A stretch of DNA of 64,000 nucleotides, from NCBI GenBank assembly GCA_965248305.1, contig OZ252099.1, positions 1,009,981 through 1,073,980 on the forward strand, given 5' to 3'. Source of the stretch: Bryobacterales bacterium (GTDB lineage: Bacteria > Acidobacteriota > Terriglobia > Bryobacterales > UBA6623). The translations under genes were made by a program, and so were the position numbers. This document shows, one piece after another, positions 1 through 64,000 of this stretch; positions within the stretch are counted from its first letter, which is position 1, and each line of letters begins with the position of its first letter. The notes beneath the pieces were generated by a model that was not told where the DNA came from, did not search any database, and saw only the letters and a program-made list of their open reading frames with translations.

Positions 1-201
1 TTCGCCTGAATTGCCCGGATTTCTTGACGAGCACGCGGATCTGATCCCGTCTCGCATCTCGGCCTGCTGGCGGAACGCGTTCGCATCTGCGCGAACCGCC
101 GGTCGGTCGAGCCCATTCCCTGGTTGGCACCGGCATTCATGGCCGTCCCACCGCCACGGTGCAGTTAGTGCCCCGGCGCGTGCCGAAGCGGGTAACCCGG
201 G

Positions 202-1977
202 TTATCGACCTAGCGCAACCGATTGTGTGATGCCTTCTCCTTGGAGGATCGTGACGGCTGTGTTCGCCACCACCTGCCCGAGCGCTGACTCGGAGCCGTC
301 CGGCCACTGAATCGACACCGAGGCAGATGGCTGCTGGCCGATTCCGAAATGAACCCGCAGATCGCTCTGCGAAATGTGATACCCACCGCTGCGGACCTCG
401 CCGATCTGGACACTGCCGCCGGATTCAACCTGGATGCGCGAGCCGATTGCCGAGCGTCCAGACGGTGCCCTTGCGTCGATTAGGATCGCGTTCCCAGTGG
501 GAGCGAACTGCTTTAGCAGCGACGGATGATCATGCATATTCACGGTCACGATCTCCAATGAGCCGTCGTTGTCCAAGTCCGCGACTGCAATCCCTCTCGA
601 GGAGTGAAACTCGTTGATCCCCGGGCCCGCCTCGGCACTCATGTCATGGAAGCGCCCGGGTTCGTAGTTCCAGTACACCAGCCGTTTCTGGCGGAACGTC
701 TCTCCAACCCCGGCCTTGTCCACACCCGGATACACGTGCCCGTTGGCGACGAATAGATCCTTCCGGCCATCGTGGTCGATATCAAGGAATGCCGTGCCCC
801 AGCCAAGGTACTGCGTGTTGACGGCGAGGCCCGTCGAAACGGTCTCATCCATGAACATTTGCGTGCCTTCGTTGAGATACAGGGTGTGGGTGTCGTTAGA
901 AAAGTTTGTCTTGAATATGTCTAGATCGCCGTCCAAGTCAAAGTCGGCCGCCGTGGTGCCCATGCCCGCCTGTTCCTGTCCGTCCATGTTGTACGCCGTT
1001 CCGGAGATGATGCCGATCTCTTCAAACGTGCCATCGCCCTTGTTGTGGAAGAACAGGCTTGCCGTCGAGTCGCACGTCACATACACATCGGTCCAGCCGT
1101 CGTTGTCGAAATCGGCCGTCAGCGGCGTGAAACCGTAGTAGAGCTTGTCGGTCTCCACGCCGGTCTCCACCGACACGTCCTGGAAGAGTCCGTCACCGTC
1201 ATTCTGGTACAGCGACATGGATTCTCCGGGCAGCCCGCGCGGACCGCACAGTACGGCGAGGCCCTTCCAGCGGCAGTCCGCTCCATCGCCTGGCTTGGGC
1301 GTTTTGGCGGGATCGAAGCGCAGGTAATTCGCCACGAAGAGGTCCAAGTCTCCGTCGCGGTCGAAGTCGAGGAACGCGCAACCGGTGCCCCAGCGCTGAC
1401 TGCTCTCGGTTAGGCCCCGCTGCGCGGTTTCGTCCCGGAACTTGCCCACACCGTCATTCCTGTACAGGCGGTTCTGCCCCCAATGCGGGATGAACAGATC
1501 CTCGAACCCGTCGTCATCGACATCGCCTACGCAGGCGCCTTGCGCCCATCCGGTGTACTGTATCCCCGCTTCCTCCGTAACATCGGCGAACTTCAATCCG
1601 CCCAGGTTCCGGTAGAGGTAATGCCGCGGCTCGGCGCCCTCCCGCTCGAATTGACCGCCGCTGACGAGCAGGATGTCTGGCAGGCCGTCCCGGTCGAAAT
1701 CGAAGATGGCCGTCCCTGTTCCCGTGGACTCGACGATGTAGTTCTTCGCTGTGGGGGATCCCGACACTGCGATGCCCAGCAAGCCTGCCGTCTTGGCGAT
1801 GTTCCGGTATTCGATGCGGGGCGGCGTGACGCCCTCGGGTAGGGGCCGTTTGGGCCGGGGGGCCGCACCGCTGGATGCCGCGCCTTGGCCGAATGCGACA
1901 CCTCCGGCGATGACCACGCCGCACGCGAGAGCCGGCAGGGCGGCGGCAAACCGGGAGCGGGGCGTTCGCACAGTCAT
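202..1977 (-). CDS. CRTAC1 / ASPIC-UnbV family secreted protein with FG-GAP (VCBS-type) repeats
   Basis: 591-aa ORF with an N-terminal hydrophobic signal-like segment (AALPALACGVVIAGG). It has repeated Ca-binding FDxDxDGxxD motifs (FDFDRDGLPDILLV, DVDDDGFEDLFI, LDFDRDGDLDLFVAN, ADFDNDGWTDVYV, ADFDLDGDLDIFKTN, LDIDHDGRKDLFVANG, ADLDNDGSLEIV). The C-terminal tail is UnbV/ASPIC-like (GSRIQV...GGYHISQSDLRVHFGIG). Confidence 0.85.
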   Translation of the reverse strand: MTVRTPRSRFAAALPALACGVVIAGGVAFGQGAASSGAAPRPKRPLPEGVTPPRIEYRNIAKTAGLLGIAVSGSPTAKNYIVESTGTGTAIFDFDRDGLPDILLVSGGQFEREGAEPRHYLYRNLGGLKFADVTEEAGIQYTGWAQGACVGDVDDDGFEDLFIPHWGQNRLYRNDGVGKFRDETAQRGLTESSQRWGTGCAFLDFDRDGDLDLFVANYLRFDPAKTPKPGDGADCRWKGLAVLCGPRGLPGESMSLYQNDGDGLFQDVSVETGVETDKLYYGFTPLTADFDNDGWTDVYVTCDSTASLFFHNKGDGTFEEIGIISGTAYNMDGQEQAGMGTTAADFDLDGDLDIFKTNFSNDTHTLYLNEGTQMFMDETVSTGLAVNTQYLGWGTAFLDIDHDGRKDLFVANGHVYPGVDKAGVGETFRQKRLVYWNYEPGRFHDMSAEAGPGINEFHSSRGIAVADLDNDGSLEIVTVNMHDHPSLLKQFAPTGNAILIDARAPSGRSAIGSRIQVESGGSVQIGEVRSGGYHISQSDLRVHFGIGQQPSASVSIQWPDGSESALGQVVANTAVTILQGEGITQSVALGR

Positions 1978-2295
1978 CTCAGAATATCGAGTTGCGGCGT
2001 TGGGCTCCTTGCGCGACCGCCACGGGCTAGGGCAATGCTGCTATGCCCCCAAGGGAATCGTAGCCTACCGGGCCGGGCGTGTCGAAATGTTCCGAGAGGT
2101 TCGGCCTCCGAGACCTTGCTGTCTTCCAGCGGAGCGGCGGCGATCGTGAGCGGCGCCCGAAGCATGTTGGCCTCCAGCCTGTGCCGAGAGTCCGAAGGGC
2201 CTCCAACCAGCCAACAGACAGGGTCTGACTTTGCAGAATTCATACTAATGAGGCCGAAATATGCACCTGTACGCATAGATCTGTAACATAAACAT

Positions 2296-2496
2296 ATGCG
2301 CACTACGCTAGACCTCCCCGAGGAGGTGCTAGGTGAGGCCCAACGGTTGTTGGGATTCAAATCAAAGACCGACACGGTGATCCTTGCGCTGCGAGAGTTG
2401 ATCCGGCGAGCAAGAATCGACGAGCTCCGAGACCTGCTGGGGCATGTCAATCTAGACATTGATGTTGACCGGTCCCGCCGAAGGCACCGCCTGTGA
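2296..2496 (+). CDS. vapB: Type II antitoxin, VapB family (DUF2191-like)
   Basis: 66-aa ORF starting MRTTLDLPEEVLGEAQRLLGFKSKTDTVILALRELIRR, the typical N-terminus of VapB/DUF2191 antitoxins. Its stop overlaps the GTG start of the downstream PIN gene (GTGA at 2493-2496). Confidence 0.8.
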   Translation: MRTTLDLPEEVLGEAQRLLGFKSKTDTVILALRELIRRARIDELRDLLGHVNLDIDVDRSRRRHRL

Positions 2497-2882
2497 TCTT
2501 TGTCGACACCTCGGTCTGGGTCGAGGCGCTTCGTGATCGCAGCTGCGAATCCTTTCGGCATTTGGACCAGCTTCTTGACAGCGATAACGTTGCCATGCCG
2601 ATCCCGGTGCGCGTTGAACTGCTCGGCGGAGTTTCGCGTGCACAGCGAGCCAGTTTGGCACGCGCCTTGTCCGGGCTACCGGTCTACTATCCGACAGACG
2701 CAACTTGGATCAGGATCGACGGGTGGGTCCAACTTGCGACTGAACAGGGTCAGCGGTTCGGCTTCGCCGACTTGCTTATCGCATCACTCGCCGCCCAGGC
2801 CGCGCTGCCGCTGTGGTCGCTTGATAGGGACTTCGGCCGCATGGCCGACCTTGGATTCATCGAGTTGCACCGACCAGGCTAG
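2493..2882 (+). CDS. vapC: PIN-domain ribonuclease toxin VapC
   Basis: 129-aa ORF with the PIN-type N-terminus MIFVDTSVWVEALR and later acidic positions (FADLLIA, SLDRDF). It is translationally coupled to the upstream antitoxin. Confidence 0.85.
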   Translation: MIFVDTSVWVEALRDRSCESFRHLDQLLDSDNVAMPIPVRVELLGGVSRAQRASLARALSGLPVYYPTDATWIRIDGWVQLATEQGQRFGFADLLIASLAAQAALPLWSLDRDFGRMADLGFIELHRPG

Positions 2883-3220
2883 CAGCGCCCCCGCCTCGTT
2901 CCGTCGCAGACCATTCGAGGCTGCAACAGGGCGCCGGGCGCAGTTTCCGCCGGCGAACAGCGAAGATTGCTCCGGCGCTGGAACCGGAACTGCTCCGGTT
3001 GGCGCCTGGTCTACGCGATCGATACAGCTGCGGGCAGTGGTCTCGAGCATTCCCAGACCGTGCTGATGGCCTGTGCCCGTAGCACTCCCCACAGCGGTAG
3101 AAACAGGGTCCAATCGGAGGGAACGCGCCGGAATTCCTGGCACAAGCACCTAAGGGCAGGCTCGCGAGTGGGTCTGAAAGCGCCAATTTCGTGTTTTTCC
3201 AAGTCGGTCAGAGATGCGGG

Positions 3221-4582
3221 TTAGGGGTCCTCGCCGACCTTCCGGCCCGCTGGGGGGTCGCGTTGCCGCGCTTGGTCGAGCACGATGGAGAGGGCTCTCG
3301 CGGTCTCGGCGTCAGCAGGGTTTCCGCGAAGAATTTCCTCTAGCTCCTCGATGCCCTCGTCCCAGCGTCCGAGTCGGCAGAGTACGAGTGCCAGATTCCG
3401 ACGGGCCACGGCGTTGAGCGGCTCGAATCGGAGCACTGCCCGGTACCTGTCGAGCGCTGCCGCGTATTTCCCTTCCGCTTCCAAGCGGACGGCTTCCCCG
3501 TGCAGGCGGGCTGTCTCGAGCTCATTCTCGCGGGCCTTGTCGCCGGACGCGATCATCTTCGCCAGGAGCTCCCGAAATCGGCGGGCCTCGTCGCGCCGGC
3601 CGGCTTTGTGCAGGGACCGAGTGAGGTTGTACACGACCGATTGATCGTCGGGCCGGAGTGCGTGTGCCTTGAGCAAATGGACCGCGGCTGCCCCGGAGTC
3701 GCCACGGCGCTGCAACTCCAGCGCCAGCTGGTAGTGAGCCGCCGGATCATCGGGAGCGAGTTCGACGGCCTTCTGAAACAGGGGAAATGCCTCGTCCTCC
3801 AGCAGCAGCCTCTTGCGGACCAAGCCCAGCGCTAGATAGGCAGCACCGATTTTTGGGTCCACTTCGATCGAATGTCGAAATTCCGCTGCGGCCTCCTCTA
3901 GCTGGTCGCGCTCGCTATGCAGCTTCCCGTTGAGGAAGTGCAGCCGGGCCCGCTTGCCGCGATCCGTCTCCAGGCTCAAGGCCTTCGCCATGTGTGCGGC
4001 TGCGCGTTCAAACTCCTGCTTTCCTGCGAGGATCAGGGCGATGTTGAGGTGGGCGTCTCCCAACTCAGGATTCAAGGAGATTGCCCGCTCGAAGACTTGC
4101 ACGGCTGCGTCCTGCTCTCCTAGGCGGGCGAAGGCAGCACCTGCGGCGGCGTGGACGCGCGCCCGCTCCGGGGCTAGCTCGATCGCGCGCAGCAGGGCTT
4201 CGACAGCTTCAGTGCGACGGGGAATCATAGACTGAGCCGTTCCGAGCAGGAGAAGGGCTTCAACGTCGCTCGGACGGACGTCCAAGATGCCATTGAGGAG
4301 CGTGATTGCTTGCTCTAGATCGCCTTGCTGGATCAGCCGTGCGGCCTCGGGCAGCTGCGATTCGGAAGCGGCCGGGATCTGCTGCGCCTCAAGGTCCGCT
4401 GCTGTCGTGCCCACTGCGATCATGACGGCAGCGGCAAGCACGCAAATGGCCGCCACCGCTGTAGACCGAAAGGGCCCTGGCTTGGCACGCCGGTGCGGGC
4501 TACGAGTTCCCGGTGAAACAAGCGCCCGGCCCAGCTTGTACCAGACGCCAGCTGCGGCCGCGAGGTTTGGGTCCCGTCTCAT
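3221..4582 (-). CDS. Tetratricopeptide (TPR) repeat protein with N-terminal membrane anchor
   Basis: 453-aa ORF with a hydrophobic segment (AVAAICVLAAAVMIAVG) followed by many 34-aa TPR-like units (AxxxLGxAxxxxGxxxEAxxxxxxAxxLxP patterns). Confidence 0.75.
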   Translation of the reverse strand: MRRDPNLAAAAGVWYKLGRALVSPGTRSPHRRAKPGPFRSTAVAAICVLAAAVMIAVGTTAADLEAQQIPAASESQLPEAARLIQQGDLEQAITLLNGILDVRPSDVEALLLLGTAQSMIPRRTEAVEALLRAIELAPERARVHAAAGAAFARLGEQDAAVQVFERAISLNPELGDAHLNIALILAGKQEFERAAAHMAKALSLETDRGKRARLHFLNGKLHSERDQLEEAAAEFRHSIEVDPKIGAAYLALGLVRKRLLLEDEAFPLFQKAVELAPDDPAAHYQLALELQRRGDSGAAAVHLLKAHALRPDDQSVVYNLTRSLHKAGRRDEARRFRELLAKMIASGDKARENELETARLHGEAVRLEAEGKYAAALDRYRAVLRFEPLNAVARRNLALVLCRLGRWDEGIEELEEILRGNPADAETARALSIVLDQARQRDPPAGRKVGEDP

Positions 4583-4699
4583 GGCGCTTGCAAGGGCACC
4601 CAGCAGGCAGCATCCGAGCTAAGCCCCACCCGGATTGCAGACTGCCATCAGCCGCACGGGGTCAAGCTCAGAGGCAGGGCTCAAAGGCTGTCGCCGAGG

Positions 4700-7600
4700 T
4701 CAGAATATTATCTTCAGCCCGAATTGGACCTGACGCATCGGATTGACCGTGTTGAAGACCCTCCCGATGGTGGGAGAAAGCACCGTGGAATCGGGAGCAC
4801 CGTAGTTCGAAAGGTTGTAGAGGTTGAAGAACTCGGAGCGAACTTCCACCCAGCGGCCGTCTCCCCATCCGAAACGCTTGAACAACGAGAAGTCGAAATA
4901 CGTGACGGTTTCGGAATGGACGAGCCCTCGTCCAGCATTGCCGAAGCTGCCGAACTCAGGTACCTCGAAGGCACCCGGATCGAACCAGCGCGCCGACGAG
5001 CGAGATCCCGCGTTCGGATCACCGACCAAGTTGGGCCGCATGTAGCTCCACCAAGCCACCGTGTTGCCGATGTTGGCCACGTCGCCGCCGACGACCATAT
5101 TGATCGGCTGGCCGCTGCGGACCTGGAGCAGGCTGTTCACATGCCAGTTGCCCAGCACCCAGGCGGCCGGGCCGCTGTTGAAGATCCCTTTGCCTTTGCC
5201 CGCAGGGATTTCCCAGACCGAGGAGACCGAGAGGAAGTTCGGAATGTTGTACCCGGACACCCCGGTATTCCGATCCAAATCGTAGAAATCCTGGACGTAA
5301 GAGCTTCCGCCCGGGCCATTCTCAGCGGTGAAGAAGCCGCTGGCGCCGTTGTCGATCGCCCGCGACCAAGTATAGGAAGCGAGGAACGACAGCCCGTTGT
5401 AGAAACGCCGCTCGGCCTTGAATTCAAGGCCGTGATAGTCCGCGACACCGCGGTCGTCTCCCCAGAACACCGTGGGCATGTGCGGCTGTGGTGTCCTAGC
5501 CCGGACTTCCTCCGCGGAGCCCGGTCCGGGCCTTGCCGTGTTAGCTAGGCCCGTGACCTGAAGGCGGCGACTAATGCTGCCCACATAACCTGCGGACACC
5601 ACTAGATTCTGGCTGACCTGCTGCTGGAGCTCGACGTTCCACTGGTGGCCCACCGGATTCTTGCTGTTGTGGTCGACGCACCAGCAGGTGTCCCCCCAAG
5701 GCTGCGGCCCCGGGAGCGGGCTGCCGAGCTTCGTGCGCAGCTCATCGATGAAGCGAACAGGTCCGCCGACTGCGTTAGTAGCCTCGAAGAAGCCGTCATT
5801 GGATGGCCAACCGCCGCTGCCTTGCCACGATTGGTTGACGCCGGTCAATTGATCGAACACGATACCGTAGCCAACTCGCAGGACCGTGGTCGGATTCATG
5901 CTCCACGCAAGTCCCAACCGGGGCTGCCAGTTATCCCAGACCGGAATCGGCCCGATGCTCGTGTGATCTGCCAGCCGGATCTTGTCCCCGAACGGCACGT
6001 CTTGGAGGCCGTCTCCGGGAATGCAGGGCGAGATGCCGACTTGGTTGCAGGGCTGCGGCATGGATTCTAGCCCGATCAAGAAACCACCAGACTCGACGTC
6101 GTAGTTCGTTTTAAACCGACCTGAATTGGATTCCACGTCCGGCCACATCAAATGGTCGAAACGCAGCCCGATATTGATTGTCAGGTTCGATTTCACCCTC
6201 CATTCATCCTGTACGTATGCCCCGAATGTCTGATAGCCGAAGAAGATGTCCGAGGGTAGCCCGCCTGACACTTGCGAGGGAACGCCGAGCAATGCTGAAG
6301 CCAAGGCGTCTCCCGTCGTCCCGACCTCAGCCGACCGCAGACCTTGTGTCGGAACCTCTGTGAAGTTGAAGCTGATCGATCCGCTGGACCCGGGAGTCAG
6401 CGTGTGGCGCAACGTTTGCACGCCGAACTTCAGCGTGTGGTTGCCACGAATCCAGCTCAGGTTGCCAGTGTAGTGGTACTGCTCGTAATGGAATTCGAGC
6501 GGCCCCTCCATGCGTCGCAGCGCTCCTATATCGCCGCCCGCGAAGCCGCCGCTCCCGATCGCGATACTGGGAATTGGTCGGACGCCTGCGATGGTGCCGA
6601 ATCCGGCTGCTAGCGCGGGGCCGTCTCCGACCGACTCGTCTGGCAGCGTTCCCTGCCGGTAGGGTTCCTTGGCGTACCCGAAGCTGTGATCCATGATCAG
6701 GGTCGGGGAGAAGCTATGGAACCATCCTCCACCGTAGTTGAAGAAGGGGAATTCACCGACTTCATTGATCAACTGGGTTGAGGGCGTGAGATCCGCGCCG
6801 TCAACCTTGCTATAGCGGCCCCAGGCCCGATCCAGTTCACTGAACTGGTGGTCGATGCGAACTTGGAAGTTGTTGGCGTCGTTGGTCGCCGCGTCACCGT
6901 TGATCACGTTGAACTGGGGATCGCCCGACAGGTTGGGTTGATCGTAATAGCCCCTCAAATAGGTCTGCATGGGCTGATTCAGGCTGCCTGATGGGATGAT
7001 GTTGTTCGGGAACTGCGTGCGAATCAACTCGCCACTGCTCGGATCCATCCGCGTGCTCAGGGGGTCGTAAATGTTGCGGCCGGTAGGCCAGCTGGAGAAG
7101 TCGCCGCCCAGTTGCGCATCTGTCGGCACGTAATACCGATTCGATCTCGGATTACTGTAGCGCCAGCCCTCGAACGCCGCGTGGAAGAATGTGTGATTCC
7201 TGACGATCGGGCCACCGACCGCAGCGCCGAATTGGTTCTGCCTGAATGCGGCCGGCTCTGCGTTGAATTCATCAGCGAAGGGATCCCGAGCGTTCAAGAC
7301 ATCGTTACGGACGAACTCCCACAGGGTTCCATGAAACTCATTCGTGCCGGTCTTGGAAATAACGTTGATGACGCCTCCGAGAACGCCACCGAACTCGGCC
7401 TTGTCGTTGTGGGACTGGACCTTGAACTCTTCGATGGCATCGATGATCGGTGGGATGACATACATGTTGCCGATGAAGTTGGTGTTGTTGAGCCCGTCCA
7501 GCAGGTGAATATTCATGCGGTTCCACTGCCCGTGAATGGACGGGTTCGAGAAGGACGCACCGGGCACGCCGACATTGGCGAGATCGTGGCTCCCGATGCC

Positions 7601-8128
7601 GCTGCTCTGGGCAGTGCTCACAGGAGTCGCGCCCGGAGTCAAGGTCAGTAACTGGGTGAAGTTCCGGCCATTCAAGGGCAAATCCTCGATGGCCTTCACA
7701 CCGATGACTGTGCCAAGCTCCGATGTGGACTGCTGCAGCTGCTCGGCCTGCGCCATCACCTCGATGGTTTCGGTGACACTGCCAACTTCTAGGGCGAGAT
7801 TCTGCGTGATGGTCTGGTTGACACCGACATTGAACGATGGCAGAAGGGCGATCTTGAAGCCTTGCTGCTCGGCCACGAGCGTGTAATTTCCGGGCTGAAC
7901 GTTGACAAACACGAAGAACCCGCTGGCGTTGGCCTGGTTGGTGATCTCGGTCCCAGTGCCTAGGTTCGACAGCGTGACTGAGGTTCCGGGAATGACGGCC
8001 CCCGTCGTATCGGTAATCGTGCCGTTGACTCCCCCGGTCGTGCTCTGTGCGAAAACCCACCACGCTGCCAGCAAACATGCCACGAGTAGCCTTGCCACCC
8101 GTCCCTGCGCGCACGAAATTTCTTGCAT
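4700..8128 (-). CDS. TonB-dependent outer-membrane receptor with N-terminal carboxypeptidase-regulatory-like domain
   Basis: 1142-aa ORF with a signal peptide (LLVACLLAAWWVFAQS). The CarboxypepD_reg-like domain is GTITDTTGAVIPGTSVTLSNLGTGTEITNQANASGFFVFVNVQPGNYTLVAEQQGF. A plug-like segment is present (DLPLNGRNFTQLLTLTPG), and the C-terminal beta-barrel ends in an aromatic residue (VQFGLKIIF). Confidence 0.85.
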   Translation of the reverse strand: MQEISCAQGRVARLLVACLLAAWWVFAQSTTGGVNGTITDTTGAVIPGTSVTLSNLGTGTEITNQANASGFFVFVNVQPGNYTLVAEQQGFKIALLPSFNVGVNQTITQNLALEVGSVTETIEVMAQAEQLQQSTSELGTVIGVKAIEDLPLNGRNFTQLLTLTPGATPVSTAQSSGIGSHDLANVGVPGASFSNPSIHGQWNRMNIHLLDGLNNTNFIGNMYVIPPIIDAIEEFKVQSHNDKAEFGGVLGGVINVISKTGTNEFHGTLWEFVRNDVLNARDPFADEFNAEPAAFRQNQFGAAVGGPIVRNHTFFHAAFEGWRYSNPRSNRYYVPTDAQLGGDFSSWPTGRNIYDPLSTRMDPSSGELIRTQFPNNIIPSGSLNQPMQTYLRGYYDQPNLSGDPQFNVINGDAATNDANNFQVRIDHQFSELDRAWGRYSKVDGADLTPSTQLINEVGEFPFFNYGGGWFHSFSPTLIMDHSFGYAKEPYRQGTLPDESVGDGPALAAGFGTIAGVRPIPSIAIGSGGFAGGDIGALRRMEGPLEFHYEQYHYTGNLSWIRGNHTLKFGVQTLRHTLTPGSSGSISFNFTEVPTQGLRSAEVGTTGDALASALLGVPSQVSGGLPSDIFFGYQTFGAYVQDEWRVKSNLTINIGLRFDHLMWPDVESNSGRFKTNYDVESGGFLIGLESMPQPCNQVGISPCIPGDGLQDVPFGDKIRLADHTSIGPIPVWDNWQPRLGLAWSMNPTTVLRVGYGIVFDQLTGVNQSWQGSGGWPSNDGFFEATNAVGGPVRFIDELRTKLGSPLPGPQPWGDTCWCVDHNSKNPVGHQWNVELQQQVSQNLVVSAGYVGSISRRLQVTGLANTARPGPGSAEEVRARTPQPHMPTVFWGDDRGVADYHGLEFKAERRFYNGLSFLASYTWSRAIDNGASGFFTAENGPGGSSYVQDFYDLDRNTGVSGYNIPNFLSVSSVWEIPAGKGKGIFNSGPAAWVLGNWHVNSLLQVRSGQPINMVVGGDVANIGNTVAWWSYMRPNLVGDPNAGSRSSARWFDPGAFEVPEFGSFGNAGRGLVHSETVTYFDFSLFKRFGWGDGRWVEVRSEFFNLYNLSNYGAPDSTVLSPTIGRVFNTVNPMRQVQFGLKIIF

Positions 8129-8368
8129 TCGTTACCCCTCCTCCCCGGGCGCACGATCTGCGACTTTTGCAGCAAGAGCTGAATGCCCAATAAGCGGATC
8201 CGCCCCACAAGCGGATTCGCCGGACCCGGGAAATAACTTGCTCAATGCTACACTAGTCGCGCCAAGGCCGCAATGCCGATCCGGGGTTAAGACCTGCCCG
8301 TCAGGGAAATACGCGTTGGCAATTGGCTTCTCCAAGGTGCTGCGGGGCGGCCCCGACATGCGTGATGA

Positions 8369-10147
8369 GTGGGCAAGAAGAGGCGAATTTCCGGAAGGGC
8401 TAGGACTCCCCGAATCCCGGCTGTCGCTCGTCCGCCGCGACAGGCGCGCGCCGTCAGCGCAAAGGCTCTCTACACAATCGGAGCTTTAGTCGTCGTCGCG
8501 GCAATGTGGGCATGGCTGAGCCAGGCCCCGCAGGAGCAACCTCCGGCCCCCAAGCAGGTATCCGCGATCCGCTTCGAGGCGGCCTCGTCGGGGATCGACT
8601 TCGTGCTCAACAACGGCACGACGGAGGACAAGCCCATGCCGGACTCGACGCTGGGCGGAGTCGCGTTGCTGGATTGCGATCAAGACGGCCTGCTCGACAT
8701 CTATTTCACCAACGGCGCTCGTTTTCCTGACTTCCAGAAGGCCGATCCCTCCTTCTACAACCGCCTTTACCGCAACCTTGGGAGCCGTGCCTTCGAGGAC
8801 GTCACCGAGAGAGCCGGCGTCGCCTCCAGCGGCTACAGCATGGGCGTCGCGGTCGCCGACTACGATAACGATGGCCGGGCGGACTTCTTCGTCGCGGGCG
8901 TCGATCGCAATGTCCTGTACCGAAATCTGAGCGCCTGCCGCTTCGAGGACGTCACCGTGCGCGCCGGTGTTGCGGCTGGAGAATTCCCCGACAAGCCGTG
9001 GTCTGTCGCGGCCGCGTGGCTGGACTACGACAATGACGGCCAGCTTGATCTGTTCGTCGTCAACTATCTCGATTGGACCTGGGAAAACAACCAGGTTTGC
9101 GGCGACCCCGGCCGCCGCCTTTCGTGCGCTCCGGCGCACTACAAAGGACTGCCCAATGCGCTTTACCGCAATCTGGGCGACGGGACATTTGAGGACGTTA
9201 GCGGGACAACCGGCATCGGGGCGCACGTCGGCAAGGGCATGAGCGCCGCCGCCGCTGACTACGATGGCGACGGTTTTCAGGACATTTTCGTCACGAACGA
9301 CTCCGTCCGGAACTTCCTGTTCCGCAATCTGGGCGGGGAGCGTTTCGAGGAGGTCGGCGTGCAGTCCGGCGTTGCGTTCACTGGCGACGGAATTCCGGTC
9401 TCGAGCATGGGCGTGGACTTTCGCGACCTGGACGGCGACGGCCTGTCGGACGTGACGATCACGGCTCTGTCCAACGAAACGTTTCCGCTTTTCCTAGGCC
9501 GCCCTGAAAAGGGCTTCGTGGATGCGACATACACCAGCAAGATCGGTCTCGAATCGTTCACGATGTCGGGCTGGAGCGTTGGCGCGTTCGATTTCGATAA
9601 CGACGGGGACAAAGACATCTTCACCGCCAACTCGCACGTCAGCGAGAACGTAGAACTGTACCGCAGCATCTCGTACCGCCTGCCGAACGCCGTATTCCAG
9701 AATCTGGGCGACGGCACGTACAAGGACGCCGCCTTGGGCGCGGGGCCGGCTATGCAGACGGCGGCGGCGCATCGCGGCGCGGCCTTCGGCGACATCGACA
9801 ACGACGGTCGAGTCGACGTCGCGGTCTCGGCCATTGCTTCCGAAGCCTCGATTCTGTTCAACGAGTCCGAGGGTGGGAATTGGCTGGTGTTGGACCTAGA
9901 GGGAATCGCGAGCAACCGCTCCGGCATCGGCGCTACCGTCAAGCTCACCGAGGAGTCGGGACGGGTCCAGCACAACCACGCCACAACCGCCGTGGGCTAC
10001 GCGAGCGCGTCGGACAGCCGCGTCCATTTCGGGCTGGGGGACGGGGTGCAAGTGCGCCAGATTGAGATTCGCTGGCCGAGCGGCAAGGTGCAGACTCTAG
10101 CAGACCTCGCGACGGGTCAGGTGCTTACAGTATCGGAACCCCGCTGA
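8369..10147 (+). CDS. CRTAC1 / ASPIC-UnbV family protein with FG-GAP repeats (paralog of 202-1977)
   Basis: 592-aa ORF with a GTG start and the same repeated DxDxDG motifs (LDCDQDGLLDIYFTNG, ADYDNDGRADFFVAG, LDYDNDGQLDLFVVN, ADYDGDGFQDIFVTN, FDFDNDGDKDIFTAN, GDIDNDGRVDVAV). The UnbV-like C-terminus reads GIGATVKL...GYASASDSRVHFGLG. Confidence 0.85.
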   Translation: MGKKRRISGRARTPRIPAVARPPRQARAVSAKALYTIGALVVVAAMWAWLSQAPQEQPPAPKQVSAIRFEAASSGIDFVLNNGTTEDKPMPDSTLGGVALLDCDQDGLLDIYFTNGARFPDFQKADPSFYNRLYRNLGSRAFEDVTERAGVASSGYSMGVAVADYDNDGRADFFVAGVDRNVLYRNLSACRFEDVTVRAGVAAGEFPDKPWSVAAAWLDYDNDGQLDLFVVNYLDWTWENNQVCGDPGRRLSCAPAHYKGLPNALYRNLGDGTFEDVSGTTGIGAHVGKGMSAAAADYDGDGFQDIFVTNDSVRNFLFRNLGGERFEEVGVQSGVAFTGDGIPVSSMGVDFRDLDGDGLSDVTITALSNETFPLFLGRPEKGFVDATYTSKIGLESFTMSGWSVGAFDFDNDGDKDIFTANSHVSENVELYRSISYRLPNAVFQNLGDGTYKDAALGAGPAMQTAAAHRGAAFGDIDNDGRVDVAVSAIASEASILFNESEGGNWLVLDLEGIASNRSGIGATVKLTEESGRVQHNHATTAVGYASASDSRVHFGLGDGVQVRQIEIRWPSGKVQTLADLATGQVLTVSEPR

Positions 10148-10372
10148 CGGGCGCTGTCACTCACAGGGGTTGCAACCGGAAAGCGCGCCCGAGATTCGCA
10201 GCAGGCACGGGTACAAATTTGCCTGAAAAGAAGTGGGGGAGGGCAGTGGCCATCGTCTTCCAGTCTGGCTTTCGGTTGCGAGGAAGCAAGCAAAAACGAG
10301 ACCTACAATGGCCGACAAGAAGCTTGCGACAGCCAGCGCGCTGTTGCACTAGGCGGTCCAGCACGATGGCTG

Positions 10373-11815
10373 TTAGGCGCCCCGCGTGACTGGCCCGCGC
10401 TCGAGCATGGATCGCATGTGGTCGAGCGCTCCGCTGTGCTCAGGATCCAACGCTAGGTTCGTGAACTCCCGCGGGTCATTCGAGTGGTCGTAGAGTTCTT
10501 CGCCGTCACCGTCGCCTTCCCAGCGGATGTAGCGATAGCGATCGGTTCGCACAGTGCGTCCGAAGATGCGGTCTTCCCATTGGACCTGCGAGAACGCCGC
10601 ATCTTTGACCGAACCCGCAGGATTGTCCAGTAGGGGTGCCAAGCTGACTCCATCCAGATTGCCGGGCGGCTCTAGGCCGCAAAGATCTGCCAAGGTCGGG
10701 TAGAAGTCGACGAACTCGACCAATGCCTTCGACGAGCGGCCGGCGCCGGCTGCTCCGGGCGCCGAAATGATCAGCGGCGCTTTCACCGACTCCTCCATCA
10801 AGCTCATCTTCTGCCAGTGGGTGTGCTCGCCAAGGTGCCAGCCGTGGTCACCGAAGAAGACCACGATGGTGCGGTCGGCAACGCCCAACCGCTCGAGCTC
10901 ATCGAGCACCCTACCGACCTGCTGGTCCATGAACGAGACAGATGCGTAGTACCCCCGCAACGCAATGCGCTGATGCTCCTCGCTCATCCCCATCTGGTGC
11001 CAGAGGAACGGTCGCAGGTTCTTGGCCGGGGCCGGGATGTCGTCAAGATCGTCGGGCGGGTTGGCAACCAGCTCGATGTCTTCCAATGGGTACATATCGA
11101 AGAAGCTCGACGGCGCGACGAACGGCACGTGGGGCCGTACCAAGCCGAGACCGAGGAAGAAGGGGCGATCAGCGGCAGATTGGAGTAAGTCGATTGCAGT
11201 GTCCGCGGCCGCGCTGTCGGCCTGGCCCGAAGCGTCGGCCGTTTGGACCCATTGCATCTTCAGGCCGTGACGCAGGTCGGGGTTGGGATCACCGCCTGGG
11301 CCGACACTCTCGTGCTCGTCCCCCGGAGGGCTGATCGAGACATCCCACGACGGCGGATCTTGGTGAGTCATCGTACCGACACCGCCAGGAACGCCCATAT
11401 GAAACATTTTTCCGACCCGCATCGAGCGCCAGCCGCTGTTCTTGAACATCTGCGGTAGGGTGACCGCATCGGGACGCGATGCGCGGAAATTTACGTTCGC
11501 GTTGGTCACCACTCCGGATGTGTCCGGACGCAAGCCGGTCATCAGGGAGGCACGGCTGGGGCCGCAGAACGGGAACTGGCAATAGGCGTTGTCGAAGCGC
11601 ACGCCCCGGGCGGCCAAGCGATCGATGTGCGGGGATTTGACGAGCGGGTGGCCGTAACAGCCGAGCGTCGACGTGAGATCGTCGGAGGCGATGAACAACA
11701 CGTTGAGCGGGACTTTGGGACGCGCACATGCACCAGCGGTAGCAGCCAGCGATGCCGCGAACTCACGTCGAGAGATCAGGGCGGGCATGGCCACCATTAT
11801 TCCCCGGGCCGCCAA
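10373..11815 (-). CDS. Sulfatase (type I, formylglycine-dependent; iduronate-2-sulfatase-like)
   Basis: 480-aa ORF with a Tat/Sec-like leader (SRREFAASLAATAGA). It has the NVLFIASDDL motif and the sulfatase signature CGPSRASLMTGLRPD (C-x-P-S-R). Confidence 0.85.
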   Translation of the reverse strand: MAARGIMVAMPALISRREFAASLAATAGACARPKVPLNVLFIASDDLTSTLGCYGHPLVKSPHIDRLAARGVRFDNAYCQFPFCGPSRASLMTGLRPDTSGVVTNANVNFRASRPDAVTLPQMFKNSGWRSMRVGKMFHMGVPGGVGTMTHQDPPSWDVSISPPGDEHESVGPGGDPNPDLRHGLKMQWVQTADASGQADSAAADTAIDLLQSAADRPFFLGLGLVRPHVPFVAPSSFFDMYPLEDIELVANPPDDLDDIPAPAKNLRPFLWHQMGMSEEHQRIALRGYYASVSFMDQQVGRVLDELERLGVADRTIVVFFGDHGWHLGEHTHWQKMSLMEESVKAPLIISAPGAAGAGRSSKALVEFVDFYPTLADLCGLEPPGNLDGVSLAPLLDNPAGSVKDAAFSQVQWEDRIFGRTVRTDRYRYIRWEGDGDGEELYDHSNDPREFTNLALDPEHSGALDHMRSMLERGPVTRGA

Positions 11816-12114
11816 ACGGCGCTAGTGTTAGCCGCGCGCGAAATCCTAGTTGACAAACTGCAAGGGTCTGGGTGGAACGGGATCAGGCGGGTAGGACTGC
11901 GCATGCCCAAGCCGGAGACGGCGGAAAGCGGGGCCAAAGCGAAAGTTTATTGCAAGGGCGCATCGATATTGGATGGTGTTTCGGGGCGACGTCCCGACTG
12001 CCGGTGAACCTGCAAGCGGCCTCGGACCTAATTCAGGCAGAGATCAAGGTGGGCTGCGAGGTCGCCGATGCGGGACGCCCCCGGGGAACCGGTGACTCGA
12101 TAGGATAGAGCGAA

Positions 12115-12910
12115 ATGCCGGTCCCCACATTCCAAGCGCTTATGTTGCCAGCGCTCAAAGCGCTATCGAATCGCAAGGAAACGCGTCTTTCCGAAGTGCG
12201 CGAGCGCGTCGCGGAATCCGAACGGCTCTCGCCCGATGATCTGCGGGAGATGCTGCCCAGCGGCAGTCAGCCGGTGTTTGCGAACCGCGTGAGTTGGGCC
12301 CTGTACTACATGTACCGCGCGGGGGTGCTAGAGCGTGTTCGACATGGCGTTTGGCGGCTGAACGAAGAAGGCGCAAAACTGCTCGCCAATCCGCCGTCCG
12401 AGATCGACACGAAATTCCTTGAACGGTATCCAAGCTACGTCGAGTGGAAGAAAGCCTCCAAGAGTGAGCCATCGACTGACGACGGCAGTGTGGATGCGGC
12501 CGGCGATTCGGCAGAAACGCCAGAAGAGGCTTTGGAGAAGGCTGCCCGCCGCATGCGCGAGACCATTGAAGCCGATGTGCTGGCTCGGGTGCGCGATGCG
12601 CCGCCAGCCTTCTTTGAACGAGTGGTTGTCGATCTGTTGATCGCTATGGGCTATGGCGGTGGCGACGCCGAGATGGGGCAAGTGACCGGACGTTCCGGTG
12701 ATGGCGGGATCGATGGCACGATTAAGGAAGATGCGCTTGGATTGGATGAGGTTTATGTTCAGGCGAAGAAGTATGCCGCAGGCAACACCGTGGGTGAAGG
12801 CGATTTGCGGAACTTCGCAGGGGCGCTAATCGCAACGGGCACGACCAAAGGTGTGTTCGCCACGACCACGAGTTTCATGAAGCAGGCGAAGACATATGTG
12901 GCAAGAATCA
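12115..12910 (+). pseudogene. mrr: mrr-type restriction endonuclease, 5' part (interrupted by IS at 12911)
   Basis: Mrr_N-like winged-helix N-terminus (MPVPTFQALMLPALKALSNRKETRLSEVRERVAE...ANRVSWALYYMYRAGVLERV). The Mrr catalytic core follows (FERVVVDLLIAMGYGG...GDGGIDGTIKEDALGLDEVYVQAKKY). The reading frame leaves Mrr-like sequence exactly at the IS terminal repeat. Confidence 0.85.
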
Positions 12911-12925
12911 CTACCGCGTCAGGAT

Positions 12926-14566
12926 TCAGTTAGAAACCAGTAGTTCCGGGGGCGTTTGAGAGTGGCTCGCGGGGGGTAGAGGCGGACGCAGCAGGGCGTC
13001 CTTCGCCCACGCCCGGTTCCGGCGACGCAGTTCCGCATTCCGGTTCGTTCGCAGCAAGCGGGGCGGTCCGATCGGTTCCTGACGATCCAGTTTGGCGAAG
13101 GCCCGGGGCAATTGGTCCAGCGTGCCGCACACCACCTGCACGTAGTCCGGATGCTTCAGGTTCGCTGCCAGGGCGACCTGGGCCGGCTGGTCCTCCAAGT
13201 CGCGCCCCAGATGGGTGCGGCCCAGCCGGCGGCGCAGGCCTTGTTTGGCGACCGCGAAGGACTGCTCGATCACGTTATTGGTACGATCGACGATCGCCAC
13301 GGCCCGGCCCGCCGCATCGCGGGCGACGGGATGGCCGACCAGGCCCTCGCCGTAGCGGTCCAGATAGCTGAGCACGATGGACTCGGGCTGGAACGACCCC
13401 AGCCCGTCGGTGGCCAGCCGGGCGGCGACCCGCTGGCGCAGGTCCTGGTGGTAGCGCTGGAAGTCAGCGGCGATGGCTTGCAGCCGGGCGGCGGCGGCCT
13501 CGGGCTGGAGCGGGGCGGAAGGGGCCGGCCGCGGCCCGCCCGGCAGTTCCTGGTCGGACAGGCGCAGCACGTCCCGCAACTCGCAGAACACCGTCCAGCC
13601 GCGCTCCAGACGGGAGCTGGCCCGGCCCTGCGGGTCCAGCCGCTCGAACTCGCCCAGGGCCTCGGCGGCCTGCCTCAGCAGGCGGAGCTCGGAGCGCGAG
13701 CGGGGCCGCGGCAGCCGGCGGTCCCGCTCGGCGGGGAACTGCCCGCAACGGCGCTGGAAGTCCCGGTGAGGCAGCGAGAAGGGATACGGCAGATGCTTGC
13801 GGCCCTCCGCTTCCAGGACCCACAGCAGCAGGGCGGGCAGGTCCGGGCGGAGGCTCTCGTCGGAACGGGCCGCCCGCAGCAACGCGCGCAAGCGGGAGCG
13901 CACCTTGCTGCGGGAGATCTGGCTGCGCAGCAGGGCGTAGCCGCCATCGAGCAGCCGGTGGCCGACGGCGGCGAGGAAATGGTACTGGCAGAGCAGGTCG
14001 GGGACGCCCCGCCGCCTGCAGCCGGCGACCGCTTTGGCCCCCGCCTGGCCCAGATCGCGCATGATCGCGACCGGGTCGCCGAAGGCGGCCACGGTGCGCT
14101 CGACGGCGGGGCGCAGTTCGCGTTCGTTCTCCGATCCGATGCGCACCGCGTGCAACACCCAGCCGGTCCAGCCGTCCAAACAGCGGAACGCGCCGCCGCG
14201 GCCCTTGTCACAGGTCGCGTCGATGTGCAGGGGATAGCCGTGGGGCAGGGCGGCCCGCAGGGCCGGGGCGCACTGCCAATGCAGAGCCTCCAGGGCCGCC
14301 AGGAAGCGATCGCACAGCGCGGAGACGGAACCGGCCGAAAGGGAGAGGCCCTGGCGGGCCAGGGCCGTGCGGATCTCCTCGCGCTGGAGGTGGCGCCGAT
14401 AGCGGGCCAGTCCGACCCACACGATCAGGTCCCAGCCGTAGCGCTGGCCGGACGGGGCCAGGCCGGCCAGTTGCTGCGAGACCGCGACCGGCCGGGAGGC
14501 GCAGTGCCGGCAGTGCTTGCGGATCTCGCGCGCCCGCAGCGTGCCGGCCGCCAGGGTGACCAGCAT
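12926..14566 (-). CDS. IS transposase, ORF2 (catalytic part; the frame is open further upstream without a start codon)
   Basis: 546-aa ORF with candidate DDE-type positions (LHIDATCDKG, IMRDLGQAG, LLCQYHFLAAV, TNNVIEQSFAVAKQGLRRRLG). A CxxC...CxxC zinc ribbon (CSHCGRPL...KHCRHCASRP) straddles the annotated ATG. Confidence 0.7.
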   Translation of the reverse strand: MLVTLAAGTLRAREIRKHCRHCASRPVAVSQQLAGLAPSGQRYGWDLIVWVGLARYRRHLQREEIRTALARQGLSLSAGSVSALCDRFLAALEALHWQCAPALRAALPHGYPLHIDATCDKGRGGAFRCLDGWTGWVLHAVRIGSENERELRPAVERTVAAFGDPVAIMRDLGQAGAKAVAGCRRRGVPDLLCQYHFLAAVGHRLLDGGYALLRSQISRSKVRSRLRALLRAARSDESLRPDLPALLLWVLEAEGRKHLPYPFSLPHRDFQRRCGQFPAERDRRLPRPRSRSELRLLRQAAEALGEFERLDPQGRASSRLERGWTVFCELRDVLRLSDQELPGGPRPAPSAPLQPEAAAARLQAIAADFQRYHQDLRQRVAARLATDGLGSFQPESIVLSYLDRYGEGLVGHPVARDAAGRAVAIVDRTNNVIEQSFAVAKQGLRRRLGRTHLGRDLEDQPAQVALAANLKHPDYVQVVCGTLDQLPRAFAKLDRQEPIGPPRLLRTNRNAELRRRNRAWAKDALLRPPLPPASHSQTPPELLVSN

Positions 14567-14727
14567 GCGGGTCTTGCTCTTCTGCGGGCTCAGGGGCCGG
14601 CCGCAGTGGGAGCACCGGTGCCGCTCGGCGACGAAATCGACACCCGGGGGAGCCCCGCCGACGAGCGTGGCACGGGCGATCCAGTCGCCGGACCAGCCCG
14701 CGTCGCGGGCCTGTTCCAGCAGCAGCG

Positions 14728-15408
14728 TCAGGAGGCAGTAGACCCCCCTTTTTCGCCGATCCGGTGGAGCTCGAAGCGCTCGAACACGGCCTGGACCTGC
14801 CCCAGCGGGACGGGCGGGGAGCGAGCCTGCAGGCGACGGGCCACCTGCCCGGGCCGGGAGCCGGGATGGCGGACCAGCACCAGCAGCACCGCGATGATGA
14901 TGGCCGGGTCCAGCGTGCCGGCCAGGTCGGCGGCCTGGCGGGCGTCGAGGCGCGTCTGGCGGGCGCGGCGCTGCCGGTCGGCGGTCGGGGGATCGGCCGA
15001 GAAATAGACGTAGACGCCGCCGAGGCGCTCGCGGAGGGCGCGCTGCTGGCGGACGGCGGCGAGCAGGAAGGGGTACACGGAGACGTGCAGGAGGTCGCGG
15101 AGTTCCTGGTCGGTGAAGCCGTCCTCGGATTCGCGGAGCAAGCGCTGGACGGTGGCGGTCAGGGAGCCATCGCGGGAGAAGTGGACGTCGCCGATGGAGA
15201 GCAGGCCGAAGCGGTCGAAGCGGGAAGGGTCGCGGTCGGTGTAGAAGCGGCCGTTGTGGTTATAGCTGTGTAGGTGGCGGACCTGGCGGAGGTAGCGGAA
15301 AGTGGTGCGTGGGGAGGCTTGGCCGAGAGCGGCTTGGAGCTGATCGAGGGTGACGGGGGAGGCGGAAGCCAGCAGGGGGACGAGCAGGTCGGGGGAGCGC
15401 GCGGGCAT
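14728..15408 (-). CDS. IS ORF1 (putative DNA-binding N-terminal part of the transposase)
   Basis: 226-aa ORF inside the IS. Its 3' end overlaps the -1 frame that continues into ORF2. I recognise no family. Confidence 0.55.
   Translation of the reverse strand: MPARSPDLLVPLLASASPVTLDQLQAALGQASPRTTFRYLRQVRHLHSYNHNGRFYTDRDPSRFDRFGLLSIGDVHFSRDGSLTATVQRLLRESEDGFTDQELRDLLHVSVYPFLLAAVRQQRALRERLGGVYVYFSADPPTADRQRRARQTRLDARQAADLAGTLDPAIIIAVLLVLVRHPGSRPGQVARRLQARSPPVPLGQVQAVFERFELHRIGEKGGSTAS
14743..14753 (-). other. A5G6 homopolymer run at the ORF1/ORF2 overlap; candidate -1 frameshift or indel site
   Basis: The minus strand reads GGC GAA AAA GGG GGG TCT in the ORF1 frame, and ORF2 is in the -1 frame. 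The distance from the ORF1 start to the ORF2 stop is 2483 nt (2 mod 3). Confidence 0.4.
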
Positions 15409-15619
15409 GATGGCATTGTATAACTTTCATATGCGAAAGCTACTTATACACCGCCACAATCAGGCCGGGAATCAGCACCAGAGGATGGGATTTCGCCCGA
15501 AATCAAGGGCTAACGGCCGGCCCGTACTGGGGAAATGGCAGAGTATACAGAACTTGGGTGGGTCTAACTCACGCTATATCAACAATTTCCCGATCCCTAA
15601 CCGAATTCTGACGCGGTAG

Positions 15620-15773
15620 AAGAATCAACACCAAGCGGATCGTCCTGATTGACGGCGAAGAACTGGCCCACCTGATGGTCCAGCACGACGTTGGCGTGCG
15701 CCCGCGGGATCAGGGCCGCCAGCAGGACTTTTACAAGATCAAGCGGATCGACGAGGACTACTTGGATCAGTAA
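15620..15773 (+). pseudogene. mrr: mrr restriction endonuclease, 3' part
   Basis: After the second copy of the target duplication the frame reads NTKRIVLIDGEELAHLMVQHDVGV...YKIKRIDEDYLDQ stop. This is the conserved Mrr C-terminus, and it is in frame with 12115-12910 once the IS is removed. Confidence 0.8.
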
Positions 15774-15788
15774 GTCCAGTATTTACAG

Positions 15789-16772
15789 CTACTTCCGCTG
15801 GGGTCCGGTCACGTCCCACCACTCTCCGCCGTTGCTGGTCTTAAGGACGCCTCCCTCTCCGCCGTAATACAGGGTAGGAGGCGTGGTCTTGGTGTCGAAG
15901 ACCAGCGTCCAAGTCCGGTTTGACCACTGCAGCCCCGCCGGCTGGAAGCTTTGTCCGCCATCGGTGCTCCGAAAGACTCCCTTGGTCGTCCCGGCATACA
16001 CGTGCTCGGGTCTGACCGGATCCACCGCTAATGCGAGCACTCGCTGTAGCAGCGGCACCTGTCCCGGCGTCCAGGTCCAGCCGCCATCCGTCGATCGATA
16101 TATGCCGGCGGGCGCGGTGGCCGCGTAGAGGATCTTGGAATCGACAGGATTGATCGCGATGGCCGTGACATCGATGTCGAACAAGCCGTCGGGATTCGCT
16201 TGCCAGTTCGCGCCGCCGTCTGTCGTTTTGTATATCCCATGCCAAGTCCCGGCATAGAGGGTATTCGGTGCCTTCGGATCCAGCACCAAGCCCCGCAGCG
16301 TCTTGTCAATCAGCCCTCTGTTCATCTCCCGCCACGTCTGCCCGCCGTCCAACGTCTTGAAAACGCCCCCGCCGTCGGTCCCGGCATAGACAATCTGCCC
16401 GTTGGTGGGGTCGATCGCTATGCCTCGGATTCTCGGGTTCCATATGCCGCTTGTGGCGGGTTGCCATGAAGCGGCACCATCAGCCGTTCGATAAATCCCC
16501 ATCTCATACGTGCCGACGTACAGTATGTCCGGGCGCGATTTGTCGATTGCGATGACCCGGGGAGACAGAGCCTCAAGGCCGGTGGAAGGCCAGTTGTCCT
16601 TGCCGCCCTGTGTTGTCTTGCAAAGCCCCTTTGCAGCGCCCGTGTAAATGATCATCGGATCGGAAGGGTGCAAGGCTATGGCCTGCGCATCGCCGCCCCC
16701 CGGAGAACCCATTTGAGCCGTGCCGGGCACTTGCCAACACGCCGCCGCCAGGACGAACAGCCAGCCCCGCAC
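15789..16772 (-). CDS. BNR/Asp-box repeat beta-propeller protein (sialidase-like or Ycf48-like fold)
   Basis: 327-aa ORF with a GTG start and a signal peptide (WLFVLAAACWQVPGTA). It has repeated Asp-box motifs SxDxGxxW (TADGAASW, TLDGGQTW, TTDGGANW, STDGGWTW, STDGGQSF, TSNGGEWW). Confidence 0.8.
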   Translation of the reverse strand: MRGWLFVLAAACWQVPGTAQMGSPGGGDAQAIALHPSDPMIIYTGAAKGLCKTTQGGKDNWPSTGLEALSPRVIAIDKSRPDILYVGTYEMGIYRTADGAASWQPATSGIWNPRIRGIAIDPTNGQIVYAGTDGGGVFKTLDGGQTWREMNRGLIDKTLRGLVLDPKAPNTLYAGTWHGIYKTTDGGANWQANPDGLFDIDVTAIAINPVDSKILYAATAPAGIYRSTDGGWTWTPGQVPLLQRVLALAVDPVRPEHVYAGTTKGVFRSTDGGQSFQPAGLQWSNRTWTLVFDTKTTPPTLYYGGEGGVLKTSNGGEWWDVTGPQRK

Positions 16773-18722
16773 CTAACGGCCCTCCGTCGGGGTCCAAGGA
16801 AACTCGTAGCTAGGAGTGGATGCGAAGCGCTCCAAGCCAATGCGCAATACGCCGCCCGCGCCGGGTTCGAGATCAACCTGGACATACCTGCTGTCGATGC
16901 TTACCGCCCGCTCTGCCGAGATTTCGTCCCCGGGTTGGGCCGCAGACACTTGGCCGGATCCCGCCGCTCGGTAGCTCACGGAAGTAATGCGGTGCTCGCC
17001 GTACGAGCCCCCTTGCACGATCATCCGGCGCTTCTCGAACAGGTTTGTGTTGACGATCTCCACCTCCGCCGAATCCCTGCCGATTCCGGTCACAAGTGCC
17101 GCGACTCCTTGCGGCAGGCCCGGTTGCCGCCGGTCTAGGTCGAAGTATCGAAGGTACGAATGCAGCATCTCGCCACGCTTGTGCACAGGCAGTCCACCAA
17201 TGGTCAGGCGGACGAGATTGTCGGTCGGCATGGGCTCGTGAGCCAGCCAATGCGCATCGAACCAAGTCTCCGGGTCACCGTGTTCATTCAGGATGCGCGC
17301 CAGCTTGGTCTCGATGAATCGCAGATCTGCTTGGAACGCCTCGATCGGAAACCTCGAATTGCGCCCATTCACAAAGTACGCCCAGCCTAGGTTCGGGTCT
17401 CGCGGTTCGCGTGCCTCCGCAGCGAACTGGCCGAGTCGCTCGATCTCGCGCCAATCCTCGTCGGACTGAGACATGTGCCACAGATGCACGTAGGGGTGGG
17501 GTTGCTCGCGGACGAAATGGTGCCAGCCGCGCGATTCGTCGTACCGGATGGGTACCATTGGCAGCCCCTCCCTGACTTCGCCACGCTCCCTCAGCACCGT
17601 CGCTTGGCTGCGAGGCAGCTGCAACCAGCGGTCTTCGCCGGTCAGCAGCAATGCCGCCTTGGCCGCGGTGAGCGTTGCGAGCACGATGTCCGTGCCGCCC
17701 CTGGGCCATTTCCAACCGTAGTAGCCGCCCCACCAGTTACCGCCCATGTGCTCGCCGACCCTGCCGCTCAGGCCCACGTTGTCGGGCGTGATCCCCCCGT
17801 TCTGCGTAGTGAGGTCCACCCACCTGCCGAGGTAGTCTGTGATCCATTGCCGGTATTTCTTGTCCCCGGTATACAGGAACGCGTTCGCGATCAGGGGGGC
17901 GGCCGTGAGGTTGATCGGCACGTCCCCTTTCGCCATGCGGTCGCTCATCGTCTGCACGATGCGGCCGAATTGGTCATCCCGGGGATTGTCGTTGATCCAG
18001 CCGGTGGGAGAATTCACGCCCGGAATGTCGTCAAAAGGCAGGGGGTAGTAGACCAGGTTCGCGTTGGTGGGTATCCAGTCGCGCTTCGTCCAGCGCATCT
18101 TCGGGCCTCGGCTGCCTGTCATCACGGCCCGCATCTGCTTGAGTTCGGGGTCGTAGTTCGGTGCTTCCGGATCCTCTCCGGTATACATTGCGGCGAAACG
18201 GACAGACCGCTCCCGGAACCGCTCGTCGTATGGGTCAGCCATGCCTAGCGGATAGAAGGACACGTAGCCCTCCCCGTGATGCATCCAGTCCCAATTACTG
18301 TCGAACTCCCGGTAGATCTGCCCGTAGCGTGCAAACTGGCGCGTGATGCCCTCCCAGACTTTGCGGTGCAGTTCGTCAAGCTTCCTCGATCCCCCGAGAA
18401 TGTGGTGCAGGGGAAACCCGCGGAATCCCTCGTAGGCGTCGTCGGAGGAGTTCATCCCGCCTTCGTAGCGTTCCTTCCAGCGCAGCGTCCCGTCGGGTTG
18501 TACATAGGTCTGATAGAATTCGACCCCGGCCCGATCCATGGTCTCGATCAGGTGCCGCTCTAGCACTGCCCAGCGTGGCGCCGGCTGCGGCGTGTCGACC
18601 TGTATGACGGGGATGCCCGACGACCGCGTATCGGCTGGGGAATCCACTTGGGCCAGCAGGCTGCCCAGCGCCACCAAGGCTGCGGCTGGCAGTAGCAGAC
18701 TCTGAAGTGATCTTCGCGCCAT
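16773..18722 (-). CDS. Secreted protein of unknown family (650 aa)
   Basis: The long ORF is trimmed here to the internal ATG, which gives MARRSLQSLLLPAAALVALGSLLAQ (signal peptide). GC3-rich codon usage runs throughout. The stop abuts the GTG start of the downstream BNR gene. I recognise no family motifs. Confidence 0.6.
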   Translation of the reverse strand: MARRSLQSLLLPAAALVALGSLLAQVDSPADTRSSGIPVIQVDTPQPAPRWAVLERHLIETMDRAGVEFYQTYVQPDGTLRWKERYEGGMNSSDDAYEGFRGFPLHHILGGSRKLDELHRKVWEGITRQFARYGQIYREFDSNWDWMHHGEGYVSFYPLGMADPYDERFRERSVRFAAMYTGEDPEAPNYDPELKQMRAVMTGSRGPKMRWTKRDWIPTNANLVYYPLPFDDIPGVNSPTGWINDNPRDDQFGRIVQTMSDRMAKGDVPINLTAAPLIANAFLYTGDKKYRQWITDYLGRWVDLTTQNGGITPDNVGLSGRVGEHMGGNWWGGYYGWKWPRGGTDIVLATLTAAKAALLLTGEDRWLQLPRSQATVLRERGEVREGLPMVPIRYDESRGWHHFVREQPHPYVHLWHMSQSDEDWREIERLGQFAAEAREPRDPNLGWAYFVNGRNSRFPIEAFQADLRFIETKLARILNEHGDPETWFDAHWLAHEPMPTDNLVRLTIGGLPVHKRGEMLHSYLRYFDLDRRQPGLPQGVAALVTGIGRDSAEVEIVNTNLFEKRRMIVQGGSYGEHRITSVSYRAAGSGQVSAAQPGDEISAERAVSIDSRYVQVDLEPGAGGVLRIGLERFASTPSYEFPWTPTEGR

Positions 18723-19033
18723 AGCGGCAGTTTTGCGATGCGGCTCTATGTCCTTCTGGCTACGCGTCAATCTGCTGATCGGCGCGCCGAGCGAGAGGCT
18801 CCGGTTGCACAGACGGGTCGAGTCGAACCAGTTTGACAGCAAGTGTAGCGAGGGTGCTCCGCGAAGGCCATGCTCTCTCGCACGAGCCGGTCCAGATGCG
18901 GCGTTTCGAAGCGAGCCCCAGGGTTGAATGCGCTGACGGCGCCGCAGTCTTGGTCACCGGTATAGATCAGCAGGGCGTTGGGCTGGCTGCCGCGATCAGC
19001 CGCGAATGCGGCCGGGGCGCTCGAGAACGACGC

Positions 19034-21340
19034 TCACTCCCAGCGCAAGTGCTTGCGCAGGAATGCAAACGTGCCTTGACCGTGGATCTCGTGCGGACCG
19101 TCGAAGAACTCAATCTCTGCCTTGGCCCCGAGGCCCAGCTGATTGTAGAAACGCCGCACCTTCGCGAATTCGTAGGCGACCCACTCGTCCGGCGCAACGC
19201 CGTCCGCATGTCCGCGCTCGACCATGAACGGCCGCGGTGCCATCAAGGCGGCGAGTTCGGCGTAGTTGACGACATTGGCGAAGTTGAATTCCAGCATGTC
19301 GTACTCTTGCGTGAACAAATAGCTGTACTGGTCTGTCGCGCTGGTGTTCTTCCAGACCCATTCGTTGAAGTCGGCCGAGCAGATTGACAGGGCGTAACCG
19401 GCGAGCAGGGGAGGGATCCGCATCGCCGTCTTGCCGCCGTACGAGAGTCCGTAGAACCCGATCCGCTCCGGATCGACGAATGGCAGCGTGGCCAGCCACT
19501 CCAGGGTCTGCTGGTGCTGCCCCAGGATGAACGAGTACAGCGAGACCTTCAGGGGGTGCGCCTTGCGCTGGATCTGCCGGAACCGATCCCGCCCGATGTA
19601 CGGATTCTGCGGAGCGTAGACCACAAATCCTTCCTCTGCCAACCGTGCTCCGTAACGATGGTAGGCGCGGTGGTCCGAGTCGGGATCGACCACATCCGCG
19701 GGCCGTCCCTCGAGCCCGTGCTGCGCGACCACGACAGGTCGTCGCTCACCTGGCCTCATGCCCTTCGGGACGAGCAGGATGCCGTAAGCGAAGACGTTCT
19801 CCCAGACGTCCAGCGTCACTTCGTACCCCACGAAGTCGGCGTGATCGTAAATCCGCCGCGTTTTCGGACGGGGCGGCGCGTCTGGGTCGGGCAAGCGGCC
19901 AATCACCTCGTCGCGCAGGAATTCGCGATAGAAGCCCGTCGACTCCTTCCACGCAGCGCTTGACGAAGTGTCCGCCTTGGACCAGAATTCGCGGCGACGC
20001 TGCGGCGAATCCCGGACGAGCTCTTGGTTGAAGTCCACGATCTGATCGAACTGTCGGCGCATCCGCTCGGCCTGATCTGGCAACGGTGCCAGCTTCTTGG
20101 GCGTGGCTGCGATGGGCCGCAGGGGCGCTGTCTGGAGCAGGCTTCGCAGGGCTTCGTCGGACCCGGGTGATTCCAGACCCTGTACGAGCCCGATGCGGTC
20201 TCCCGCCCCTAAGCGGCGATAGATCTGTTGGGCTCGGTCGAATTCGCGCTGCACCGATTCCGCGGGTGGCGACACCAGCCGCCCCGAGGCAGCCCGGTCG
20301 GCGCTCGGCGCAGGGGCAGCGGGAGGCCCGGGCACCTCAGGGCCGCGCGCGGCCTCGATTAGCAATGTCCGCGGAGCGATCAGGCTCGCGATCTCCGCGT
20401 CGCCAAACTCCCGCAGCAAGCCCCACACATTGCGGTCGATCGTTTCCTGCCAGAGGCCCTCGCGACCCTGGAAATACCCGCTGACCACGGTCGCTGCGAG
20501 CCGCTTGTCGACGGCCGCCGCGTAGAGCGCGAGCAGCCCACCCTCGCCGTAGCCGACGATTCCGACAGGGGCTTGGGGATCGCGCGCCTTGAAGAAGTCG
20601 ACCGCCGCAAGGACCTTTTGCAACTCGTAGCCGATCAGCTGCCTGCCGAGTTCGTAGCTCATGCGAAAGAGAAACTCGCGGTGCGGGAGGTTGGATTGCC
20701 GGACGCCTTCCAAGCCCGTCCAGCGAGCTGTCCGGTCGATCAGGACGGGAACGATCACTTGGCATCCGCTCTCCGCTAGGCGGCGAGCGAACTGAGCGGC
20801 CCCGGGCAAGCCGCTCTCGAGCCCCACCAGCATTTCGGGCGACCATGATGCGTCCGGGATCGCCACGATCCGTGCCGCCGGCGGCCCATCAGGCTGTAGC
20901 AGCAAGCCCTCGGCGAACATTCCGGGCAGGGCCTCCCACCGGATTGCGTAGATGGCGTACCCCGCTCCTTCGGCGACCCTCGCTGGCTTGCTTGTCGTGG
21001 CCACGAATTCGAGGGACTCGACTGGCACGCGCTCGTCGACGAGTCCCAGCATCTTGATGAGCCGCTCGCGATTTCGCTCGACCGAGCGTTCGTAGGCGCT
21101 GCGAGAGCTATAGTCGCGGTCCCAGAACCGGCCCCGGTTTGTCGCGGCCGCACGCGTGGCCGTGTCGAGGTGCGCATGGATGCCTTCCACCATCTCGGCG
21201 GCCAGATCGCCTGTGGCCACCAGCGGCTCGGTGTTTGGCAGGGTAGGTTGCGCCGGAGCGCCGGCTGCGAGGACCAGGCCGGCTACGAGTCGTTGGATCA
21301 CTGTGCGCAGAGCCATAGCGACGTTCCGATGATCCCTCAT
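19034..21340 (-). CDS. Secreted alpha/beta-hydrolase family protein (two hydrolase-like halves; esterase/peptidase S9-like)
   Basis: 768-aa ORF with a signal-like N-terminus (LVAGLVLAAGAPAQ). The C-terminal half has the nucleophile-elbow motif GLSYGG, the N-terminal half has GYGEGG, and the DLH/acetyl-esterase-like tail reads GHADGVAPDEW...FFDGPHEIHG. Confidence 0.7.
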   Translation of the reverse strand: MRDHRNVAMALRTVIQRLVAGLVLAAGAPAQPTLPNTEPLVATGDLAAEMVEGIHAHLDTATRAAATNRGRFWDRDYSSRSAYERSVERNRERLIKMLGLVDERVPVESLEFVATTSKPARVAEGAGYAIYAIRWEALPGMFAEGLLLQPDGPPAARIVAIPDASWSPEMLVGLESGLPGAAQFARRLAESGCQVIVPVLIDRTARWTGLEGVRQSNLPHREFLFRMSYELGRQLIGYELQKVLAAVDFFKARDPQAPVGIVGYGEGGLLALYAAAVDKRLAATVVSGYFQGREGLWQETIDRNVWGLLREFGDAEIASLIAPRTLLIEAARGPEVPGPPAAPAPSADRAASGRLVSPPAESVQREFDRAQQIYRRLGAGDRIGLVQGLESPGSDEALRSLLQTAPLRPIAATPKKLAPLPDQAERMRRQFDQIVDFNQELVRDSPQRRREFWSKADTSSSAAWKESTGFYREFLRDEVIGRLPDPDAPPRPKTRRIYDHADFVGYEVTLDVWENVFAYGILLVPKGMRPGERRPVVVAQHGLEGRPADVVDPDSDHRAYHRYGARLAEEGFVVYAPQNPYIGRDRFRQIQRKAHPLKVSLYSFILGQHQQTLEWLATLPFVDPERIGFYGLSYGGKTAMRIPPLLAGYALSICSADFNEWVWKNTSATDQYSYLFTQEYDMLEFNFANVVNYAELAALMAPRPFMVERGHADGVAPDEWVAYEFAKVRRFYNQLGLGAKAEIEFFDGPHEIHGQGTFAFLRKHLRWE

Positions 21341-21459
21341 TTCGACCCGTCCCGCAAGCCGCCGAGGGCGGCCTCCGAGCGATGCGCGGGTGCCTCTAAC
21401 GCAAATTGCCCAGAATGGTCGGTGTTATGCGGAAATCCTCTCTAACTTGCGCATAATCA

Positions 21460-21844
21460 ATGGAGTCCGGACGTTCTGCCGCCAATTTCAGTAGACCGGC
21501 GCTAAGTGCCACCGCAGAGTGCGCCGCCATTGCCGATGCGTATCAGCAGTCCAAGAGGCTGCCGTTTCGGGAATTTGTCGAGCGGCACACACTGTTCGAG
21601 ATGCTTGCGGGCATCCGCGGGAAGGCAGGTGATGTACATGGCCTGCCGGGACGGCTTCTACACCCCTGCGCTCAAGCGCGCCGGGGCGTCCGAGGTCACG
21701 GGCGTCGACAGCTCCGCCGAGATGATTCGACTGGCGGAACAAGAAGAGCTGCGCCAGCCGCTAGGCTGCACGTACCCTCATCAGGACGCTGCGATATTCG
21801 AATCGATCGGGTCGATTGACGGGGTTGTTTCCATGTATCGGTAG
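21460..21844 (+). pseudogene. Class I SAM-dependent methyltransferase, frameshifted and 3'-truncated
   Basis: The N-terminal part is in one frame (YQQSKRLPFREFVERHTLFEMLAGIRGK). Motif I and the post-I region are in another frame (VMYMACRDGFYTPALKRAGASEVTGVDSSAEMIRLAEQE). The ORF then ends early. Confidence 0.55.
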
Positions 21845-22515
21845 AACTACGCCTGAACAGGGCAGGATCTTCGCCGCTCCTGCAGGCGCTGTCGTGAAGC
21901 GCTAGATGGGTTGCCTAGTGGGGTGAAAAGATACGGAGCGACGATATACAGACCTGCCCGTCAACACAAGTGCTAGCTATGGGCGCGTCAATTCGCTCAG
22001 GCACCCGCGACGCTAACCTTGAGCGTTGCTTACGATGGCGGAGTGTTGGAATGCGGGGAAAGGATTAGCACGGGTCACCCAACCCGGGATCTTATAGTGG
22101 CCTTGGTCCAGCGCGCTAGGTCTGGCCATCGTTACCAGTGCTGCGGACAGCGGTGGCGGTGGTGAATGCTGCAACAATGGGGCGTAGACGCCAAGGGGGT
22201 CGGTGGGTCTGTGCTTTTTGTCCCCATATTTGAGGAGCGGCGAGAAAAATAATGCAAGGAATGCACGGAGTTCCGGGCCGTAACGGTAGACCGGCACGCC
22301 TGCCCAGCGGAGACTTGCATAGACTTGGAGTCTTGGGGAACGGAGAGCTTCAGATTGTCAGCCCTGATGGCGGGTCCTCCAGGACTTTGGTGTGGCGTCC
22401 CAATTCTAATGAGCCAATCGAATCTGCGAAGCATAGTGCCTCCAACTACCGCTAGGCTTCGCCTGCGCCTCGACAAGGAGACCCACCTCCGGGGCTTTTT
22501 GAGGATGGGCACGAG

Positions 22516-22914
22516 ATGCCCACAGAGAGGGCGACTGAGGCTTCTGGAGCAACACCGGGCAAATTGACCGGGGCTATGCAATTTGTCCAGAAACTATTGG
22601 AATTATGGCACTTGGAAACGCACGAGGCAGTCGGCTTGCTCGGCTTTGAAGCATCTGATTCCGACCATGTTGCGGCCGTCCTGCGGGGGAACGAACAATT
22701 TCGTGGTCGAGATGTCAGGGATCGAATATCGAACTTGTTTTGGATCCGCAGCACTGTACGGGCCTTGTTTCGAAATCTGGAAGCCGAAAACGACTGGTTG
22801 AGGGAGTCGCATCCAATGCTGGGCGGCAGGCAGCCTTTGGAATTGTTGCTCAGCGGCTCTATCGAAGATCTGTTGTTGACAAAGGAATACGTAGATCTGG
22901 CCGCTGGAAGATAG
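22516..22914 (+). CDS. Antitoxin of Xre/MbcA/ParS type (DUF2384 toxin-binding domain)
   Basis: 132-aa ORF. The C-terminal part WLRESHPMLGGRQPLELLLSGSIEDLLLTKEYVDLAAG matches the conserved DUF2384 pattern (W...P...L.G..P.....t..G...v...L). Confidence 0.75.
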   Translation: MPTERATEASGATPGKLTGAMQFVQKLLELWHLETHEAVGLLGFEASDSDHVAAVLRGNEQFRGRDVRDRISNLFWIRSTVRALFRNLEAENDWLRESHPMLGGRQPLELLLSGSIEDLLLTKEYVDLAAGR

Positions 22915-22916
22915 GT

Positions 22917-22985
22917 GTACTGCGGGAACTACCAAGTCAAAGGAGTCGCCGCCAAGTATTTCGGTCGGCGACCATCCGGCTGAAT
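22917..22985 (+). pseudogene. Possible remnant of the cognate RES-domain toxin (first ~22 codons only)
   Basis: Two nt after the antitoxin stop, the sequence reads GTG TAC ... VYCGNYQVKGVAAKYFGRRPSG stop. This loosely resembles the RES N-terminal G-x-G-A-x-x-x-G-G-R-W-N region, and no RES domain follows. Confidence 0.3.
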
Positions 22986-23228
22986 GACGATTTCAGCGCC
23001 GAACTTCAATTAGACCTAGCGAGGGAGAAAGGGGCCCGCAACCCCAGACGTCCCTGCAGCTTGATCCATCTGCGGGCCACGCTAGCACAGCCCCCCTCCG
23101 GCTCGATCGCTGCACATCCGCTCCAGGGGAGATGGCCCCGGTCCCATCTGCAACCCCGGAGAGATCGACACGGGGAGATCGACTGCGAGCGCAGCTCTCC
23201 GCGCCGGGGCTAGAATCCGGCAGCCTCC

Positions 23229-24474
23229 TTGACGCTCGCGACCAACGCTCGCCGTGTCGCTCTTGCTCTTGCGGTCACAGCGGCATTCATCACCTATCTA
23301 GACCGCGTCTGCATATCGGTCGCGGCGCCGTCGATGAGCGCGGAGCTCGGCCTCACGAGCGTTCAGATGGGCTACGTGTTCAGTGTCTTTGCGCTCTCCT
23401 ATGGCATCTTCGAGATCCCGATGGGCTGGTTCGGCGATCGCTTCGGTCAGCGTCGGCTAATGGCCCCGATCGTTGCTGCCTGGTCCCTGCTCACAGTGCT
23501 CACGGGCTTGGTGCGGGGCTACGCGGCGCTTCTGTTCGTCCGCATTCTATTCGGCGCGCTCCAAGCCGGGGCATTCCCTACGCTCACGCGGGCGCTGGCG
23601 CGCTGGTTTCCGTTCGAAGATCGCGGCCGGTCCACTGGGTTGATGTGGATGGGCGCCCGCCTCGGGGGCTCGGCTGCCCCCGCACTTGCGGCGCTGACGA
23701 TTGCGGTGATCGGCTGGCGGCCGATGTTCGGCGTGTCTGGATTGGCGTGGTGCTGGCTATTCTGGCGCTGGTATCGGGACGACCCCGCCGAGCATCGCGG
23801 GGTGAACGAGGCGGAATTGGCCTACATTCGCTCCGGATCTCCGCCGACTAGGGCAGCCGTTTCCATCCCGTGGTGATCGATGTTCACGGACAGCAATTTG
23901 TGCGCACTGTTCGGCAGGTATTTCTGCTCCGCGTACGGTTTCTACTTTTTCGTGACCTGGCTGCCTACATACCTCATGGACGAGCACGGCCTCACGCTCG
24001 AGCAATCCGGGCTCTACTCGGCGGTCCCGCTGCTGGCGGGCGCCGTCGCTTGCGTTTCGGGGGGCACGTTCTCGGACTGGCTGGTACGGCGCAAGGGCCT
24101 GCGCTGGGGGCGCCGCCTGGCAGGCATCGGCGGGGGTGTTCGCGCTCGCCGTGGTCGGATTTGCCCTGGCCGCCACTGCCGATGACGCCCTCTCGGCGGT
24201 GCTTTGGATGGCGTTTGCTCAGGGCGCGCAGGATCTGACCTTGCCCGTCGCGTGGGCAGTTTGCGTCGATGTCGGCCATCGGTACGGCGGCACGGCGACC
24301 GGATTCATGAACACGGTTTCGAGCGCTTCGGCGATGATCTCTCCCATCAGCGCTGCCTGGCTCGCTGCGAGGTTCGGCTCTTTTGCATCGATGTTCTGGG
24401 CTGCGGCCGTTGTGTATCTTGTAGGCGCGATGCTGTGGTTTGCGATCGACCCCGAGTGGCGCGTGCGGGGTTAA
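23229..24474 (+). pseudogene. MFS transporter (anion:cation symporter-like), disrupted by an in-frame TGA and a frameshift
   Basis: Three consecutive ORFs together form one MFS protein (FITYLDRVCISVAAPSM..., FFVTWLPTYLMDEHGL..., LPVAWAVCVDVGHRYGGTATGFMNT...). The in-frame TGA is at 23874-23876 and the frame change is near 24130. The total length is 1246 nt (1 mod 3). Confidence 0.8.
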
Positions 24475-24478
24475 ACCG

Positions 24479-25290
24479 ATGCCGATTGCTCCTTACCTCT
24501 ATCAGCACCATACCTAGCAGGAACTGGGCGAGCACGCGGAGCAGCGGCCAGTCGTCGTGCTGCCCACAGGCTCCGTCGAGGACCACGGCGATCATCTCCC
24601 GCTGGACACTGACAATTCCCTGATCTGGAGTATCTGCGAGGAGGCGGCGAAGCGGGCGGATGGCGACATCCTGCTCCTGCCCCTGATCCCGCATGGCTTC
24701 GAGACCCACCATATGGACTTGCCGGGCACGATCGACATCCGGCAGGAACACCTGCCTGACTGCGTGCTCGACATCACCAAGAGCGTGGCGCACCATGGCT
24801 TCGACCGCATCCTGATGGCCGACGGGCATGGGTCGAACATGCCAATTCTCGATTTAGTGGCGCGTCGCACTATTCTCGAAACAGACGCGCTCTGCGGCTG
24901 CTTCATCTGGCCCGGCTTGGCTAGCGCCGAGATCAACCGGCGGCGCGAGTCGGGCCGCGGGGGCATGGCGCACGGCGGGGAACTCGAGACGTCCGTCTAC
25001 CAGCACCTGGCTCCGGACAAGGTCCAGCTGGAGAAGGCTGTCAAGGACATTGGGCTGCCGGCATCAGAGTTCATCTGGATGGACCTGATGGACAAATCCC
25101 CCGTCCTGGTCATGGACGAGTGGACACGCTTCAGCAAGAGCGGGACTTACGGCGACCCGACGATCGCGTCGGCCGGGAAAGGCCGCCCGATATTCGAGGC
25201 AGTCGTAGAGGCCTTTGTCCGGCTTGTGCGGGAATTCAGGGATCGGCCTCGCGGGGAGCGCACTGATCAGCGCCCGAAACGCCCTGATTT
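24479..25290 (+). pseudogene. Creatininase-family amidohydrolase, copy 1 (premature TAG; native stop lost)
   Basis: Homologous along its length to the intact copy at 48228-49037. Codon 13 is TAG (24515-24517) where copy 2 has TGG. A ~10-nt deletion near 25270 removes the stop, which creates the artefactual 505-aa ORF 24557-26074. Confidence 0.75.
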
Positions 25291-25468
25291 CCAATATCCC
25301 GAGCGCGCGGGTCGTTGCGGTCCCCAGTCTCGGTCTATGCACACTCGCAAATGTCTGCGCCGCGGTCGCAAGCCAGGACACCTGATAGGAGCGCGCGAGC
25401 GATTTCGCAAGGCCCTCAGCCGCGACCCCCGCAGCCATCCTCCGCTCGATGGCGGTCGGCAGGATGCC

Positions 25469-25896
25469 TCAGTGTTCCAGATTGGCAAGCCGCGCCAGAA
25501 GTTCTTGCACTTGCTCTTCTGCCTGCTGACGCAGCTGAGCTTCCCGCTGCGCCCGGACCTCAGCCTGCTGTGCTCGCTCCTCGGCCTGCAGCCGCTGCCG
25601 CGCTTCGGCGAGGCGCCCGTCCTCAGCCTGCTGTGCCCGGTCCTCAGCCTGCTGACGCAGCTGAGCTTCCCGCTGTGCCCGCTCCTCGCCCTTCCGCATC
25701 GCCAAGTCCAGGCTGTCGCGCGTCAGTACATCCAGACCGGTCTGCGGATCCCGGAATACCGGCACCGTCACATCGCGACGCTTCACGGCCCTGAAACCCA
25801 GCTGGAGGGTCTCGCTCCAAAACTCCTCGCTGCCGTCCCAGATTGCGTTTGGCTGCAGTGCCCGATCAGGGTCTTGTTCCAGCGAGTATCCTTCCA
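25469..25896 (-). pseudogene. Uma2 (DUF820) family endonuclease, 3' fragment with coiled-coil tail
   Basis: PLEGYSLEQDPDRALQPNAIWDGSEEFWSETLQLGFRAVKRRDVTVPVFRDPQTGLDVLTRDSLDLA...LARLANLEH aligns with the C-terminal half of the intact paralog 49229-50038. Confidence 0.75.
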
Positions 25897-25986
25897 AGGG
25901 CACACCAGGAGAAGACAGGCTCACCCCGACGCAGTTTCCATTTTAGGACGGTCCCCTTGCCCTGCCCAACAACGCGAATCAGGTTC

Positions 25987-26280
25987 TCACTCACGTACTT
26001 CCATCAGGTCGGTCACTTCGATGCCGACCAGCTGCCCATCCATCTCGATCAAAGCATCCGGCGGATCGTCCTGATTCCCTGCGGCGTCGAGGTTCGGCCT
26101 GATCTTACAGATTGAGTAACCATGCTTTTCCATTTCAAGAGCCCAGTCCTTGACTTTCTCGATTTCCGCCAGATCCTGGTATCCGTGAATGTTGTCGAAG
26201 TAGGGTGAATGCGGACGGCTCTTCTCTGCGATCCGTTTCATCTCCTCGAGGTCGTTGTCAGTCCATTCATCCTTCGGCAT
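25987..26280 (-). CDS. Hypothetical protein (97 aa)
   Basis: A strong RBS (GGGAGG) lies 5 nt upstream of the ATG, and the composition is acidic. The C-terminal PPDALIEMDGQLVGIEVT loosely resembles a PD-(D/E)xK core. I cannot assign a family. Confidence 0.45.
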   Translation of the reverse strand: MPKDEWTDNDLEEMKRIAEKSRPHSPYFDNIHGYQDLAEIEKVKDWALEMEKHGYSICKIRPNLDAAGNQDDPPDALIEMDGQLVGIEVTDLMEVRE

Positions 26281-26479
26281 TGCAACCTCCCATTATTCAT
26301 GCGGCGCAGGGCACGCGCGCTCGTACCGCCTTGCCCGGGTGCGGGGATTCTTCATCGCCATCTTGTTTCTCCCTTCACGACTAATGGTCTAGTTGACACA
26401 CGTTACCCGCGTGCCGTGCGGCCTCTCATGTGGACCGATAGAAGAATGTGGTGATCCCATTCGCAAGACCGGCCGTCAG

Positions 26480-26785
26480 TCAAGCTGACTCGTACCGCTC
26501 TACGACGATCTCATTTGCCCGAGCACGCATTTCCGAGGCGTCGTGCCAGGCCTGCATCCGCAGCAGCATGTCCATGCTGATATCGAATGCCTTCTCGATA
26601 CGCAGGGCCATCTCCGCCGACAGGGCCGCGTTGCCGTTCAGCAGGGCCGAGAGCGTCGCCCGGCGGACCCCGAGGATCTGGGCCGCCCTTGTTACGTTGA
26701 GACCCAATTCCTCGATGACCTCCGTGCGGATGAAGTCGCCCGGATGCGAAGGGGTCATGTTGACGTTGATGCCGTTAGTAGCCAT
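26480..26785 (-). CDS. higA: HigA-type antitoxin (XRE helix-turn-helix)
   Basis: Starting at the internal ATG gives MATNGINVNMTPSHPGDFIRTEVIEELGLNVTRAAQILGVRRATLSALLNGNAALSAEMALRIEKAF, the classical HigA/VapI pattern (HPGE.L.e..l.plgl....lA..lgv.r.tl...l.g...it..mAlrl). The start overlaps the HigB stop (TGATG). Confidence 0.8.
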   Translation of the reverse strand: MATNGINVNMTPSHPGDFIRTEVIEELGLNVTRAAQILGVRRATLSALLNGNAALSAEMALRIEKAFDISMDMLLRMQAWHDASEMRARANEIVVERYESA

Positions 26786-27039
26786 CAGTGGTAGTCCTCC
26801 AAATTCAAGCGGTCGATGTAACCGTCCTCTTCGGCAAACGTAATCCGCCAATTGCCGGAGACGGAAACGCTCCAGTCATCCTGCCGGTCACCGGCAATGA
26901 ACCCATCGATGTGTTCGGCAAGAATGAGTACCGTCAAGATTTTGCGCACCCGGTCGACGAGGTCCTGCCGCAGGAACCGGGGGTTGTCATCCTCGAGCAG
27001 ACAGCGCAATCCCCGGTGACGGACCGAGCGAACGATCAT
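26785..27039 (-). CDS. higB: HigB-type toxin (RelE/ParE superfamily, plasmid maintenance killer protein)
   Basis: 84-aa ORF beginning MIVRSVRHRGLRCLLEDDNPRFL and ending GDRQDDWSVSVSGNWRITFAEEDGYIDRLNLEDYH. It matches the HigB consensus (GDR.GqwSi.vn.nwRi.F....g....v.l.DYH) and lies upstream of the antitoxin, as is typical for higBA. Confidence 0.7.
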   Translation of the reverse strand: MIVRSVRHRGLRCLLEDDNPRFLRQDLVDRVRKILTVLILAEHIDGFIAGDRQDDWSVSVSGNWRITFAEEDGYIDRLNLEDYH

Positions 27040-27802
27040 GCCATAAGTGTACGGTATGACCGTTCGATTCGCAGGCCTTTTCTTGAAGGGCCATTGCCGA
27101 TCCCTTCCTCCGTCGCACGGGCATCCGTTCGTGGACGGGACGCGGGTCCATGCCGGCGAGTCGCGGCCACACCGGAGAGATGAATGGATCTGTTTGCCCG
27201 CAAGCCGTCACTGTCCCGGCCCGCCAAGCCGCCCCCTGCGGGGTACGGTACTGGCGAGATAGGGCGGCGGTTGTGGGAAGCCCGGGAGCATCTCGAACCG
27301 CCCGCAGCGGCTACGACTTCGGCCGATAAGAACGTTCATTGCACCTCCTGAAGGTAGTGGGCGCTACCTGTCCGCATCGTTCGAATCTGGTCCAAGAGCG
27401 GCTGCTCCCTGAGACCATAAGCTTCAATCAGTAACCGATCCAAGACTGACACAATCTCGCGGCCTTCTCGTCTACCGTTTCAGCACCCTTCTCGAGACAA
27501 GTAGCTTCGCCGTTCGTTCAATCTGGGCTCGCAGGGACTCATCCTTCCATCCGGCCGGTGGCTCGACAGTTGCTCATGGTTGGAGTTTTCGCTCCTCGTA
27601 CCAAGCATTCTACCTGCGCAGCAGATCGAGCGGCGGCCAATCCAGAGCCGCGCTGCCATCCCGCTTATTGCTCCTCTAGACATGGTCCTGCCTCACCGTG
27701 ACGGGCCGCTTCGACTGCGATCTCGCTGCGGGAATGACGGGAGCAGCTCGTCGACCCGGTTCCGCCGCAGCGGCTCCCATCCCTTGCGAACCGTCCGCGG
27801 CC

Positions 27803-28039
27803 TCAGCGCTTCGAGAGCTTGTCCAATGCGTTCGCGATCCGCTTGTAGTCCTTGGCGAGCTGTGAGTAGTCGGTCGCCAAGTCGTTCACATGCCCTTGCA
27901 ACTGCTCGACCTGCTCGCGCAAGGTCGTCACTTGCCCGGACAAGCCAGAGATCCGCCCGGCGGCACTCCTCTGCTCCCGTTCGTACTGCGCGGACAGCGA
28001 CCGCAAGGCCTCGCTCAAGTGCTTCTCTAACTCGGTCAT
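27803..28039 (-). CDS. MbeD/MobD-like mobilization protein, nested in another frame of the relaxase gene
   Basis: 78-aa coiled-coil ORF starting MTELEKHLSEALRSLSAQYEREQ, which is the characteristic MbeD/MobD N-terminus (MTELE.QLL.ALE.LQ..YE). Confidence 0.6.
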   Translation of the reverse strand: MTELEKHLSEALRSLSAQYEREQRSAAGRISGLSGQVTTLREQVEQLQGHVNDLATDYSQLAKDYKRIANALDKLSKR

Positions 28040-28048
28040 GCGCCCTCC

Positions 28049-28411
28049 TCACGGCAGCGACAGCTTGATCGCCGGCTGCTCTTCCACGGTCCAGACCGGC
28101 ACCGCCGCCCGGTCGTTGTGATCCAGCGTCCTGGATCCCGGCGGCAGGACGATGTACTTCCCGTTCGCCGCCTCGTGCAGCCGGATCCCCCAGGTTCCCG
28201 CGTTCAGCTGCTCCAGGACCCGCGTCCGCTCCTCGATCTCGAGGTCCAGCCGCTCCACTCTCTCGCTGCGGCTCCGGATCCGGCTCGACTGCCACTGCAC
28301 CAGTCCCCAGCTCCCGATCGAGATGAGCAGAAAGAGAGCGGTCCCGGCCGCCAGCGGGAGCAGCCACGACCACTTCAGGACCGATACCTGGCGATCGACC
28401 GCGTCCTCCAA
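28049..28411 (-). CDS. MbeB-like mobilization protein (membrane-anchored), nested in the relaxase gene; upstream part cut off by an in-frame TAG
   Basis: TM segment WSWLLPLAAGTALFLLISIGSWGLVQWQ followed by LEQLNAGTWGIRLHEAANGKYIVLPPG, as in ColE1 MbeB. The same frame upstream (LSERLRKRREEEEKRIEAERQRYEALITSGFKKLGASASSAVDNA) is separated from it by a TAG at 28430-28432. Confidence 0.45.
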   Translation of the reverse strand: MEDAVDRQVSVLKWSWLLPLAAGTALFLLISIGSWGLVQWQSSRIRSRSERVERLDLEIEERTRVLEQLNAGTWGIRLHEAANGKYIVLPPGSRTLDHNDRAAVPVWTVEEQPAIKLSLP

Positions 28412-29104
28412 AGCGCTCTCGATGGAACGCTACGCGTTGTCGACGGCGCTGCTCGCACTCGCGCCAAGCTTCTTGAACCCGCTCGTGATCAGGGCCTCGT
28501 AGCGCTGTCGCTCCGCCTCGATCCGTTTCTCCTCCTCCTCGCGCCTCTTCCGCAGTCGCTCGCTCAAGCTGCCCGGCGTCGAAGTCCCTGCCATAGATCG
28601 CTCCTTTCAGCCGCCACCGCTGCCCGCTCTGCGGATCCCGCGCCGTGACGTAGTCCCGGCCCTGCCGCGGCACCTCGAGGCCGGCCTCCTCCAGCGCCGC
28701 CACCAGGTCCTCGCGGTTGCGGATCTCGCCGGCCTCGACGCGCTGCTCGAGGTAGGCCCCGAGCAGCTGGCGCGAGTCCGGCTCGACCTCGAGTCCGGCC
28801 CGCAGCTGCGCCGCGTCGATGTAGGCCTTGTAGGGCCCCGGCTGCAGCGCCCGCGCGCTCTCCGGATCGTCCGGGCGGCTCCAGCCGTGCTCGTGGTTGA
28901 GCGCGTCGCGCAGCGGGTCGAAGGCCTTCTGCCAGCCCGGCGGCGCGATGTTCAGGCTCTTGCCCGTCTCGAGGTCGCAGCGCGCGGCCAGGACGTGGAC
29001 ATGCACCCCGCCGCCCCGCTCGCGGTGCAGCACGGCCGACACCATCGCACACAGTTGCTCCGATGTAGCATCTGGTGCAACTTCAACTGTCCACCGCTTC
29101 GTAG

Positions 29105-29570
29105 CCACTTCACCCGGCGATCGCCCAGATCCACGGCATCGAGTCCTGGCGGGGGCGGCCGTTCCTGGTCGTCGAGTTCCTCTCCGGGGGCACGCTCCAG
29201 GACCGGCTGCTGCAGGGGCCGGTCCCGCCGGCCGAGGCCGTTTCCGTGATCGCCGCGCTGGCCGACGCGCTGGCGGCGCTGCACGAGCAGGGATTCCTGC
29301 ACGGGGACATCAAGCCGAGCAGCATCGGATTCACGTCGAGCGGGTCGCCGAAACTGCTGGACTTCGGCTTGGCCCGCTCGAAGGGCGGCGCGGCCACCGC
29401 GGGCGGCACGCTGCGCTATGTGTCGCCCGAGGCGTTGGCGGGCCGTCAGGCGGGCGAAGCCGACGACGTCTGGTCCCTGTGCGTCGTCCTGTACGAGACG
29501 GTGGCCGGGCGGCAGGCGTTCGCGGGCGGCAGCGCGGACGAGGTGGCCGGGCGGGGCGTTCGCCGAGGCG
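29105..29570 (+). pseudogene. Ser/Thr protein kinase catalytic-domain fragment (subdomains IV-IX only)
   Basis: HPAIAQIHG...PFLVVEFLSGGTLQDRL...LHEQGFLHGDIKPSSIGF...KLLDFGLAR...GTLRYVSPEAL...DVWSLCVVLYETVAG. The Gly-loop and VAIK lysine region are missing. The open frame begins directly after a stop at 29102-29104, at the relaxase truncation point. Confidence 0.7.
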
Positions 29571-30509
29571 CTTCGCGGGGTCCGCTGGAAGGAATAGGAA
29601 TTTTTTCGGTCTTCTTGTCTGGTTTTCGTTTCCCGGTCGTCTCAGGGGCGGTAGCGAGTCAAATTGTGACATTGCTCCGTCGGCAACTGAACGAGCCAGG
29701 ACATGATCAGAACAGGACACACAGCCACACAGCCACACCGGCAGACCGCCACACCAGTACAGCTAACGCACCTATCCAGTAACGAGCCACCCCACGCGGC
29801 CAACCGTCGCGCGTCCCGCCTGTCGGCGGGGACGGCGCTGCCGCTGTGGATCGAGCGGAGTCCGGCGCGGGCGCGAGCCACGTCGGCGGCGCCTGGCTGC
29901 ACCGCCCCGCCCTCCGCTCCGGGATCTGCCGGTTACCCGGCGGGATCCATTCCGAGATGGCGTTCGCCGCCGATGATCCGAAGCTACGCGATGCGCGCTG
30001 CTTCGCCAGCCCCACCCCGCTCCCCAGGGAAAAGCCCCCGGCGCCCAAGGCGCAAATGATTCGCGAGCTAACTTGACGCCTCGCAGCGTCTGCGCGTGTC
30101 CCCGCGGCAAGTCCGCGCCGAGGGCCAGACGACGCACGCAAACGGTGACGGTGCCGCGCTGCCAGCGCCAGGGAGAGACGGGAGCGGCAGCGCTCGACTC
30201 CATCAAGCGAGAGCAATTCCAGGGAAGCCACTTCGCCCGATTCCGAATCGGCGCTGGCTCCTTCGTGGTCAGCGCGGAGCACCCGTTCCTCATCGAGCAC
30301 TCGCGCACCCGTGACGAGAGGCAGCTCGGCGGCACGATCGCCGCTGCTCGGAACGGATGGAGCCGCGATGCAACATCTGCCACCGGGTTCGGCCCGGACC
30401 GGGCGGCTGGCAGTCTCCGCAGCGGCAGTCCGTGGGAGAGAGCGCGAGCCCGGGCCCCCTAGCGCTCGCGAGCGAAACCGCCCCGGACGCCTGAGGGCGG
30501 AACGAAGCG

Positions 30510-31088
30510 GTGGCAGACGGGCCGCATCGCGCCGCCACATACCGGTTCGTCGCTCCTAGGAGCGCCAGCCTTGCGGGCCGCTTTCCGCTCCCGCGCTCCC
30601 GCGCTACCATCCCGCCAGTGGACACAGCACCCCCGAAGGGCCCCCCCCCTGCCGAGGAGTGGGCGTCGATCACCCACCGCTTCAGCGTCGGCGGGCACAT
30701 TGGCTACATCTCGGTTGCGGCCGACGAGCACGGCCGTCCCGTCCTCATCGAGGTGCGCATGTCGAAGGCCGGCGGCCTGCTGCGAGGGCTGCTGGATTCG
30801 CTCGCCGCCAGCGTCACGCTTGGGCTGCAGCGCGGCGTTCCGCTGTCGGACTACGTCTCCCTGCTCTCGCTGGCGCGCTTCGAGCCCGCCGGCTGGACCG
30901 AGCGCATGGGCTACGCGCACTCCGTCGTGGACTACCTGCTCCGCTGGCTCGGCGCGAAGTTCCCCGGAACCGGGGCCGTCGATCCGCCCACCGCTGTTCC
31001 GGACGGAGAGACTTGCGGAGTGTGCGGCACGCCCGTCACCTTGGGTCCCGGCTCGCCCTGTCCGGACTGCGGGGACATCGGGCTCTGA
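30510..31088 (+). CDS. Stand-alone TSCPD-domain protein with C-terminal zinc ribbon
   Basis: ITHRFSVGGHIGYISVAADEHGRPVLIEVRMSKAGGLLRGLLDSLAASVTLGLQRGVPLSDYVSLLSLARFEPAGWT...AHSVVDYLLRWL matches the TSCPD domain found at the C-terminus of class II ribonucleotide reductases. The tail is CGVCGTPVTLGPGSPCPDCG. Confidence 0.65.
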   Translation: MADGPHRAATYRFVAPRSASLAGRFPLPRSRATIPPVDTAPPKGPPPAEEWASITHRFSVGGHIGYISVAADEHGRPVLIEVRMSKAGGLLRGLLDSLAASVTLGLQRGVPLSDYVSLLSLARFEPAGWTERMGYAHSVVDYLLRWLGAKFPGTGAVDPPTAVPDGETCGVCGTPVTLGPGSPCPDCGDIGL

Positions 31089-31133
31089 GGTACAGCCCCC
31101 CGCCTCTCGACACGCCGCGCCTCCCGCGTCAAA

Positions 31134-31475
31134 TTGAAAGGTATGGGAAACGATCAGGGCGCCCCTTCCCTCGCAGGCAGCTGGGCGCTGGAGTGGATGC
31201 CGGCTGAGACGCTCGAGGAGGGCCTGGAGGCGCGCGAGATCCTCGCGCGCGGCCGCCCGGCCGGCCTGATGGTCCACAAGCGCGCATCCGACCGGAAGCG
31301 GAACGTCCTGCTCGGGCCGATTGGTGCGGCGCTGGGATCGCCGCCGGGATGGCTCGACGATCTAGACCCAAGCGTAGCGATCAATACGATTCTCACGGCA
31401 ACGGCGCTGCTGCCGCCGGAGGACCTCGAGGAGGCGCTCTCTGCCTGGGACGGCTTGGATGTGGCCGACGAGTGA
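31134..31475 (+). CDS. Hypothetical protein (113 aa)
   Basis: ORF with GC3-rich codons; no recognisable motif. Confidence 0.3.
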   Translation: MKGMGNDQGAPSLAGSWALEWMPAETLEEGLEAREILARGRPAGLMVHKRASDRKRNVLLGPIGAALGSPPGWLDDLDPSVAINTILTATALLPPEDLEEALSAWDGLDVADE

Positions 31476-31690
31476 CTGCTTTGGGAAATCGTGCCGAATG
31501 GAAACTGGAGGTCCATATGCGACAAACGCCTAATCTGTATCCGATGAATGGAGGAGCCCCTGGACCGGGGCTGCTACTGCCGTCACCGGCGACGCTCCCC
31601 CGTTGCTGCCGGGCACCGCGCGGTCCCGGGTGCCACCCTCTTTCCGGCGCGTCAGCACCCCCTTGTGGGTACCGTATCCAAATCGATCCT

Positions 31691-31922
31691 TTAGGGGTCG
31701 TCACCGCCGGCCCCCAGCAGGCGCTCCAAGGCCGAGTGGGTCGGGCCGTCCAGCCTGTTCGTCCCGGAGTAGGTGGGTGTACACGCCACGCGCGCTCTCG
31801 CTGCCGTGCTTCCACACACTGGCCGCATCCTCGACCCAGATATGCACGATGTGCTCGGCGCTCAGGTTGCGCGATCCGAAGCGGGCCAGGCAGAAGTCGC
31901 GTACGCTACGGAACGTTGTCAT
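31691..31922 (-). pseudogene. Small (~77 codon) gene of unknown function, paralog 1, frameshifted
   Basis: MTTFRSVRDFCLARFGSRNLSAEHIVHIWVEDAASV... then switches frame to ...YSGTNRLDGPTHSALERLLGAGGDDP. Length is 232 nt (1 mod 3). Homologous to 32537-32771. Confidence 0.4.
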
Positions 31923-31926
31923 GCTT

Positions 31927-32486
31927 CTAGATTCGCACCTTCGTCACGAAAACGATCCTTTTCACACGAGGCCAGCGAGCGAGCCGCCTAGTGACTTCGC
32001 CCCCCTCCCCCTTGCCGAGCCGCAAGACCCTCCGTGCACTATCGGAAGAACCGCCCTCGCAGCGCGCCTCGGCCTTCACCTCGCGCATGAGTGACGCAGC
32101 GCTCTCGAAGCACCTGGTTGTCTCCGCTCCCCCCTCATAGGTCGGTTTTGGAGGGGCGCCGCGCCCAGTGGCGAAGACCAAGCACCCGGTTACTCGCATC
32201 CCCGGCGCCCAATCCCGGACGGCCTCGACGTTGCGTGCGATTCGCCGCAAGGTCTCTCGGAACTTTGGGCTGGGAACGCGCCCATGCTTCGTTTCGATGA
32301 CCCATAGCCCGCGCGGCATCGCCACAAGATGGTCGATGTCCCCACCCTGGCGATCCCCTCCGCATGGTGCGCCACCGCGCACCGTTCTAGGGTCAGCGCG
32401 TATTCGATCGCCTGTCCGGCCTTCTCCTCGCCGCGCGTGCCCTTCCTCATGTCCGGGAACCGCCAGCCGCTCGCGAGCTGGTGCAA
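31927..32486 (-). pseudogene. NERD-domain (nuclease-related) protein, frameshifted
   Basis: One frame holds GTRGEEKAGQAIEYALTLE. The next frame holds DIDHLVAMPRGLWVIETKHGRV, the NERD core motif DIDHlv....G.wviE.K. Confidence 0.55.
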
Positions 32487-32536
32487 CGCCGCGCCTAGGT
32501 GGCGAAGGTGGATTAGGCCGTCGCGAAAACGATCCT

Positions 32537-32771
32537 TCAGGCGCCGTCGGCGTCAGCCAGCAACAGGCGCTCCAGGGCCGAGTGGGTCAGGCCGTCCAGC
32601 TTGTTCATCCCGGAATAGGTGAGTGTGAATGCCACGCGCACGCCCTCACTGCCGTCCGGGCACACGCTGGCCGCATCCTCGACCCAGATGTCCACGATGT
32701 CCGTGTCACTCAGGTTCCGTGCTCCGAAAAGGCCCAGGCAAGAAGCCGCGCAAGCTGCGGAACTTTGTCAT
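32537..32771 (-). pseudogene. Small gene of unknown function, paralog 2, frameshifted at a different position
   Basis: MTKFRSLRGFLPGPF... stops early, and the next frame continues LSDTDIVDIWVEDAASVCPDGSEGVRVAFTLTYSGMNKLDGLTHSALERLLLADADGA. Length is 235 nt (1 mod 3). Confidence 0.4.
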
Positions 32772-33122
32772 GTCTCCAGATTCGCACATCGGCTCGCTCG
32801 GTACCGGCGCAGCACGCGGCCTGGCCCGAGACGCTGGCCCTGCTGGTGCATTTCGGGTGTTGGGCGGAATGCTCGCGCTGCTGCGTTATGCCCCGGATTC
32901 GGAGACCGGCGGGGTGGTGTTCATGGCCCTGATGTTGGCCGCCGCCCTCGCCGCGCTCGCGGCTGCCGACAAGGGCCTGTGGGGCAGCCGGTAAAACGAC
33001 CGTTTTCGCGACGGGGGATGGGGGGGTGTTTGTTACGTCCCACGCCGGGCGGGCTTTATCGCACTCAACGGCGGCCTCGCTGGCCCCCGGCGATCATTGA
33101 ATGCCTGCTGTGGTTGGCGCGC

Positions 33123-34006
33123 CTACCCCTCGGCACTAACGGCCATTGCAACGTTGCGCCATGATCCGTCCGGCGCGGGCCAGCTCCGGATCAGCTCGAA
33201 GCGCAGCTCCGCTCTAGCTCCCTCGCCGTCAACGGTTAGGCTCACCTCGATTTCGGACACGAGCGCCGACACCATCCAGTCCGGCTCCAAGGGATTCACT
33301 AACCACTTGGCTCTAAGGGCGCTCCGCGTCAGCAACGAGCTACATTCCGCGTCGCCCCCTCCGAGCCCGACGCGGACGGGAATATCCTCGGTCCTTTCCC
33401 CGCCTACAAGCGCCGCGCAGAATGCTCCCAAGCCCCCCTCGGCCGCGGTAACGAGCTTCCGGCTCGCTTCCTCGGCCTCTCGCTTGGCATCCGGGTGCAT
33501 CCGGAAGTCTAGGCTGGCCGCTAGCTGCTCCCCGTCCCAGAGTCGATCCGGCACGCGGAGAACCAGACGCCCGACCAGTGACGATCGACATGCTGCGCCA
33601 CGCAAGCCTCCGCGAACTCGTCTCGCGAGCCTTGTTCGTCCCGCTTGGTGATTTGCGCGATTCCGCCATCGAGGCCGAAGCCGACCTCGATCTTTCGGCG
33701 CTTGTCCGAGGAGATCTTACGCAACCGATCAAACCGCAATCCCGGCAACCCCAAGACGCGATCGTCGAGCAACCGAGTCCCACGCTTGTTCTGGTCTCCA
33801 AGTACGGTCTTCCGCAGGAACACCGAACTGGTCCGCGCGAATGCGGCCACGGAATTGCGCCAATCGTTTTGATCGCACGCGCTGGACGACCGACTCCGCA
33901 GTCCGTCGGTGGCGAGCTGTAGGTCGGTCATTGCATCCGTGATTCGCGCCGTCTTCTCCTTCAATATGCCGCCAACCACGCTACCCGTCGCGGGCAGGAG
34001 TGTCAC
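33123..34006 (-). pseudogene. Hypothetical gene, apparently split by a frameshift (ORFs 33521-34006 and 33123-33605)
   Basis: Two same-strand ORFs overlap by ~85 nt, and both have coding-like GC3. I recognise no family. Confidence 0.3.
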
Positions 34007-34304
34007 GGCCGCCTTTCCAGGGCCGTTTCCTCGAATGCCCAGGGGCTAGCACGTCAACCGCGAAGTCCACATCGACACCGACCGAACGCAACAGAAACAT
34101 GCCCTCAGCATCGGTTCGTTCGAAGTTGTCAAATGCCGCCCGCCGAAATGCCTTGCCAGGCTCGTGATATCGAACCTGGCTTGTGGCGCTATATGAGTCG
34201 TGTTGAACGTGGCTACTTGCCTTTCCTGTTTTTCTTGGTGATATGGTAGACAGGCTTCCATGCCGAAGATATTGCGCCGAGCGCCCAAAACGCGGCACCT
34301 GCAA
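33981..34304 (-). pseudogene. Fragment of a carboxypeptidase-regulatory-like domain protein (paralog of 40926-41504)
   Basis: YHEPGKAFRRAAFDNFERTDAEGMFLLRSVGVDVDFAVDVLA aligns with YYEPDKPIRRTAFNNFERTDADGLFLLQAVGIDVEFVVDVLA of the 192-aa ORF. Confidence 0.45.
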
Positions 34305-34672
34305 TTGGTATAGCTAGAACGTCCTTTGCCGATATATTCGGGTCCGTGCTAATGCCGTCAGGCTTTAGCAGAATAGCAGTCACAGACACGACACCTCCTA
34401 ACCATGCATAAAATCGTTCCTGATTCCCTATTATCTTCATCCCAGTAGAGCGCCAGAAGGGGTGGGCTGGTGGATTTTCGGTGGCTGGCGCGAACCCGGC
34501 GGGCAGGGGGGAGAGGCGCTAGGCACGAGATGCACTGGTCGCCAGTGGTATCGGTCGCAACCGGGTCCCCCGGGCAGTCCCCTGATGGTCCCCGGGGAGT
34601 GCCGGCGGCCTGTCCCACGCGCAGCCGGGTTGTCGAACGCCCGGTGGATAGGGCTGGCGGGAGCCGCGGCCG

Positions 34673-35611
34673 TTAGACGACGCTCAACAGCAGGATCGGA
34701 CGCGGCAGCGTCGTGGCCGCCGCCTTCAGCAGCCTGCGCGGCAGCGCCGCCAGCTCGTAGCGGCGATTGAAGCGGTACTGGAACTCGGCTAGGTAGCGCC
34801 CCGCGTAGTGCGGCGCGCAGGCATGGTAGGTGCCGTCCAGCGAGCGCTTCACGTTCCCCAGGATCGTGTTCGCCCAGACCAGGTCGGGCGTCTCGCAGCC
34901 CTGCTTGCCGCCGCCCGTCACGTGTGGCTTGTGCTCGCAGCCCGCTGCCTCCAGCCCCTTGAAGCAGGCCAGCCCGTCCGTGTTCACCGTGGTCCCGGGC
35001 TGGAGGTGCTGCGCGGCCCACCGCTCGACCTCGGCCGTGCGGAAGCCGTCGACCACGCTCAGCTTCAGCACCACCGGCTGGCCCTCCTCGCTGACCTGCA
35101 CGGCCGCCAGCATCGGCGTCTTGTTCGGCGAGCCCCGCCCGCGCTTGCCGCCGGGGTACTCGCCGCCCAGATAGGCGTCGTCCAGCTGCACGGTGCCCGC
35201 CAGCCGGTAGCGCTGGTCCCGCTCCCGCATGGCCTGCATGAGCTTGTGCTTGAGCAGCCAGGCGGTGTTGTCGTTGACGCCCAGCTTGCGCCCCAGTTCC
35301 AGGGCCGAGATGCCGCTCTTGGTCTGGGAGAGCAAGTAGATGGCAAGGAACCAAATGGTCAGCGGCAGCTTGGTGGCCTGGAAGACGGTGCCGGCGAGCA
35401 GGGAGAGCTGGCGCTTGCAGTGGTTGCACTGGAAGGTGGCCCGGCGGGTGGAGAGGCGGCAGAAGCGGGCGCCGCCGCAGCGGGGGCAGTTGAGGCCGTC
35501 GGGCCAGCGGGCGTCGAAGAGGGCCTGCTCGCACTGCGCCTCGGAGCCGTAGTCCTGGAGGAACTGGGCCAGGCTGAGGCCTGTTTGGAACTGGACTTTG
35601 TTCTTGGGCAT
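34673..35611 (-). CDS. IS1595-family transposase (N-terminal zinc ribbon plus ISXO2-like DDE domain)
   Basis: From the internal ATG: MPKNKVQFQTGLSLAQFLQDYGSEAQCEQALFDARWPDGLNCPRCGG...FQCNHCKRQLSLLAGTVFQATKLPLTIWFLAIYLLSQTK...VQLDDAYLGG...VNTDGLACF, which is the typical IS1595/ISXO2 layout. I could not define the element ends. Confidence 0.85.
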   Translation of the reverse strand: MPKNKVQFQTGLSLAQFLQDYGSEAQCEQALFDARWPDGLNCPRCGGARFCRLSTRRATFQCNHCKRQLSLLAGTVFQATKLPLTIWFLAIYLLSQTKSGISALELGRKLGVNDNTAWLLKHKLMQAMRERDQRYRLAGTVQLDDAYLGGEYPGGKRGRGSPNKTPMLAAVQVSEEGQPVVLKLSVVDGFRTAEVERWAAQHLQPGTTVNTDGLACFKGLEAAGCEHKPHVTGGGKQGCETPDLVWANTILGNVKRSLDGTYHACAPHYAGRYLAEFQYRFNRRYELAALPRRLLKAAATTLPRPILLLSVV

Positions 35612-35735
35612 CGCAGAGGGTTCTCTAGCCATGATTATCGCAATATATTCGCTCAAAGTCAATAGAATCAGCGATTTAATACGAACAAAACTCGCAATTC
35701 AAGGCTACGGAGACGCTGACCGCCGAGGGACGTAG

Positions 35736-36088
35736 TCAGACTGGCGGACCGGCCGCTGGGTCGCCTTGGCCAGCCCCGTTTAGGTCGGTCTTGGATGCAG
35801 GTAGTAGGGAATCAGGAAATCGTTTGCCTAGAGGGCGGCGCTTGTATACTGTCCTGACCTTCGACAAGTCGAAGGTCAGGGTTCCTCCATCATTTATGAT
35901 CGTGATTGTCGAATCTGTGTATGATGCGAACCGCCCCTTGGCGGCGGAACCCTCTTTAGTGTCGTACAGCCTGACCTTGACCCTCCGTCCTGGGTCAAGG
36001 TCTTGAAGCGCTGACCAGTCTGGCTTTAAGCGGATGCCTGCCACGCCGTGAACTGGACAAAGTAGGATTGCCGTAGCTAGCGAGAACA
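35736..36088 (-). pseudogene. Small secreted protein, 5' end removed by the IS66-family fragment
   Basis: The signal-peptide-like FSLATAILLCPVHGVAG starts directly at the IS terminus (36089). The listed ORF 35736-36197 borrows its N-terminus from IS sequence. Confidence 0.4.
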
Positions 36089-36524
36089 GTAACCATTCAG
36101 GTTTCGGGGCGCTACAGTTAGGCTCTGCCGCAGAACCACGAGAGTAGCGCAGAGGCAGGCGAACCGGATTTCGTCGGCAACCGCAACGCTGAGGCAAAGG
36201 AGTTCCGGGGTAGCCGGAGGAGCAACCGGTCGGCGTCGGTGGAGCGGGTGGCTGGCGTCAGGCAGGGCTCGATGGGCAAGCAGAAGATCGGCTGAGCACT
36301 TGACATTGACTTGGCCTCGGCAACCTTGCCATCGTAGGATCGGGCGGTCAGCCCGGTCGTTGTGGGCAGGACGAAGTCCAGCAAGAAAGGACAGCCAGTC
36401 GGGGGGCGGCCCGCGTGCGCTCACTGTGAGCAACTCCAACGCGCACTCGACGCTGCACAGTCCGACATGCAGGCTGCGCAGGAACGGGAGGCCGAGCTGC
36501 AAGCCCAGCTGGCGAACCTGCAAC
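36089..36524 (+). mobile_element. 436-bp fragment (transposase-proximal end) of a second IS66-family copy, inverted relative to the full copy
   Basis: Starts GTAACCATTCAGGTTTCGGGGCGCTACAG and is collinear with the reverse complement of 39139-39574, with scattered substitutions and small indels. It includes the 5' UTR and the first ~55 codons of the transposase (ORF 36362-36559). Confidence 0.8.
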
Positions 36525-36592
36525 GTAAGCGTTCAGATGGCGAGGCGGAGGTCGGCTGAGCCGATGTTGGGGATGCCCGAGGAGGCGGGCAT

Positions 36593-37516
36593 CTAGCGGG
36601 AGCGCGCAGGGCGTGTTGGTCCGAGCAGGACCGTCTGCCAGTCCCGCTGCAGCGGATACACGAAGACCGCCTTGGGCGTCTTCGCTGGCGCCGTGCCCCA
36701 GGCACCGCGCGCCTGGGTCTGTCCCAGATAGTGCCAGTTCGAGGCCCGGTAGCAGGTTCCCTTGTGCTGGTCGCTGACATAGGTTTCGACCAGCACGGGC
36801 AGCACGCCATGGACGCGCTGCCAGTCCGCGGCCAGCTGGCGCAAGCTCAGCCCCAGGACCTTTGACGCCAGGCATGGCACGCGCACCCAGGGAAACAGCA
36901 GGAAACGGGCTTGCCGCACAACCCGCTCCAGCGGCCGGTGGGGCTGGTCCTGCCAGCCGATCCAGCGGTCCCGCACCGCCAGGTAGCGGGCGGCGAAGTC
37001 GTACAACAGGCAGCCCAGCAGGCGCCCCTGACGGTCTTCGAGGAAGTAGCGCAGGTGGGAGCCGATGGGCTGGCGATAGCCCAGTGGATGGTAGCGTGCG
37101 AGGAATTCGTTCCCCAGGGCGGCCTCATCGCGGCCGCTGACGAGCCGCAAGCGCAGCGGCTCGAGCTGTGGCAGGGGGCCGTCGAGCGGGGCTTGGGGCG
37201 CACTGCGCTCGCCCAGCGAGAGGGGCCCTTGGCGGCCCCGTCCGGGGCCTTGGCGGGCGGGCAGGGCCAGGAGCGAGAGCCGTTCGAGTTCCTCCAGCAG
37301 ACGCAGCGCCAGTTGGATGCGGTTGCTGCCACGAGGGGTCTGCCACCGCAGGTGCTCGCAGACGGTGTGGCCCAGTTCGGTGCGGCTCAGCAGGGGCAAG
37401 CTGGTGACGATCTCCTGGATGTCCGCAATCTGGCTCCGTCGCAGGCGGTGGCCGCAGAAGGCGGTCGAGGCCAGCCGCACGATGCGCGGGTCCAGCGCGG
37501 CGGCGGAACGGGCCAT
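36593..37516 (-). CDS. DUF4338-domain protein (DruA-like)
   Basis: 307-aa ORF with the N-terminal pattern LSRTELGHTVCEHLRWQTPRGSNRIQLALRLLEELERLSLLALP. The C-terminal pattern is FLARYHPLGYRQPIGSHLRYFL...RDRWIGW...RFLLFPWVRVPCLASKVLGL...DWQRVHGVLPVLVETYV...GTCYRASNWHYLGQTQARG. I recognise both as DUF4338, but this was not verified by HMM search. The ATG follows the transposase stop directly (TGAATG). Confidence 0.7.
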   Translation of the reverse strand: MARSAAALDPRIVRLASTAFCGHRLRRSQIADIQEIVTSLPLLSRTELGHTVCEHLRWQTPRGSNRIQLALRLLEELERLSLLALPARQGPGRGRQGPLSLGERSAPQAPLDGPLPQLEPLRLRLVSGRDEAALGNEFLARYHPLGYRQPIGSHLRYFLEDRQGRLLGCLLYDFAARYLAVRDRWIGWQDQPHRPLERVVRQARFLLFPWVRVPCLASKVLGLSLRQLAADWQRVHGVLPVLVETYVSDQHKGTCYRASNWHYLGQTQARGAWGTAPAKTPKAVFVYPLQRDWQTVLLGPTRPARSR

Positions 37517-39306
37517 TCAGGCCGCCTTGTCCAGCTCGGTGTCCCCGCTGCTGGCGCCAGACGGGATCCAGTCCACCGGGGCCTTGCTGAGTTGTTCCCG
37601 ACGCTGCTCGCTCAGGCGCCACGGCAGCCAGGGATCGAGCTGTTGCGGGGCCTTGTTGCCATGGCGGGCACAGGCCGCCAGCCAGTCCAGCATCCAGGTA
37701 TACGGGTTCAGGCCCGCCAGGCGCACGGTCGCGAGTACGCCGAACAGCAGACCCGCCGCTCGCGCACCGTCCGGCCCGCCCGAGCCGAAGCTGGTGTAGC
37801 GGGCGATGACCGGCCCCCGCAGAACCCGCTCCGACAAATTGTTGTCGAGCGGGATGCGCGGGTCCGCCACGAAGCGGCTCAGCGATTCCCGGTGACTCAG
37901 CAAGGCCCCCAAGGCCCGTCCTTGCGCATCCACACGGGCCAACTCGGCACCGTGCTGGCTGCGGCCTTGGCCCACCTGGTCGAGCAGAATCCAGTCGAGC
38001 TTGCGATCCCCGCCCTCTTCCCGGGCGCGCTCGAACAACTCTTCCACTCGCGCTTGCAACTGCTGCTGGAGCGCCTGGAACGCCCCGCTTTGCCGCTCCA
38101 GCGGTTGCTGCGGAGCCCACTGCTGGAGCCGCTGTCGGTTCAGCTGGAACAATGCGCCGATGCGCTCGACCCACTCCTGTGCCCACGCCTTGAGTTCCGG
38201 GTGACCGGTGCCGGCCCGCACGAAATTGCGGCGGATATGCACCCAGCAATGGGAGAGCACCACCAGGTTCGGAAACTGCTTGGCAAAGGCCTTGTACGTG
38301 CTGTAGCAGTCACACACCAGCACGATCAACCCGCCCTGGCCGACCAACGAATCGAGCAATTGCCGGGCGGAGTCCAGGCCCCGGGTCGGCAGGATCCGCA
38401 TGCGGACCGTGTCGCCGGCCAGACAGGCCCACAGCCAGAACTTCGGCTTGGGTCGCCCGCGGGGAGGCGGGTCCTTGTTGTCGTCCTCGCTCGGGGCCAG
38501 CCACTGCACTGGCCAGGAGGTCTCGTCGGCCTGGGCCACCGGCTGCTGCTGTGGATACTCTCCGATCGCCGCAGCCCCGTTGACAGCGTCGACTGCGGCA
38601 CGCGCAGCCCCAGTGCCGCCAGATCCCGGGCGACCGCCGCCTGCGGACGGAACAGCGCGTAGACCTGCACCAGACACCCGGCCCACACACTGGTGCCCAA
38701 CTGGCTGGTGCCCAGCCGGGGAGCCGGCGGGGCGCTCACCGGCCGGGCTGAGCAACAGTCGCAGTCCGGACCATAGCGCTGGCGCACCACCTTGCGCACC
38801 AGCGCGTTCCAGACCAGCTCGTACAACCAGCTGATCTTGTGCCCGCACGGCACGTAGGCGGTGCCGCAGTCCGGACAGCGGCGCTCCTGCTCGGGCACGT
38901 CCAGCCACTCGAACACCACGGGCAGGTCGGGCCGCTGCTCGCGCGGCGGGGTCGGCGAACCCGGTTCCCGCCCGCGCTTCCTGCGCGGCCGGACCGCCGG
39001 ATCCTTGCTCGCGGCCGGATCCGGCGCGGGCGTTTCCCCGGCCGCTGTCTCGGCGGCCGACGGGTCGGCAGCGACTGTCGCCGTGGCGGACGGGTCGTCC
39101 CCGCCCGCTGGCGTGGCCTCGCTCTTGCGTCCGAACAGCGACCGTTGCAGGTTCGCCAGCTGGGCTTGCAGCCCAGCCTCCCGTTCCTGCGCAGCCTGCA
39201 AGTCGGACTGTGCAGCGTCGAGTGCGCGTTGGAGTTGCTCGCAGCGAGCGCACGCGGGCTGCCCCCCGACTGGCTGTCCTTTCTTGCTGGACTTCGTCCT
39301 GCCCAT
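37517..39306 (-). pseudogene. IS66-family transposase, needs a -1 frame change near 38565-38572
   Basis: The N-terminal frame has MGRTKSS...coiled coil...CPDCGTAYVPCG (zinc finger). The C-terminal frame has ADETSWPVQ..., VCDCYSTYKAF, LSHCWVHIRRNF (IS66 CWAH.RR.F motif) and DNNLSERVLRGPVIAR. The total is 1790 nt (2 mod 3). Confidence 0.8.
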
Positions 39307-39817
39307 AACGACCGGGCTGACCGCCCGATCCTACGATGGCAAGGTTGCCGAGGCAAAGTCAAGTGCGCAGCCGATATTTTCTTGCTTGCCCATCGAGCCC
39401 TGCCCGACGCCATCCACCCGCTCCACCGACGCCGACCGGTTGCTCCTCCGGCTGCCCCGGAACTCCTTGCCTCAGCGTTGCGGTTGCCGACGAAATCCGG
39501 TTCGCCTGCCTCTGCGCTACTCTCGTGGTTCTGCGGCAGAGCCTAACTGTAGCGCCCCGAAACCTGAATGCTTACGCTCTCTGTACCAGTCCCTCGCTTC
39601 TATTGCTCTCGCATTCAACTCGTCTGTTGGATCAAACAGGCCGATCCAATAGCAACTATCCACGAAAATCCTATTCATTGCAATTCTTCGCGTTTCCTGC
39701 TTGATCGGACGGAGTCCAGTTGCTATTTGCCACGAGAGCCTTGACCTTAAATTCTTGAGAATGCCCCGCGAGGCCCAGAATCAAACCCTGACGTCGGACT
39801 ACGCGCTCGCTCAACGC

Positions 39818-40831
39818 TCAGACAGCGACTTGGGTGCTCGTCGCAGTCGCAGTCGACTCATCCTGCGACATGATTAGTTGCATGGCTGCTTCCCTAAGGG
39901 CTTCCGGGACGTCACGATCGGCTTTCGCGAGTAACAGGCACTCTACGGTCCTAACAGAACCACGACGAACAGCATCGACCAAGATCGTCTCGCCCCAGTG
40001 CCGATCCATAAAGTCGGTCGTCGCGCCACTGTTCAGTAATGCATTCGCGGTCTCGACATGACCCCGCACGGCCGCTTGCTGCAGTGCTGTCCAATGCAGC
40101 TTGCGGTCTTCGCAATCGATAGAGGACCCTCCCTGTAACAGCGCTTTAACAGTCCGAACGTTGTTCCGGATGGCAGCCTCCTGTAAAGCTGTTCGTCCAG
40201 ACCGCTTGTTCGCTATGTCAGCGTCGGCACCGTGATCTAGCAGGGTCACAACGACCTCCGCGTGATCTCGGATGGCAGCCTCGTGCAGGGCAGTATCGCC
40301 CCAGTCCTCATCCAAGGCGTTGACGTTAGCCGTTGCCACTAGCATTTGGACGACTTCTAAGTGACCATGGCGGGATGCCAGTTGGAGTGGCGGTTTGCCC
40401 CATGTCTGTTCCGTCAAGTTGGCATCAGCTCCAGCGTCCAAGAGCAACCTGACGATCGAGGCGTATCCCCGCTGTGAGGCCAACAGCAATGGTGTCGCGC
40501 CATTCGCGTCGACGGTGTTTACAGAAGCTTCATGCTTCAAGAGCACTTGCGCGACATCCTGGTGGCCTTCCCATGCGGCCAGGTGGAGGGCTGCCAAACC
40601 AGTAGGCCCACGAAGGTCGGGCAGAACGCTATCAAGTACGGCCTCAACGATTCTTGGATGCCCGTTACGAGCGGCGAGATGCAGTGGTGTCCAGCCGTCA
40701 TTGTCCGGGACGGAGTAATCGGCCCCCTTTCGGACTTGGGCCACGAATGTTGCAGCATCCCCCGCCGCCGCTGCCCGGAAAATGGAATCATGTGATTGAT
40801 TGATGCCGTCGGTATCGGTATGTTGCATCAT
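39818..40831 (-). CDS. Ankyrin-repeat protein (about nine repeats)
   Basis: 337-aa ORF with repeated 33-aa units of the form G.TPLH.AA..GH..vv..LL..GAd.n (DGWTPLHLAARNGHPRIVEAVL, TGLAALHLAAWEGHQDVAQVLLKHEASVN, NGATPLLLASQRGYASIVRLLLDAGADAN and others). Confidence 0.85.
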   Translation of the reverse strand: MMQHTDTDGINQSHDSIFRAAAAGDAATFVAQVRKGADYSVPDNDGWTPLHLAARNGHPRIVEAVLDSVLPDLRGPTGLAALHLAAWEGHQDVAQVLLKHEASVNTVDANGATPLLLASQRGYASIVRLLLDAGADANLTEQTWGKPPLQLASRHGHLEVVQMLVATANVNALDEDWGDTALHEAAIRDHAEVVVTLLDHGADADIANKRSGRTALQEAAIRNNVRTVKALLQGGSSIDCEDRKLHWTALQQAAVRGHVETANALLNSGATTDFMDRHWGETILVDAVRRGSVRTVECLLLAKADRDVPEALREAAMQLIMSQDESTATATSTQVAV

Positions 40832-40925
40832 TTCTCAACGCTTACATTATATGGATGGTTCGATACTCTGTTCGTTTTCCGCAATGCTGGTTTCCTTCTT
40901 GATTTCGCCGTCCTGTGTGTACACG

Positions 40926-41504
40926 CTAAACCTGATGCGACCGGGCGGCACCCTGGTAAACAGGACATTGCCGAAAACCCGAAGTGTCCGCTCGCTGGTT
41001 GTACACACGGCCGTGTAGCAACGAACCGCGTTCGTCGGCGGTGTAACCGGCTGGATCTGCCGATAGGTGTACCCTGACTCCGCCAATGAGAGCCCCTGAC
41101 GAATCAAGTACTTGCACATGAGCGGTTCCACCGCGGCGGTCAAGGACGATATCGTCTAGTAGCGTGTCTTCCGCCGCTCGCTTGAACCTCTTGGAAGACT
41201 TCGGCAAGTATTCGTCAGCTAGCACGTCAACTACGAACTCCACGTCAATACCCACCGCCTGTAATAGAAACAAACCATCGGCATCGGTTCGTTCAAAGTT
41301 GTTGAATGCTGTCCGACGAATGGGCTTGTCCGGTTCGTAATAGCGAACCTGGACCAGCGCGTCCGCGATCCCGTTCCCTTCTTCATCAACGACTTTGCCC
41401 TTCAAGTACTGACCTTGAGGCAGCGCGAAGTTGATCACCACCGGACCGGTGGTCCCCGCGGCGATGTAATGTTCGTCCGGTGGGCGCTGGTCAGATTCCG
41501 CCAT
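40926..41504 (-). CDS. Carboxypeptidase-regulatory-like (beta-sandwich) domain protein
   Basis: 192-aa ORF. GKVVDEEGNGIADALVQVRYYE...FERTDADGLFLLQAVG is typical of CarboxypepD_reg/Cna-B-like folds. IS copy A sits 3 nt upstream of its ATG. Confidence 0.5.
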   Translation of the reverse strand: MAESDQRPPDEHYIAAGTTGPVVINFALPQGQYLKGKVVDEEGNGIADALVQVRYYEPDKPIRRTAFNNFERTDADGLFLLQAVGIDVEFVVDVLADEYLPKSSKRFKRAAEDTLLDDIVLDRRGGTAHVQVLDSSGALIGGVRVHLSADPAGYTADERGSLLHGRVYNQRADTSGFRQCPVYQGAARSHQV

Positions 41505-41507
41505 GAT

Positions 41508-44097
41508 CAGACTTCGTTACACCGTTTCATTTGGTTTGGATAGTTTGGATGCAGGGAGCGGCGGCTTGGGGTTGGCCGGGGTGGGCTGGGAGGAGGCTGA
41601 GCAGGGCAGGTCGTCCGACAGCATGCGGTACACCAAACGGAGTTGGGTGCCGGGGAAGACGGTGCGCGTGCGGTTGAGCTCGTCGAGCAAGGGGGCCAGG
41701 GCGCGATCCTGGGCGCGGGTCGGCTGGTGCAGCAGGCGCACGGTGAGGGTCCCGGCTGACTCGTCAGGGTGCAGGCTGGCGTCAGCCTGAAACAGCGACT
41801 TGAGCAGGCTGCGGGCGGTGTCGGGATTGTCGAGCGCGGGCGCAACCGCGGTCGTCATCGCTGTTTCGGCGCGGTAGGCCAGCATGCGCAGGGTGTCTAG
41901 CAGTAGGCGCAGCGGTTGGGGCAGGGCCTGCAGCCGTGCCTCCGGCGAGAGCTCGCCGGCCAAGATGTGCTGGTCGGTCACCTTGCGTGCCAGCAGCAGG
42001 CCTTGGATGGTCTGGTCGCAAGTCTGGATGCGCGCTTCCAGCGCGCGCGCTGGGGCGGATCCGGCGTCGGCTTGCAGGGCCAGCTTGCGGCGCAGGTTGC
42101 CGACCGAGTTGCGGGCTTGCTTGAGCGCCTTGCCGATGGTGCGGCAGGCCGGGTTGACGACCCAGGCGTCGGCCTCGACCTCCACCAGGGCATGCTCGGG
42201 CAGGGTGTCGAGGCCGAACTCGGCGCGCAGATACTTGAAGAAGTTCTCCTGCGTCCAGCGCGAGCGCAGCAGGCCCGCCGCTTGCTCGGCCGTGAGGTCG
42301 GGATGCGTGGTCAGCAGCGCGGGCTGGCGCTGGTCCGGCCCCGGCCGACCCGCCAGCTCGAGCGGCTTGCGCGGCTGGCCGCGCTGGCCCGTGCCGCGCA
42401 CACGGCGGTCGATCCAGAAGCGGATCTCGCGCGCCTGGCAGCCTGCGCCCAGATCGTACGGTCGCTCGGCCAGCTGGCCCTCCAGGCGGGCCGACCCGCC
42501 CGGGGCGCGCACTGGGATGACGGCCTCCCGGAAGTCGCTATCCGGCCAGCGCTGCGCCTGCGAGCCCTTGATCCAAGTCACCACCGCGATGCCCAGCGCG
42601 CGCAGCTCGCGGAACAGGCGCGGGCTCCAGCCCTCGCGGTCGAAGACCAGCGTCAGGCGTGGTGCGCCAGCGCCTGCCAGCAGGCCCAGCTGGCGCAACT
42701 GCGGCACAATCCCGTTCCAGATCTCAGACACCATGCCGGCGTCTATCTGGCGGTGCAAGCACAGCAGCGGCGCCCCGCCCAGCGCGTGCACCCAGTAGCC
42801 GACCGAGGCCGGCAGGGCCAGCTTCTGGCGGGTCACGAAATGTTTCGGCAGCCGGCCCTGACCGCTGTAGACCTGCACGTGGCCATCGACGAACAGCGTG
42901 GCGACGGCCTCCGGATCGTCTGCACACCAGTCCTGGGTCAGGCAGCCGACCCAGGCCGGCAGCCCCTTGGCAGCGGCCAGCTGGTGCGTGCGGCGGCGCA
43001 GGGTGCGCGGGCAGGGGCAGCGGTCCAGGCCCAACAGGGCGCCCCACTCGCCGGGCTGCTGGTAGCGCAGCCGCTCGGCGCAACGCACCCGGCCCAGCAG
43101 CAGGAAGGCCCACAGCAGCAGCAGCGACTGCAGGCCGTAGAAGCCCTTGGGTAGCGTCAGCTGGTCGAGGTGGCGCAGCAGGCCGGCCTGCAGCAGGCTC
43201 GGCAGGGCGGTCAGCACGCCGCCCCCGCTGACGGCCGCGGCGGCGGCGAAGCGCGGGGCGCGCCCGTCGAGCGCCCCCAGGCTGGCCGCTACGCGGCCCG
43301 CCGTGTCGTGCGCCGCGCGGCCGCGCGGGGCGGCGGCGTCACGCCGGTTGCGGTCTTCCTTGCCGGGGGCCGCCGACGGCGGCGCACTGGGCGCCGCGCC
43401 GCCGGGCTGCGGGCCCGCTCCCTGAGCGTCACTGTCACGCTCGGCGGGCGCGCCGGCGCGGCGCCGTGGCAGGCACTGGCTGGCCGGTAGCAAGCCCTGT
43501 TGGGTGTAGCGCCACAGCGTCGATTGCGAGACGCCCAGTTGCTGGGCCACGCGGTACAGGCTGAGCCCGGACCGCAGCATGCGGGCGGCCTGGGCCAGCT
43601 GCGCGGGGTCCACGATGCCATCGGGGCGGCGCGGCTTGGGGGCGGGCGCGAAGCCAAGCTCACCCTGCACCTGCAGCCGCTGCACGGCGCGCGAGACGGT
43701 GCTCTGGCTGATGCCGTGGGCGCGGGCCAGTTCGGACTGCGTAGCGAGGCCGAACAGGGCGAAGCGGGCCAGGCAGAGATTGCGCTCTAGCTTGTGGTCG
43801 GCCGTGTGCGAGCAGACGGGGTCGGTGTGCACGAAGTAGACGACGCGGTCGCCCTCGCGCAGCATGCTGAGGCGCGCGCTGATGGGCGTGGCGTGCGGGG
43901 GTTGGAGCGGCAGAGCGGCGGGCAGGCCAGTGGGCGCGGGCAGTTTGGCGGGCGAATACATATGCATTCAAAATAGCATGTTCTGGGGCGCAAGTCAAGT
44001 CCGGATGCGGCCGGGGAGGGAGCGTGAAAGCTTGACCCAGCAGCTAGTTACGAGGCTCTAGGCCTCTTTGCAGAGAGTTCCGATGTAACGAAGTCTG
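41508..44097 (-). mobile_element. Insertion sequence, copy A (2590 bp, intact), unclassified DDE element
   Basis: Perfect 14-bp terminal inverted repeats CAGACTTCGTTACA (41508-41521, and the reverse complement of 44084-44097). The 5-bp direct duplication ATGAT lies at 41503-41507 and 44098-44102. Confidence 0.9.
41517..43967 (-). CDS. IS transposase (816 aa) with two N-terminal HTH motifs and an IS4/IS1380-superfamily-like catalytic signature
   Basis: HTH-like ARAHGISQSTVSRAVQRL and LYRVAQQLGVSQSTLWRYTQQG. Candidate DDE positions are ATLFVDGHVQVYSG and TLVFDREGWS, plus RSRWTQENFFKYLRAEFGLDTLP (an RW.iEn.fk.lK-type motif). The family call is inference. Confidence 0.8.
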   Translation of the reverse strand: MHMYSPAKLPAPTGLPAALPLQPPHATPISARLSMLREGDRVVYFVHTDPVCSHTADHKLERNLCLARFALFGLATQSELARAHGISQSTVSRAVQRLQVQGELGFAPAPKPRRPDGIVDPAQLAQAARMLRSGLSLYRVAQQLGVSQSTLWRYTQQGLLPASQCLPRRRAGAPAERDSDAQGAGPQPGGAAPSAPPSAAPGKEDRNRRDAAAPRGRAAHDTAGRVAASLGALDGRAPRFAAAAAVSGGGVLTALPSLLQAGLLRHLDQLTLPKGFYGLQSLLLLWAFLLLGRVRCAERLRYQQPGEWGALLGLDRCPCPRTLRRRTHQLAAAKGLPAWVGCLTQDWCADDPEAVATLFVDGHVQVYSGQGRLPKHFVTRQKLALPASVGYWVHALGGAPLLCLHRQIDAGMVSEIWNGIVPQLRQLGLLAGAGAPRLTLVFDREGWSPRLFRELRALGIAVVTWIKGSQAQRWPDSDFREAVIPVRAPGGSARLEGQLAERPYDLGAGCQAREIRFWIDRRVRGTGQRGQPRKPLELAGRPGPDQRQPALLTTHPDLTAEQAAGLLRSRWTQENFFKYLRAEFGLDTLPEHALVEVEADAWVVNPACRTIGKALKQARNSVGNLRRKLALQADAGSAPARALEARIQTCDQTIQGLLLARKVTDQHILAGELSPEARLQALPQPLRLLLDTLRMLAYRAETAMTTAVAPALDNPDTARSLLKSLFQADASLHPDESAGTLTVRLLHQPTRAQDRALAPLLDELNRTRTVFPGTQLRLVYRMLSDDLPCSASSQPTPANPKPPLPASKLSKPNETV

Positions 44098-44687
44098 ATG
44101 ATCAGGATGCCACCCTGGTTCTCAACTTAATCTTGAAATCGCCCTCCTTTTCGACTTCGACATGGTGTGTGGTAGACGTGATGTTCATAGGAGTTGTGAA
44201 GTCCACGATAATATTGCTGACCGGCTGACCCAACAATCGGAACCACCTCCGTCCGTGCCGGGAAATTGAGGGCGGCGCAGTTTCCTTATACGATGTCTGG
44301 AATGGCGACCACGAAACCGGAGGGTTGGTAGATCCCAGGTACGCCGCGCAGGCTGGTTCATGGCCATCGTCGTAGCATATCCGTCACACTGCGCGGTCAC
44401 CATCACAGGCCTTTCTTGGTGCCTAATCTTTCCTTCGCCATCAGAGCGTGCCATGGACGAGAAGATTCATAGCCTGTTCGTCAAACGAATGGAGTTGATA
44501 TTGGATAAGCGGAAGAACGATGCTGCGGTCGCAGCAATGCAGGTGCGTATAGCAAGGCCAACAAACACTCATGAACGGCGCGCCGCTCACCCCGACGCCA
44601 TGAAACACGAGATCCCCAAAGTTGAAATCTGCTGTGCCCGCCGTGCGAAGCTTGTGCCTTAAGCGAAAGAGGCTCCCGCATGATGTT

Positions 44688-47152
44688 CAGACTTCGTTAC
44701 ACCGTTTCATTTGGTTTGGATAGTTTGGATGCAGGGAGCGGCGGCTTGGGGTTGGCCGGGGTGGGCTGGGAGGAGGCTGAGCAGGGCAGGTCGTCCGACA
44801 GCATGCGGTACACCAAACGGAGTTGGGTGCCGGGGAAGACGGTGCGCGTGCGGTTGAGCTCGTCGAGCAAGGGGGCCAGGGCGCGATCCTGGGCGCGGGT
44901 CGGCTGGTGCAGCAGGCGCACGGTGAGGGTCCCGGCTGACTCGTCAGGGTGCAGGCTGGCGTCAGCCTGAAACAGCGACTTGAGCAGGCTGCGGGCGGTG
45001 TCGGGATTGTCGAGCGCGGGCGCAACCGCGGTCGTCATCGCTGTTTCGGCGCGGTAGGCCAGCATGCGCAGGGTGTCTAGCAGTAGGCGCAGCGGTTGGG
45101 GCAGGGCCTGCAGCCGTGCCTCCGGCGAGAGCTCGCCGGCCAAGATGTGCTGGTCGGTCACCTTGCGTGCCAGCAGCAGGCCTTGGATGGTCTGGTCGCA
45201 AGTCTGGATGCGCGCTTCCAGCGCGCGCGCTGGGGCGGATCCGGCGTCGGCTTGCAGGGCCAGCTTGCGGCGCAGGTTGCCGACCGAGTTGCGGGCTTGC
45301 TTGAGCGCCTTGCCGATGGTGCGGCAGGCCGGGTTGACGACCCAGGCGTCGGCCTCGACCTCCACCAGGGCATGCTCGGGCAGGGTGTCGAGGCCGAACT
45401 CGGCGCGCAGATACTTGAAGAAGTTCTCCTGCGTCCAGCGCGAGCGCAGCAGGCCCGCCGCTTGCTCGGCCGTGAGGTCGGGATGCGTGGTCAGCAGCGC
45501 GGGCTGGCGCTGGTCCGGCCCCGGCCGACCCGCCAGCTCGAGCGGCTTGCGCGGCTGGCCGCGCTGGCCCGTGCCGCGCACACGGCGGTCGATCCAGAAG
45601 CGGATCTCGCGCGCCTGGCAGCCTGCGCCCAGATCGTACGGTCGCTCGGCCAGCTGGCCCTCCAGGCGGGCCGACCCGCCCGGGGCGCGCACTGGGATGA
45701 CGGCCTCCCGGAAGTCGCTATCCGGCCAGCGCTGCGCCTGCGAGCCCTTGATCCAAGTCACCACCGCGATGCCCAGCGCGCGCAGCTCGCGGAACAGGCG
45801 CGGGCTCCAGCCCTCGCGGTCGAAGACCAGCGTCAGGCGTGGTGCGCCAGCGCCTGCCAGCAGGCCCAGCTGGCGCAACTGCGGCACAATCCCGTTCCAG
45901 ATCTCAGACACCATGCCGGCGTCTATCTGGCGGTGCAAGCACAGCAGCGGCGCCCCGCCCAGCGCGTGCACCCAGTAGCCGACCGAGGCCGGCAGGGCCA
46001 GCTTCTGGCGGGTCACGAAATGTTTCGGCAGCCGGCCCTGACCGCTGTAGACCTGCACGTGGCCATCGACGAACAGCGTGGCGACGGCCTCCGGATCGTC
46101 TGCACACCAGTCCTGGGTCAGGCAGCCGACCCAGGCCGGCAGCCCCTTGGCAGCGGCCAGCTGGTGCGTGCGGCGGCGCAGGGTGCGCGGGCAGGGGCAG
46201 CGGTCCAGGCCCAACAGGGCGCCCCACTCGCCGGGCTGCTGGTAGCGCAGCCGCTCGGCGCAACGCACCCGGCCCAGCAGCAGGAAGGCCCACAGCAGCA
46301 GCAGCGACTGCAGGCCGTAGAAGCCCTTGGGTAGCGTCAGCTGGTCGAGGTGGCGCAGCAGGCCGGCCTGCAGCAGGCTCGGCAGGGCGGTCAGCACGCC
46401 GGTTGCGGTCTTCCTTGCCGGGGGCCGCCGACGGCGGCGCACTGGGCGCCGCGCCGCCGGGCTGCGGGCCCGCTCCCTGAGCGTCACTGTCACGCTCGGC
46501 GGGCGCGCCGGCGCGGCGCCGTGGCAGGCACTGGCTGGCCGGTAGCAAGCCCTGTTGGGTGTAGCGCCACAGCGTCGATTGCGAGACGCCCAGTTGCTGG
46601 GCCACGCGGTACAGGCTGAGCCCGGACCGCAGCATGCGGGCGGCCTGGGCCAGCTGCGCGGGGTCCACGATGCCATAGGGGCGGCGCGGCTTGGGGGCGG
46701 GCGCGAAGCCAAGCTCACCCTGCACCTGCAGCCGCTGCACGGCGCGCGAGACGGTGCTCTGGCTGATGCCGTGGGCGCGGGCCAGTTCGGACTGCGTAGC
46801 GAGGCCGAACAGGGCGAAGCGGGCCAGGCAGAGATTGCGCTCTAGCTTGTGGTCGGCCGTGTGCGAGCAGACGGGGTCGGTGTGCACGAAGTAGACGACG
46901 CGGTCGCCCTCGCGCAGCATGCTGAGGCGCGCGCTGATGGGCGTGGCGTGCGGGGGTTGGAGCGGCAGAGCGGCGGGCAGGCCAGTGGGCGCGGGCAGTT
47001 TGGCGGGCGAATACATATGCATTCAAAATAGCATGTTCTGGGGCGCAAGTCAAGTCCGGATGCGGCCGGGGAGGGAGCGTGAAAGCTTGACCCAGCAGCT
47101 AGTTACGAGGCTCTAGGCCTCTTTGCAGAGAGTTCCGATGTAACGAAGTCTG
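44688..47152 (-). mobile_element. Insertion sequence, copy B (2465 bp, defective), inserted in a Uma2 gene
   Basis: Same 14-bp inverted repeats (44688-44701 and 47139-47152). The 5-bp duplication ATGTT lies at 44683-44687 and 47153-47157. The uninterrupted paralog has a single ATGTT at 49587-49591. Confidence 0.9.
44697..47022 (-). pseudogene. Transposase of IS copy B, frameshifted by a 125-bp deletion
   Basis: Split into ORFs 45904-47022 and 44697-46718. Relative to copy A, the segment between two CACGCCG repeats (copy A 43215-43221 and 43340-43346) is missing, leaving one CACGCCG at 46395-46401. There is one further substitution (D to Y, RPDGIV versus RPYGIV). Confidence 0.85.
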
Positions 47153-47604
47153 ATGTTCCCCACCGGGTCTAGGCGCCAATACTCCCGTACGCCGATCTGT
47201 GCATACAGCGACTTCTTTGCCCGCGCGTCCCGCGCCGAGGTCGACGCGGACGCGAAATCCAGCACGAAATCCGGCGCCTTGCCCTCCTCCCAAGTCTTGT
47301 AGGTGTGGCGCTGCTGGCTGCCCACTCCAAACGCCACGAAGACGCCCGGAACCACTGACTTGGTGTTGTCGCCTTCGACATAGTAGACCAGCAGGTCGAT
47401 GCCCAGATAGAGATCTTCACGGCCCCAGAAATGCCGGTCCAAGGCTTCGTGGGCGCGTATCATGGCTTGGGCGTGCCAGCCGGATTCAGCCATCGGCTTG
47501 CCGTCCGAACTCGGGTACTCGACGGGCTCTGGAGCAGCTGACACCCGCTGCGTTTCGCGGATTTCGGGCAGGACAGCAATGCTGGCGTGCTCAGGTGGCG
47601 GCAT
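47153..47604 (-). pseudogene. Uma2 (DUF820) family endonuclease, 5' half (continues for ~17 nt at 44671-44687 left of IS copy B)
   Basis: MPPPEHASIAVLPEIRETQRVSAAPEPVEYPSSDGKPMAESGWHAQAM...YWRLDPVGNI aligns with the N-terminal half of 49229-50038 (Uma2 pattern YP.SDG.PMAE...H). Confidence 0.8.
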
Positions 47605-47822
47605 GGTGCGGATGCGGCTTGAACCGCGTGTGCCCACAGAATAGCAGCGCGATGGCGGCTCATGTCCCCGGAGATTGCGCTGGCAGAAGGGCTCCGGCCA
47701 CCGCCAAGACGATCGCAGGGGTGGGTGTTGGGTTTCCCCATTCCCGCCATGTGTCCGCCGTTCTGGCTGTCGACAGCGGCGGACGGATGCAGTCGCGCTC
47801 ACAGATGATTACGGTTCGGCAT

Positions 47823-48223
47823 GTATTTCTGTTCCGCGTCCGGTTTCTACTTTTTCGTGACGTGGCTGCCCACATACCTCGTGGACGAGCACGGCCTCAC
47901 GCTCGAGCAAACCGGGCGCTACTCGGCGGTCCCGCTGCTGGGGGGCTCCGTCGCTTGCGTTCCGGGGGGCACGTTCTCGATCTGCCTGGTACCGCGCAAG
48001 GGCCTCCGCTGGGGGTGCAGCCTGGTAGGTATCGGGGGGTTCGCGCTCGCCGCGGGCGGAATTGGCCTGGCTTGCCCCTGCCGGCGACGCCCTCTCGGCT
48101 GTGCTGTGGCTCGCTGCGAGGTTTGGCTCTCTTGCATCGATGTTCTGGGCTGCGGCCGTGGTGTATCTTGTAGGCGCGATGCTGTGGTTTGCGATCGACC
48201 CTGAGCCGCGCGTCCGAGGTTAA
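47823..48223 (+). pseudogene. MFS transporter 3' fragment (duplicate of 23917-24474, with an internal deletion)
   Basis: YFCSASGFYFFVTWLPTYLVDEHGLTLEQTGRYSAVPLLGGSVACVPGGTFS matches the copy-1 MFS. About 130 nt are missing relative to copy 1, and there is no N-terminal half. Confidence 0.75.
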
Positions 48224-48227
48224 ACCG

Positions 48228-49037
48228 ATGCCGATCACTCCTTACCTCTATCAGCACCATACTTGGCAGGAGCTAGGCGAGCGCGCGGGGCAGCGGCCAG
48301 TCGTCGTGCTGCCCATAGGCTCTGTCGAGGACCACGGCTATCATCTTCCGCTGGACACCGACAATTTCCTGATCTGGAGTATCTGCGAGGAGGCGGCGAA
48401 GCGGGCGGATGGCGACATCCTGCTCCTGCCCCTGATCCCGTATGGCTTCGAGACCCACCATATGGACTTCCCGGGCACGATCGATATCCGGCAGGAACAC
48501 CTGCTTGACTTCGTGCTCGACATCACCAAGAGCGTGGCGCACCATGGCTTCGACCGCATCCTGATCGCCGACGGGCACGGGTCGAACATGCCAATTCTCG
48601 ATTTGGTGGCGCGTCGCACTATTCTCGAAACGGTCGCGCTGTGCGGCTGCTTCATCTGGCCCAGCTTGGCAAGCGCCGAGATCAACCGGCAGCGCGAGTC
48701 GGGCCGCGGGGGCATGGCGCACGGCGGGGAACTCGAGACGTCCGTCTACCTGCACCTGGCTCCGGACAAGGTCCAGATGCAGAAGGCTGTCAAGGACATT
48801 GGGATGCCCGAATCAGAGTTCATCTGGATGGACCTGATGGACAAATCCCCCGTCCTGGTCATGGACGAGTGGACACGCTTCAGCAAGAGCGGGACTTACG
48901 GCGACCCGACGATCGCGTCGGCCGAGAAAGGCCGCCCGATCTTCGAGGCAGTCGTGGAAGCCTTTGTCCGGCTTGTGCGGGAATTCAGGGACCGGCCTCG
49001 CGGGGAGCGCACAGATCAGCACCGGAAAGCGCCCTAG
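48228..49037 (+). CDS. Creatininase-family amidohydrolase (intact copy)
   Basis: 269-aa protein starting at the internal ATG: MPITPYLYQHHTWQELGERAGQRPVVVLPIGSVEDHGYHLPLDTDN...ADGHGSN...MAHGGELETS, with creatininase metal-binding motifs (E-x-H-G..LP..tD, DGHGgN, HaGe.ETS). Confidence 0.85.
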   Translation: MPITPYLYQHHTWQELGERAGQRPVVVLPIGSVEDHGYHLPLDTDNFLIWSICEEAAKRADGDILLLPLIPYGFETHHMDFPGTIDIRQEHLLDFVLDITKSVAHHGFDRILIADGHGSNMPILDLVARRTILETVALCGCFIWPSLASAEINRQRESGRGGMAHGGELETSVYLHLAPDKVQMQKAVKDIGMPESEFIWMDLMDKSPVLVMDEWTRFSKSGTYGDPTIASAEKGRPIFEAVVEAFVRLVREFRDRPRGERTDQHRKAP

Positions 49038-49228
49038 ACGCCCTGATTTCCAATATCCCAAGCGCGCCGGTCGTTGCGGTCCCCAGTTTCGGTCTATGCA
49101 CACTCGCAAATGTCTGCGCCGCGGTCGCAAGCAAGGACACCTGGCAGGAGCGCGCGAGCGCTATCGCAAGGCCCTCAGCCGCGATCTTCGCAGCCATCCT
49201 CCGACGCGATGGCGGTGGGCAGGATGTC

Positions 49229-50038
49229 TCAGTGCTCCAGATTGGCAAGCCGCGCTAGCAGTTCTTGTACTTGCGCCTCTGCCTTCTTCGCCCGGTCCTC
49301 GGCCTGCTGCGCCAACTCCTCCACCTGCTGCGCCAGCTCCTCCGCCCGCCGTGCCAGCTCCTCTGCCTTCCGCAACGCCAAGTCCAGGCTTTCGCGCGTC
49401 AGTACATCCAGACCGGTCTGCGGATCCCGGAATACCGGCACCGTCACCTCGCGATGCTTCGCGACCCTGAGGCCCAGTTGGAGGGTCTCGCTCCAAAACT
49501 CCTCGCTGCCGTCCCCGTATACGCGTGGCTGCAGTGCCCGATCAGGGTCTCGTTCCAGCAAGTATCCTTCCAGCGGCTCCCGCATGATGTTCCCCACCGG
49601 GTCTAGGCGCCAATACTCCCGTACCCCGATCTGTGCATACAGCGACTTCTTTTCCCGCGCGTCCCGCGCCGAGGTCGATGCGGACGCGACTTCCAGCACG
49701 AAATCCGGCGCCTTGCCCTCCTCCCAGGTCTTGTAGGTGTGGCGCTGCTGGCTGCCCACTCCAAATGCCACGAAGACGTCCGGAGCCAGTGACTTGGTGT
49801 TGTCGCCTTCGACATAGTAGACCAGCAGGTCGATGCCCACATAGAGATCTTCACGGCCCTTGAAATGTCGCTGCAAGGCTTCGTGGGCGAGCACCATGGC
49901 TACGGCGTGCCAGCCGGATTCGGCCATCGCCTTGCCGTCCGAGCTCGGGTACTCGACGGGCTCTGGAGCAGGTGACACCCGCTGCGTTTCGCGGACTTCG
50001 GGCAGGACAGCAATGGTGGCGTGCTCAGGTGGCGGCAT
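49229..50038 (-). CDS. Uma2 (DUF820) family PD-(D/E)xK endonuclease with C-terminal coiled coil (intact copy)
   Basis: The internal ATG gives MPPPEHATIAVLPEV...EYPSSDGKAMAESGWHAVAM...LAPDVFVAFGV...APDFVLEVAS...K..LYAQIGVREYWRLDP, then a coiled coil RKAEELARRAEELAQQVEELAQQAEDRAKKAEAQVQELLARLANLEH. Confidence 0.8.
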   Translation of the reverse strand: MPPPEHATIAVLPEVRETQRVSPAPEPVEYPSSDGKAMAESGWHAVAMVLAHEALQRHFKGREDLYVGIDLLVYYVEGDNTKSLAPDVFVAFGVGSQQRHTYKTWEEGKAPDFVLEVASASTSARDAREKKSLYAQIGVREYWRLDPVGNIMREPLEGYLLERDPDRALQPRVYGDGSEEFWSETLQLGLRVAKHREVTVPVFRDPQTGLDVLTRESLDLALRKAEELARRAEELAQQVEELAQQAEDRAKKAEAQVQELLARLANLEH

Positions 50039-50365
50039 GGTGCGGATGCGGCTTGGCCCGCGTGTGCCCACAGAATAGCAGCGCGATGGTGGCTCATGCC
50101 CCCGGAGATTGCGCTGGCACAACGGCTCCGACCACAGCCAAGACGATCGCAGGGGTGGGTGTTGGGTTTCCCCATTCCCCAGCCATGTGTCCGCCGCTGT
50201 GGCTGTCGACAACGGCGGTCGGATGCAGTCGTGCTCACAGATGATTACTGTCGCCGGAAGCGTTCGCCGGCCCGGCCATGGATCATAGCTGTGCGTTGCG
50301 GGGCCGCCTCACCCTCACATCCAACACCGACGGGTGTCGGTCACGCATGGGCCACTTCGCCAGCC

Positions 50366-51571
50366 TCAGCGAATCCTTCGCTTGCTGGCGTCATACTCGA
50401 CCGTGCGACCGCGGACGAAGCTCTCGTCGGCCAGGATGGCGGCGATCGAGTGGCTATAGCCGGCTTCGATCGGCGCATGTGGCGCTTCTCTCGTGCGAAC
50501 GCACTCCAAGAAGTTCAACATGTGCGGTACGCTCTCGGCCTCTGGGATCGTCTCACCCGCGCGGATTCGGTCGCTGTCTTCCACCTCGCTTCCGCTGATG
50601 ACGAACGGATCGCCCCAGCGCGTCGCGTCCATCACGCCGCGTGTGCCGAAGAACTTCAGGTGGTTGTGTCCCTGCACTCCGAACGTCGAGCAATAACGGA
50701 CTAGAAAGCCCTCGTCCGGGTACTCCAGCGTGGCTTCGACCGAATCGGGAGCGTCGAAACCATCGCGGTTCCAGCGGTATCCCCCTGCCATCGCAGCGGC
50801 CCGCGCGGGCGGTCCTGCTCCGGTGATGAAGTGGACGAGGTCGAAGAAATGCACGCCGAGATTGCTGTGCGGGCCTTGGGAGAAATCGCGGTAGCCGAAC
50901 CAGCCCGCATGCTGTTGCGCATCCCAAGGCCGCTGCTTGCGGTGCATCAGAAAGCGCTTCCAATCGGTGTCGCGCTCCTCAAGGTCCCGCTCGGCGTAGC
51001 GATACCAGTAGGGCTTATACGAATTTCGCGACTGTTCGATCTTGAAGATGTCGCCGAGGCCTCCGGACTGCACGAAGGCCCGGGCCGCTACCGCGGATGG
51101 GAAGCTGCGGACTTGGGTGCCCATCTGCACTACGCGGTCGGACTCCTTGACCGCATCGCAGGCCTTTCTCAGTTCCTTGAGGTCCATCGCGAGCGGCTTT
51201 TCGACGTACGCGTCCTTGCCCGCTTTCACTGCGTCGATGAGCTGCACGCAATGCTGGTGATCGGGCGTGCCGATGATGACAGCGTCGATGTGGTCGCGTG
51301 CGAGCATGTCCTGATAGGCATGGACCTGCGCCGGGGCGTTGCCGGCCGTGTCGCTCACGCGTGCGGCGGCCTCTTCGCGATGCTGCCGCCAAATGTCGCA
51401 GACCGCGCGCACCTCGACATTGGCCTGCTGGCGGAATTCGAGGACTTGGGCGAGCAGATTCCTGCGCCCGCAACCGAGGATTCCAACCCCGATCCGGTCG
51501 CTGGAGCCTACCGCGCGGGCGGCGCTGAGCGCCGCTACACCTGAGCTTGTGACGAAGTTTCGGCGGGTCAT
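50366..51571 (-). CDS. Gfo/Idh/MocA-family oxidoreductase with Tat signal
   Basis: The internal ATG gives MTRRNFVTSSGVAALSAARAVG (twin-arginine leader), then the Rossmann motif IGVGILGCGRR and the family-typical EKPLAMDLKE. Confidence 0.85.
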   Translation of the reverse strand: MTRRNFVTSSGVAALSAARAVGSSDRIGVGILGCGRRNLLAQVLEFRQQANVEVRAVCDIWRQHREEAAARVSDTAGNAPAQVHAYQDMLARDHIDAVIIGTPDHQHCVQLIDAVKAGKDAYVEKPLAMDLKELRKACDAVKESDRVVQMGTQVRSFPSAVAARAFVQSGGLGDIFKIEQSRNSYKPYWYRYAERDLEERDTDWKRFLMHRKQRPWDAQQHAGWFGYRDFSQGPHSNLGVHFFDLVHFITGAGPPARAAAMAGGYRWNRDGFDAPDSVEATLEYPDEGFLVRYCSTFGVQGHNHLKFFGTRGVMDATRWGDPFVISGSEVEDSDRIRAGETIPEAESVPHMLNFLECVRTREAPHAPIEAGYSHSIAAILADESFVRGRTVEYDASKRRIR

Positions 51572-51699
51572 GCCGCGAGTATAGTAGACCGGCGGGATGA
51601 TCTCCCGCCGGTTGTCGTGCACAACACGATGGAGACGAACCGTGTGGGATGCGTGGAAAAGTGGGTCATGTCGGCGCGTTTGGAGGAAGCGCTGCGGAA

Positions 51700-52062
51700 T
51701 CACAACGCAGCGTCGGCGAAGTACGGTGGGCTCCGGTAGAAGCTCCTCTCAGCGGCGGATGATGAGTTCATCAGGTTGAGCGGAACGTAGCGGGTCCAAT
51801 AGCACATGGCAGGAACGTCGGTAACCAAGGCGTACGCGGCTTCGATGCTGCGGGTGTCGAAGCCCGGGTGGAACGGTACGTGCCTCAAGCGGTCTGGCGG
51901 CCTGTGTGCCGTGCGATCGTCAAGGTCCGCTACAAGGCTGAGCATCAGGTACCTCTGGTCTCCGCGCGAGGACCGGTTACGCAGATGTACCAGAGATCGG
52001 CGGTCGTGCGGGCGACCCAGAAGCTGAAGTACCGCCGGGCGATTCGGCGGGATCGAATTCAT
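51700..52062 (-). CDS. Hypothetical protein (possibly a gene fragment)
   Basis: 120-aa ORF. Only the C-terminal half has coding-like GC3, and I recognise no motif. Confidence 0.25.
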   Translation of the reverse strand: MNSIPPNRPAVLQLLGRPHDRRSLVHLRNRSSRGDQRYLMLSLVADLDDRTAHRPPDRLRHVPFHPGFDTRSIEAAYALVTDVPAMCYWTRYVPLNLMNSSSAAERSFYRSPPYFADAAL

Positions 52063-52133
52063 TTGGCCGCCGGGATTGCGGGCGGTATCATCATTGTGTG
52101 CGTGGCGGGTTGATCGTATCCGCCGTCGGAATC

Positions 52134-53102
52134 ATGTCGGCAAGAATACTTTGTGCTCTGCTGGTCGCACAATTCGCGATTCATGCGGAACCCGTTAGTC
52201 CAGATCCTCGGGAGGCCTGGGACCTTGCTGGGGTGCAAGTGGCGTTGCTGACTCTTGTTGTTGCGGAGGAATCCAAGTGTGAGCAGGATGTAATCACGAG
52301 AGGTTGGGGAGATGCCGAGCCCGGTATTGAGGTTCTGCACGGTGGCCTACATTCCCCGTACGATGGCGTGTGCTTTCCGAACTTTGATTATGTGGACATC
52401 GAGCATATCGTAGCCCGCGCGGAAGCCGATGAGTCCGGTCTGTGCAGTCAGGCTCTTACGGTTCGGGAGGAATTTGCGGCAGATCTGCTGAACTTAACGT
52501 TCGCTCCGAGCTCTCTCAACGCGTCCAAGGGGAAACGGGATGCCGGGGAGATCGAGAGCGCGGACCACTCGAAGTTTCGGGATGCGTTAACACCGGCCGG
52601 TAAGTGCTTCTGGGCTGCGCAAACAATCCGCGTCAAGACTAAGTACGATCTCAGCGTGGACGCGGCAGAGAAGGCAGCGTTGACTGAGATTCTGAACGAA
52701 TGCCATGCGGCCGGTACTGCAGTTGGCCGACCGCAGGCGTCTGCGAGTTGCGGTTGGGCGGTGCGTTCGGAATACGCTCAGGCCGCCCAGGACGTTGCTT
52801 TGGAATCGTGTTCAGAGAAACCGGAGACCGAAAGCTGGCGGGCGGCTTTGCCGTACGCTTCGGACATTGCATGTCACGTTGAGCAGCCGGCCGCGCCGGT
52901 CCAGGATGATTCCAGGGCAGACCAGATTGCTGCGCAAACGGCGTGCAAAGAGCAGCTCGATAGCATCACTTGTTCGAGTATCAAAGCTCAGTGTCCATTA
53001 GTTACTGTCATTCATCTCGGGGAGCCGCTGTACCAGCCGATTCGTACGAACGGACGCTCGAACGATTCTGATGATGATGGACTGTATTGCGAGAGTTTGT
53101 GA
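52134..53102 (+). CDS. Secreted HNH/DUF1524-type nuclease with C-terminal Excalibur-like Ca-binding domain
   Basis: Signal peptide MSARILCALLVAQFAIHA. His-Me finger / DUF1524-like motif VDIEHIVARAEADESGL...LNLTFAPSSLNASKGKRD. C-terminal Cys-rich tail ending NDSDDDGLYCESL (Excalibur DxDxDG..CE pattern). GC content looks lower than the neighbouring sequence by eye. Confidence 0.6.
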   Translation: MSARILCALLVAQFAIHAEPVSPDPREAWDLAGVQVALLTLVVAEESKCEQDVITRGWGDAEPGIEVLHGGLHSPYDGVCFPNFDYVDIEHIVARAEADESGLCSQALTVREEFAADLLNLTFAPSSLNASKGKRDAGEIESADHSKFRDALTPAGKCFWAAQTIRVKTKYDLSVDAAEKAALTEILNECHAAGTAVGRPQASASCGWAVRSEYAQAAQDVALESCSEKPETESWRAALPYASDIACHVEQPAAPVQDDSRADQIAAQTACKEQLDSITCSSIKAQCPLVTVIHLGEPLYQPIRTNGRSNDSDDDGLYCESL

Positions 53103-53419
53103 GGCGAGACGAACATGCCGGGGATTGAACGAGCAAGTTCTATCTGACGGGAACTCGAGGAAATGCAGAAGCTGCATACGGATACGGTAGAACTAGAGGC
53201 GGAAGCCGAAGTGGTCGGATCGTAGATCTGCGTGGCCTTCGATTTCATAAAATCGCCAGCGGGCGTCCACTCCGTAAGCACCTTGTAAATTCATCCCCGG
53301 ACTTGCACCTGCGCTTTCCGCACGACAGTCGATTTCTTCATAATCAAGCGAGTTTGTGGCTCTTCCCCACGTGTGGGAGCATCCGCTGCAGGCTCCATCG
53401 CCTGAGGACTGATTTCCCG

Positions 53420-55027
53420 ATGCCCCGTCAATTCTTGGCTTCCCTCACAGTGCCCAAGCTCCGCTGCAGGCACCTGAAGGACCAGCCGGTACGCTCTGCT
53501 GGGCGCGCTGGATGGAGCACTGCCAAGCGGGGCCTTGTGGTGCTGGCCGTAGTATTGCTGGCGGGCGGTCCGCAGCCGTGGACCGGCGTTGAGCACGAAG
53601 CAGCGCGGCTGCTGGCGGCGCAGGCTCCTCGACGGGGCGAGCGCGGTGTGAATCGCAGGGCACCACGGGACGGTGCGCCGCGGGCTCCAAGGGGCGCCGA
53701 AGGCTCCGAAAGGCGGGCTCGCCCGATCGCCGTGGAGACATTTCTGACCGATGTGCCCGAGCACCCCTATGACATCGTTCTCGGCAACCCGACCGACAGG
53801 TCGGTGACCGCGAGCGTGCTGGGCTATGCCCCGGTCGAGGGCTACCTTGAATTTGGCGTCAGGCAAGACGAGTACGTCGCCGCATCGGACCGCATCACGC
53901 TGGAGCCGGGCGAACCGGTGGAAGTGGTCCTCGACGGGCTTGTCGCCCACACGCAGTACTACTACCGCTGGCGCAGCCGGAGCGGTCCGGCGGAAGCATT
54001 CGACGCCTCGGATGAATTCACGTTCCGCACCGGGCGCACGCAGGGTGATTCCTTCGTCTTCACGGTGCAGTCCGACCCACACTTGGACGGGCGGACGGAT
54101 CCGAGGCTGTACGAGGCCTCCCTGCGCAACGCTTTGGAGGCGGGCCCGGACTTCCACATTGACCTCGGCGACACGTTCATGACTGGCAAGCGGCGCCAGA
54201 ACTTCCGGGATGCCCTGCCGCAGTATCTCGCCCAGCGGTACTACTTCGGCCTGATCGGGACCAGCGCGCCCGTATTCCTCGTGTCGGGCAATCACGATGC
54301 CGAGGCCAGGGACCTGGGTGCGATGGCCGCTTGGGCGCGGGCGCAGCGCCAGGCCTACTTCGCCACGCCATCGGACGCTTTCGCGGACCGAGGCAACTAT
54401 TACCAGTGGCAATGGGGTGATGCGCTCTTCGTCGCGTTGGATCCATTCTGGGCGACACGTCGCGCCCGTCCAAGGCGGGACTACTGGTCGCGCACGCTCG
54501 GGGCTGCGCAGTACCGCTGGCTCCGTGAGACGCTGGAGGCGAGCCGGGCGAAATTCAAGTTCGTCTTCATCCACCATCTCGTCGGCGGCATCAACCAAGC
54601 CGCGCGGGGCGGGGCCGCGGCCGCAGCTCTGTTTGAATGGGGCGGCCGCGGCTTGGAGGGCGACTTCGAATTCGACGAGAAGAGGCCGGGCTGGGGCAAG
54701 CCGATCCACGAGTTGCTGGTCGAGACCGACGTGACAGTCGTGTTCCACGGCCACGACCACGTCTTCGCGAAAGAGGAACTCGATGGCGTCGCCTATCAGC
54801 TCGTGCCCCAGCCGGGGCTGGACCGTTACGGGGCGCCGCGCGAGGTTGACGGGAATTACAGCGGGGCCGACATCGTTGGCGGTCCGGGACATGTGCGCGT
54901 CACCGTCTCTCCCGATGCAGCTCTGGTCGAAATGGTGCAGTCCCGCCGCGAAGGATCCGTAAGCGGGAACGGCCGGGTGGCCTATTCGTACCGCGCCGAA
55001 CCGAAATCAATGGAGGAACGTCAATGA
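53420..55027 (+). CDS. Calcineurin-like metallophosphoesterase (PhoD / purple-acid-phosphatase-like)
   Basis: All five motifs are present: SDPHLD, DLGDTFM, VSGNHD, FIHH and FHGHDH. The upstream N-terminal beta-sandwich-like region reads TQYYYRWRS. The start is uncertain (53303 or 53420). Confidence 0.8.
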   Translation: MPRQFLASLTVPKLRCRHLKDQPVRSAGRAGWSTAKRGLVVLAVVLLAGGPQPWTGVEHEAARLLAAQAPRRGERGVNRRAPRDGAPRAPRGAEGSERRARPIAVETFLTDVPEHPYDIVLGNPTDRSVTASVLGYAPVEGYLEFGVRQDEYVAASDRITLEPGEPVEVVLDGLVAHTQYYYRWRSRSGPAEAFDASDEFTFRTGRTQGDSFVFTVQSDPHLDGRTDPRLYEASLRNALEAGPDFHIDLGDTFMTGKRRQNFRDALPQYLAQRYYFGLIGTSAPVFLVSGNHDAEARDLGAMAAWARAQRQAYFATPSDAFADRGNYYQWQWGDALFVALDPFWATRRARPRRDYWSRTLGAAQYRWLRETLEASRAKFKFVFIHHLVGGINQAARGGAAAAALFEWGGRGLEGDFEFDEKRPGWGKPIHELLVETDVTVVFHGHDHVFAKEELDGVAYQLVPQPGLDRYGAPREVDGNYSGADIVGGPGHVRVTVSPDAALVEMVQSRREGSVSGNGRVAYSYRAEPKSMEERQ

Positions 55028-56409
55028 AACACCTGTCGTGTCTGGCCCTGCTCGCGGCTCTATCCACAGCCGTCGCGGCTCCGCCCAACTTCGTATTCAT
55101 CCTTTCGGATGACCAAGGCTGGAATGGTCTGTCGAGGCGCATGATCCGCGACCTGCCCGAATCGGGCAGCGACTTCCACCGCACGCCCAATATCGACCTG
55201 CTGGCGCGGCAAGGTATGACCTTCTCGCGGGCCTACGCGGCGGCGCCGAAGTGCGAGCCTTCGCGTTACGCGATCACTTTCGGGATGACGACCACCAGCC
55301 TGAACACGTCCGACAAGGTCACTGCCAGGCGCATGCTCCGGCCGGACCGCCACTCCCTTGCCAACGCACTCAAGGCGGCCAATTCCGACTATGCTGCCGC
55401 CACGTTCGGCAAGTGGCAGCTCGTCAAGTCGCAGCGCGAGCTCGGTTTCGACCGGGACGACGGCAAGATCACCCAGAACCAGGACGGCGAATCCCCCGAC
55501 CCACGCGATCCGAAGCGCATGTTCGAACTGACGTCGAAGGGCAATCGCTTCATGCAGGACAGCGTCGAGAGCGGGCGTCCGTTCTACCTGCAGCTGTGGC
55601 ACTACGCAGTGCACGGCAGCAACCAGTCGCTTCCGGAAACCCTCGCGACATGGCAAGGTCGCAGGCAAGGTCGGCTGCACCGCGACCCGACTCGCGCTGC
55701 CATGGCAGAGGACTTTGATCGCGCCGTTGGCGAGACCTTGGCGAAGATTGATGAGTTGGGGATCCGCGACAGCACCTATGTCATTTACATGTCCGACAAC
55801 GGCGGCCCGACCCGCTACTTGCGGGGCGGCAAGACGAACGTCACGGAGGGAGGGCTGCGCGTGCCCCTTGTGGTGAGGGGGCCGGGAGTCCAGGCAGATG
55901 CCTATTGCGACACAGCGATAGTCGCCTACGACCTGCTGCCCACGATCCTTGGCCTCGCCTCCCCGGGCGCACAGCCGCCGCCGGGCACCGAGGGCGGGAG
56001 CTGGAAGCCGTTGCTGCTGAGTGGTTGCGCGGAAAGGGTTGAGCGACCCACAGACCGCCTCTTTTTTTTCTTCGCGGAAGGGCGGGGTCAGGATCCCGGG
56101 CCGCAAGCGGCGATCATGGCGGGCAGCTACAAGCTGCTGTATCGCTGGGCTGAGAAACAGGCATCGCTCTACGACGTGAACAAGGACGTTCGGGAAACCA
56201 GCGATCTCGCGGCGCAGCACCCCGAATTGGCGGCCGAGCTGCAGACCGAGCTGATGGATCACGTCCGAGCTGGTCTGGGCGAGGAGATGTTCGCGCGCAT
56301 CGAGACCGGCGAGATCACTGCCAGCCCGAGGGGGCAGCGGCGCCAGCGGCCTGGCCAGGAGCGCAGGCAGCAGCGGCGGCCGAACCGGCGCGCGCCGGCC
56401 ACCCAATGA
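55024..56409 (+). CDS. Sulfatase (arylsulfatase A family)
   Basis: Signal peptide MKHLSCLALLAALSTAVA, then PNFVFILSDDQGWN and the signature CEPSRYAITFG (C-x-P-S-R). The start overlaps the upstream stop (ATGA). Confidence 0.85.
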   Translation: MKHLSCLALLAALSTAVAAPPNFVFILSDDQGWNGLSRRMIRDLPESGSDFHRTPNIDLLARQGMTFSRAYAAAPKCEPSRYAITFGMTTTSLNTSDKVTARRMLRPDRHSLANALKAANSDYAAATFGKWQLVKSQRELGFDRDDGKITQNQDGESPDPRDPKRMFELTSKGNRFMQDSVESGRPFYLQLWHYAVHGSNQSLPETLATWQGRRQGRLHRDPTRAAMAEDFDRAVGETLAKIDELGIRDSTYVIYMSDNGGPTRYLRGGKTNVTEGGLRVPLVVRGPGVQADAYCDTAIVAYDLLPTILGLASPGAQPPPGTEGGSWKPLLLSGCAERVERPTDRLFFFFAEGRGQDPGPQAAIMAGSYKLLYRWAEKQASLYDVNKDVRETSDLAAQHPELAAELQTELMDHVRAGLGEEMFARIETGEITASPRGQRRQRPGQERRQQRRPNRRAPATQ

Positions 56410-57407
56410 AACGAGCTGCGCTCGCATCTGTCTTCGCGTTGGCGCTAGCAGTGGCGGCGGCCGACGAGCGGGCGCGGATCGGATTCGATTTCGATCCGGA
56501 GACCGTCGCACGCACCTTCCGGCCGTTTGCCCCCGACGTCAGCGTGCGCTGGGACGACGAATACTTCTATGTCGAGTCCGCCTCCTTGCCGCGGCATCGG
56601 ATGATGGTGGGGATCCGCGCTTGGAATCAACAGGTGCCGATCCCGCAGCCCTATTCCGGAGCCAACGCGTTTCGGCTGCCGCTACATCCCCGCTTCGCCG
56701 AGAAGCCTGTTTCCGGCAAGGAATCGCTCTTCCGCGGTGCGATCGCGGTCGCCGCGAACGGCATCCCGATCTTCAACCCGATCAAGCAGGACGGCCGCAC
56801 TGACACCTATCTGGCCGCCGAACTCGACGAGTTCGGCGGCCATGCCGGGCGTGCCGATGACTACCACTACCATGTCGCGCCGACGCATCTGTCCGATCAG
56901 CTCGGAACCGCCGTGCCGGTCGCGTGGGCGCTGGACGGCTTCCCGCTGTTCGGGTACGCGGAACCCGGCGGCTCGCAGCCGGCCGATCTCGACAGCCTGA
57001 ATGGCCACCTCCATTCCGGTCGTCCTTACCATTACCACGCGACCCAGGGGTACCCCTATGTGAACGGCGGGCTCCGCGGCGATGTTGCGGTGCGCAACGG
57101 CGCAGTGGAGGTCCAGCCGCGGGCGCGCCGGGTGCGTCAGTTCACGCGGCCGCTGCGAGGGGCCGTGATCACGGAATTCGGACCTCGCGGGCCTAGCAGC
57201 TACCACTTGGAATTCGACCTACGCGGCCAGCGCCATGCGATCGACTACACGCTGCTGGCCGAGGGCGGGGCGGAATTCGTCTTCACCGACGCAATGGGGC
57301 AAAGGCGCACCGAGACTTACAGGGCAGGCCAGCCTCAGCGGGATGGCAGCGCTCGGGACAGGGAAGACGGCCGGCGGCAGCGAGGCGGCCAACGCCGTCG
57401 AAACTAA
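56406..57407 (+). CDS. YHYH-domain protein
   Basis: Signal peptide MKRAALASVFALALAVAAA and two YHYH motifs (GRADDYHYHVAP, GRPYHYHATQGYPY). The start overlaps the upstream stop (ATGA). Confidence 0.8.
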   Translation: MKRAALASVFALALAVAAADERARIGFDFDPETVARTFRPFAPDVSVRWDDEYFYVESASLPRHRMMVGIRAWNQQVPIPQPYSGANAFRLPLHPRFAEKPVSGKESLFRGAIAVAANGIPIFNPIKQDGRTDTYLAAELDEFGGHAGRADDYHYHVAPTHLSDQLGTAVPVAWALDGFPLFGYAEPGGSQPADLDSLNGHLHSGRPYHYHATQGYPYVNGGLRGDVAVRNGAVEVQPRARRVRQFTRPLRGAVITEFGPRGPSSYHLEFDLRGQRHAIDYTLLAEGGAEFVFTDAMGQRRTETYRAGQPQRDGSARDREDGRRQRGGQRRRN

Positions 57408-57454
57408 GGCGCAAGAAACTCCCGATTCGCGACTGCGTTCGCTACACTTCGTGC

Positions 57455-59932
57455 ATGCCGGATCGTGCTCGACTCGCAACCGCGGCGGTTCTGGCGTTAC
57501 TTGTCGGGTTCGTCGTCCAGTCTGGATTGGCACCGCCAACCGCCGCCCAGGACTCGCCTAAGTTCGCGTGGGGTGCGAGCGACCCGTCCTGGTCCCCCGA
57601 CGGCAAGCAGCTGGCGTTCTCGTTGTTCGGCAGCATCTGGACCGTTGGCGCTGAAGGGGGTGTAGCGGAACAGCTGACGTCGTCGGAGGGATTCCACGAC
57701 CACGCTGCTTGGTCGCCGGACGGAGCAGCGGTCGCGTTCGTGATCGGGAACAACCCGCGCGGGCGCTTTGCCAAGGTGAGGGGTTCGCTCGCGATCGTTG
57801 ACGCCGCGAGCGGACGGGAACGCGTTCTGCGGCTGCCGCATCTTACGGCCGGAACACCCAGCTGGGCCCGCGACGGGAGCAAGCTCTACTGTGCTCTGCT
57901 CGTTCCCGGGTCCGGTGCCCTCCTGCATGCCATCGATCCGGAATCCGGCAGTTCCAAGCCGGTACAGTCGCGTCCGCAACGCAGCCAGGCTGGCCCGTGG
58001 GTGGAAACGTCGGCCGGCACGGACGAGATCTTGTTCGCGGCCGAACGCGTCGGGCCGCCGCAGGTGTGGTCCCTGCCTGTGGGCCGCGGCGGCTTCACCG
58101 TCCAGATGCCGCTGACTCGCTACCTGCCGGGGGACATAGCCCTGCTCGACGGTGTCAGCGCCATGCCCGCCGGCGGCTCGATCCATTCCGCCGACGTGAT
58201 CAACGGCCGGGGTAACTTCGAGCTGTACCGCTTGACCGGCCAGGGCGGCGAGCCGATAGCGCTGACATCCACGCCTCGCCACGAGCTGTCCCCGGATGTC
58301 GCGCCAGACGGGACGCGCATCGCTTTCGCTTCGAACAAGCTCGGCAACATAGACCTGTTCACGATGCCGGTCGAAGGCGGGGAGGCGCGCCACGTGGGCA
58401 TCGAGGGGTTGCGGTTCCGGAAGCCATCCGGCAAGGTGCGCGTCAACGTGGTCGACGAGCTGGGCCAGCCCACGGCGGTGCGGCTCTATGTCGAAGCCTC
58501 TGACGGCAAGGGCTACGCTCCGCGCGGAGAGCCGATCTTCTACTACCCACTGGAGCCTGGAGGCAAGCGCGACGCTTTCTTCGTCGCGGTCGGCCAGGCG
58601 GAATTCGACGTGCCGGCGGGGGGCCTGCGGCTCACGGCCGTGAAAGGGTACGAGTACAGGATCAGCGCAAGCAACGTCGATGTGCAGCCGGGCGGCACGA
58701 CCCAGGTCACACTGACGCTGGAACGCTGGACGAATTGGAGCCAGCGCGGCTGGTACTCGGGGGAGAACCACTTTCACGCCAATTACCTAGGCAGCTACTA
58801 CCAGCGTCCGCCGCAGTCACTCGCTTGGCTCAAGGCCATGGATCTCAATGCCGCCAACATGATCGTGGCAAATGCGCAGGGCGCGTTCGTGCACGACAAG
58901 GAGTTCTTCAGCGGACAGGTCAGTCCGCTCTCCACCGAGCGACATTTCCTGTACTGGGGCCAGGAGTACCGCAATAGCGACCCGCTTGGGCATATGGGCT
59001 TTCTGAATATCCGGCAACAGGTCCCGCCTTCCTACACCAGCGTCCCGGGCAGCGACTCGCCGTACGACTTTCCCCTGAATACGATGGCGGCGCTCGAAGC
59101 ACGTCGGCAGGGGGGCTTGGTGACATACATGCACCCGATCGGCGGCAGCATGCGCGATGTCTTCGACACGAACCTTGGCGCGAAGGAAAGCGTCGTGACG
59201 GCGGCCCTGGGAGCTCTCGACACACTCGATCTGCTGCCCTACGGCGACGGGGCCTATGAACTCTGGTACACCTTGCTGAACTGCGGGTTTCGGATCGCCG
59301 CCGGCGCGGGTACTGACGCGTTCACGAACTGGCGCGGGATCAACCGGATCCCGGGCGGGAGCAGGCAATATGTCCATGTCGGCGGCCGGATGAGCTGGGA
59401 GCGCTGGATCGAGCGCTACCGCGAGGGGCGCTCGTTCGCCACGACCGGGCCGCTGCTGACGTTCGAGATCAACGGCAGCGGCGTGGGCGAGGAGCTCAAG
59501 TTCAATCCCGGCTCGACCTACCGGGCCACGTTGAGCGCCGACGTCATGTCGCGCACGCCCATCGAGCGTGTCGAGTTTGTGCGCAACGGGCAGGTCATCG
59601 CCAGCACCGACGCGAAGGGTGAGCGCCGCGTAAGGGTCCAGGAGGAGGTCCAGGTCAGCGAATCGAGCTGGTTCGGCGCGCGCGTCTACGGACCGGGGGC
59701 GCCCGGGCTGACCACCCTGGCAATGGCGCATTCCAGTGCTGTGTACGTCACCCAGGGGGCGCGCCCGGTCTTGGTCCGGGAGGACCTGGATCTGGCCGTG
59801 CGCTGGATCGACAGGCTCTGGGCGTACTTGGTGGAACGGGACAATTTCGGTTCTGCGGAAAACCGGGCAGCGGCGCGAGCCATGATTGACCGTGCTCGGC
59901 AGCATTATCGGGACAAGTTGGCAGAGCTGTGA
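57455..59932 (+). CDS. TolB-like beta-propeller fused to a CehA/McbA-family (PHP-like) metallohydrolase
   Basis: 825-aa ORF. N-terminal WD40-like repeats (PSWSPDGKQLAF, AAWSPDGAAVAF, ELSPDVAPDGTRIAFAS). The C-terminal part has GENHFHANY...YMHPIGG...GAGTDAF. Confidence 0.8.
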   Translation: MPDRARLATAAVLALLVGFVVQSGLAPPTAAQDSPKFAWGASDPSWSPDGKQLAFSLFGSIWTVGAEGGVAEQLTSSEGFHDHAAWSPDGAAVAFVIGNNPRGRFAKVRGSLAIVDAASGRERVLRLPHLTAGTPSWARDGSKLYCALLVPGSGALLHAIDPESGSSKPVQSRPQRSQAGPWVETSAGTDEILFAAERVGPPQVWSLPVGRGGFTVQMPLTRYLPGDIALLDGVSAMPAGGSIHSADVINGRGNFELYRLTGQGGEPIALTSTPRHELSPDVAPDGTRIAFASNKLGNIDLFTMPVEGGEARHVGIEGLRFRKPSGKVRVNVVDELGQPTAVRLYVEASDGKGYAPRGEPIFYYPLEPGGKRDAFFVAVGQAEFDVPAGGLRLTAVKGYEYRISASNVDVQPGGTTQVTLTLERWTNWSQRGWYSGENHFHANYLGSYYQRPPQSLAWLKAMDLNAANMIVANAQGAFVHDKEFFSGQVSPLSTERHFLYWGQEYRNSDPLGHMGFLNIRQQVPPSYTSVPGSDSPYDFPLNTMAALEARRQGGLVTYMHPIGGSMRDVFDTNLGAKESVVTAALGALDTLDLLPYGDGAYELWYTLLNCGFRIAAGAGTDAFTNWRGINRIPGGSRQYVHVGGRMSWERWIERYREGRSFATTGPLLTFEINGSGVGEELKFNPGSTYRATLSADVMSRTPIERVEFVRNGQVIASTDAKGERRVRVQEEVQVSESSWFGARVYGPGAPGLTTLAMAHSSAVYVTQGARPVLVREDLDLAVRWIDRLWAYLVERDNFGSAENRAAARAMIDRARQHYRDKLAEL

Positions 59933-60010
59933 GGTATGCTTGGCTCAAGCGCGCGCCCGGGCGACCATGCCGTGTTGTACTTTAGGCTTGCATCGGACTG
60001 CGGATCTGGA

Positions 60011-62659
60011 ATGAGACATTTGGCAGTGGCCCTGCTTTTCGCGGCTTGCTGGTTGCCGGCCGCCGATCCGCACTTTTTCGAGTCGAAGGTCCGTCCTCTG
60101 CTGGCTGCTAAGTGCTTCGCCTGCCACACCGATTCGGAACTGGGCGGGCTGCGGCTGGATTCTCAGGCGCGGCTCTTGCAAGGCGGGTCGCGGGGCCCGG
60201 CCGTGCTACCAGGAGATCCGCAAGGCAGCCTCCTGCTCACCGCCGTGAACCGCACACGGGAGGACCTGAAGATGCCTCCCAGTGAGCCGCTGGCGGAGGC
60301 CGAAATCAAGATTCTCGAAGAGTGGATCGCGGCGGGCGCCACATGGCCGGAGGTCCGTCCAACGGTCTCGGCCGGTGCGGAGCTGCGCCTCTCAGCCGGT
60401 GACTTCTGGGCGTTCAAGCCCGTGCGCAGACCAAGCGTGCCGGGCGGAGATCCCGGCAGGGCAATCGACGCATTCCTGCTCAAGCGGATGCAGAAGGCCG
60501 GCTTGGAGCCCATGCCCTCAGCCGACAAGCGGACCCTGATTCGACGGATCACGCTCGATCTGCTCGGCTTGCCGCCAACGCCGCAGGAGACCGCCGCATT
60601 CTTGGCGGACACGTCGCCCGGGGCGTATCCGCTTCTTGTTGAGCGGCTGCTGGGATCCCCTCAATACGGTGAGCGCATGGCCCGTCGCTGGCTCGACCTG
60701 AGCCGTTATGCAGACGGCCAATCAGCCGCTTACAAAGACACGCCGTTGGCAAATGCCTGGCGCTACCGGGATTGGGTCGTCAACGCCTTCAATCGTGACC
60801 TGCCATACGACAGATTCGTTGTGTCGCAGCTCGCTGCGGACCTTCTGCCGGAACCTGAGCGCGCGGAGAATCTTGCCGCGCTGGGATTTCACGCCTTGCG
60901 CGACCGCGACGATGATCGCGTGGACGTAACAACGCGGGCGCTGTTAGGGCTGACAGTCGCGTGCGCGCAGTGCCACGACCACAAATTCGACCCGATCCCG
61001 CAGACCGATTTCTATGCGCTGCAAGGCGTGTTCAATAGCTCTGTCGATCACAAACATCCGCTTGCCCCCGCAGAGCAGGTCGAGGCTTTTGAAGCAGCGA
61101 AAAAGAAAGCTAGCGAACATCAGCTCGCCATCGACCTGTTTCTCGAAAATCAACGCAACCAGCTGATCGATGTCTTGATGGAACGGACGGCCGAGTTCCT
61201 CGTCGCAAGCCATCGAGTCGTCTCGCTGGGCGCCGCTCCGGCACAAGTCGCCGCAGAGGCAGACCTCGATCTACAGACTCTCGAGCGCTGGCTGGCGTAC
61301 TTGGATGCGCGCTCGCACGAGCATCGATTCCTGGACGAATGGCATGCGCTGGCGGATCGTGGCGGCTCGCTCGAGGAGGCGCGCCATGCTGCTGAGCGGT
61401 TCGAGCGCATCTTGGTCGAAATCCATCGCGACAAGCGGGCGATCGAAGACCGGAATTACGTCAAGCTGGGCGGAGCGGAAGGCGCCCGGACCTCGCGCGT
61501 CCTGCTCAACACGAATCTCGAATTCCTCGAGCCGCTGCGTTACTACCTGTGGCGCGACATGGCCACACCGCCGGCGAAGAAGCGGGGCCTGCCGTTCCCG
61601 GGCGGCGTGTACTACTACGGCCCCAAGGATATTGAGCGCTTTCTCAGCGGCGTGTGGCGCCAGCATCTCGAACGGCAGAGGGCCGCACTCGAGCGCCTTC
61701 AGGAGCAGGTGCCCCCGCCGTACCCGTTCCTGCACGCCTACCGTGATGCCGCTGCTCCGAAGGACGCGCGCCTCGCGATTCGAGGCGACAAGAAGAATCT
61801 CGGCCCTGCCGTCCCGAGGCGCTTTCTCTCGGTGCTCAGCCAGGGCGAGTCCCAGCGCTTCGCGAACGGCAGCGGCCGGCTGGAACTTGCTCAAGCGATC
61901 GCCTCGCCTGCGAATCCGCTGACGGCCCGCGTGTTTGTCAACCGAATCTGGCAGTGGCGCTTCGGGCGCGGCCTCGTGACGACGCCAAGCAACTTCGGAC
62001 AGTTGGGAGAGCGACCGACGCACCCACAGCTGCTCGACTGGCTGGCGAGCGAGTTCGTCACATCCGGCTGGTCGATCAAGGCCCTCGATCGGGCGATCCT
62101 GCTTTCCGACGCCTACCAGCGGAGTTCCGAGGTCAGCGTGGTCAATTACGAGACTGACGCGGACAACGAGCTGTTGTGGCGTTTCAACCCTGTCCAGCGC
62201 CTCGACGCCGAGACTGCGCGGGACGCCATGCTGGCCGTTTCCGGGCGTCTCGACCTCAGGCGGGGAGGGCTGCCGAAGGCATTGGGGCAGGGCAACTTGC
62301 GGCGATCCCTGTACGCCAGCGTGGACCGCACGAACCCGCACCCTGCGATGGCGTTGCTCGACTTTCCGGATGCCAAGAGCCACGCCGCGGTTCGCGACGT
62401 GACGGTTGGACCGCTGCAACGGCTGTATTTTCTCAACAATCCATTCGTGCTGGAGCAGTCCGAGGCCTTGGCCAAGCGTCTCGTTGAGGATGCGGGCACA
62501 GGCTTGGAAGCCAGGATCCGGCGCGCCTACGAGCTGCTCTTTAGCCGGCCGCCGGACGCTGCCGATTTGGCCGCCGCCCGCGCGTTCCTTGAGTCGGACA
62601 CTTGGGGGCGGTACTGCCACGTCCTGCTGGCCTCAAGCGAGTTCCTCGCGGTAAGGTAG
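60011..62659 (+). CDS. PSCyt1-DUF1549-DUF1553 (PSD1) domain protein
   Basis: The internal ATG gives the signal peptide MRHLAVALLFAACWLPA. Cytochrome-like FFESKVRPLLAAKCFACH and LKMPP. The DUF1549-like part is IDAFLLKRMQKAGLEPMPSADKRTLIRRITLDLLGLPPTPQE. The DUF1553-like part is CAQCHDHKFDPIPQTDFYAL. Confidence 0.9.
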   Translation: MRHLAVALLFAACWLPAADPHFFESKVRPLLAAKCFACHTDSELGGLRLDSQARLLQGGSRGPAVLPGDPQGSLLLTAVNRTREDLKMPPSEPLAEAEIKILEEWIAAGATWPEVRPTVSAGAELRLSAGDFWAFKPVRRPSVPGGDPGRAIDAFLLKRMQKAGLEPMPSADKRTLIRRITLDLLGLPPTPQETAAFLADTSPGAYPLLVERLLGSPQYGERMARRWLDLSRYADGQSAAYKDTPLANAWRYRDWVVNAFNRDLPYDRFVVSQLAADLLPEPERAENLAALGFHALRDRDDDRVDVTTRALLGLTVACAQCHDHKFDPIPQTDFYALQGVFNSSVDHKHPLAPAEQVEAFEAAKKKASEHQLAIDLFLENQRNQLIDVLMERTAEFLVASHRVVSLGAAPAQVAAEADLDLQTLERWLAYLDARSHEHRFLDEWHALADRGGSLEEARHAAERFERILVEIHRDKRAIEDRNYVKLGGAEGARTSRVLLNTNLEFLEPLRYYLWRDMATPPAKKRGLPFPGGVYYYGPKDIERFLSGVWRQHLERQRAALERLQEQVPPPYPFLHAYRDAAAPKDARLAIRGDKKNLGPAVPRRFLSVLSQGESQRFANGSGRLELAQAIASPANPLTARVFVNRIWQWRFGRGLVTTPSNFGQLGERPTHPQLLDWLASEFVTSGWSIKALDRAILLSDAYQRSSEVSVVNYETDADNELLWRFNPVQRLDAETARDAMLAVSGRLDLRRGGLPKALGQGNLRRSLYASVDRTNPHPAMALLDFPDAKSHAAVRDVTVGPLQRLYFLNNPFVLEQSEALAKRLVEDAGTGLEARIRRAYELLFSRPPDAADLAAARAFLESDTWGRYCHVLLASSEFLAVR

Positions 62660-62664
62660 CACCA

Positions 62665-64000
62665 GTGCCACTGACCCGACGAGAAACGCTCGGCATGCTG
62701 GGGGCCGGTTTCGGCGCCGTCGGTATGGCCGACGGACTGCGCGCCGCGGCCGGCTCTGCGCCGCATTTCGCGGCCCGTGCGAAGCGCGTCATCTTCCTCT
62801 TTCTCAACGGCGGGCTTTCGCACGTAGACACGTTCGACCCCAAGCCGGCGCTGGCCAAGTTCGACGGCCAGCCGATGCCCGGGCCGAAGGTCAAGACCGA
62901 CCGCGCCTCGGGCGGCTTGATGAGGTCGCCGTTCGAGTTCAAGCCCTACGGCGAGAGCGGCACCGAAGTCAGCGACATCTTTCCGCGCGTCGGCGCGCGC
63001 ATCGATGACTTCCTAGTCGTTCGCTCGATGTGGTCCGAGAGCGTCAACCATCTTCCGTCGATGCTGATGATGAATACCGGACACGCCCTGCGGGGTGGCT
63101 CGCGGCCATCGCTTGGCTCATGGATCGTATACGGACTGGGCGCCGAGAACCGGAATCTGCCCGGTTTCGTGGTCCTGTGTCCCGGAACGCCCGTGGGCGC
63201 CGCCCGGAACTGGTCGTCTTCGTTCTTGCCCACGAAGCTGCACGGGGCGCTGATTCGCAACGACGCCGAGACGCCGGGCGAACTGATCCAGAACATGGCC
63301 AATTCGTCCTATACCTTGGACCAGCAGCGTCGGCAACTCGATCTCTTGGATCGGCTCGATTCCTCTTTTCTCGACCGGTCTGGCTTCGATCCAAGGCTCG
63401 AAGCCAACATCGCGGCGATGGAAACAGCGTTCCGGATGCAAACCGAAGCGCCCGAGATATTCGATCTGGCGAGAGAGCCGGAGCATGTGCGCGCCCGCTA
63501 TGGCGACGGAGAATTCGGGCGCGGCTGCCTGATGGCCCTGCGGCTGGCCGAAGCCGGAGTGCGCGTGGTGCAGGTGTACTACGGCGATGGCCAACCGTGG
63601 GACAGCCACGACGACATCATGACCCAGAAGGCGCACGCGCAACGCTCCGACGCCCCGATCGCGGCCCTGGTCGAGGACTTGAAGGACCGTGGCATGCTCG
63701 ACGAGACGTTGGTGATCATCGGCAGCGAATTCGGACGGACTCCGATGATCCAGAACTCCGGCACCGAGAAGGTCGGCCGCGGCCGCGACCACAATCCTCC
63801 CGGCTATTCGATGCTCTTGGCCGGCGGCGGAATCCGCGGAGGCCAAGCGTACGGTGCGACCGACGACTTCGGCTACAAGGCGGTTGAAAATCCCGTCAGT
63901 CCGCATGACCTGCACGCCACGGCGCTGCACCTGCTCGGCATGGACCACACCAAGCTGACCTACCGCTACGGCGGCAGGGACTTCCGGCTGACCGATGTCC
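62665..64000 (+). CDS. DUF1501-domain protein (sulfatase-fold), 3' end beyond the window
   Basis: Not in the supplied ORF track because there is no stop inside the window. GTG start with a Tat-like leader VPLTRRETLGMLGAGFGAVGMA. Then RVIFLFLNGGLSHVDTFDPKP...GRDHNPPGYSMLLAGGGIRGGQAYGATDDFGY...VSPHDLHATALHLLG, the standard DUF1501 pattern. It is paired with the upstream PSD1 gene, as is usual. Confidence 0.85.
   Translation, partial: MPLTRRETLGMLGAGFGAVGMADGLRAAAGSAPHFAARAKRVIFLFLNGGLSHVDTFDPKPALAKFDGQPMPGPKVKTDRASGGLMRSPFEFKPYGESGTEVSDIFPRVGARIDDFLVVRSMWSESVNHLPSMLMMNTGHALRGGSRPSLGSWIVYGLGAENRNLPGFVVLCPGTPVGAARNWSSSFLPTKLHGALIRNDAETPGELIQNMANSSYTLDQQRRQLDLLDRLDSSFLDRSGFDPRLEANIAAMETAFRMQTEAPEIFDLAREPEHVRARYGDGEFGRGCLMALRLAEAGVRVVQVYYGDGQPWDSHDDIMTQKAHAQRSDAPIAALVEDLKDRGMLDETLVIIGSEFGRTPMIQNSGTEKVGRGRDHNPPGYSMLLAGGGIRGGQAYGATDDFGYKAVENPVSPHDLHATALHLLGMDHTKLTYRYGGRDFRLTDV

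Follow-up and report, generated by a model that had tools for sequence, protein, structure and literature searches.

The transposase of a 2.7-kb insertion sequence (IS) found in the window, as we call the whole 64-kb stretch of DNA analysed, is very probably produced by programmed recoding, by one route or another, at an A5G6 run in the overlap of its two open reading frames, and a lesion does not account for the layout. We infer that the active enzyme is a fusion of ORF1 and ORF2 of about 827 aa, because natural single-ORF relatives join both homologous parts. Slippage of RNA polymerase on the run has, in our estimate, an even chance of being the route and is slightly favoured over ribosomal frameshifting; sequence alone cannot separate the two.

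The ends of the element and its 8-bp duplication (Table 1) lie where the preliminary description of this DNA had placed them. The 23-bp imperfect inverted repeats, CTACCGCGTCAGAATTCGGTTAG and CTACCGCGTCAGGATTCAGTTAG, are identical at 21/23 positions and have no further match in the window, with 0 found in 100 shuffles. Related elements from different phyla keep the terminus CTACCGCGTCAG at both ends. The target duplication, TGATTCTT when read on the minus strand, is perfect in both copies, and perfect 8-bp duplications, different in sequence each time, flank 34 elements including this one. The insertion knocked out a restriction (Mrr) gene: excision in silico of the element and one copy of the duplication restores a 313-aa Mrr ORF, and the restored protein is matched by both Mrr_N and Mrr_cat of Pfam. 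The element is an intact, recently inserted IS of a large family (2,218 clusters at 50% identity, 574 of these at E <= 1e-30) that has no curated model.

Table 1. Features of the element and of its insertion site; positions are those of the window.
Feature	Position	Strand	Remark
Complete insertion sequence, 2,709 bp	12911..15619	-	Bounded by inverted repeats and 8-bp duplication
Left inverted repeat (ORF1 side), CTACCGCGTCAGAATTCGGTTAG	15597..15619	-	
Right inverted repeat, CTACCGCGTCAGGATTCAGTTAG	12911..12933	+	Overlaps ORF2 stop codon
Target-site duplication, copy 1, AAGAATCA on + strand	12903..12910		
Target-site duplication, copy 2, AAGAATCA on + strand	15620..15627		
Interrupted Mrr-type restriction endonuclease gene, 5' part	12115..12910	+	Pfam match of restored protein
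Interrupted Mrr gene, 3' part	15628..15773	+	
ORF1, 226 aa	14728..15408	-	Expected sole product of standard decoding
Putative recoding site, A5G6 run	14743..14753	-	ORF1 frame GAA AAA GGG GGG
ORF2-frame coding part of the proposed fusion, run to stop codon, about 605 aa	12926..14752	-	
ATG-defined ORF2, 546 aa	12926..14566	-	C-terminal 546 aa of the ORF2 part of the proposed fusion
Zinc ribbon CSHC-x30-CRHC	14501..14614	-	Cysteines nearly invariant
RNase-H-like core strands b1-b5 (predicted)	13991..14233	-	Invariant columns, model secondary structure, Foldseek
D175	14219-14221	-	
D230	14054-14056	-	
All-alpha insertion domain (predicted)	13340..13990	-	Begins with C252-x-x-H255 motif (13979-13990)
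Catalytic E493 (predicted)	13265..13267	-	Invariant motif RTNNxxE

The ORF2 frame lies at -1 with respect to ORF1, with a span of 2,483 nt (2 mod 3) between the start of ORF1 and the stop of ORF2, and ORF1 ends 15 nt past the run. Upstream of the ORF2 ATG the frame stays open over a 532-nt overlap without any ATG, GTG or TTG, as had been described. The only ATG of ORF2 falls within the CxxC...CxxC zinc ribbon, again as described, but the spacing of this ribbon is x30 and not the x24 given earlier. In the same way, the overlap does contain A5G6 at the positions first given (14753-14743), while the 12-mer GAAAAAGGGGGG assigned to them spans 14754-14743.

Since homopolymers are hot spots for indels, a 1-nt deletion, either real or a sequencing error, might have broken a single ancestral ORF, which was one of the two options left by the preliminary description. 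Fused relatives exist (P0002 and P0006 among them), and some copies of the family are plainly decayed, L017 having a broken run and a stop codon in ORF2, and L053 and L077 secondary frameshifts. We nevertheless consider this explanation extremely improbable for the window copy, whose two ORFs are otherwise intact, whose ends and duplication are perfect and whose target gene is restored by excision. A5G6 is identical in the 94-99% identical copies of an independent assembly (L003, L008, L010 and L016), and short-read assemblies (contigs L013, L014 and L019, from megahit and SPAdes) show the two-frame layout as well; because near-identical copies elsewhere and short-read data agree, the length of the run is evidently not an artefact.

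The comparison among relatives decides against the broken ancestral ORF and favours the other option, recoding or transcript slippage. We picked loci by their similarity to ORF2 alone, so the -1 layout was not selected for. Automatic scoring placed ORF2 at -1 relative to ORF1 in 67/72 genome loci, and at the run itself the figure is 71/72 once the exceptions were inspected. In a second, more distant clade, with just 24-48% identity to that of the window, 76/77 loci have the -1 layout at a purine run, and at the run 72/72 junctions have an open ORF2 frame. Run and layout are therefore conserved rather than variable, being shared by about 150 loci from many phyla, in both short-read and long-read assemblies. 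Two-frame copies have also been mobile recently, which speaks against dead copies: a single genome carries five copies of 2,996 bp, differing by 0-12 mismatches, and five of 2,931 bp, differing by 0-4, each of them within its own 8-bp duplication. Natural single-ORF relatives, of 795-874 aa, are rare; one of them, L081, has GAGAGCAACGGGCGC in place of the run. The profile of ORF1 aligns to residues 6-208 of a fused relative of 819 aa with a probability of 99.4%.

Copies giving ORF2 a start of its own upstream would contradict a fusion, and among the relatives compared no conserved ORF2 start codon was found. The first ATG, GTG or TTG of the ORF2 frame falls anywhere from +5 to +321 nt past the run, neither the window copy nor the multi-copy L022 element has one between the run and the zinc ribbon, and several copies that seem to be active have their first one only 3' of the ribbon. 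Immediately 5' of the run, the ORF2 frame is closed by a stop codon at four loci of the window's clade and at L084 of the distant one. We also considered that no fusion is made and that the G-rich run serves as a Shine-Dalgarno site, ORF2 being translated by termination-reinitiation at a CTG or TTG overlapping the ORF1 stop (CTGA or TTGA). AAGGGGG can pair with the anti-Shine-Dalgarno 11-13 nt before this codon, which is CTG in 47/53 junctions and TTG in 4/53; many ORF2 homologs are begun near this point by gene callers, and G_GG.G sequences behave as weak internal Shine-Dalgarno sites in E. coli reporters (PMC4066793). However, the codon is CTA, which cannot initiate, in 2/53 junctions, CTG is itself a very poor start codon in bacteria, relatives with a pure A8-A10 run keep run and layout with no resemblance to a Shine-Dalgarno sequence, and the second clade, where run and ORF1 stop are 4-38 nt apart, has no conserved stop-start overlap. 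Both homologous parts are, moreover, in one polypeptide in the single-ORF relatives. We therefore regard reinitiation as very unlikely.

Every junction has an AnGm or A8 run. The total length of AnGm in the window's clade is 10.9 +/- 0.7 nt, exactly 11 in 41/53 junctions, and is independent of GC content (rho 0.008, 53 junctions), whereas the number of A's drops with higher GC (rho -0.69, p 1e-8). Since the total is constant while the A count tracks GC, the G's must count toward function. Synonymous variation is suppressed within the run, to judge from the ORF1-frame third positions, which hold 0.00, 0.31 and 0.31 bits there vs about 1.4-1.9 bits upstream. The commonest variant, GAA AAA GGG GGG, contains no X_XXZ_ZZN heptamer. 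A canonical heptamer (A_AAA_AAG or A_AAA_AAA) is found in the ORF1 frame in 9/11 loci of this clade with at least 7 A's (L018, L064, L080, L028, L068, L040, L077, L042 and L051), the other two being L032 and L058, the latter with a +1 layout; L062 (A6G5), which reads A_AAA_AGG, lacks it too. L041 has A_AAG_GGG in the ORF1 frame, and an AAA codon preceded by A sits in that frame in almost every variant. A8 is the run in 59/72 junctions of the second clade and fits either mechanism. No conserved RNA structure was found upstream or downstream of the run (RNAalifold consensus energy 0.00), single-sequence folding z-scores around it are near 0, no upstream Shine-Dalgarno-like stimulator of recoding was found, and an Rfam search gave no match.

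Standard decoding would give ORF1 only; if RNA polymerase slips on the run, the following steps would give the fusion. With the RNA:DNA hybrid, of roughly 10 bp, positioned on the run, the nascent RNA would slip back by one register, at the cost of just one rG:dT wobble where the A's meet the G's, and one additional G (or A) would be inserted in a minority of the mRNA. Ordinary translation of this minority would read ...GEKGG-VYCLLTLL... into the zinc ribbon and the DDE domain, and a low frequency of slippage would keep transposition rare. We count in favour of this route that 11 nt equals a 10-bp hybrid plus one, and that an AnGm run in the sense strand predicts a +1 insertion, the change needed by the layout. 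Programmed transcriptional realignment has been associated with conserved homopolymers of at least 8 nt or with two adjoining shorter ones, and 'combinations of two shorter homopolymers' count among the known patterns of slippage (PMC3711429); A5G6 in the window and A8 in the second clade both agree with this description. Against it, bacterial RNA polymerase showed no detectable slippage on T5C5 without an adjacent hairpin in the nascent RNA (PMC5009743), and this counts because no conserved upstream hairpin was found at our run. Also against it, variants with 7-9 A's mostly carry one of the two canonical heptamers in the ORF1 frame.

The same fusion could be made by programmed -1 ribosomal frameshifting, with tRNA-Lys on AAA slipping back onto A_AAA, a route that we find plausible but rate below an even chance. 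In the A-rich relatives the equivalent event would be a tandem slip on A_AAA_AAG or A_AAA_AAA. The GGG codon after the slip site, rare in high-GC genomes, might help through slower decoding. The A-preceded AAA codon and the heptamers of the A-rich loci described above agree with this route, and the heptamer of L041 ranks with the most efficient ones in E. coli (PMC4066793). So does precedent: A_AA.A tetramers are employed by IS1 and IS3 family members (PMC4066793), and the conserved -1 frameshift of the ISMich2 group was read as translational by its authors (PMC3942029). The direction of the shift is uniformly -1, and a fixed direction is taken as a sign of ribosomal frameshifting in one published heuristic (PMC3711429). 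As an objection to slippage this is weak, since a one-way A-to-G boundary would fix the direction too. On the other side, the majority motif, A_AAA_GGG, is merely a tetramer site, and tetramers are barely shifty, at about background, unless a strong stimulator such as a pseudoknot is present, A_AA.A being the weakest of those that respond (PMC4066793); we found neither conserved flanking structure nor a Shine-Dalgarno-like element. A ribosomal slip, further, needs 4-7 nt, leaving unexplained both the 5-6 G's at synonymous sites and the total of 11 in spite of a moving A/G boundary.

The ORF1 AlphaFold model (pLDDT 90.2) predicts two winged-helix domains, a long helix and a third helix-turn-helix, with weak fold matches to tandem winged-helix proteins and marginal HTH hits in Pfam. 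Its homologs (n=214) are nearly all stand-alone calls of 201-253 aa. By analogy with OrfA of IS1 and IS3, ORF1 may be a DNA-binding regulator. In the model of the ORF2 part (pLDDT 84.7) the core is arranged as b1-b2-b3-a1-b4-a2-b5 with D/D/E at the canonical positions, and none of 89 sequences departs from D175, D230 and E493. Foldseek matched it to the cores of P-element transposase, ISCth4 and retroviral integrase with probabilities of 0.97-1.0, every E-value being >1e-3. ORF2 combines a zinc ribbon with an RNase-H fold of the DDE type, the latter having a long helical insert and a CxxH motif. Homologs agree that the protein includes the first CxxC, whose cysteines, C44 and C47, are nearly invariant.

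The element had been left unclassified, and indeed the window protein has no Pfam hit and NCBIfam matches only far below cut-off. A resemblance to ISL3-type enzymes, suggested earlier, turned out to be weak: neither DDE_Tnp_ISL3 nor NF033550 matches the window protein, Zn_ribbon_ISL3 gives one marginal match (E 0.035) in 1/12 members, and DDE_Tnp_ISL3 is borderline in two distant relatives (P0356, 23.6 vs a cut-off of 23 bits; P0386, E 0.019). Mutator/IS256-like transposases are the nearest relatives instead. More consistent signals link the catalytic core to Mutator/IS256 (MULE) and the zinc-ribbon/HTH module to IS66. The window protein matches none of the MULE, Transposase_mut, IS256 and ISKra4 models at cut-off; ISKra4 reaches E 0.007 in 3/12 members, and only distant fused relatives reach cut-offs (P0387, MULE, 30.1 vs 27.6 bits; P0356, Transposase_mut, 21.0 vs 21 bits) or match IS256 NCBIfam models down to 2e-8. 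In general build the window protein resembles the Mutator-like IS (IS256, to whose family the Foldseek match ISCth4 belongs, ISKra4/ISMich2, ISLre2 and ISH6): in its DDE fold, D2 and E are separated by an all-alpha insert that is opened by C(2)H. A C/D(2)H signature 11-19 aa after D2 marks Mutator-like transposases with an alpha-helical insert (PMC3942029). In the window protein, however, C252xxH255 starts 22 aa past D230, the insert has about 215 aa instead of 99-138, and the whole is double in length, with a 220-aa tandem winged-helix N-terminus. Elements of the ISMich2 group measure only about 1.3 kb. As in our family, their two ORFs are linked by a conserved -1 frameshift (PMC3942029).

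With IS66 the element shares a length of about 2.7 kb, the 8-bp duplication, a zinc ribbon and HTH before the DDE core, and CxxH past the second D. Neither DDE_Tnp_IS66 nor NF033517, by which the TnpC-type transposase of IS66 is recognised, is matched at cut-off: NF033517 has hits in 11/12 members (best 5e-11), but its score is 34.6 vs a cut-off of 180 bits, and only profile positions 19-150 align, ending before the catalytic core. An hhalign comparison with an IS66-type transposase in the same window gave E 6.6e-4 and a probability of 27%. No IS66 tnpA or tnpB is present in the element, where ORF1, of winged-helix fold and without a Pfam or NCBIfam family, is the only other ORF; the ISBst12 group of the IS66 family also lacks these accessory genes. 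IS66 ends read GTAAGCG, as opposed to CTACCGCGTCAG here.

Members of this family have been deposited as unnamed or 'hypothetical' ORF pairs, and recognising the recoding site would allow each pair to be annotated as one transposase gene and the elements as IS. Since two-frame and fused members coexist, the family makes visible how a lysine-rich linker encoded by an A run, EKKKG, can become a regulatory recoding site. A fixed total purine length with an A/G composition that tracks GC is an unusually clean natural experiment on the rules of slip sites, and the behaviour of the run yields a testable prediction for heteropolymeric slippage by bacterial RNA polymerase, to our knowledge documented so far for a single case, T5C5.

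Among known recoding systems, IS1 and IS3 elements also have two overlapping ORFs, the downstream one at -1, with an A-rich slip site in the overlap, a helix-turn-helix upstream ORF whose product is the default, and a DDE downstream ORF, the fusion being the presumed transposase. The proteins are unrelated, though, with no IS1 or IS3 signal in Pfam or NCBIfam, the window element is about twice as long, its family's commonest motif (A5G6) is not a heptamer, and no pseudoknot, hairpin or Shine-Dalgarno-like stimulator was found. In IS for which transcriptional slippage has been described, namely a Roseiflexus IS630-family element (T5C5), A9 elements of Deinococcus and Nostoc, and IS1447 (A9) (PMC5009743, PMC1088944, PMC6211511), a conserved homopolymer, or a pair of short ones, in the orfA/orfB overlap is likewise needed for the transposase, and a two-base run is tolerated via one wobble pair. 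They differ in that the adjacent nascent-RNA hairpin is not conserved in the window's family, and in that slippage on T5C5 deletes one base, while the sense purine AnGm predicts a +1 insertion by backward slippage. A likeness in mechanism, and not in descent, exists with P-gene editing in paramyxoviruses, which also uses an AnGm purine run: on the A6G3 of Sendai virus, for example, the polymerase slips backward, a G is added and the -1 frame becomes accessible (PMC5009743). The polymerase concerned is viral and RNA-dependent, and its template is a nucleocapsid. It is nearly an even bet, a little on the doubtful side, that the window element presents a bacterial counterpart of this 'stuttering', in which a cellular RNA polymerase adds a purine at an 11-nt AnGm run, whose length selection may hold constant, and so controls the transposase of a Mutator/IS256-type family.

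The IS element is bounded by the terminal repeats CTACCGCGTCAGAATTCGGTTAG and CTACCGCGTCAGGATTCAGTTAG, identical at 21 of 23 positions, and by the 8-bp target duplication TGATTCTT on both sides; its boundaries agree with the preliminary description. The terminal-repeat pattern matched only twice in the window, at the two ends of the IS, and not at all in 100 shuffles. When the IS and one copy of the duplication were removed in silico, an unbroken ORF of 313 aa was restored that matches Pfam Mrr_N and Mrr_cat, so that the element represents a clean insertion into a restriction-endonuclease gene, probably a recent one. The copy is intact. A sigma-70 promoter scan across the IS gave no match.

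Features of the IS element and of neighbouring mobile and defence genes in the window
Feature	Position	Strand	Details
IS element	15619 to 12911	minus	2,709 bp; inverted repeats and 8-bp duplication
ORF1	15408-14728	minus	226 aa
Run GAAAAAGGGGGG	14754-14743	minus	12-mer
IS66-type transposase	37517-39306	minus	Pfam DDE_Tnp_IS66 7e-28; motif CWVHIRRNF
Transposase_29 (PF21804) genes, two copies	41517-43967 and 44697-46718	minus	816 and 673 aa
DruA (Druantia) homolog and ankyrin-repeat protein	36593-37516 and 39818-40831	minus	flank the IS66-type remnant

Other mobile and defence genes lie in the same window. The IS66-type transposase is split over two frames: ORF 39306-38326 has the leucine-zipper/zinc-finger N-terminal part, and the frame of 39253-37517 has the DDE part; since its junction has no homopolymer and a segment is apparently missing, it is probably a pseudogene. 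The two Transposase_29 genes are offset by exactly 3,180 bp and resemble a tandem or neighbouring pair of copies of another IS. The DruA homolog and the ankyrin-repeat protein, with the interrupted Mrr gene, suggest a defence and mobile-element island.

The transposase of the IS is laid out in two frames. ORF2, which carries the zinc ribbon and the DDE residues, is in the -1 frame relative to ORF1, which encodes predicted tandem winged helices. Upstream of the ORF1 stop, 532 nt of the ORF2 frame are free of stop codons and, in agreement with the preliminary description, of ATG, GTG and TTG; the first start codon is the ATG at 14566, within the zinc ribbon. The ribbon had been recognised correctly as a CxxC..CxxC motif containing this ATG, but the spacing is x30 (CxxC-x30-CxxC) and not x24. 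Likewise, the 12-mer in the ORF1/ORF2 overlap was right in sequence but not in position, as it takes up 12 nucleotides. One base added in the run GAAAAAGGGGGG, whose core is A5G6, gives a continuous conceptual protein of 827 aa.

We searched 5.8 billion proteins with this conceptual fusion and obtained 305 relatives, most of them of ~590-610 aa and starting just past the junction, and a few of them single ORFs of 795-808 aa. For ORF1 alone we obtained 214 relatives, which with few exceptions are stand-alone calls of 201-253 aa. We then took 80 loci from species-representative genomes, picked by ORF2 similarity only. They come mostly from Bryobacterales MAGs, the others being binned as Gammaproteobacteria, Desulfobacterota, Myxococcota, Chloroflexota and more. 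Three (L029, L036 and L057) are contigs binned as Bathyarchaeota or Methanosarcinaceae; these are only ~3-5 kb long, so that a binning error is more probable than an archaeal host.

In 72 of the 80 loci we could place ORF1 as well as ORF2, and ORF2 was scored as -1 to ORF1 in 67 of them. Four of the five apparent exceptions have the standard -1 arrangement at the run and another lesion beyond it (G11 tract, N gap or decay); one locus, L017, has a broken run (GAAGAAGGGGGG) and a stop codon in ORF2 as well, and is a dead copy. The sole truly +1 locus among the 72 is L058, on a long-read contig binned as Desulfobacterales, with an A9 run after two extra bases (L058:3440-3500). Either a homopolymer error or a real +1 variant may lie behind this; the latter would favour polymerase slippage, as a pure A-run can yield insertions as well as deletions.

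Every junction has an A(3-9)G(0-6) run 7-17 nt (usually 15-17) ahead of the ORF1 stop. At four loci of this clade a stop codon immediately 5' of the run marks the opening of the ORF2 frame, which confines the shift there to within 25 nt. Over 36 non-redundant junctions, the sites that vary upstream of the run are third codon positions of ORF1, and those that vary downstream are third codon positions of ORF2. Within the run, the ORF1 third positions vary by 0.00, 0.31 and 0.31 bits, against ~1.4-1.9 bits upstream. AAA and GGG are disfavoured codons in an element of 73% GC, and the near-invariance of these positions in spite of that points to selection that would act on the nucleotides themselves. 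No conserved ORF2 start codon was found across the junctions of the clade; the ORF2-frame peptide right after the run is conserved (K[RK]G-x-[YCLF]-x-x-L...AGWS).

Copies with this layout have moved. The terminus CTACCGCGTCAG is kept across the family, and 34 elements, including the one in the window, have perfect 8-bp duplications, all of different sequence. A single genome (OZ241924.1) carries two sets of five copies, one of 2,996 bp (0-12 mismatches) and one of 2,931 bp (0-4 mismatches), all at separate sites; in the 2,996-bp set, no start codon occurs in the ORF2 frame until past the zinc ribbon. This is evidence that the two-frame form would be the active form.

Several individual copies deserve mention. 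There seems to be a second, diverged family member in the source genome, outside the window (P0146, on the 6.74-Mb contig of P0001, a match with identical ORF2); its ORF1 is 74% identical. In another Bryobacterales MAG, a group II intron splits the ORF1 of a 99%-identical copy (L003:1126-3033); the intron is antisense to ORF1 and encodes a 493-aa reverse transcriptase with a YADD motif. Longer members, both fused-transposase elements among them, exceed the 2.7-kb norm by 0.7-1.3 kb (L083, 3,971 bp; L081 and L082, 3,625; L038 and L053, ~3,743; L055, 3,455; L061, 4,065). In L083, two further ORFs (262 and 99 aa) separate the transposase gene from the right end; these could represent either passenger genes or nested insertions.

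Searching 1.84 billion cluster representatives with a profile returned 2,218 clusters, 574 of them with E <= 1e-30. From metagenomes we took loci of a second clade, only 24-48% identical to the first, and in 76 of 77 ORF2 is shifted by -1 relative to a reading frame upstream that is open for ~220-240 codons in most. At the 72 non-redundant junctions the run is A8 (59), A9 (5), A7 (3), A10 (1) or A6G5 (4), with the ORF2 frame open at the run in all 72, and the ORF1 stop follows 4-38 nt downstream. Relatives at an even greater distance have one ORF (765-874 aa) with an ORF1-like N-terminus and a KKK(G) linker; the ORF1 profile matched residues 6-208 of one fused relative with 99.4% probability. 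A fused close relative has GAGAGCAACGGGCGC in place of the run, as expected once the run is no longer needed. In another fused protein, the 819-aa distant relative at L085:1400-1520, the reading frame continues through a retained A10G3 run (GAA AAA AAA AAG GGC); here slippage would yield a shortened transposase and not the full one, which reverses the logic of the site.

These relatives also bear on reinitiation at a CTG or TTG overlapping the ORF1 stop, with the G-run as Shine-Dalgarno, which we consider very improbable. One distant homolog seemed to start at a TTGA overlap, but its run is A8C, with no G's, and we rejected reinitiation as a general explanation on this ground; it also fails for CTA cases, for pure A-runs, for the variable distance to the ORF1 stop in the second clade and for the fused relatives.

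Taken together, the conserved layout and run, the mobility, the second clade and the fused relatives exclude, at the level of comparison, a private mutation or a sequencing error, and show the conceptual ORF1-ORF2 fusion as a predicted conserved enzyme. Run and two-frame layout are thus conserved and not variable across both clades, and the main reading of the preliminary description, a fusion made by recoding or slippage, holds. We infer that programmed -1 recoding at a purine run of conserved length is required for the transposase to be made.

Two routes to the shift fit, RNA-polymerase slippage and ribosomal frameshifting, and sequence alone cannot separate them. We give polymerase slippage about an even chance, somewhat above that of ribosomal frameshifting. 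Runs in the window's clade total 10.9 +/- 0.7 nt, with exactly 11 in 41 of 53 junctions. This total is unrelated to GC content (rho 0.008), while the A/G split tracks GC (rho -0.69), with A8-9 at 43-49% GC, A6G5 at 54-65% and A5G6 at 68-73%. A constant length under a changing split implies that the G's count toward function. Eleven nucleotides would correspond to a 10-bp RNA:DNA hybrid plus one, and a backward slip on sense AnGm would cost one rG:dT wobble and add one base, the change that the layout needs. Paired short homopolymers are a recognised slippage pattern (PMC3711429), with precedents in T5C5 of a Roseiflexus IS and A6G3 of Sendai virus (PMC5009743).

A shift by -1 ribosomal frameshifting is a tentative but serious possibility, given that an A-preceded AAA codon is almost universal in the ORF1 frame, that the A-rich variants mostly show A_AAA_AAG or A_AAA_AAA in that frame, and that the direction of the shift is uniform; moreover, slippage at T5C5 needed an adjacent nascent-RNA hairpin, and none is conserved here. 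However, a ribosomal slip site of 4-7 nt does not explain why the G's would count. Further, the commonest variant, A5G6, is not a heptamer, and tetramer slip sites need strong stimulators (PMC4066793), none of which was found by single-sequence folds, by RNAalifold with column shuffles or in Rfam. A local GC hairpin over the 'AGW' codons, ~29 nt downstream, was rejected as a stimulator, its register not being conserved.

The ORF1 and ORF2 parts were modelled as separate profiles. The ORF1 model (pLDDT 90.2) has two winged-helix domains, a long helix and a third helix-turn-helix; the proteins that it matches in fold, though weakly, have tandem winged helices, and its Pfam matches are marginal HTH ones only. 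The ORF2 model (pLDDT 84.7, pTM 0.77) runs from the zinc ribbon through a helical region to RNase-H strands with invariant D175 and D230, an all-alpha insertion of ~215 aa that starts with C252-x-x-H255, and a helix with invariant E493. Its best Foldseek matches in the PDB were P-element transposase, the IS256-family ISCth4 transposase and retroviral integrase cores, with probabilities of 0.97-1.0 and none with E <= 1e-3. The ORF2 alignment profile found nothing meaningful among PDB sequences, and tblastn of ORF2 found no match in 72,556 plasmids.

The element had been called unclassified with a hint of ISL3. The first part stands: the Pfam scan of the conceptual fusion, a search proposed at that stage, gave no match and reached no family model, and 11 of 12 members had NCBIfam IS66 matches that covered the zinc-ribbon/HTH part and stayed sub-threshold (best 5e-11; cut-off 180 bits), with marginal matches to ISKra4 and IS256. 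The hint needs revision; two distant members gave borderline ISL3 matches. By their own models, IS66, ISL3 and ISKra4 do not include the family, and the true IS66-type transposase of the window aligns with the family over the N-terminal zinc-ribbon/HTH module only (hhalign probability 27%). Distant fused members are at or touch the Pfam MULE and Transposase_mut cut-offs, and match IS256 down to 2e-8. In the literature and databases searched, we found no description of the family or of an A5G6-type site, and nothing relevant on the terminal repeat sequence or A5G6-type motifs; novelty of the family rests on the lack of Pfam and NCBIfam models and on 'hypothetical protein' names in public records.

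A DDE core with a helical insert and a C(2)H motif is the signature of Mutator-like transposases (Guerillot et al., PMC3942029). ORF2 has a DDE core, a helical insert of ~215 aa, against 99-138 aa in that group, and a CxxH motif 22 aa after D230, against 11-19 aa. From these features and the matches of the distant members, we place the family, a large one, as a distinct branch near the Mutator/IS256 superfamily, without a curated model. Its strategy of programmed recoding is already known from IS1, IS3, IS630 and ISMich2, the last being a group in which a conserved -1 frameshift has been reported (PMC3942029).

Follow-up and report, generated by a model that had tools for sequence, protein, structure and literature searches.

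A Uma2 nuclease gene of a Bryobacterales bacterium split by plasmid-like and transposon DNA, most likely through non-homologous joining

Introduction

The closest described systems to the locus analysed here are illegitimate DNA capture or plasmid integration, through non-homologous end joining (NHEJ) or microhomology; integrative mobilisable elements (IMEs) and genomic islands; nested accumulations of insertion sequences (“IS graveyards”) and composite transposons; and the mobilisation region of ColE1-type plasmids, with mbeB and mbeD nested in mbeA. Relaxase-mediated integration without target-site duplication (TSD) is established for TrwC-type relaxases. As context only, and not as a test, Acidobacteria and large, GC-rich genomes are reported to show an enrichment of conventional NHEJ (PMC7719229).

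Within a window of 64,000 nucleotides from a soil acidobacterium of the Bryobacterales (the whole stretch analysed, to which all coordinates refer), a Uma2 nuclease gene has been duplicated in tandem, and one of its copies is cleanly split by about 16–19 kb of plasmid-like and transposon DNA. This island is like illegitimate capture in its junctions, with 0–4 nt of filler or loss and no target duplication, in having an end inside a gene, in lacking a recombinase and in the microhomology-mediated rearrangements nearby, but it is large (at least 12 kb in its smallest complete version) and heavily remodelled since, and the event is read back from sequence. With IMEs and genomic islands it shares a Mob relaxase-type gene, an MbeD-like gene, a HigBA addiction module, the interruption of a chromosomal gene and a content that varies between strains; unlike them, it has no integrase, no att repeats at its junctions and no tRNA or conserved-gene 3′-end target, its relaxase is truncated, and one of its ends is a broken gene. 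As in IS graveyards, IS1595, an IS66–DruA element and two PF21804 IS copies have gathered in or beside a dead gene, each simple IS insertion with its own TSD, yet the outermost insert is not an IS, unlike in nested IS or composite transposons.

Results

One Uma2 gene interrupted at a single site

An old tandem duplication of 2.44 kb, spanning the 3′ end of an MFS gene, creatininase and Uma2, underlies the locus: its second unit holds the intact Uma2 paralogue, and the island lies in the decaying first unit, whose creatininase carries an in-frame nonsense codon (W to stop near 24515). The layout is X′Y′XY, with ACTGT microhomology at the Y-to-X junction (47811–47815). The preliminary description of this DNA had not recognised the intact copy as the adjacent duplication unit.

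23906–25896: unit 1 (X′), with MFS 3′ end, creatininase pseudogene (PF02633) and 3′ half of the split gene (Uma2′); 87–92% to 47811–49572 by self-BLAST
44671–44687, minus: 17-nt piece of Uma2′ with the island on one side and IS copy B on the other; one copy of the IS B target duplication makes up its last 5 nt
47153–47815, minus: Y′, comprising the Uma2′ upstream region and 5′ half (as far as about 47604); 93.6% to 49585–50251, PF05685; ends at the tandem-duplication junction
47811–50251: unit 2 (X–Y), with MFS 3′ fragment, intact creatininase and intact Uma2
47821–48204, plus: MFS 3′ fragment of unit 2
48189–49037, plus: intact creatininase of unit 2
49229–50038, minus: intact Uma2 of unit 2

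When the halves of Uma2′ (25469–25896 and 44671–44687 plus 47158–47604) are joined, a single open Uma2 frame results. Self-BLAST matched 25614–25896 to 49289–49572 (87%) and 47151–47815 to 49585–50251 (93.6%), and a global alignment of 25400–25896, NN, 44671–44687 and 47158–47900 against 49150–50330 was colinear. Against the intact copy (49229–50038) the halves do not overlap, and the gap is only 2 nt, an ambiguous GC (49573–49574). With this GC filled in, the joined minus strand encodes a 297-aa Uma2 protein with 0 stops and 0 frameshifts, and PF05685 matches both the intact copy and the Uma2′ 5′ fragment. Since the exactness of the join spans more than 1.1 kb of 87–94% homology, chance is no concern. 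The preliminary description had placed the island between two correctly ordered, minus-strand halves of one Uma2 gene, with at most 2–3 nt unaccounted for, and the alignment that it had proposed bears this out in each respect. There is thus a single clean insertion site in Uma2′, and the results support reading all DNA between the halves as an insertion, a nested mosaic, into one gene.

A priori, the split could have been an artefact, due either to a long-read assembly that was chimeric or to two Uma2 paralogues truncated independently and complementary in appearance only, and frameshift-type differences between assemblies do show some assembly noise. In many independent assemblies, which come from at least six other samples and include a scaffold from a different project (L113), both junctions however recur base for base: the left junction is present in L082, L084, L088, L090, L091, L101–L103, L107 and L113, and the right one in L081, L096, L097 and L098. 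This recurrence in different samples excludes misassembly, and the single insertion proposed earlier survives the check for a chimera. Two independently truncated paralogues were not seen in relatives, and fragments that abut within 2 nt and restore one ORF argue against them as well, so that an artefact is refuted and carries practically no weight. Searches of related sequences for an empty site or for the island elsewhere, as the preliminary description had proposed, found neither an uninterrupted Uma2′ allele nor a donor locus.

Island limits and junctions

25897–25900: left junction filler of three to four variable nt, AGGG here and AAAC in L082 and L091, from junction strings across assemblies
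44103–44670: non-coding DNA upstream of a CarboxypepD_reg-like gene, forming the right island end

Because 25897–25900 varies between strains and other copies of the inserted module match only from 25901 onward, the island proper is 25901–44670. Of the span first proposed (25897–44670), the right limit holds and the left is refined, the first four positions being ambiguous. No target duplication was found at the junctions, at this locus or in the junction strings across assemblies, and no terminal inverted repeat at the island ends, in agreement with the preliminary description. The two junctions share no core beyond GG/AG. The scan for att-like repeats suggested there did detect a 14-nt direct repeat, GCTCACCCCGACGC, which as an exact match exceeds 2000 of 2000 shuffles; its copies lie 22 nt and 72 nt inward of the island ends, neither is at a junction, and in other loci the left one sits within the module.

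A broken gene at the left end

25901–29112, minus: segment S1, with the same left junction in at least 10 related assemblies
25902–26280, minus: N-terminal 126 codons only of a conserved gene of about 260 aa, with a frameshift
26483–26785, minus: HigA
26788–27075, minus: HigB, here below the Pfam cutoff
27693–29108, minus: Mob (MbeA-like) relaxase remnant
27803–28039, minus: MbeD-like ORF nested in the relaxase (MbeD_MobD, above the Pfam cutoff)
28049–28411, minus: 120-aa ORF nested in the relaxase, without family match

The left island end cuts the conserved gene of about 260 aa at about codon 127. Residues 1–126 of a 256-aa protein in L094 match 26280–25902, while residues 127–256 have no match in either the window or the complete N-type island; about 45 homologues of 240–280 aa cover 93–100% of this protein. 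In other loci, the HigBA module runs on past the left-end breakpoint. A promiscuous HigBA module with one gene broken at the left island end points to illegitimate recombination. The preliminary description had listed HigBA, rightly, and had missed the broken gene.

The relaxase ORF resembles those of small mobilisable plasmids, and matches 3108 PLSDB plasmids, 2983 of them mobilizable. As in a ColE1-type mobilisation region, an MbeA-like alignment (NF047848, E = 1e-12) goes with a nested MbeD_MobD ORF and thousands of matching mobilisable plasmids. Unlike in such a region, the alignment scores 48 bits against an NCBIfam cutoff of 500 bits and begins only at profile position 97, so that about 96 N-terminal residues, including the catalytic-tyrosine region, are missing; no family matches the putative mbeB-like ORF, and no oriT was identified. 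Of the truncated MbeA-type relaxase with nested mbeB and mbeD described earlier, the truncation and the MbeD-like ORF stand, and the mbeB-like ORF stays putative.

Two alternatives bear on these features. A relaxase could have integrated a plasmid strand, received by conjugation, at an oriT-like sequence of Uma2′, as the relaxase remnant and the MbeD-like gene might suggest, and such integration leaves no TSD. The island ends, however, lie away from the relaxase gene and from any recognisable oriT, the left one inside an unrelated gene; the N-terminal truncation of the relaxase is found in every strain, and no nic-like sequence common to the Uma2′ target and the island ends was seen, which makes this route very improbable. 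The island could also be what is left of a site-specific integrative (mobilisable) element whose tyrosine or serine recombinase used a short core in Uma2′ and whose recombinase gene was later lost. Site-specific integration predicts a junction without TSD, Mob and toxin–antitoxin functions are typical of integrative mobilisable elements, the same HigBA and TSCPD modules occur in another locus (L087/L094), where they adjoin an integrase, resolvases and ParA, the island interior has demonstrably been exchanged, and the 14-nt repeat lies near both ends. Yet the left end falls in the middle of a conserved gene whose other half is not at the right end, so this is not a circle opened there at attP. 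The minimal shared core, the position of the 14-nt repeat and the absence of a recombinase from all five island versions likewise speak against this reading, which we consider unlikely.

Insertion sequences and exchange of the interior

29113–36086: segment K, variable between strains and confirmed in L107
29105–29782, plus: Pkinase fragment
30495–31088, plus: TSCPD domain
31672–31938 and 32518–32787: 270-bp direct repeat in segment K
31930–32586, minus: NERD fragment
33984–34313, minus: CarboxypepD-like fragment in segment K
34419–35816: IS1595 in segment K, 8-bp TSD AAATCGTT
36087–39575, minus: IS66-family element with 437-bp inverted arms (36089–36525 and 39143–39575)
36593–37516, minus: its DruA/DUF4338 gene
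37517–39253, minus: IS66 transposase
39818–40831, minus: ankyrin-repeat protein gene (Pfam Ank, E = 9e-56)
40926–41504, minus: CarboxypepD_reg-like gene, with IS copy A directly upstream of its start codon
41508–44097, minus: IS copy A, terminal inverted repeat CAGACTTCGTTAC, 5-bp TSD ATGAT (41503–41507 and 44098–44102)
44688–47152, minus: IS copy B, 5-bp TSD ATGTT (44683–44687 and 47153–47157)

The kinase, NERD and TSCPD pieces, IS1595, the IS66–DUF4338 element, the ankyrin gene and IS copy A that had been listed for the island were all verified. So was the nesting of insertions, IS A, IS B and IS1595 each having its own target duplication; no matching one was found for the IS66-family element. 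IS copy A encodes an 816-aa transposase of the PF21804 Transposase_29 family; copy B is 99.9% identical apart from a 125-bp internal deletion, by which its transposase is frameshifted. Copy A is absent from L081, L096 and L098, and copy B from L081, L096, L097 and L098, sister strains that share the right junction; in L081 and L096 the CarboxypepD_reg-like gene is contiguous with its 570-bp upstream region. Copy B is a separate event, later than the island. A composite transposon was rejected, as the two IS copies do not bracket the island and their TSDs are unpaired across it (ATGAT vs ATGTT).

The island interior has clearly been replaced at least once: segment K gives way to a 3.19-kb “N” segment in L088, L096 and other loci. 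L082 carries an 18.4-kb microhomology deletion (29117–47541, joined at CACCCG), and this deletion and the duplication junction at ACTGT mark illegitimate recombination as active at this locus. The earlier statement that the island has no integrase also holds, with no integrase or recombinase domain in island ORFs of at least 70 aa or in the gene calls of the alternative versions, whether the island is K-type or N-type. No Rfam element (e.g. a group II intron) was found at 23000–51000.

Position 29112 is a breakpoint in three different configurations, beside a 25-nt motif, CAACTGTCCACCGCTTCGTAGCCAC, that recurs inverted exactly at the boundary of the HigBA module in L085/L089. Together these hint that at least part of the island has element-like ends, and a transposon-like or single-strand (rolling-circle or one-ended) element might have brought the DNA in, one candidate being a unit that ends at 29108–29112 and is marked by this motif, the left junction then being an imprecise or one-ended termination. 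HUH-type elements leave neither TSD nor inverted repeats, and the adjacent ORF is HUH-relaxase-like. That ORF nevertheless lacks its catalytic-tyrosine region, the Uma2′ junction is separated from the motif by 3.2 kb, and the right junction falls in unrelated DNA at a distance of 15 kb; no copy with two CAACTGTCCACCGCTTCGTAGCCAC ends was found in about 2 Mb of related loci, and the island contains no IS91, IS200 or Y1/Y2 transposase. We therefore regard such an element as quite doubtful.

Discussion

Uma2′ was most likely split by non-homologous joining and not by a dedicated integration enzyme. The preliminary description had left the mechanism of insertion unexplained; the broken left-end gene largely answers this by pointing to illegitimate recombination. 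We infer both an end-joining mechanism and a plasmid origin. A single end-joining-type capture of a mobilisable-plasmid-like fragment, which IS insertions, deletions and the replacement of a segment then reshaped, is in our view the probable course of events.

Long ago, a 2.44-kb segment of this Acidobacteriota chromosome would have been tandemly duplicated through ACTGT microhomology, leaving a redundant first unit that is now decaying. Uma2′ would then have been hit once, at ...CCTTCCA/(GC)/GGCTCCC..., where a double-strand break or a replication template switch may have captured linear foreign DNA through end joining of the non-homologous or microhomology-mediated type. This fragment would have one end inside the gene of about 260 aa beside the HigBA addiction module and the Mob relaxase remnant, and the other in the upstream region of the CarboxypepD_reg-like gene; capture would have added few filler nucleotides, with a target loss of 0–2 nt and no duplication. 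The locus being already dead, further events could gather at no cost: it would have taken up the IS66–DruA element and IS1595, segment 29113–36086 would have been exchanged between strains, and two recent PF21804 IS copies would have arrived, one within the island, the other in Uma2′ at a distance of 12 bp, with further IS insertions and the 18.4-kb deletion in other strains. The order of the late events is shown by the data, as are the single clean insertion site, the tandem-duplication context and the broken gene at the left end. End joining leaves the GCTCACCCCGACGC repeat unexplained, and the insert, as first captured, may have included a recombinase since lost by deletion. Overall, the Uma2′ island represents an ordinary and well-documented case of a dead gene turned dumping ground for mobile DNA.

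A split Uma2 gene within a tandem duplication

The two Uma2 fragments flanking the island (together Uma2': 25469-25896, and 44671-44687 plus 47158-47604) are parts of one gene, as they do not overlap, are colinear and share the same frame. When 25400-25896, two unknown nucleotides, 44671-44687 and 47158-47900 were joined, the product was colinear in a global alignment with 49150-50330, and only GC (49573-49574) lacked a counterpart. With GC restored, the minus strand reads as a single 297-codon Uma2 protein without stop or frameshift. The preliminary description had set the island boundaries at these points with at most 2-3 nt unaccounted for, and had proposed aligning the joined fragments to the intact copy at 49229-50038; the boundaries are correct, just two nucleotides are left over, and that alignment showed neither overlap nor a large gap. 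Both the intact copy (70.5 bits) and the 5' fragment (52.4 bits) match PF05685 above its cutoff of 27, while the 3' fragment alone has no such match, which is to be expected of a piece encoding the C-terminal coiled coil. The 17 nt at 44671-44687 are cut off from the remaining 5' half by an insertion sequence, IS B.

Self-comparison of the window aligned 23906-25896 with 47811-49572 (87-92% identity) and 47151-47815 with 49585-50251 (93.6%), giving the following layout.

Layout of the duplicated units
23906-25896: X', left part of unit 1
25901-44670: island
47151-47815: Y', right part of unit 1
47811-49572: X, left part of unit 2
49573-50251: Y, right part of unit 2

The intact Uma2 paralog is hence not a distant copy but part of a tandem duplication of a 2.44-kb unit that holds the 3' end of an MFS gene, a creatininase gene and Uma2, with the microhomology ACTGT at the duplication junction. 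With 6-13% divergence between its units, the duplication is old. The unit-1 creatininase (24440-25288) carries a Trp-to-stop change (YQHHT*QELGE) along with several changes at otherwise conserved positions, and unit 1 as a whole is therefore decaying. The Uma2 paralogs also differ in the number of C-terminal coiled-coil repeats (25469-25700 vs 49229-49380), and their nuclease domains show a dN/dS of about 1.2.

Junctions and structural variants in related strains

Searching a collection of 5.8 billion proteins with the reconstructed Uma2' returned only the two split fragments at 100% identity, and the best full-length matches were 78-80% identical. The split fragments led to contigs of ~99.5% identical sister strains, which carry the left junction (L082, L084, L088, L090, L091, L101-L103, L107 and L113) or the right junction (L081, L096, L097 and L098). 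They were assembled from several samples, with one scaffold belonging to another project. Since both junctions occur in assemblies from several samples, misassembly is excluded and the insertion is older than the divergence of these strains.

Five structural versions of the locus exist among these ~99.5% identical strains. Segment K of the window (29113-36086), confirmed by L107, is replaced by a 3.19-kb segment, N, with DUF3800 and HicAB-like genes, in L088 and L096 (one contig) and several other loci. In L082, L084 and L091, the left junction and 25897-29116 are kept and the sequence then jumps to 47542, an 18.4-kb deletion joined at CACCCG; this short island was rejected as the ancestral form, being without 400 bp of Uma2' that the window keeps. 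Extra insertions are seen in L081, L101, L102/L103 and L108, those of L081 and L101 being IS-encoded, while L081, L096 and L098 have the right junction and neither IS A nor IS B. The earlier view of the island as a nested mosaic "graveyard" is thus right, with the addition that it is still active, as the strain variants show, and that its late events can be ordered. The junctions themselves vary slightly, with AGGG vs AAAC at 25897-25900 among strains and an extra AG in L081 at 44663-44672 (GAAAGAGAGG vs GAAAGAGG); this micro-variation may reflect true slippage or conversion, or else noise in the long-read assemblies.

Two JGI metagenome scans for an uninterrupted Uma2' site, which would read GAGTATCCTTCCA..GGCTCCCGCATGATGTTCCCC with Uma2'-specific SNPs, gave no match. 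A GTDB genome scan with the creatininase showed that MFS-creatininase synteny is kept at 80 Bryobacterales/Terriglobia loci, none of which carries Uma2 at the equivalent site downstream of the creatininase, so that species-level relatives cannot supply an empty site; a few have distant Uma2 homologues (40-50% identity) elsewhere in the flank. The synteny also places the window on a Bryobacterales chromosome. A third copy of the creatininase-Uma2 unit, ~90-92% diverged, lies on another contig (L095, 9267-11233), with an uninterrupted Uma2, the same Y-to-X junction, and MR_MLE and SBP_bac_5/IS66 genes at its flanks. The duplicated unit has therefore relocated at least once. This copy cannot be called an orthologous empty site, because the three-way Uma2 comparison is star-like, with 23, 15 and 22 unique substitutions. 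The dN/dS is about 1 on all three branches. These values suggest that the whole small Uma2 clade evolves neutrally or under diversification, and they make the decay of Uma2' uninformative for the age of the insertion.

Contents of the island

All components listed in the preliminary description (HigBA, relaxase, MbeD, kinase, NERD, TSCPD, IS1595, IS66-DUF4338 and ankyrin) were recovered on checking.

Components between the two halves of Uma2'
26483-26785: HigA (HTH_3, 38.5 bits)
26788-27075: HigB (PF05015, 19.5 bits for the window ORF, under the cutoff of 27; the 96-aa calls of sister loci are recorded with PF05015)
27693-29108: relaxase-like ORF (NF047848 (MbeA), 47.9 bits vs a cutoff of 500, from profile position 97)
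nested in the relaxase-like ORF: MbeD_MobD ORF
Pkinase, TSCPD and NERD fragments
34419-35816: IS1595, with 8-bp duplication AAATCGTT
36593-39253: IS66 transposase with DruA/DUF4338 partner, inside 437-bp inverted arms
ankyrin gene
41508-44097: IS A

The higB and higA genes are adjacent with overlapping stop and start, in the type II HigBA arrangement of a RelE-fold toxin gene upstream of an HTH-XRE antitoxin, and the pair is a predicted type II toxin-antitoxin. The relaxase-like ORF lacks the N-terminal region with the catalytic tyrosine in every strain and falls outside MOB(HEN)/MbeA; similar proteins are encoded by 3108 PLSDB plasmids, among them 2983 mobilisable ones. It is a remnant of a Mob relaxase, which it resembles in its mode of working, and not a member of the MbeA family. 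The IS66-DruA element has no matching target duplication in either strain type. DruA/DUF4338 ORFs were seen paired or fused with three transposase types (IS66 DDE, DDE_Tnp_1 and Tn5-like), at window 36593-39253, L094 12040-14271 and L101 720-3062. There were no Rfam matches in window 23000-51000, and no record was found by exact-protein look-ups of the window's transposase, ankyrin, 97-aa ORF and P0005.

IS A and IS B (44688-47152) are two copies of one insertion sequence with a transposase ORF matching PF21804 (Transposase_29) at 285 bits, 13-bp terminal inverted repeats (CAGACTTCGTTAC / GTAACGAAGTCTG) and a 5-bp direct target duplication (ATGAT for IS A, ATGTT for IS B); their NCBIfam IS701 match is far below its cutoff. 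In IS B, 125 bp were lost between CACGCCG repeats, which leaves the 816-aa transposase frameshifted. This insertion sequence was also noted in L083, L092 and L095, the further copy in L083 lying at window-equivalent position 48019, where synteny breaks. The insertion point of IS B is only 12 bp from the island junction; targets of these elements resemble ...ATGAT/ATCAT, and since the targets of IS B (CGCATGATGTT) and IS A (CGCCATGAT) are alike, a preference for sequence is enough to explain the IS B site. A composite transposon bounded by the two copies, or a cointegrate, was rejected because each copy has its own matching duplication and none is paired across the island.

Island ends and mode of entry

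The preliminary description had reported no integrase, no terminal inverted repeats and no target duplication, and this is borne out. Searches for Phage_integrase, Resolvase, Recombinase and rve domains in island ORFs of at least 70 aa found only IS transposases, as did those for recombinases in the gene calls of the N-type, L081 and L082 island versions. The two junctions share at most GG/AG and no att core, the best inverted alignment of the outer ends is at background level, and no target-site duplication is seen there. A 6-bp duplication masked by synonymous changes (CAAGGG vs AAGAGG) was considered and rejected, as only three of six positions are identical and the left copy is strain-variable.

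The left end falls within a conserved gene. A small ORF at 25990-26280 is the start of a 256-aa protein (in L094), whose residues 1-126 match 26280-25902. Neither the window nor the complete N-type island contains a counterpart of its residues 127-256. Some 45 homologues, 240-280 aa long, align over 93-100% of this protein, so that the full-length version is the natural form. Several loci with the identical HigA (L086, L087, L093 and L094) share homology with the window between 27234 and 25901, and beyond 25901 their sequence differs. As the C-terminal half of the protein is nowhere in the island, the island starts mid-gene and the other half is not at its other end, which speaks against both a transposon terminus and the opening of a circular element at an attP there. 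For the same reason, Campbell-type integration, through homology or through an attP in this gene, was rejected, and the gene cut at one end does not resume at the other, as it would in the circular form of an element with natural termini. The right end lies in an intergenic region, and a second context for it was not found.

Together, the mid-gene end, the missing duplication, 3-4 variable filler nucleotides, the lack of inverted repeats and nearby microhomology junctions form a signature of illegitimate capture. The outer junctions have the features of illegitimate insertion, with no duplication, zero to a few nucleotides of microhomology, loss or filler; the two other microhomology junctions at the locus are CACCCG (the L082-type deletion) and ACTGT (the duplication). 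The mechanism had earlier been called unexplained: the absences on which that judgement rested stand, but the broken gene at the left end points to illegitimate capture. A fragment of foreign DNA would have been captured into Uma2' by end joining or template switch, and its Mob/MbeD/HigBA content suggests that the donor may have been mobilisable-plasmid-like. Published work reports an enrichment of conventional NHEJ among Acidobacteria and among large, GC-rich genomes (PMC7719229). We consider it very probable that the locus records one old insertion into unit 1 of the tandem duplicate, later remodelled, and regard end joining as the mechanism with moderate confidence.

Recurrent breakpoints, repeats and the HigBA cassette

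Three configurations (K, N and the L082 deletion) break at position 29112. A 25-nt motif, CAACTGTCCACC[G/A]CTTCGTAGCCAC (within 29084-29112; also given as CAACTGTCCACCNCTTCGTAGCCAC), lies 4 nt inside this breakpoint, and recurs, inverted relative to HigBA, exactly at the boundary of the HigBA module in L085/L089 (10451-10475). In addition, a 14-nt direct repeat, GCTCACCCCGACGC, is found at 25919-25932 and 44585-44598, 22 nt and 72 nt inside the island ends. In 2000 shuffles the 150-nt ends never shared an exact match this long, although the gapped local score of the same ends is not significant. No further copy of the 14-mer occurs in the window, nor does one at non-orthologous positions across ~2 Mb of sequence from related loci. 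It was rejected as an att core, being away from the junctions and, for its left copy, internal to the module in other loci. Still, given the 29112 breakpoint with its motif, the 14-mer and the IS B landing site, an element-like or site-specific origin retains a small probability.

At least 19 contigs (32 index blocks) from Bryobacterales assemblies encode an identical 101-aa HigA. Its surroundings are unrelated: among others, it lies next to rimP-nusA-infB, in an integrase/resolvase/ParA element, beside RepA_C and beside PIN/Phd. Across the loci compared (L085-L094; HigBA core at window 26337-27234), homology breakpoints recur at 27234 and 26337. These recurring breakpoints and unrelated contexts mark the HigBA cassette as highly promiscuous. 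Elsewhere in the window, 2 kb at 13000-15000 have a GC content of 0.73-0.75 vs a background of ~0.63, and 14306-14800 is ~85% identical to L092 7599-8093, which adjoins a RepA_C gene. It is conceivable, if improbable, that the 29112 breakpoint, its motif and the spread of HigBA mark an unrecognised recombinase-independent or relaxase-derived mover of the TA/Mob cassette in Bryobacterales; if so, such a mover may also have brought the DNA into Uma2'.

Comparison with known systems and significance

In its workings the island matches known cases in which illegitimate integration was followed by a build-up of IS elements in a pseudogene. It is not an ICE or IME, having no integrase, att core or natural termini, and not a composite transposon, in that its IS duplications pair within copies and the outer ends carry neither inverted repeats nor a duplication. 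It does not reveal a new system and is a known type of case; there is more novelty in the promiscuity of HigBA, the 29112 hot spot and the DruA-transposase pairings than in the island. Its value lies in a population series of structural variants with exact junctions, which provides a clean, population-resolved example, in an uncultured soil acidobacterium, of a redundant tandem duplicate becoming a neutral landing pad. The five versions of the locus illustrate the speed of later remodelling in such a region. Overall, the island is a probable example of how a bacterial chromosome can take up large foreign DNA with no integrase or transposase involved, and its junction sequences offer material on illegitimate recombination as a route of horizontal acquisition in large-genome, GC-rich, slow-growing soil bacteria.

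Follow-up and report, generated by a model that had tools for sequence, protein, structure and literature searches.

In a 64,000-nucleotide stretch of a Bryobacterales genome (hereafter the window), an insertion sequence (IS) of the IS66 family belongs to the type devoid of TnpA and TnpB, and its single second gene is a member of the DUF4338/DruA family. The same DruA-like module is a recurrent co-directional neighbour or in-frame fusion partner of at least eight families of DDE transposases and, because it accompanies, and in many instances is fused to, so many of them, the gene looks like an unrecognized transposition helper rather than a phage-defence gene.

The complete element occupies 3051 bp (positions 36525–39575, minus strand) and is arranged in the order left inverted repeat, transposase gene, DruA-like gene and right inverted repeat. 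Located by sequence match, the left repeat, GTAAGCATTCAGGTTTCGGGGCG, lies at 39553–39575 (−) and the right repeat, read inward as GTAAGCGTTCAGATGGCGAGGCG, at 36525–36547 (+), with ~17 of 23 positions identical between the two ends. Termini starting with GTAAGC, a hallmark of IS66 elements, had been predicted to enclose the two genes and both were found, GTAAGCGTTCAG starting at 36525 (+) and GTAAGCATTCAG at 39575 (−); the latter places the right end at 39575 and not, as had been proposed, at 39574. With up to one mismatch allowed, GTAAGCRTTCAG occurs four times in the window against an expectation of 0.25, a count reached in 0 of 100 shuffles. A fourth GTAAGC-like site (40834–40845) was rejected as an element end, since its likeness stops after 12 nt and is thus probably due to chance. 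Neither the 270 bp that precede the transposase gene nor the rest of the element contains a tnpA or tnpB ORF, an absence that had been anticipated; the organization is accordingly transposase-only (ISBst12-like), with a DruA-like gene added. In common with the ISBst12-like subgroup, this type of element combines a DDE transposase bearing a leucine zipper and a CxxC zinc finger with GTAAGC repeats, 8-bp target duplications and the lack of TnpA/TnpB. It differs, however, in harbouring within its repeats a second, conserved wHTH-GNAT gene, which lies before or after the transposase gene depending on the lineage and is sometimes fused to the transposase C-terminus.

The transposase gene (37517–39306, −) encodes an IS66-type DDE enzyme and is a pseudogene in the window copy. 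Its translation contains both of the motifs by which it was originally recognized, CPDCG and HCWVHIRRNF, and profile searches concur, with matches to PF03050 (E 1.9e-28), the profile suggested for checking it, and PF13007 (E 2e-7). On the NCBIfam IS66 model, NF033517, the two halves of the broken gene score 152 and 38 bits, and the intact 607-aa orthologue of copy L008 (L008 coordinates 3177–5000) scores 202 bits, the cutoff being 180. A break in the reading frame near 38565–38572 had been attributed to a one-base (−1) slip; the break is real, but its cause is a 34-bp deletion whose junction, between GCGGCG repeats at ~38567–38573 (−), emerges from alignment with L007 and L008. A programmed −1 frameshift is ruled out by the continuous ORF of L007, L008 and L010. 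Owing to this deletion, the window copy has lost the capacity to make its own transposase.

The DruA-like gene (36593–37516, −), in contrast to its broken neighbour, is intact, and encodes a 307-aa protein that, as modelled, consists of a winged-helix-like N-terminal domain and a GNAT-fold domain. Its assignment to DUF4338 was confirmed by PF14236, which matches residues 105–272 with an E-value of 6e-27 (95 bits, cutoff 27). As had been noticed, the ATG follows the transposase stop codon directly (GCC TGA ATG GCC) and both genes are in the same frame, an arrangement that suggests expression of the DruA-like gene from the transposase transcription unit. The gene is contained within the inverted repeats and moves together with the IS66 element, and its dN/dS of 0.25–0.32 indicates purifying selection. 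Several motifs (LSRtELa.TiCEhL.W.tP.G, RYHYLGY, RD.WIGW, NLAS and ETFVD..GTCYRAANW) are kept whatever the transposase partner, despite terminal repeats that are entirely unlike among partners (GTAAGC..., CAATGGC..., GGGTGTGGC...).

The window copy lacks an 8-bp target duplication, its flanks reading CCTGCAAC and GCTCTCTG, and it has therefore been rearranged. Adjoining it is a fragment of a second copy (36089–36524, +), consisting of the first 437 bp of the same IS in inverted orientation, with 94% identity to positions 1–433; it starts with GTAACCATTCAG, holds transposase codons 1–54 and is cut exactly at the start of the right repeat of the full copy. Plain insertion of the IS into a sibling copy does not suffice as an account, since the two flanks differ, and recombination between two copies would be the simplest explanation for the lost duplication. 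The flanks of the element contain an IS1595 transposase and an ankyrin protein, together with a truncated small ORF and a second IS fragment.

Full-length copies with the same ends (positions 1–3051) are found at L008 (91.6% nucleotide identity), L009 (78.7%) and L010, the overall range being 79–92%. All three retain the DUF4338 gene, the transposase is intact in L008 and L010, and 8-bp target duplications border L009 (AAACAGGT) and L010 (CACGCAGC). The GTAAGC ends are kept in these copies and in L001–L004, whilst the order of transposase followed by DruA-like gene, with repeats and target duplications, is shared by L009 and L010 with L061 and L062 (8 bp in all four). The points on which the original prediction stood to fall, namely a DUF4338 profile match and persistence of the gene and of the termini in other copies, each came out in its favour. 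A genome scan that employed an alignment of seven sequences as query returned 583 confirmed related matches, and the DUF4338/DruA family as a whole comprises 12,038 clusters at 50% identity. An accidental capture or annotation artefact peculiar to the window copy could appeal to its rearranged state and dead transposase, but this numerous kin, coupled with full-length copies in other genomes that share the gene, the ends and the target duplications, already refutes it, and we give it practically no credence.

The pairing of DUF4338 with IS66 that was originally proposed is conserved in other copies but is not specific to IS66. Among 80 genomic loci, which are those closest to the window protein and not a random sample of the family, 60 have a transposase gene that co-directionally adjoins the DruA-like gene or is fused to it in frame, in every case on the same strand. 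The partner transposases at these linked loci are of the IS66 (in both gene orders), IS4, ISKra4, ISAs1-like, IS1634, IS701 and PF21804 types. Both parts are enclosed by verified inverted repeats and target duplications in four architectures. Besides the IS66 arrangement of the window, these include IS66 elements in which the DruA-like gene comes first (L001–L003; 2988 bp, 8-bp duplications), one copy of which splits secA; ISKra4 elements, of which one genome has seven or more copies (at six loci, one with two copies) that are 99.8–99.96% identical, with 9-bp duplications demonstrated for six; and an IS4 fusion element of 2507 bp with 10-bp target duplications. Fusions of DruA to IS4 account for 22 of the 80 loci, as uninterrupted ORFs of 732–845 aa (mostly 745–793). 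IS66::DruA fusions are represented by P0196 and by the 810-aa P0171, whose cluster has 25 members, on IS-sized contigs, whilst P0156 joins DruA to an IS630-type DDE_3 transposase and P0190 to a Tn5-like DNA-binding domain. Tight linkage or fusion would equally secure co-expression of a selfish cargo, an observation that weighs against reading the module as a transposase partner.

In a quick, midpoint-rooted neighbour-joining tree, the window clade is nested in the IS4-fused clade and a second, independent IS66-linked clade is present, a placement that points to repeated switching of transposase partners by the module. No linked transposase was scored at 20 of the 80 loci, where detection was limited. 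Among those of the 20 that were inspected by hand, one (L024) proved to be a decayed fusion and a few hold genuinely solo genes with housekeeping neighbours, tsaD and ksgA for example, so that the protein can persist alone. The plasmid collection gave only two matches, both on Thiodictyon plasmids and one of them within what is annotated as an ISAs1 transposase gene.

Structure prediction, proposed at the outset for the 307-aa protein, gave a confident AlphaFold2 model (pLDDT 87.4) composed of a winged-helix N-terminal domain and a GNAT fold, the latter in agreement with a published account (PMC10853773); no solved structure of a DUF4338/DruA family member was found. A Foldseek search of the PDB returned 86 matches at E ≤ 1e-3, of which the best 50 are all GNAT-type acetyltransferases (target-normalized TM-score 0.37–0.66 for these 50), the top ones being ordinary protein or small-molecule GNATs, e.g. 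SpeG and Naa60. A conserved glutamate (E244) and tyrosine (Y256) occupy positions at which catalytic residues are common in GNATs. The R/Q-x-x-G-x-G/A acyl-CoA loop of GNATs is replaced by V-x-V-x-N-L-A-S and, with the glycine-rich loop exchanged in this way, the domain may instead serve as a non-catalytic scaffold or a ligand sensor.

The GNAT fold also invites comparison with addiction modules, in which a GNAT toxin of the TacT, AtaT or KacT kind, here with a fused antitoxin-like DNA-binding domain, would stabilize the IS. Toxin–antitoxin pairs, GNAT types included, are integral to Tn3-family transposons, and they resemble the present case in that a non-transposase gene is embedded in the transposition module. 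However, the Tn3-family pairs are two genes beside a resolvase, whereas here there is a single polypeptide, with no separate antitoxin ORF in the element, twice the size of GNAT toxins, for which Pfam and NCBIfam reported no similarity to TacT or AtaT families. Fusion to transposases and the presence of at least seven copies per genome also fit poorly, making a toxin highly improbable.

A different possibility is DNA modification of the kind performed by phage Mu Mom, a GNAT-like adenine-modifying enzyme. The GNAT-like domain would acylate bases under guidance of the winged helix, thereby marking the element or the genome and either regulating transposase binding or blocking restriction. Dam methylation regulates transposase binding for IS10 and IS50, and DruM is the methylase of Druantia type II; by analogy, DruA would fill that role in type I. 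For four DruA-like proteins, Pfam reported one further family, Mom (PF25680), and no other (E 8.8e-4 to 9.6e-3). A comparison by hhalign with a Mom family profile gives an alignment of 90 columns that keeps the right topological order, including a common N-[LS]-[AE]-S loop and an E-[TS]-F-x-D...G-x-x-Y-x-A-x-N-[WF]-x-x-G motif, so that the weak resemblance falls in the CoA-loop and motif-B regions. Both are proteins of mobile elements, and the modelled N-terminal domain appears to be of a DNA-binding type. Set against this, the hhalign probability is 6.8% (E 0.005), the Pfam Mom scores of 16–19 bits are all below the gathering cutoff of 27.1, and the leading Foldseek matches are the ordinary GNATs named above. 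Mom itself has no N-terminal winged helix and is unlinked to the Mu transposase gene. The profile comparison is too weak for kinship with Mom to be claimed, and base modification by the DruA-like protein is, in our judgement, distinctly unlikely.

The domain was originally described as defence-associated. The PF14236 DruA family match stands, but the label derives from the Pfam name: the window protein and that of L001 have no match to the PADLOC Druantia DruA models at E ≤ 0.01, and no ORF of at least 1200 aa, the size expected of DruE, occurs in the window, where the largest is 1142 aa and 28 kb away. Other IS-linked members give only partial and weak PADLOC DruA matches (e.g. L064, E 1e-8). 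DruA of Druantia type I (Doron et al. 2018) shares PF14236 and a common core, RYHxLGY...LRYF...GTCYRAANW, with the window protein, although its PADLOC models span 407 and 675 positions in contrast to ~300 aa here, and it resides in a defence operon whereas the present setting is a transposon, with no druB–E genes in the window or at those loci for which the called genes were listed. On DruA itself, the YprA/Druantia preprint has nothing to say. These data bear on whether the gene is simply a passenger, a Druantia-related defence or counter-defence function that aids the host, or protects the element during horizontal transfer, independently of transposition chemistry. Passenger genes have been documented in ISs (PMC3942029) and, in addition to the family name and the weak PADLOC matches, the solo copies are compatible with such cargo. 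However, the missing PADLOC matches and druB–E genes argue against it, as does in-frame fusion, at either end, to three unrelated transposase families, which is unexpected for independent cargo. Moreover, the DruA-carrying elements measure 2.4–3.1 kb and no other cargo varies in them. We therefore regard a passenger role as unlikely.

The arrangement is reminiscent of IstB of IS21, TnsC of Tn7, TnpA/TnpB of IS66 and ORF121 of IS91, each encoded by a co-transcribed second gene that lies inside the terminal repeats and is conserved across copies. Those accessory proteins are ATPases or small proteins tied to one IS family, in contrast to the DruA-like protein, which has a GNAT fold, occurs with no fewer than eight unrelated DDE families and, in many cases, is joined covalently to the transposase. 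A search of the literature found no published account of a DruA-carrying transposon organization, in keeping with the original impression that such an accessory gene had not been described. Three roles had been envisaged for it, transposition control, hitchhiking on host defence and the ancestral context of the domain, and of these transposition control fits the in-frame fusions best. On balance, we lean towards the view that the DruA-like protein is a transposase-partner, acyltransferase-like module usable by many transposase families, an accessory subunit and not cargo. As such, it would partner the transposase physically and would most likely be an acyl-CoA-dependent acyltransferase, the winged helix bringing it to the transposition complex or to DNA. 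The modified target would not depend on the IS family; it may be DNA, the transposase itself or a nucleoid or repair protein of the host, and its modification could license or limit transposition. DruA of Druantia may be a relative that was recruited from the transposon module or that shares common ancestry with it.

A broader proposal, which we advance tentatively and would put at somewhat short of an even chance, is that DUF4338 is not primarily a defence domain but a widespread domain that acts as a cofactor of DDE transposases and couples transposition to acyl-CoA-dependent modification of protein or DNA. It would have been exchanged repeatedly among IS4, IS66, IS630, ISKra4, IS701, IS1634, ISAs1-like and PF21804 elements, with Druantia type I DruA drawn from that pool. 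The breadth of partner families, coupled with in-frame fusion to three of them (IS4, IS66 and IS630), constitutes a strong ‘Rosetta stone’ signal that the module takes part directly in transposition, and we know of no transposition factor of the acyltransferase type. A large family is thereby relabelled, as databases file its members as ‘Druantia DruA’, ‘DUF4338’ or, if fused, ‘IS4 family transposase’, and defence-system predictors and IS annotators alike will misread DUF4338 genes. The recently active multi-copy elements of the L064 type (at least seven copies) and the L001 type offer natural experimental material. If the cofactor reading is true, transposition regulators would gain a new class and DruA its first functional handle, opening a testable route to DruA function in Druantia type I, which may be a further instance in which a defence system has borrowed from a transposon.

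The element occupies 3051 bp on the reverse strand (36525–39575; from the ORF listing, the sequence itself and a repeat search), its right end lying one base beyond the predicted 39574. It is bounded by GTAAGCATTCAGGTTTCGGGGCG, read as the reverse complement at 39575, and by GTAAGCGTTCAGATGGCGAGGCG at 36525. The window contains four occurrences of the 12-nt terminal core at no more than one mismatch, where 0.25 would be expected, and none of 100 shuffles gives as many. Its two co-directional genes encode an IS66-type transposase (39306 to 37517; PF03050, E 1.9e-28; PF13007; NCBIfam NF033517), containing the CPDCG zinc-finger and HCWVHIRRNF motifs, and a 307-aa DruA-like protein (37516 to 36593; Pfam PF14236, DruA/DUF4338, E 6e-27, 95 bits against a cutoff of 27). 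These matches bear out the original prediction of an IS66 element with a DUF4338 gene directly after the transposase stop, as does the junction, GCC-TGA-ATG-GCC, in which stop and start are adjacent in one reading frame (37514–37519, reverse strand; 4998–5003 in L008, a related locus). The predicted absence of TnpA and TnpB also holds, no such ORF being listed within the 3051 bp. With a single in-frame TGA at the junction, UGA read-through could yield a Tnp–DruA fusion protein; the same stop codon parts genes that other lineages (protein clusters P0171 and P0196) carry as an in-frame IS66::DruA fusion. The transposase is broken, but by a 34-bp deletion between GCGGCG repeats (about 38567–38573), seen in alignment with two intact relatives, and not by the one-base slip originally suggested; the intact protein, in L008, is 607 aa. 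We rate the element as an IS66-family insertion sequence with an unconventional accessory gene.

Directly left of the full copy, on the forward strand at 36089–36524, a second copy is represented by its first 437 bp, inverted, 94% identical, starting GTAACC and truncated precisely at the right repeat of the complete element. The sequences on either side of the full copy (CCTGCAAC, GCTCTCTG) differ and form no target duplication, and the window copy has therefore been rearranged; together with the abutting inverted fragment, this implies an IS-mediated event, most simply recombination between two copies. An inverted fragment also abuts the full copy in a related MAG locus, L007. An IS1595-family (ISXO2-like) transposase gene (34673–35662, reverse strand; PF12762, E 7e-36, plus zinc ribbon) lies some 400 bp to the left of the partial copy; insertion sequences are clustered in this region. 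On the other side, the left end of the IS cuts off a small ORF (MNRIFVDSCYWIGLFDPTDELNARAIEARDWYRE..., 39576–39678, reverse strand, sequence reading) that by eye resembles the N-terminus of a PIN-domain toxin; its 53-aa fragment had no Pfam match. Further right (39818–40831, reverse strand) a gene encodes a 337-aa protein with ankyrin repeats, of a kind unusual in bacteria. Three bases upstream of its ATG, GTAAGCGTTGAG (40834–40845, reverse strand) agrees with the IS end in 11 of 12 bases, probably by chance, since the similarity extends no further.

The immediate neighbours are the IS1595 transposase, the IS fragment, the truncated ORF and the ankyrin protein. The window protein matches neither of PADLOC's two DruA models, and the 64-kb window contains no DruE-size ORF; taken with these neighbours, this makes it a member of the Pfam family and not part of a Druantia system. 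Other IS-linked members give only partial matches to the PADLOC DruA models, the best covering about 85 residues at E 1e-8. That the gene serves more generally as host-level defence or anti-defence cargo is considered unlikely.

Full-length relatives occur in Bryobacterales MAGs at L008 (identical ends, 91.6% identity) and L010, and at L009 (78.7% identity) on a contig binned as Chloroflexota. L008 keeps the TGA-ATG junction and an intact transposase. L009 lies between exact 8-bp target duplications of AAACAGGT, and L010 between those of CACGCAGC. In L010 a group II intron with RT and maturase domains is inserted on the opposite strand within the DruA-like gene (5714–7721). The points on which the original prediction was to be checked have therefore come out in its favour: the gene is retained in other copies, interrupted in L010 by the intron, all three loci share the window termini, and an intact reading frame for the transposase exists elsewhere. 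Accidental capture, under which other copies would lack the gene, is refuted. The DruA-like gene belongs to the mobile unit and, with a dN/dS of 0.25–0.32 between copies, is under purifying selection.

Pairing with a DruA-like gene extends far beyond IS66. Scanning GTDB at one genome per species gave 583 confirmed relatives. The 80 with the greatest similarity to the query, mostly from MAGs, were fetched and their neighbours classified by Pfam, NCBIfam and tblastn using the transposases so identified. Sixty of these best 80 loci have a linked transposase, always on the same strand as the DruA-like gene; transposase detection in the other 20 was non-exhaustive. IS66 partners come first at 15 loci and second at five, with five further copies of one DruA-first element found by exact look-up. 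IS4 partners form a single in-frame fusion ORF of 732–845 aa (mostly 745–793) at 22 loci, plus one decayed fusion, with the DruA part N-terminal and the IS4 part scoring 152–172 bits against an NCBIfam cutoff of 115. Adjacent partners belong to ISKra4 (six loci), ISAs1-like (DDE_Tnp_1_assoc; five), IS1634 (two), IS701 (two) and PF21804 transposases (one), and one composite locus has an unclear partner. The gene is independent of transposase family.

Copy comparison verified the boundaries of four element types: the DruA-first IS66 type (2988 bp, GTAACC/GTAAGC repeats, 8-bp duplications at three sites), the ISKra4 type (about 2.67 kb with 9-bp duplications; one 10-Mb genome has at least seven copies, 99.8–99.96% identical), the IS4 fusion (2507 bp, CAATGGCATTAAC repeats, 10-bp duplications) and a second IS66 type of 2420 bp with 8-bp duplications. 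One DruA-first copy splits secA on a 5.3-Mb MAG contig (L001, 3029–3868 and 6766–8187; duplication TGCTGAGC); either that genome has a second secA or only part of the population carries the insertion. Other arrangements were also seen. L047 has two tandem DruA-family paralogues, 27% identical to each other (223–1116 and 1380–2735), on a 3.3-kb contig with no detected transposase. In Syntrophobacterales MAGs (L054, L057, L072; about 5000–5950), solo genes with no transposase nearby immediately precede tsaD and ksgA (rRNA adenine dimethylase) and could be domesticated copies. In L082 (1378–4472) the place after the DruA-like gene is taken by a large serine recombinase with Resolvase, Recombinase and zinc-ribbon domains, not by a DDE transposase.

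An exhaustive profile search gave 12,038 clusters at 50% identity (E ≤ 1e-3; 2,104 at E ≤ 1e-30), and 26 of the top 150 reach at least 700 aa. Ten of the longer clusters, scanned for domains, included IS66::DruA fusions in the window gene order (P0171, 810 aa, 25 members on IS-sized contigs; P0196, 883 aa), a DruA::IS630-type fusion (P0156), DruA joined to a Tn5-type DNA-binding-domain protein (P0190) and more DruA::IS4 fusions. Public names for fused proteins are 'IS4 family transposase' (MDE0000879.1, RLA01632.1) or plain 'transposase'. On a Thiodictyon plasmid, WP_216644545.1 (L088, 3905–5239; NZ_CP020371.1 261027–262361) is annotated 'ISAs1 family transposase', which hides a fusion, the C-terminal half of the DruA domain forming its N-terminus. 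A quick, approximate NJ tree was built from 71 distinct domains. In it the window clade, with IS66 and the transposase first, lies inside a large clade of IS4-fused domains and adjoins DruA-first IS66 elements; a second IS66-linked clade, with both gene orders, lies elsewhere among IS701-, IS1634- and ISKra4-linked domains. Two such separate clades indicate that the module has probably been exchanged repeatedly between IS families.

An AlphaFold2 model of the window protein (37 homologues, mean pLDDT 87.4) comprises an N-terminal helix-helix-hairpin-helix unit (residues about 27–79), a poorly ordered linker and an alpha/beta domain (122–300). The first unit would be of winged-helix type, as read from secondary structure without a fold match. 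All PDB matches listed for the alpha/beta domain are GNAT acyltransferases (SpeG, Naa60, RimL-type; best E 2e-5, target-normalised TM-scores 0.37–0.66), in line with a remark in PMC10853773 identifying DUF4338 as a GNAT domain; no solved structure was found for any DruA/DUF4338 family member. Such a fold also admits a GNAT toxin or addiction module, which is thought highly improbable, and a Mom-like DNA-modifying enzyme, Mom being the sole other Pfam family reported (E 8.8e-4 to 9.6e-3), but the profile-profile probability is just 6.8% and this reading is judged quite doubtful. Conserved motifs are LSRtELa.TiCEhL.W.tP.G, RYHYLGY..P.G..LRYF, RD.WIGW, RFL.FPWV.V.NLAS and PVLlETFVD...GTCYRAANW..lG.T.GR. 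An N-L-A-S loop replaces the glycine-rich CoA loop, which leaves room for a non-catalytic role. The motifs are unchanged across partner transposase families whose terminal repeats are mutually unrelated, so the N-terminal domain does not recognise IS-specific ends.

To judge from gene organisation, the DruA-like gene is clearly co-expressed with, or fused to, its transposase. In-frame fusion to unrelated partners is a classic signature of proteins acting together, and because fusions involve three unrelated DDE families (IS4, IS66 and IS630), at either terminus, the protein probably acts as a physical partner of its transposase. That its conserved surface does not vary with the partner suggests a shared target, which may be the backbone or lysines of the transposase, a nucleoid or repair factor of the host, or a DNA structure. 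Full-text searches (DUF4338, PF14236, DruA/IS66, IS66 or ISKra4 passenger/accessory genes), with ISfinder outside their scope, found the association undescribed; four ISKra4 elements are reported to carry unidentified extra genes (PMC3942029). The cross-family pattern is a more interesting result than the window element itself, and the reading we somewhat favour is that the DruA-like protein carries out an acyl-CoA-dependent modification that would license or limit transposition.
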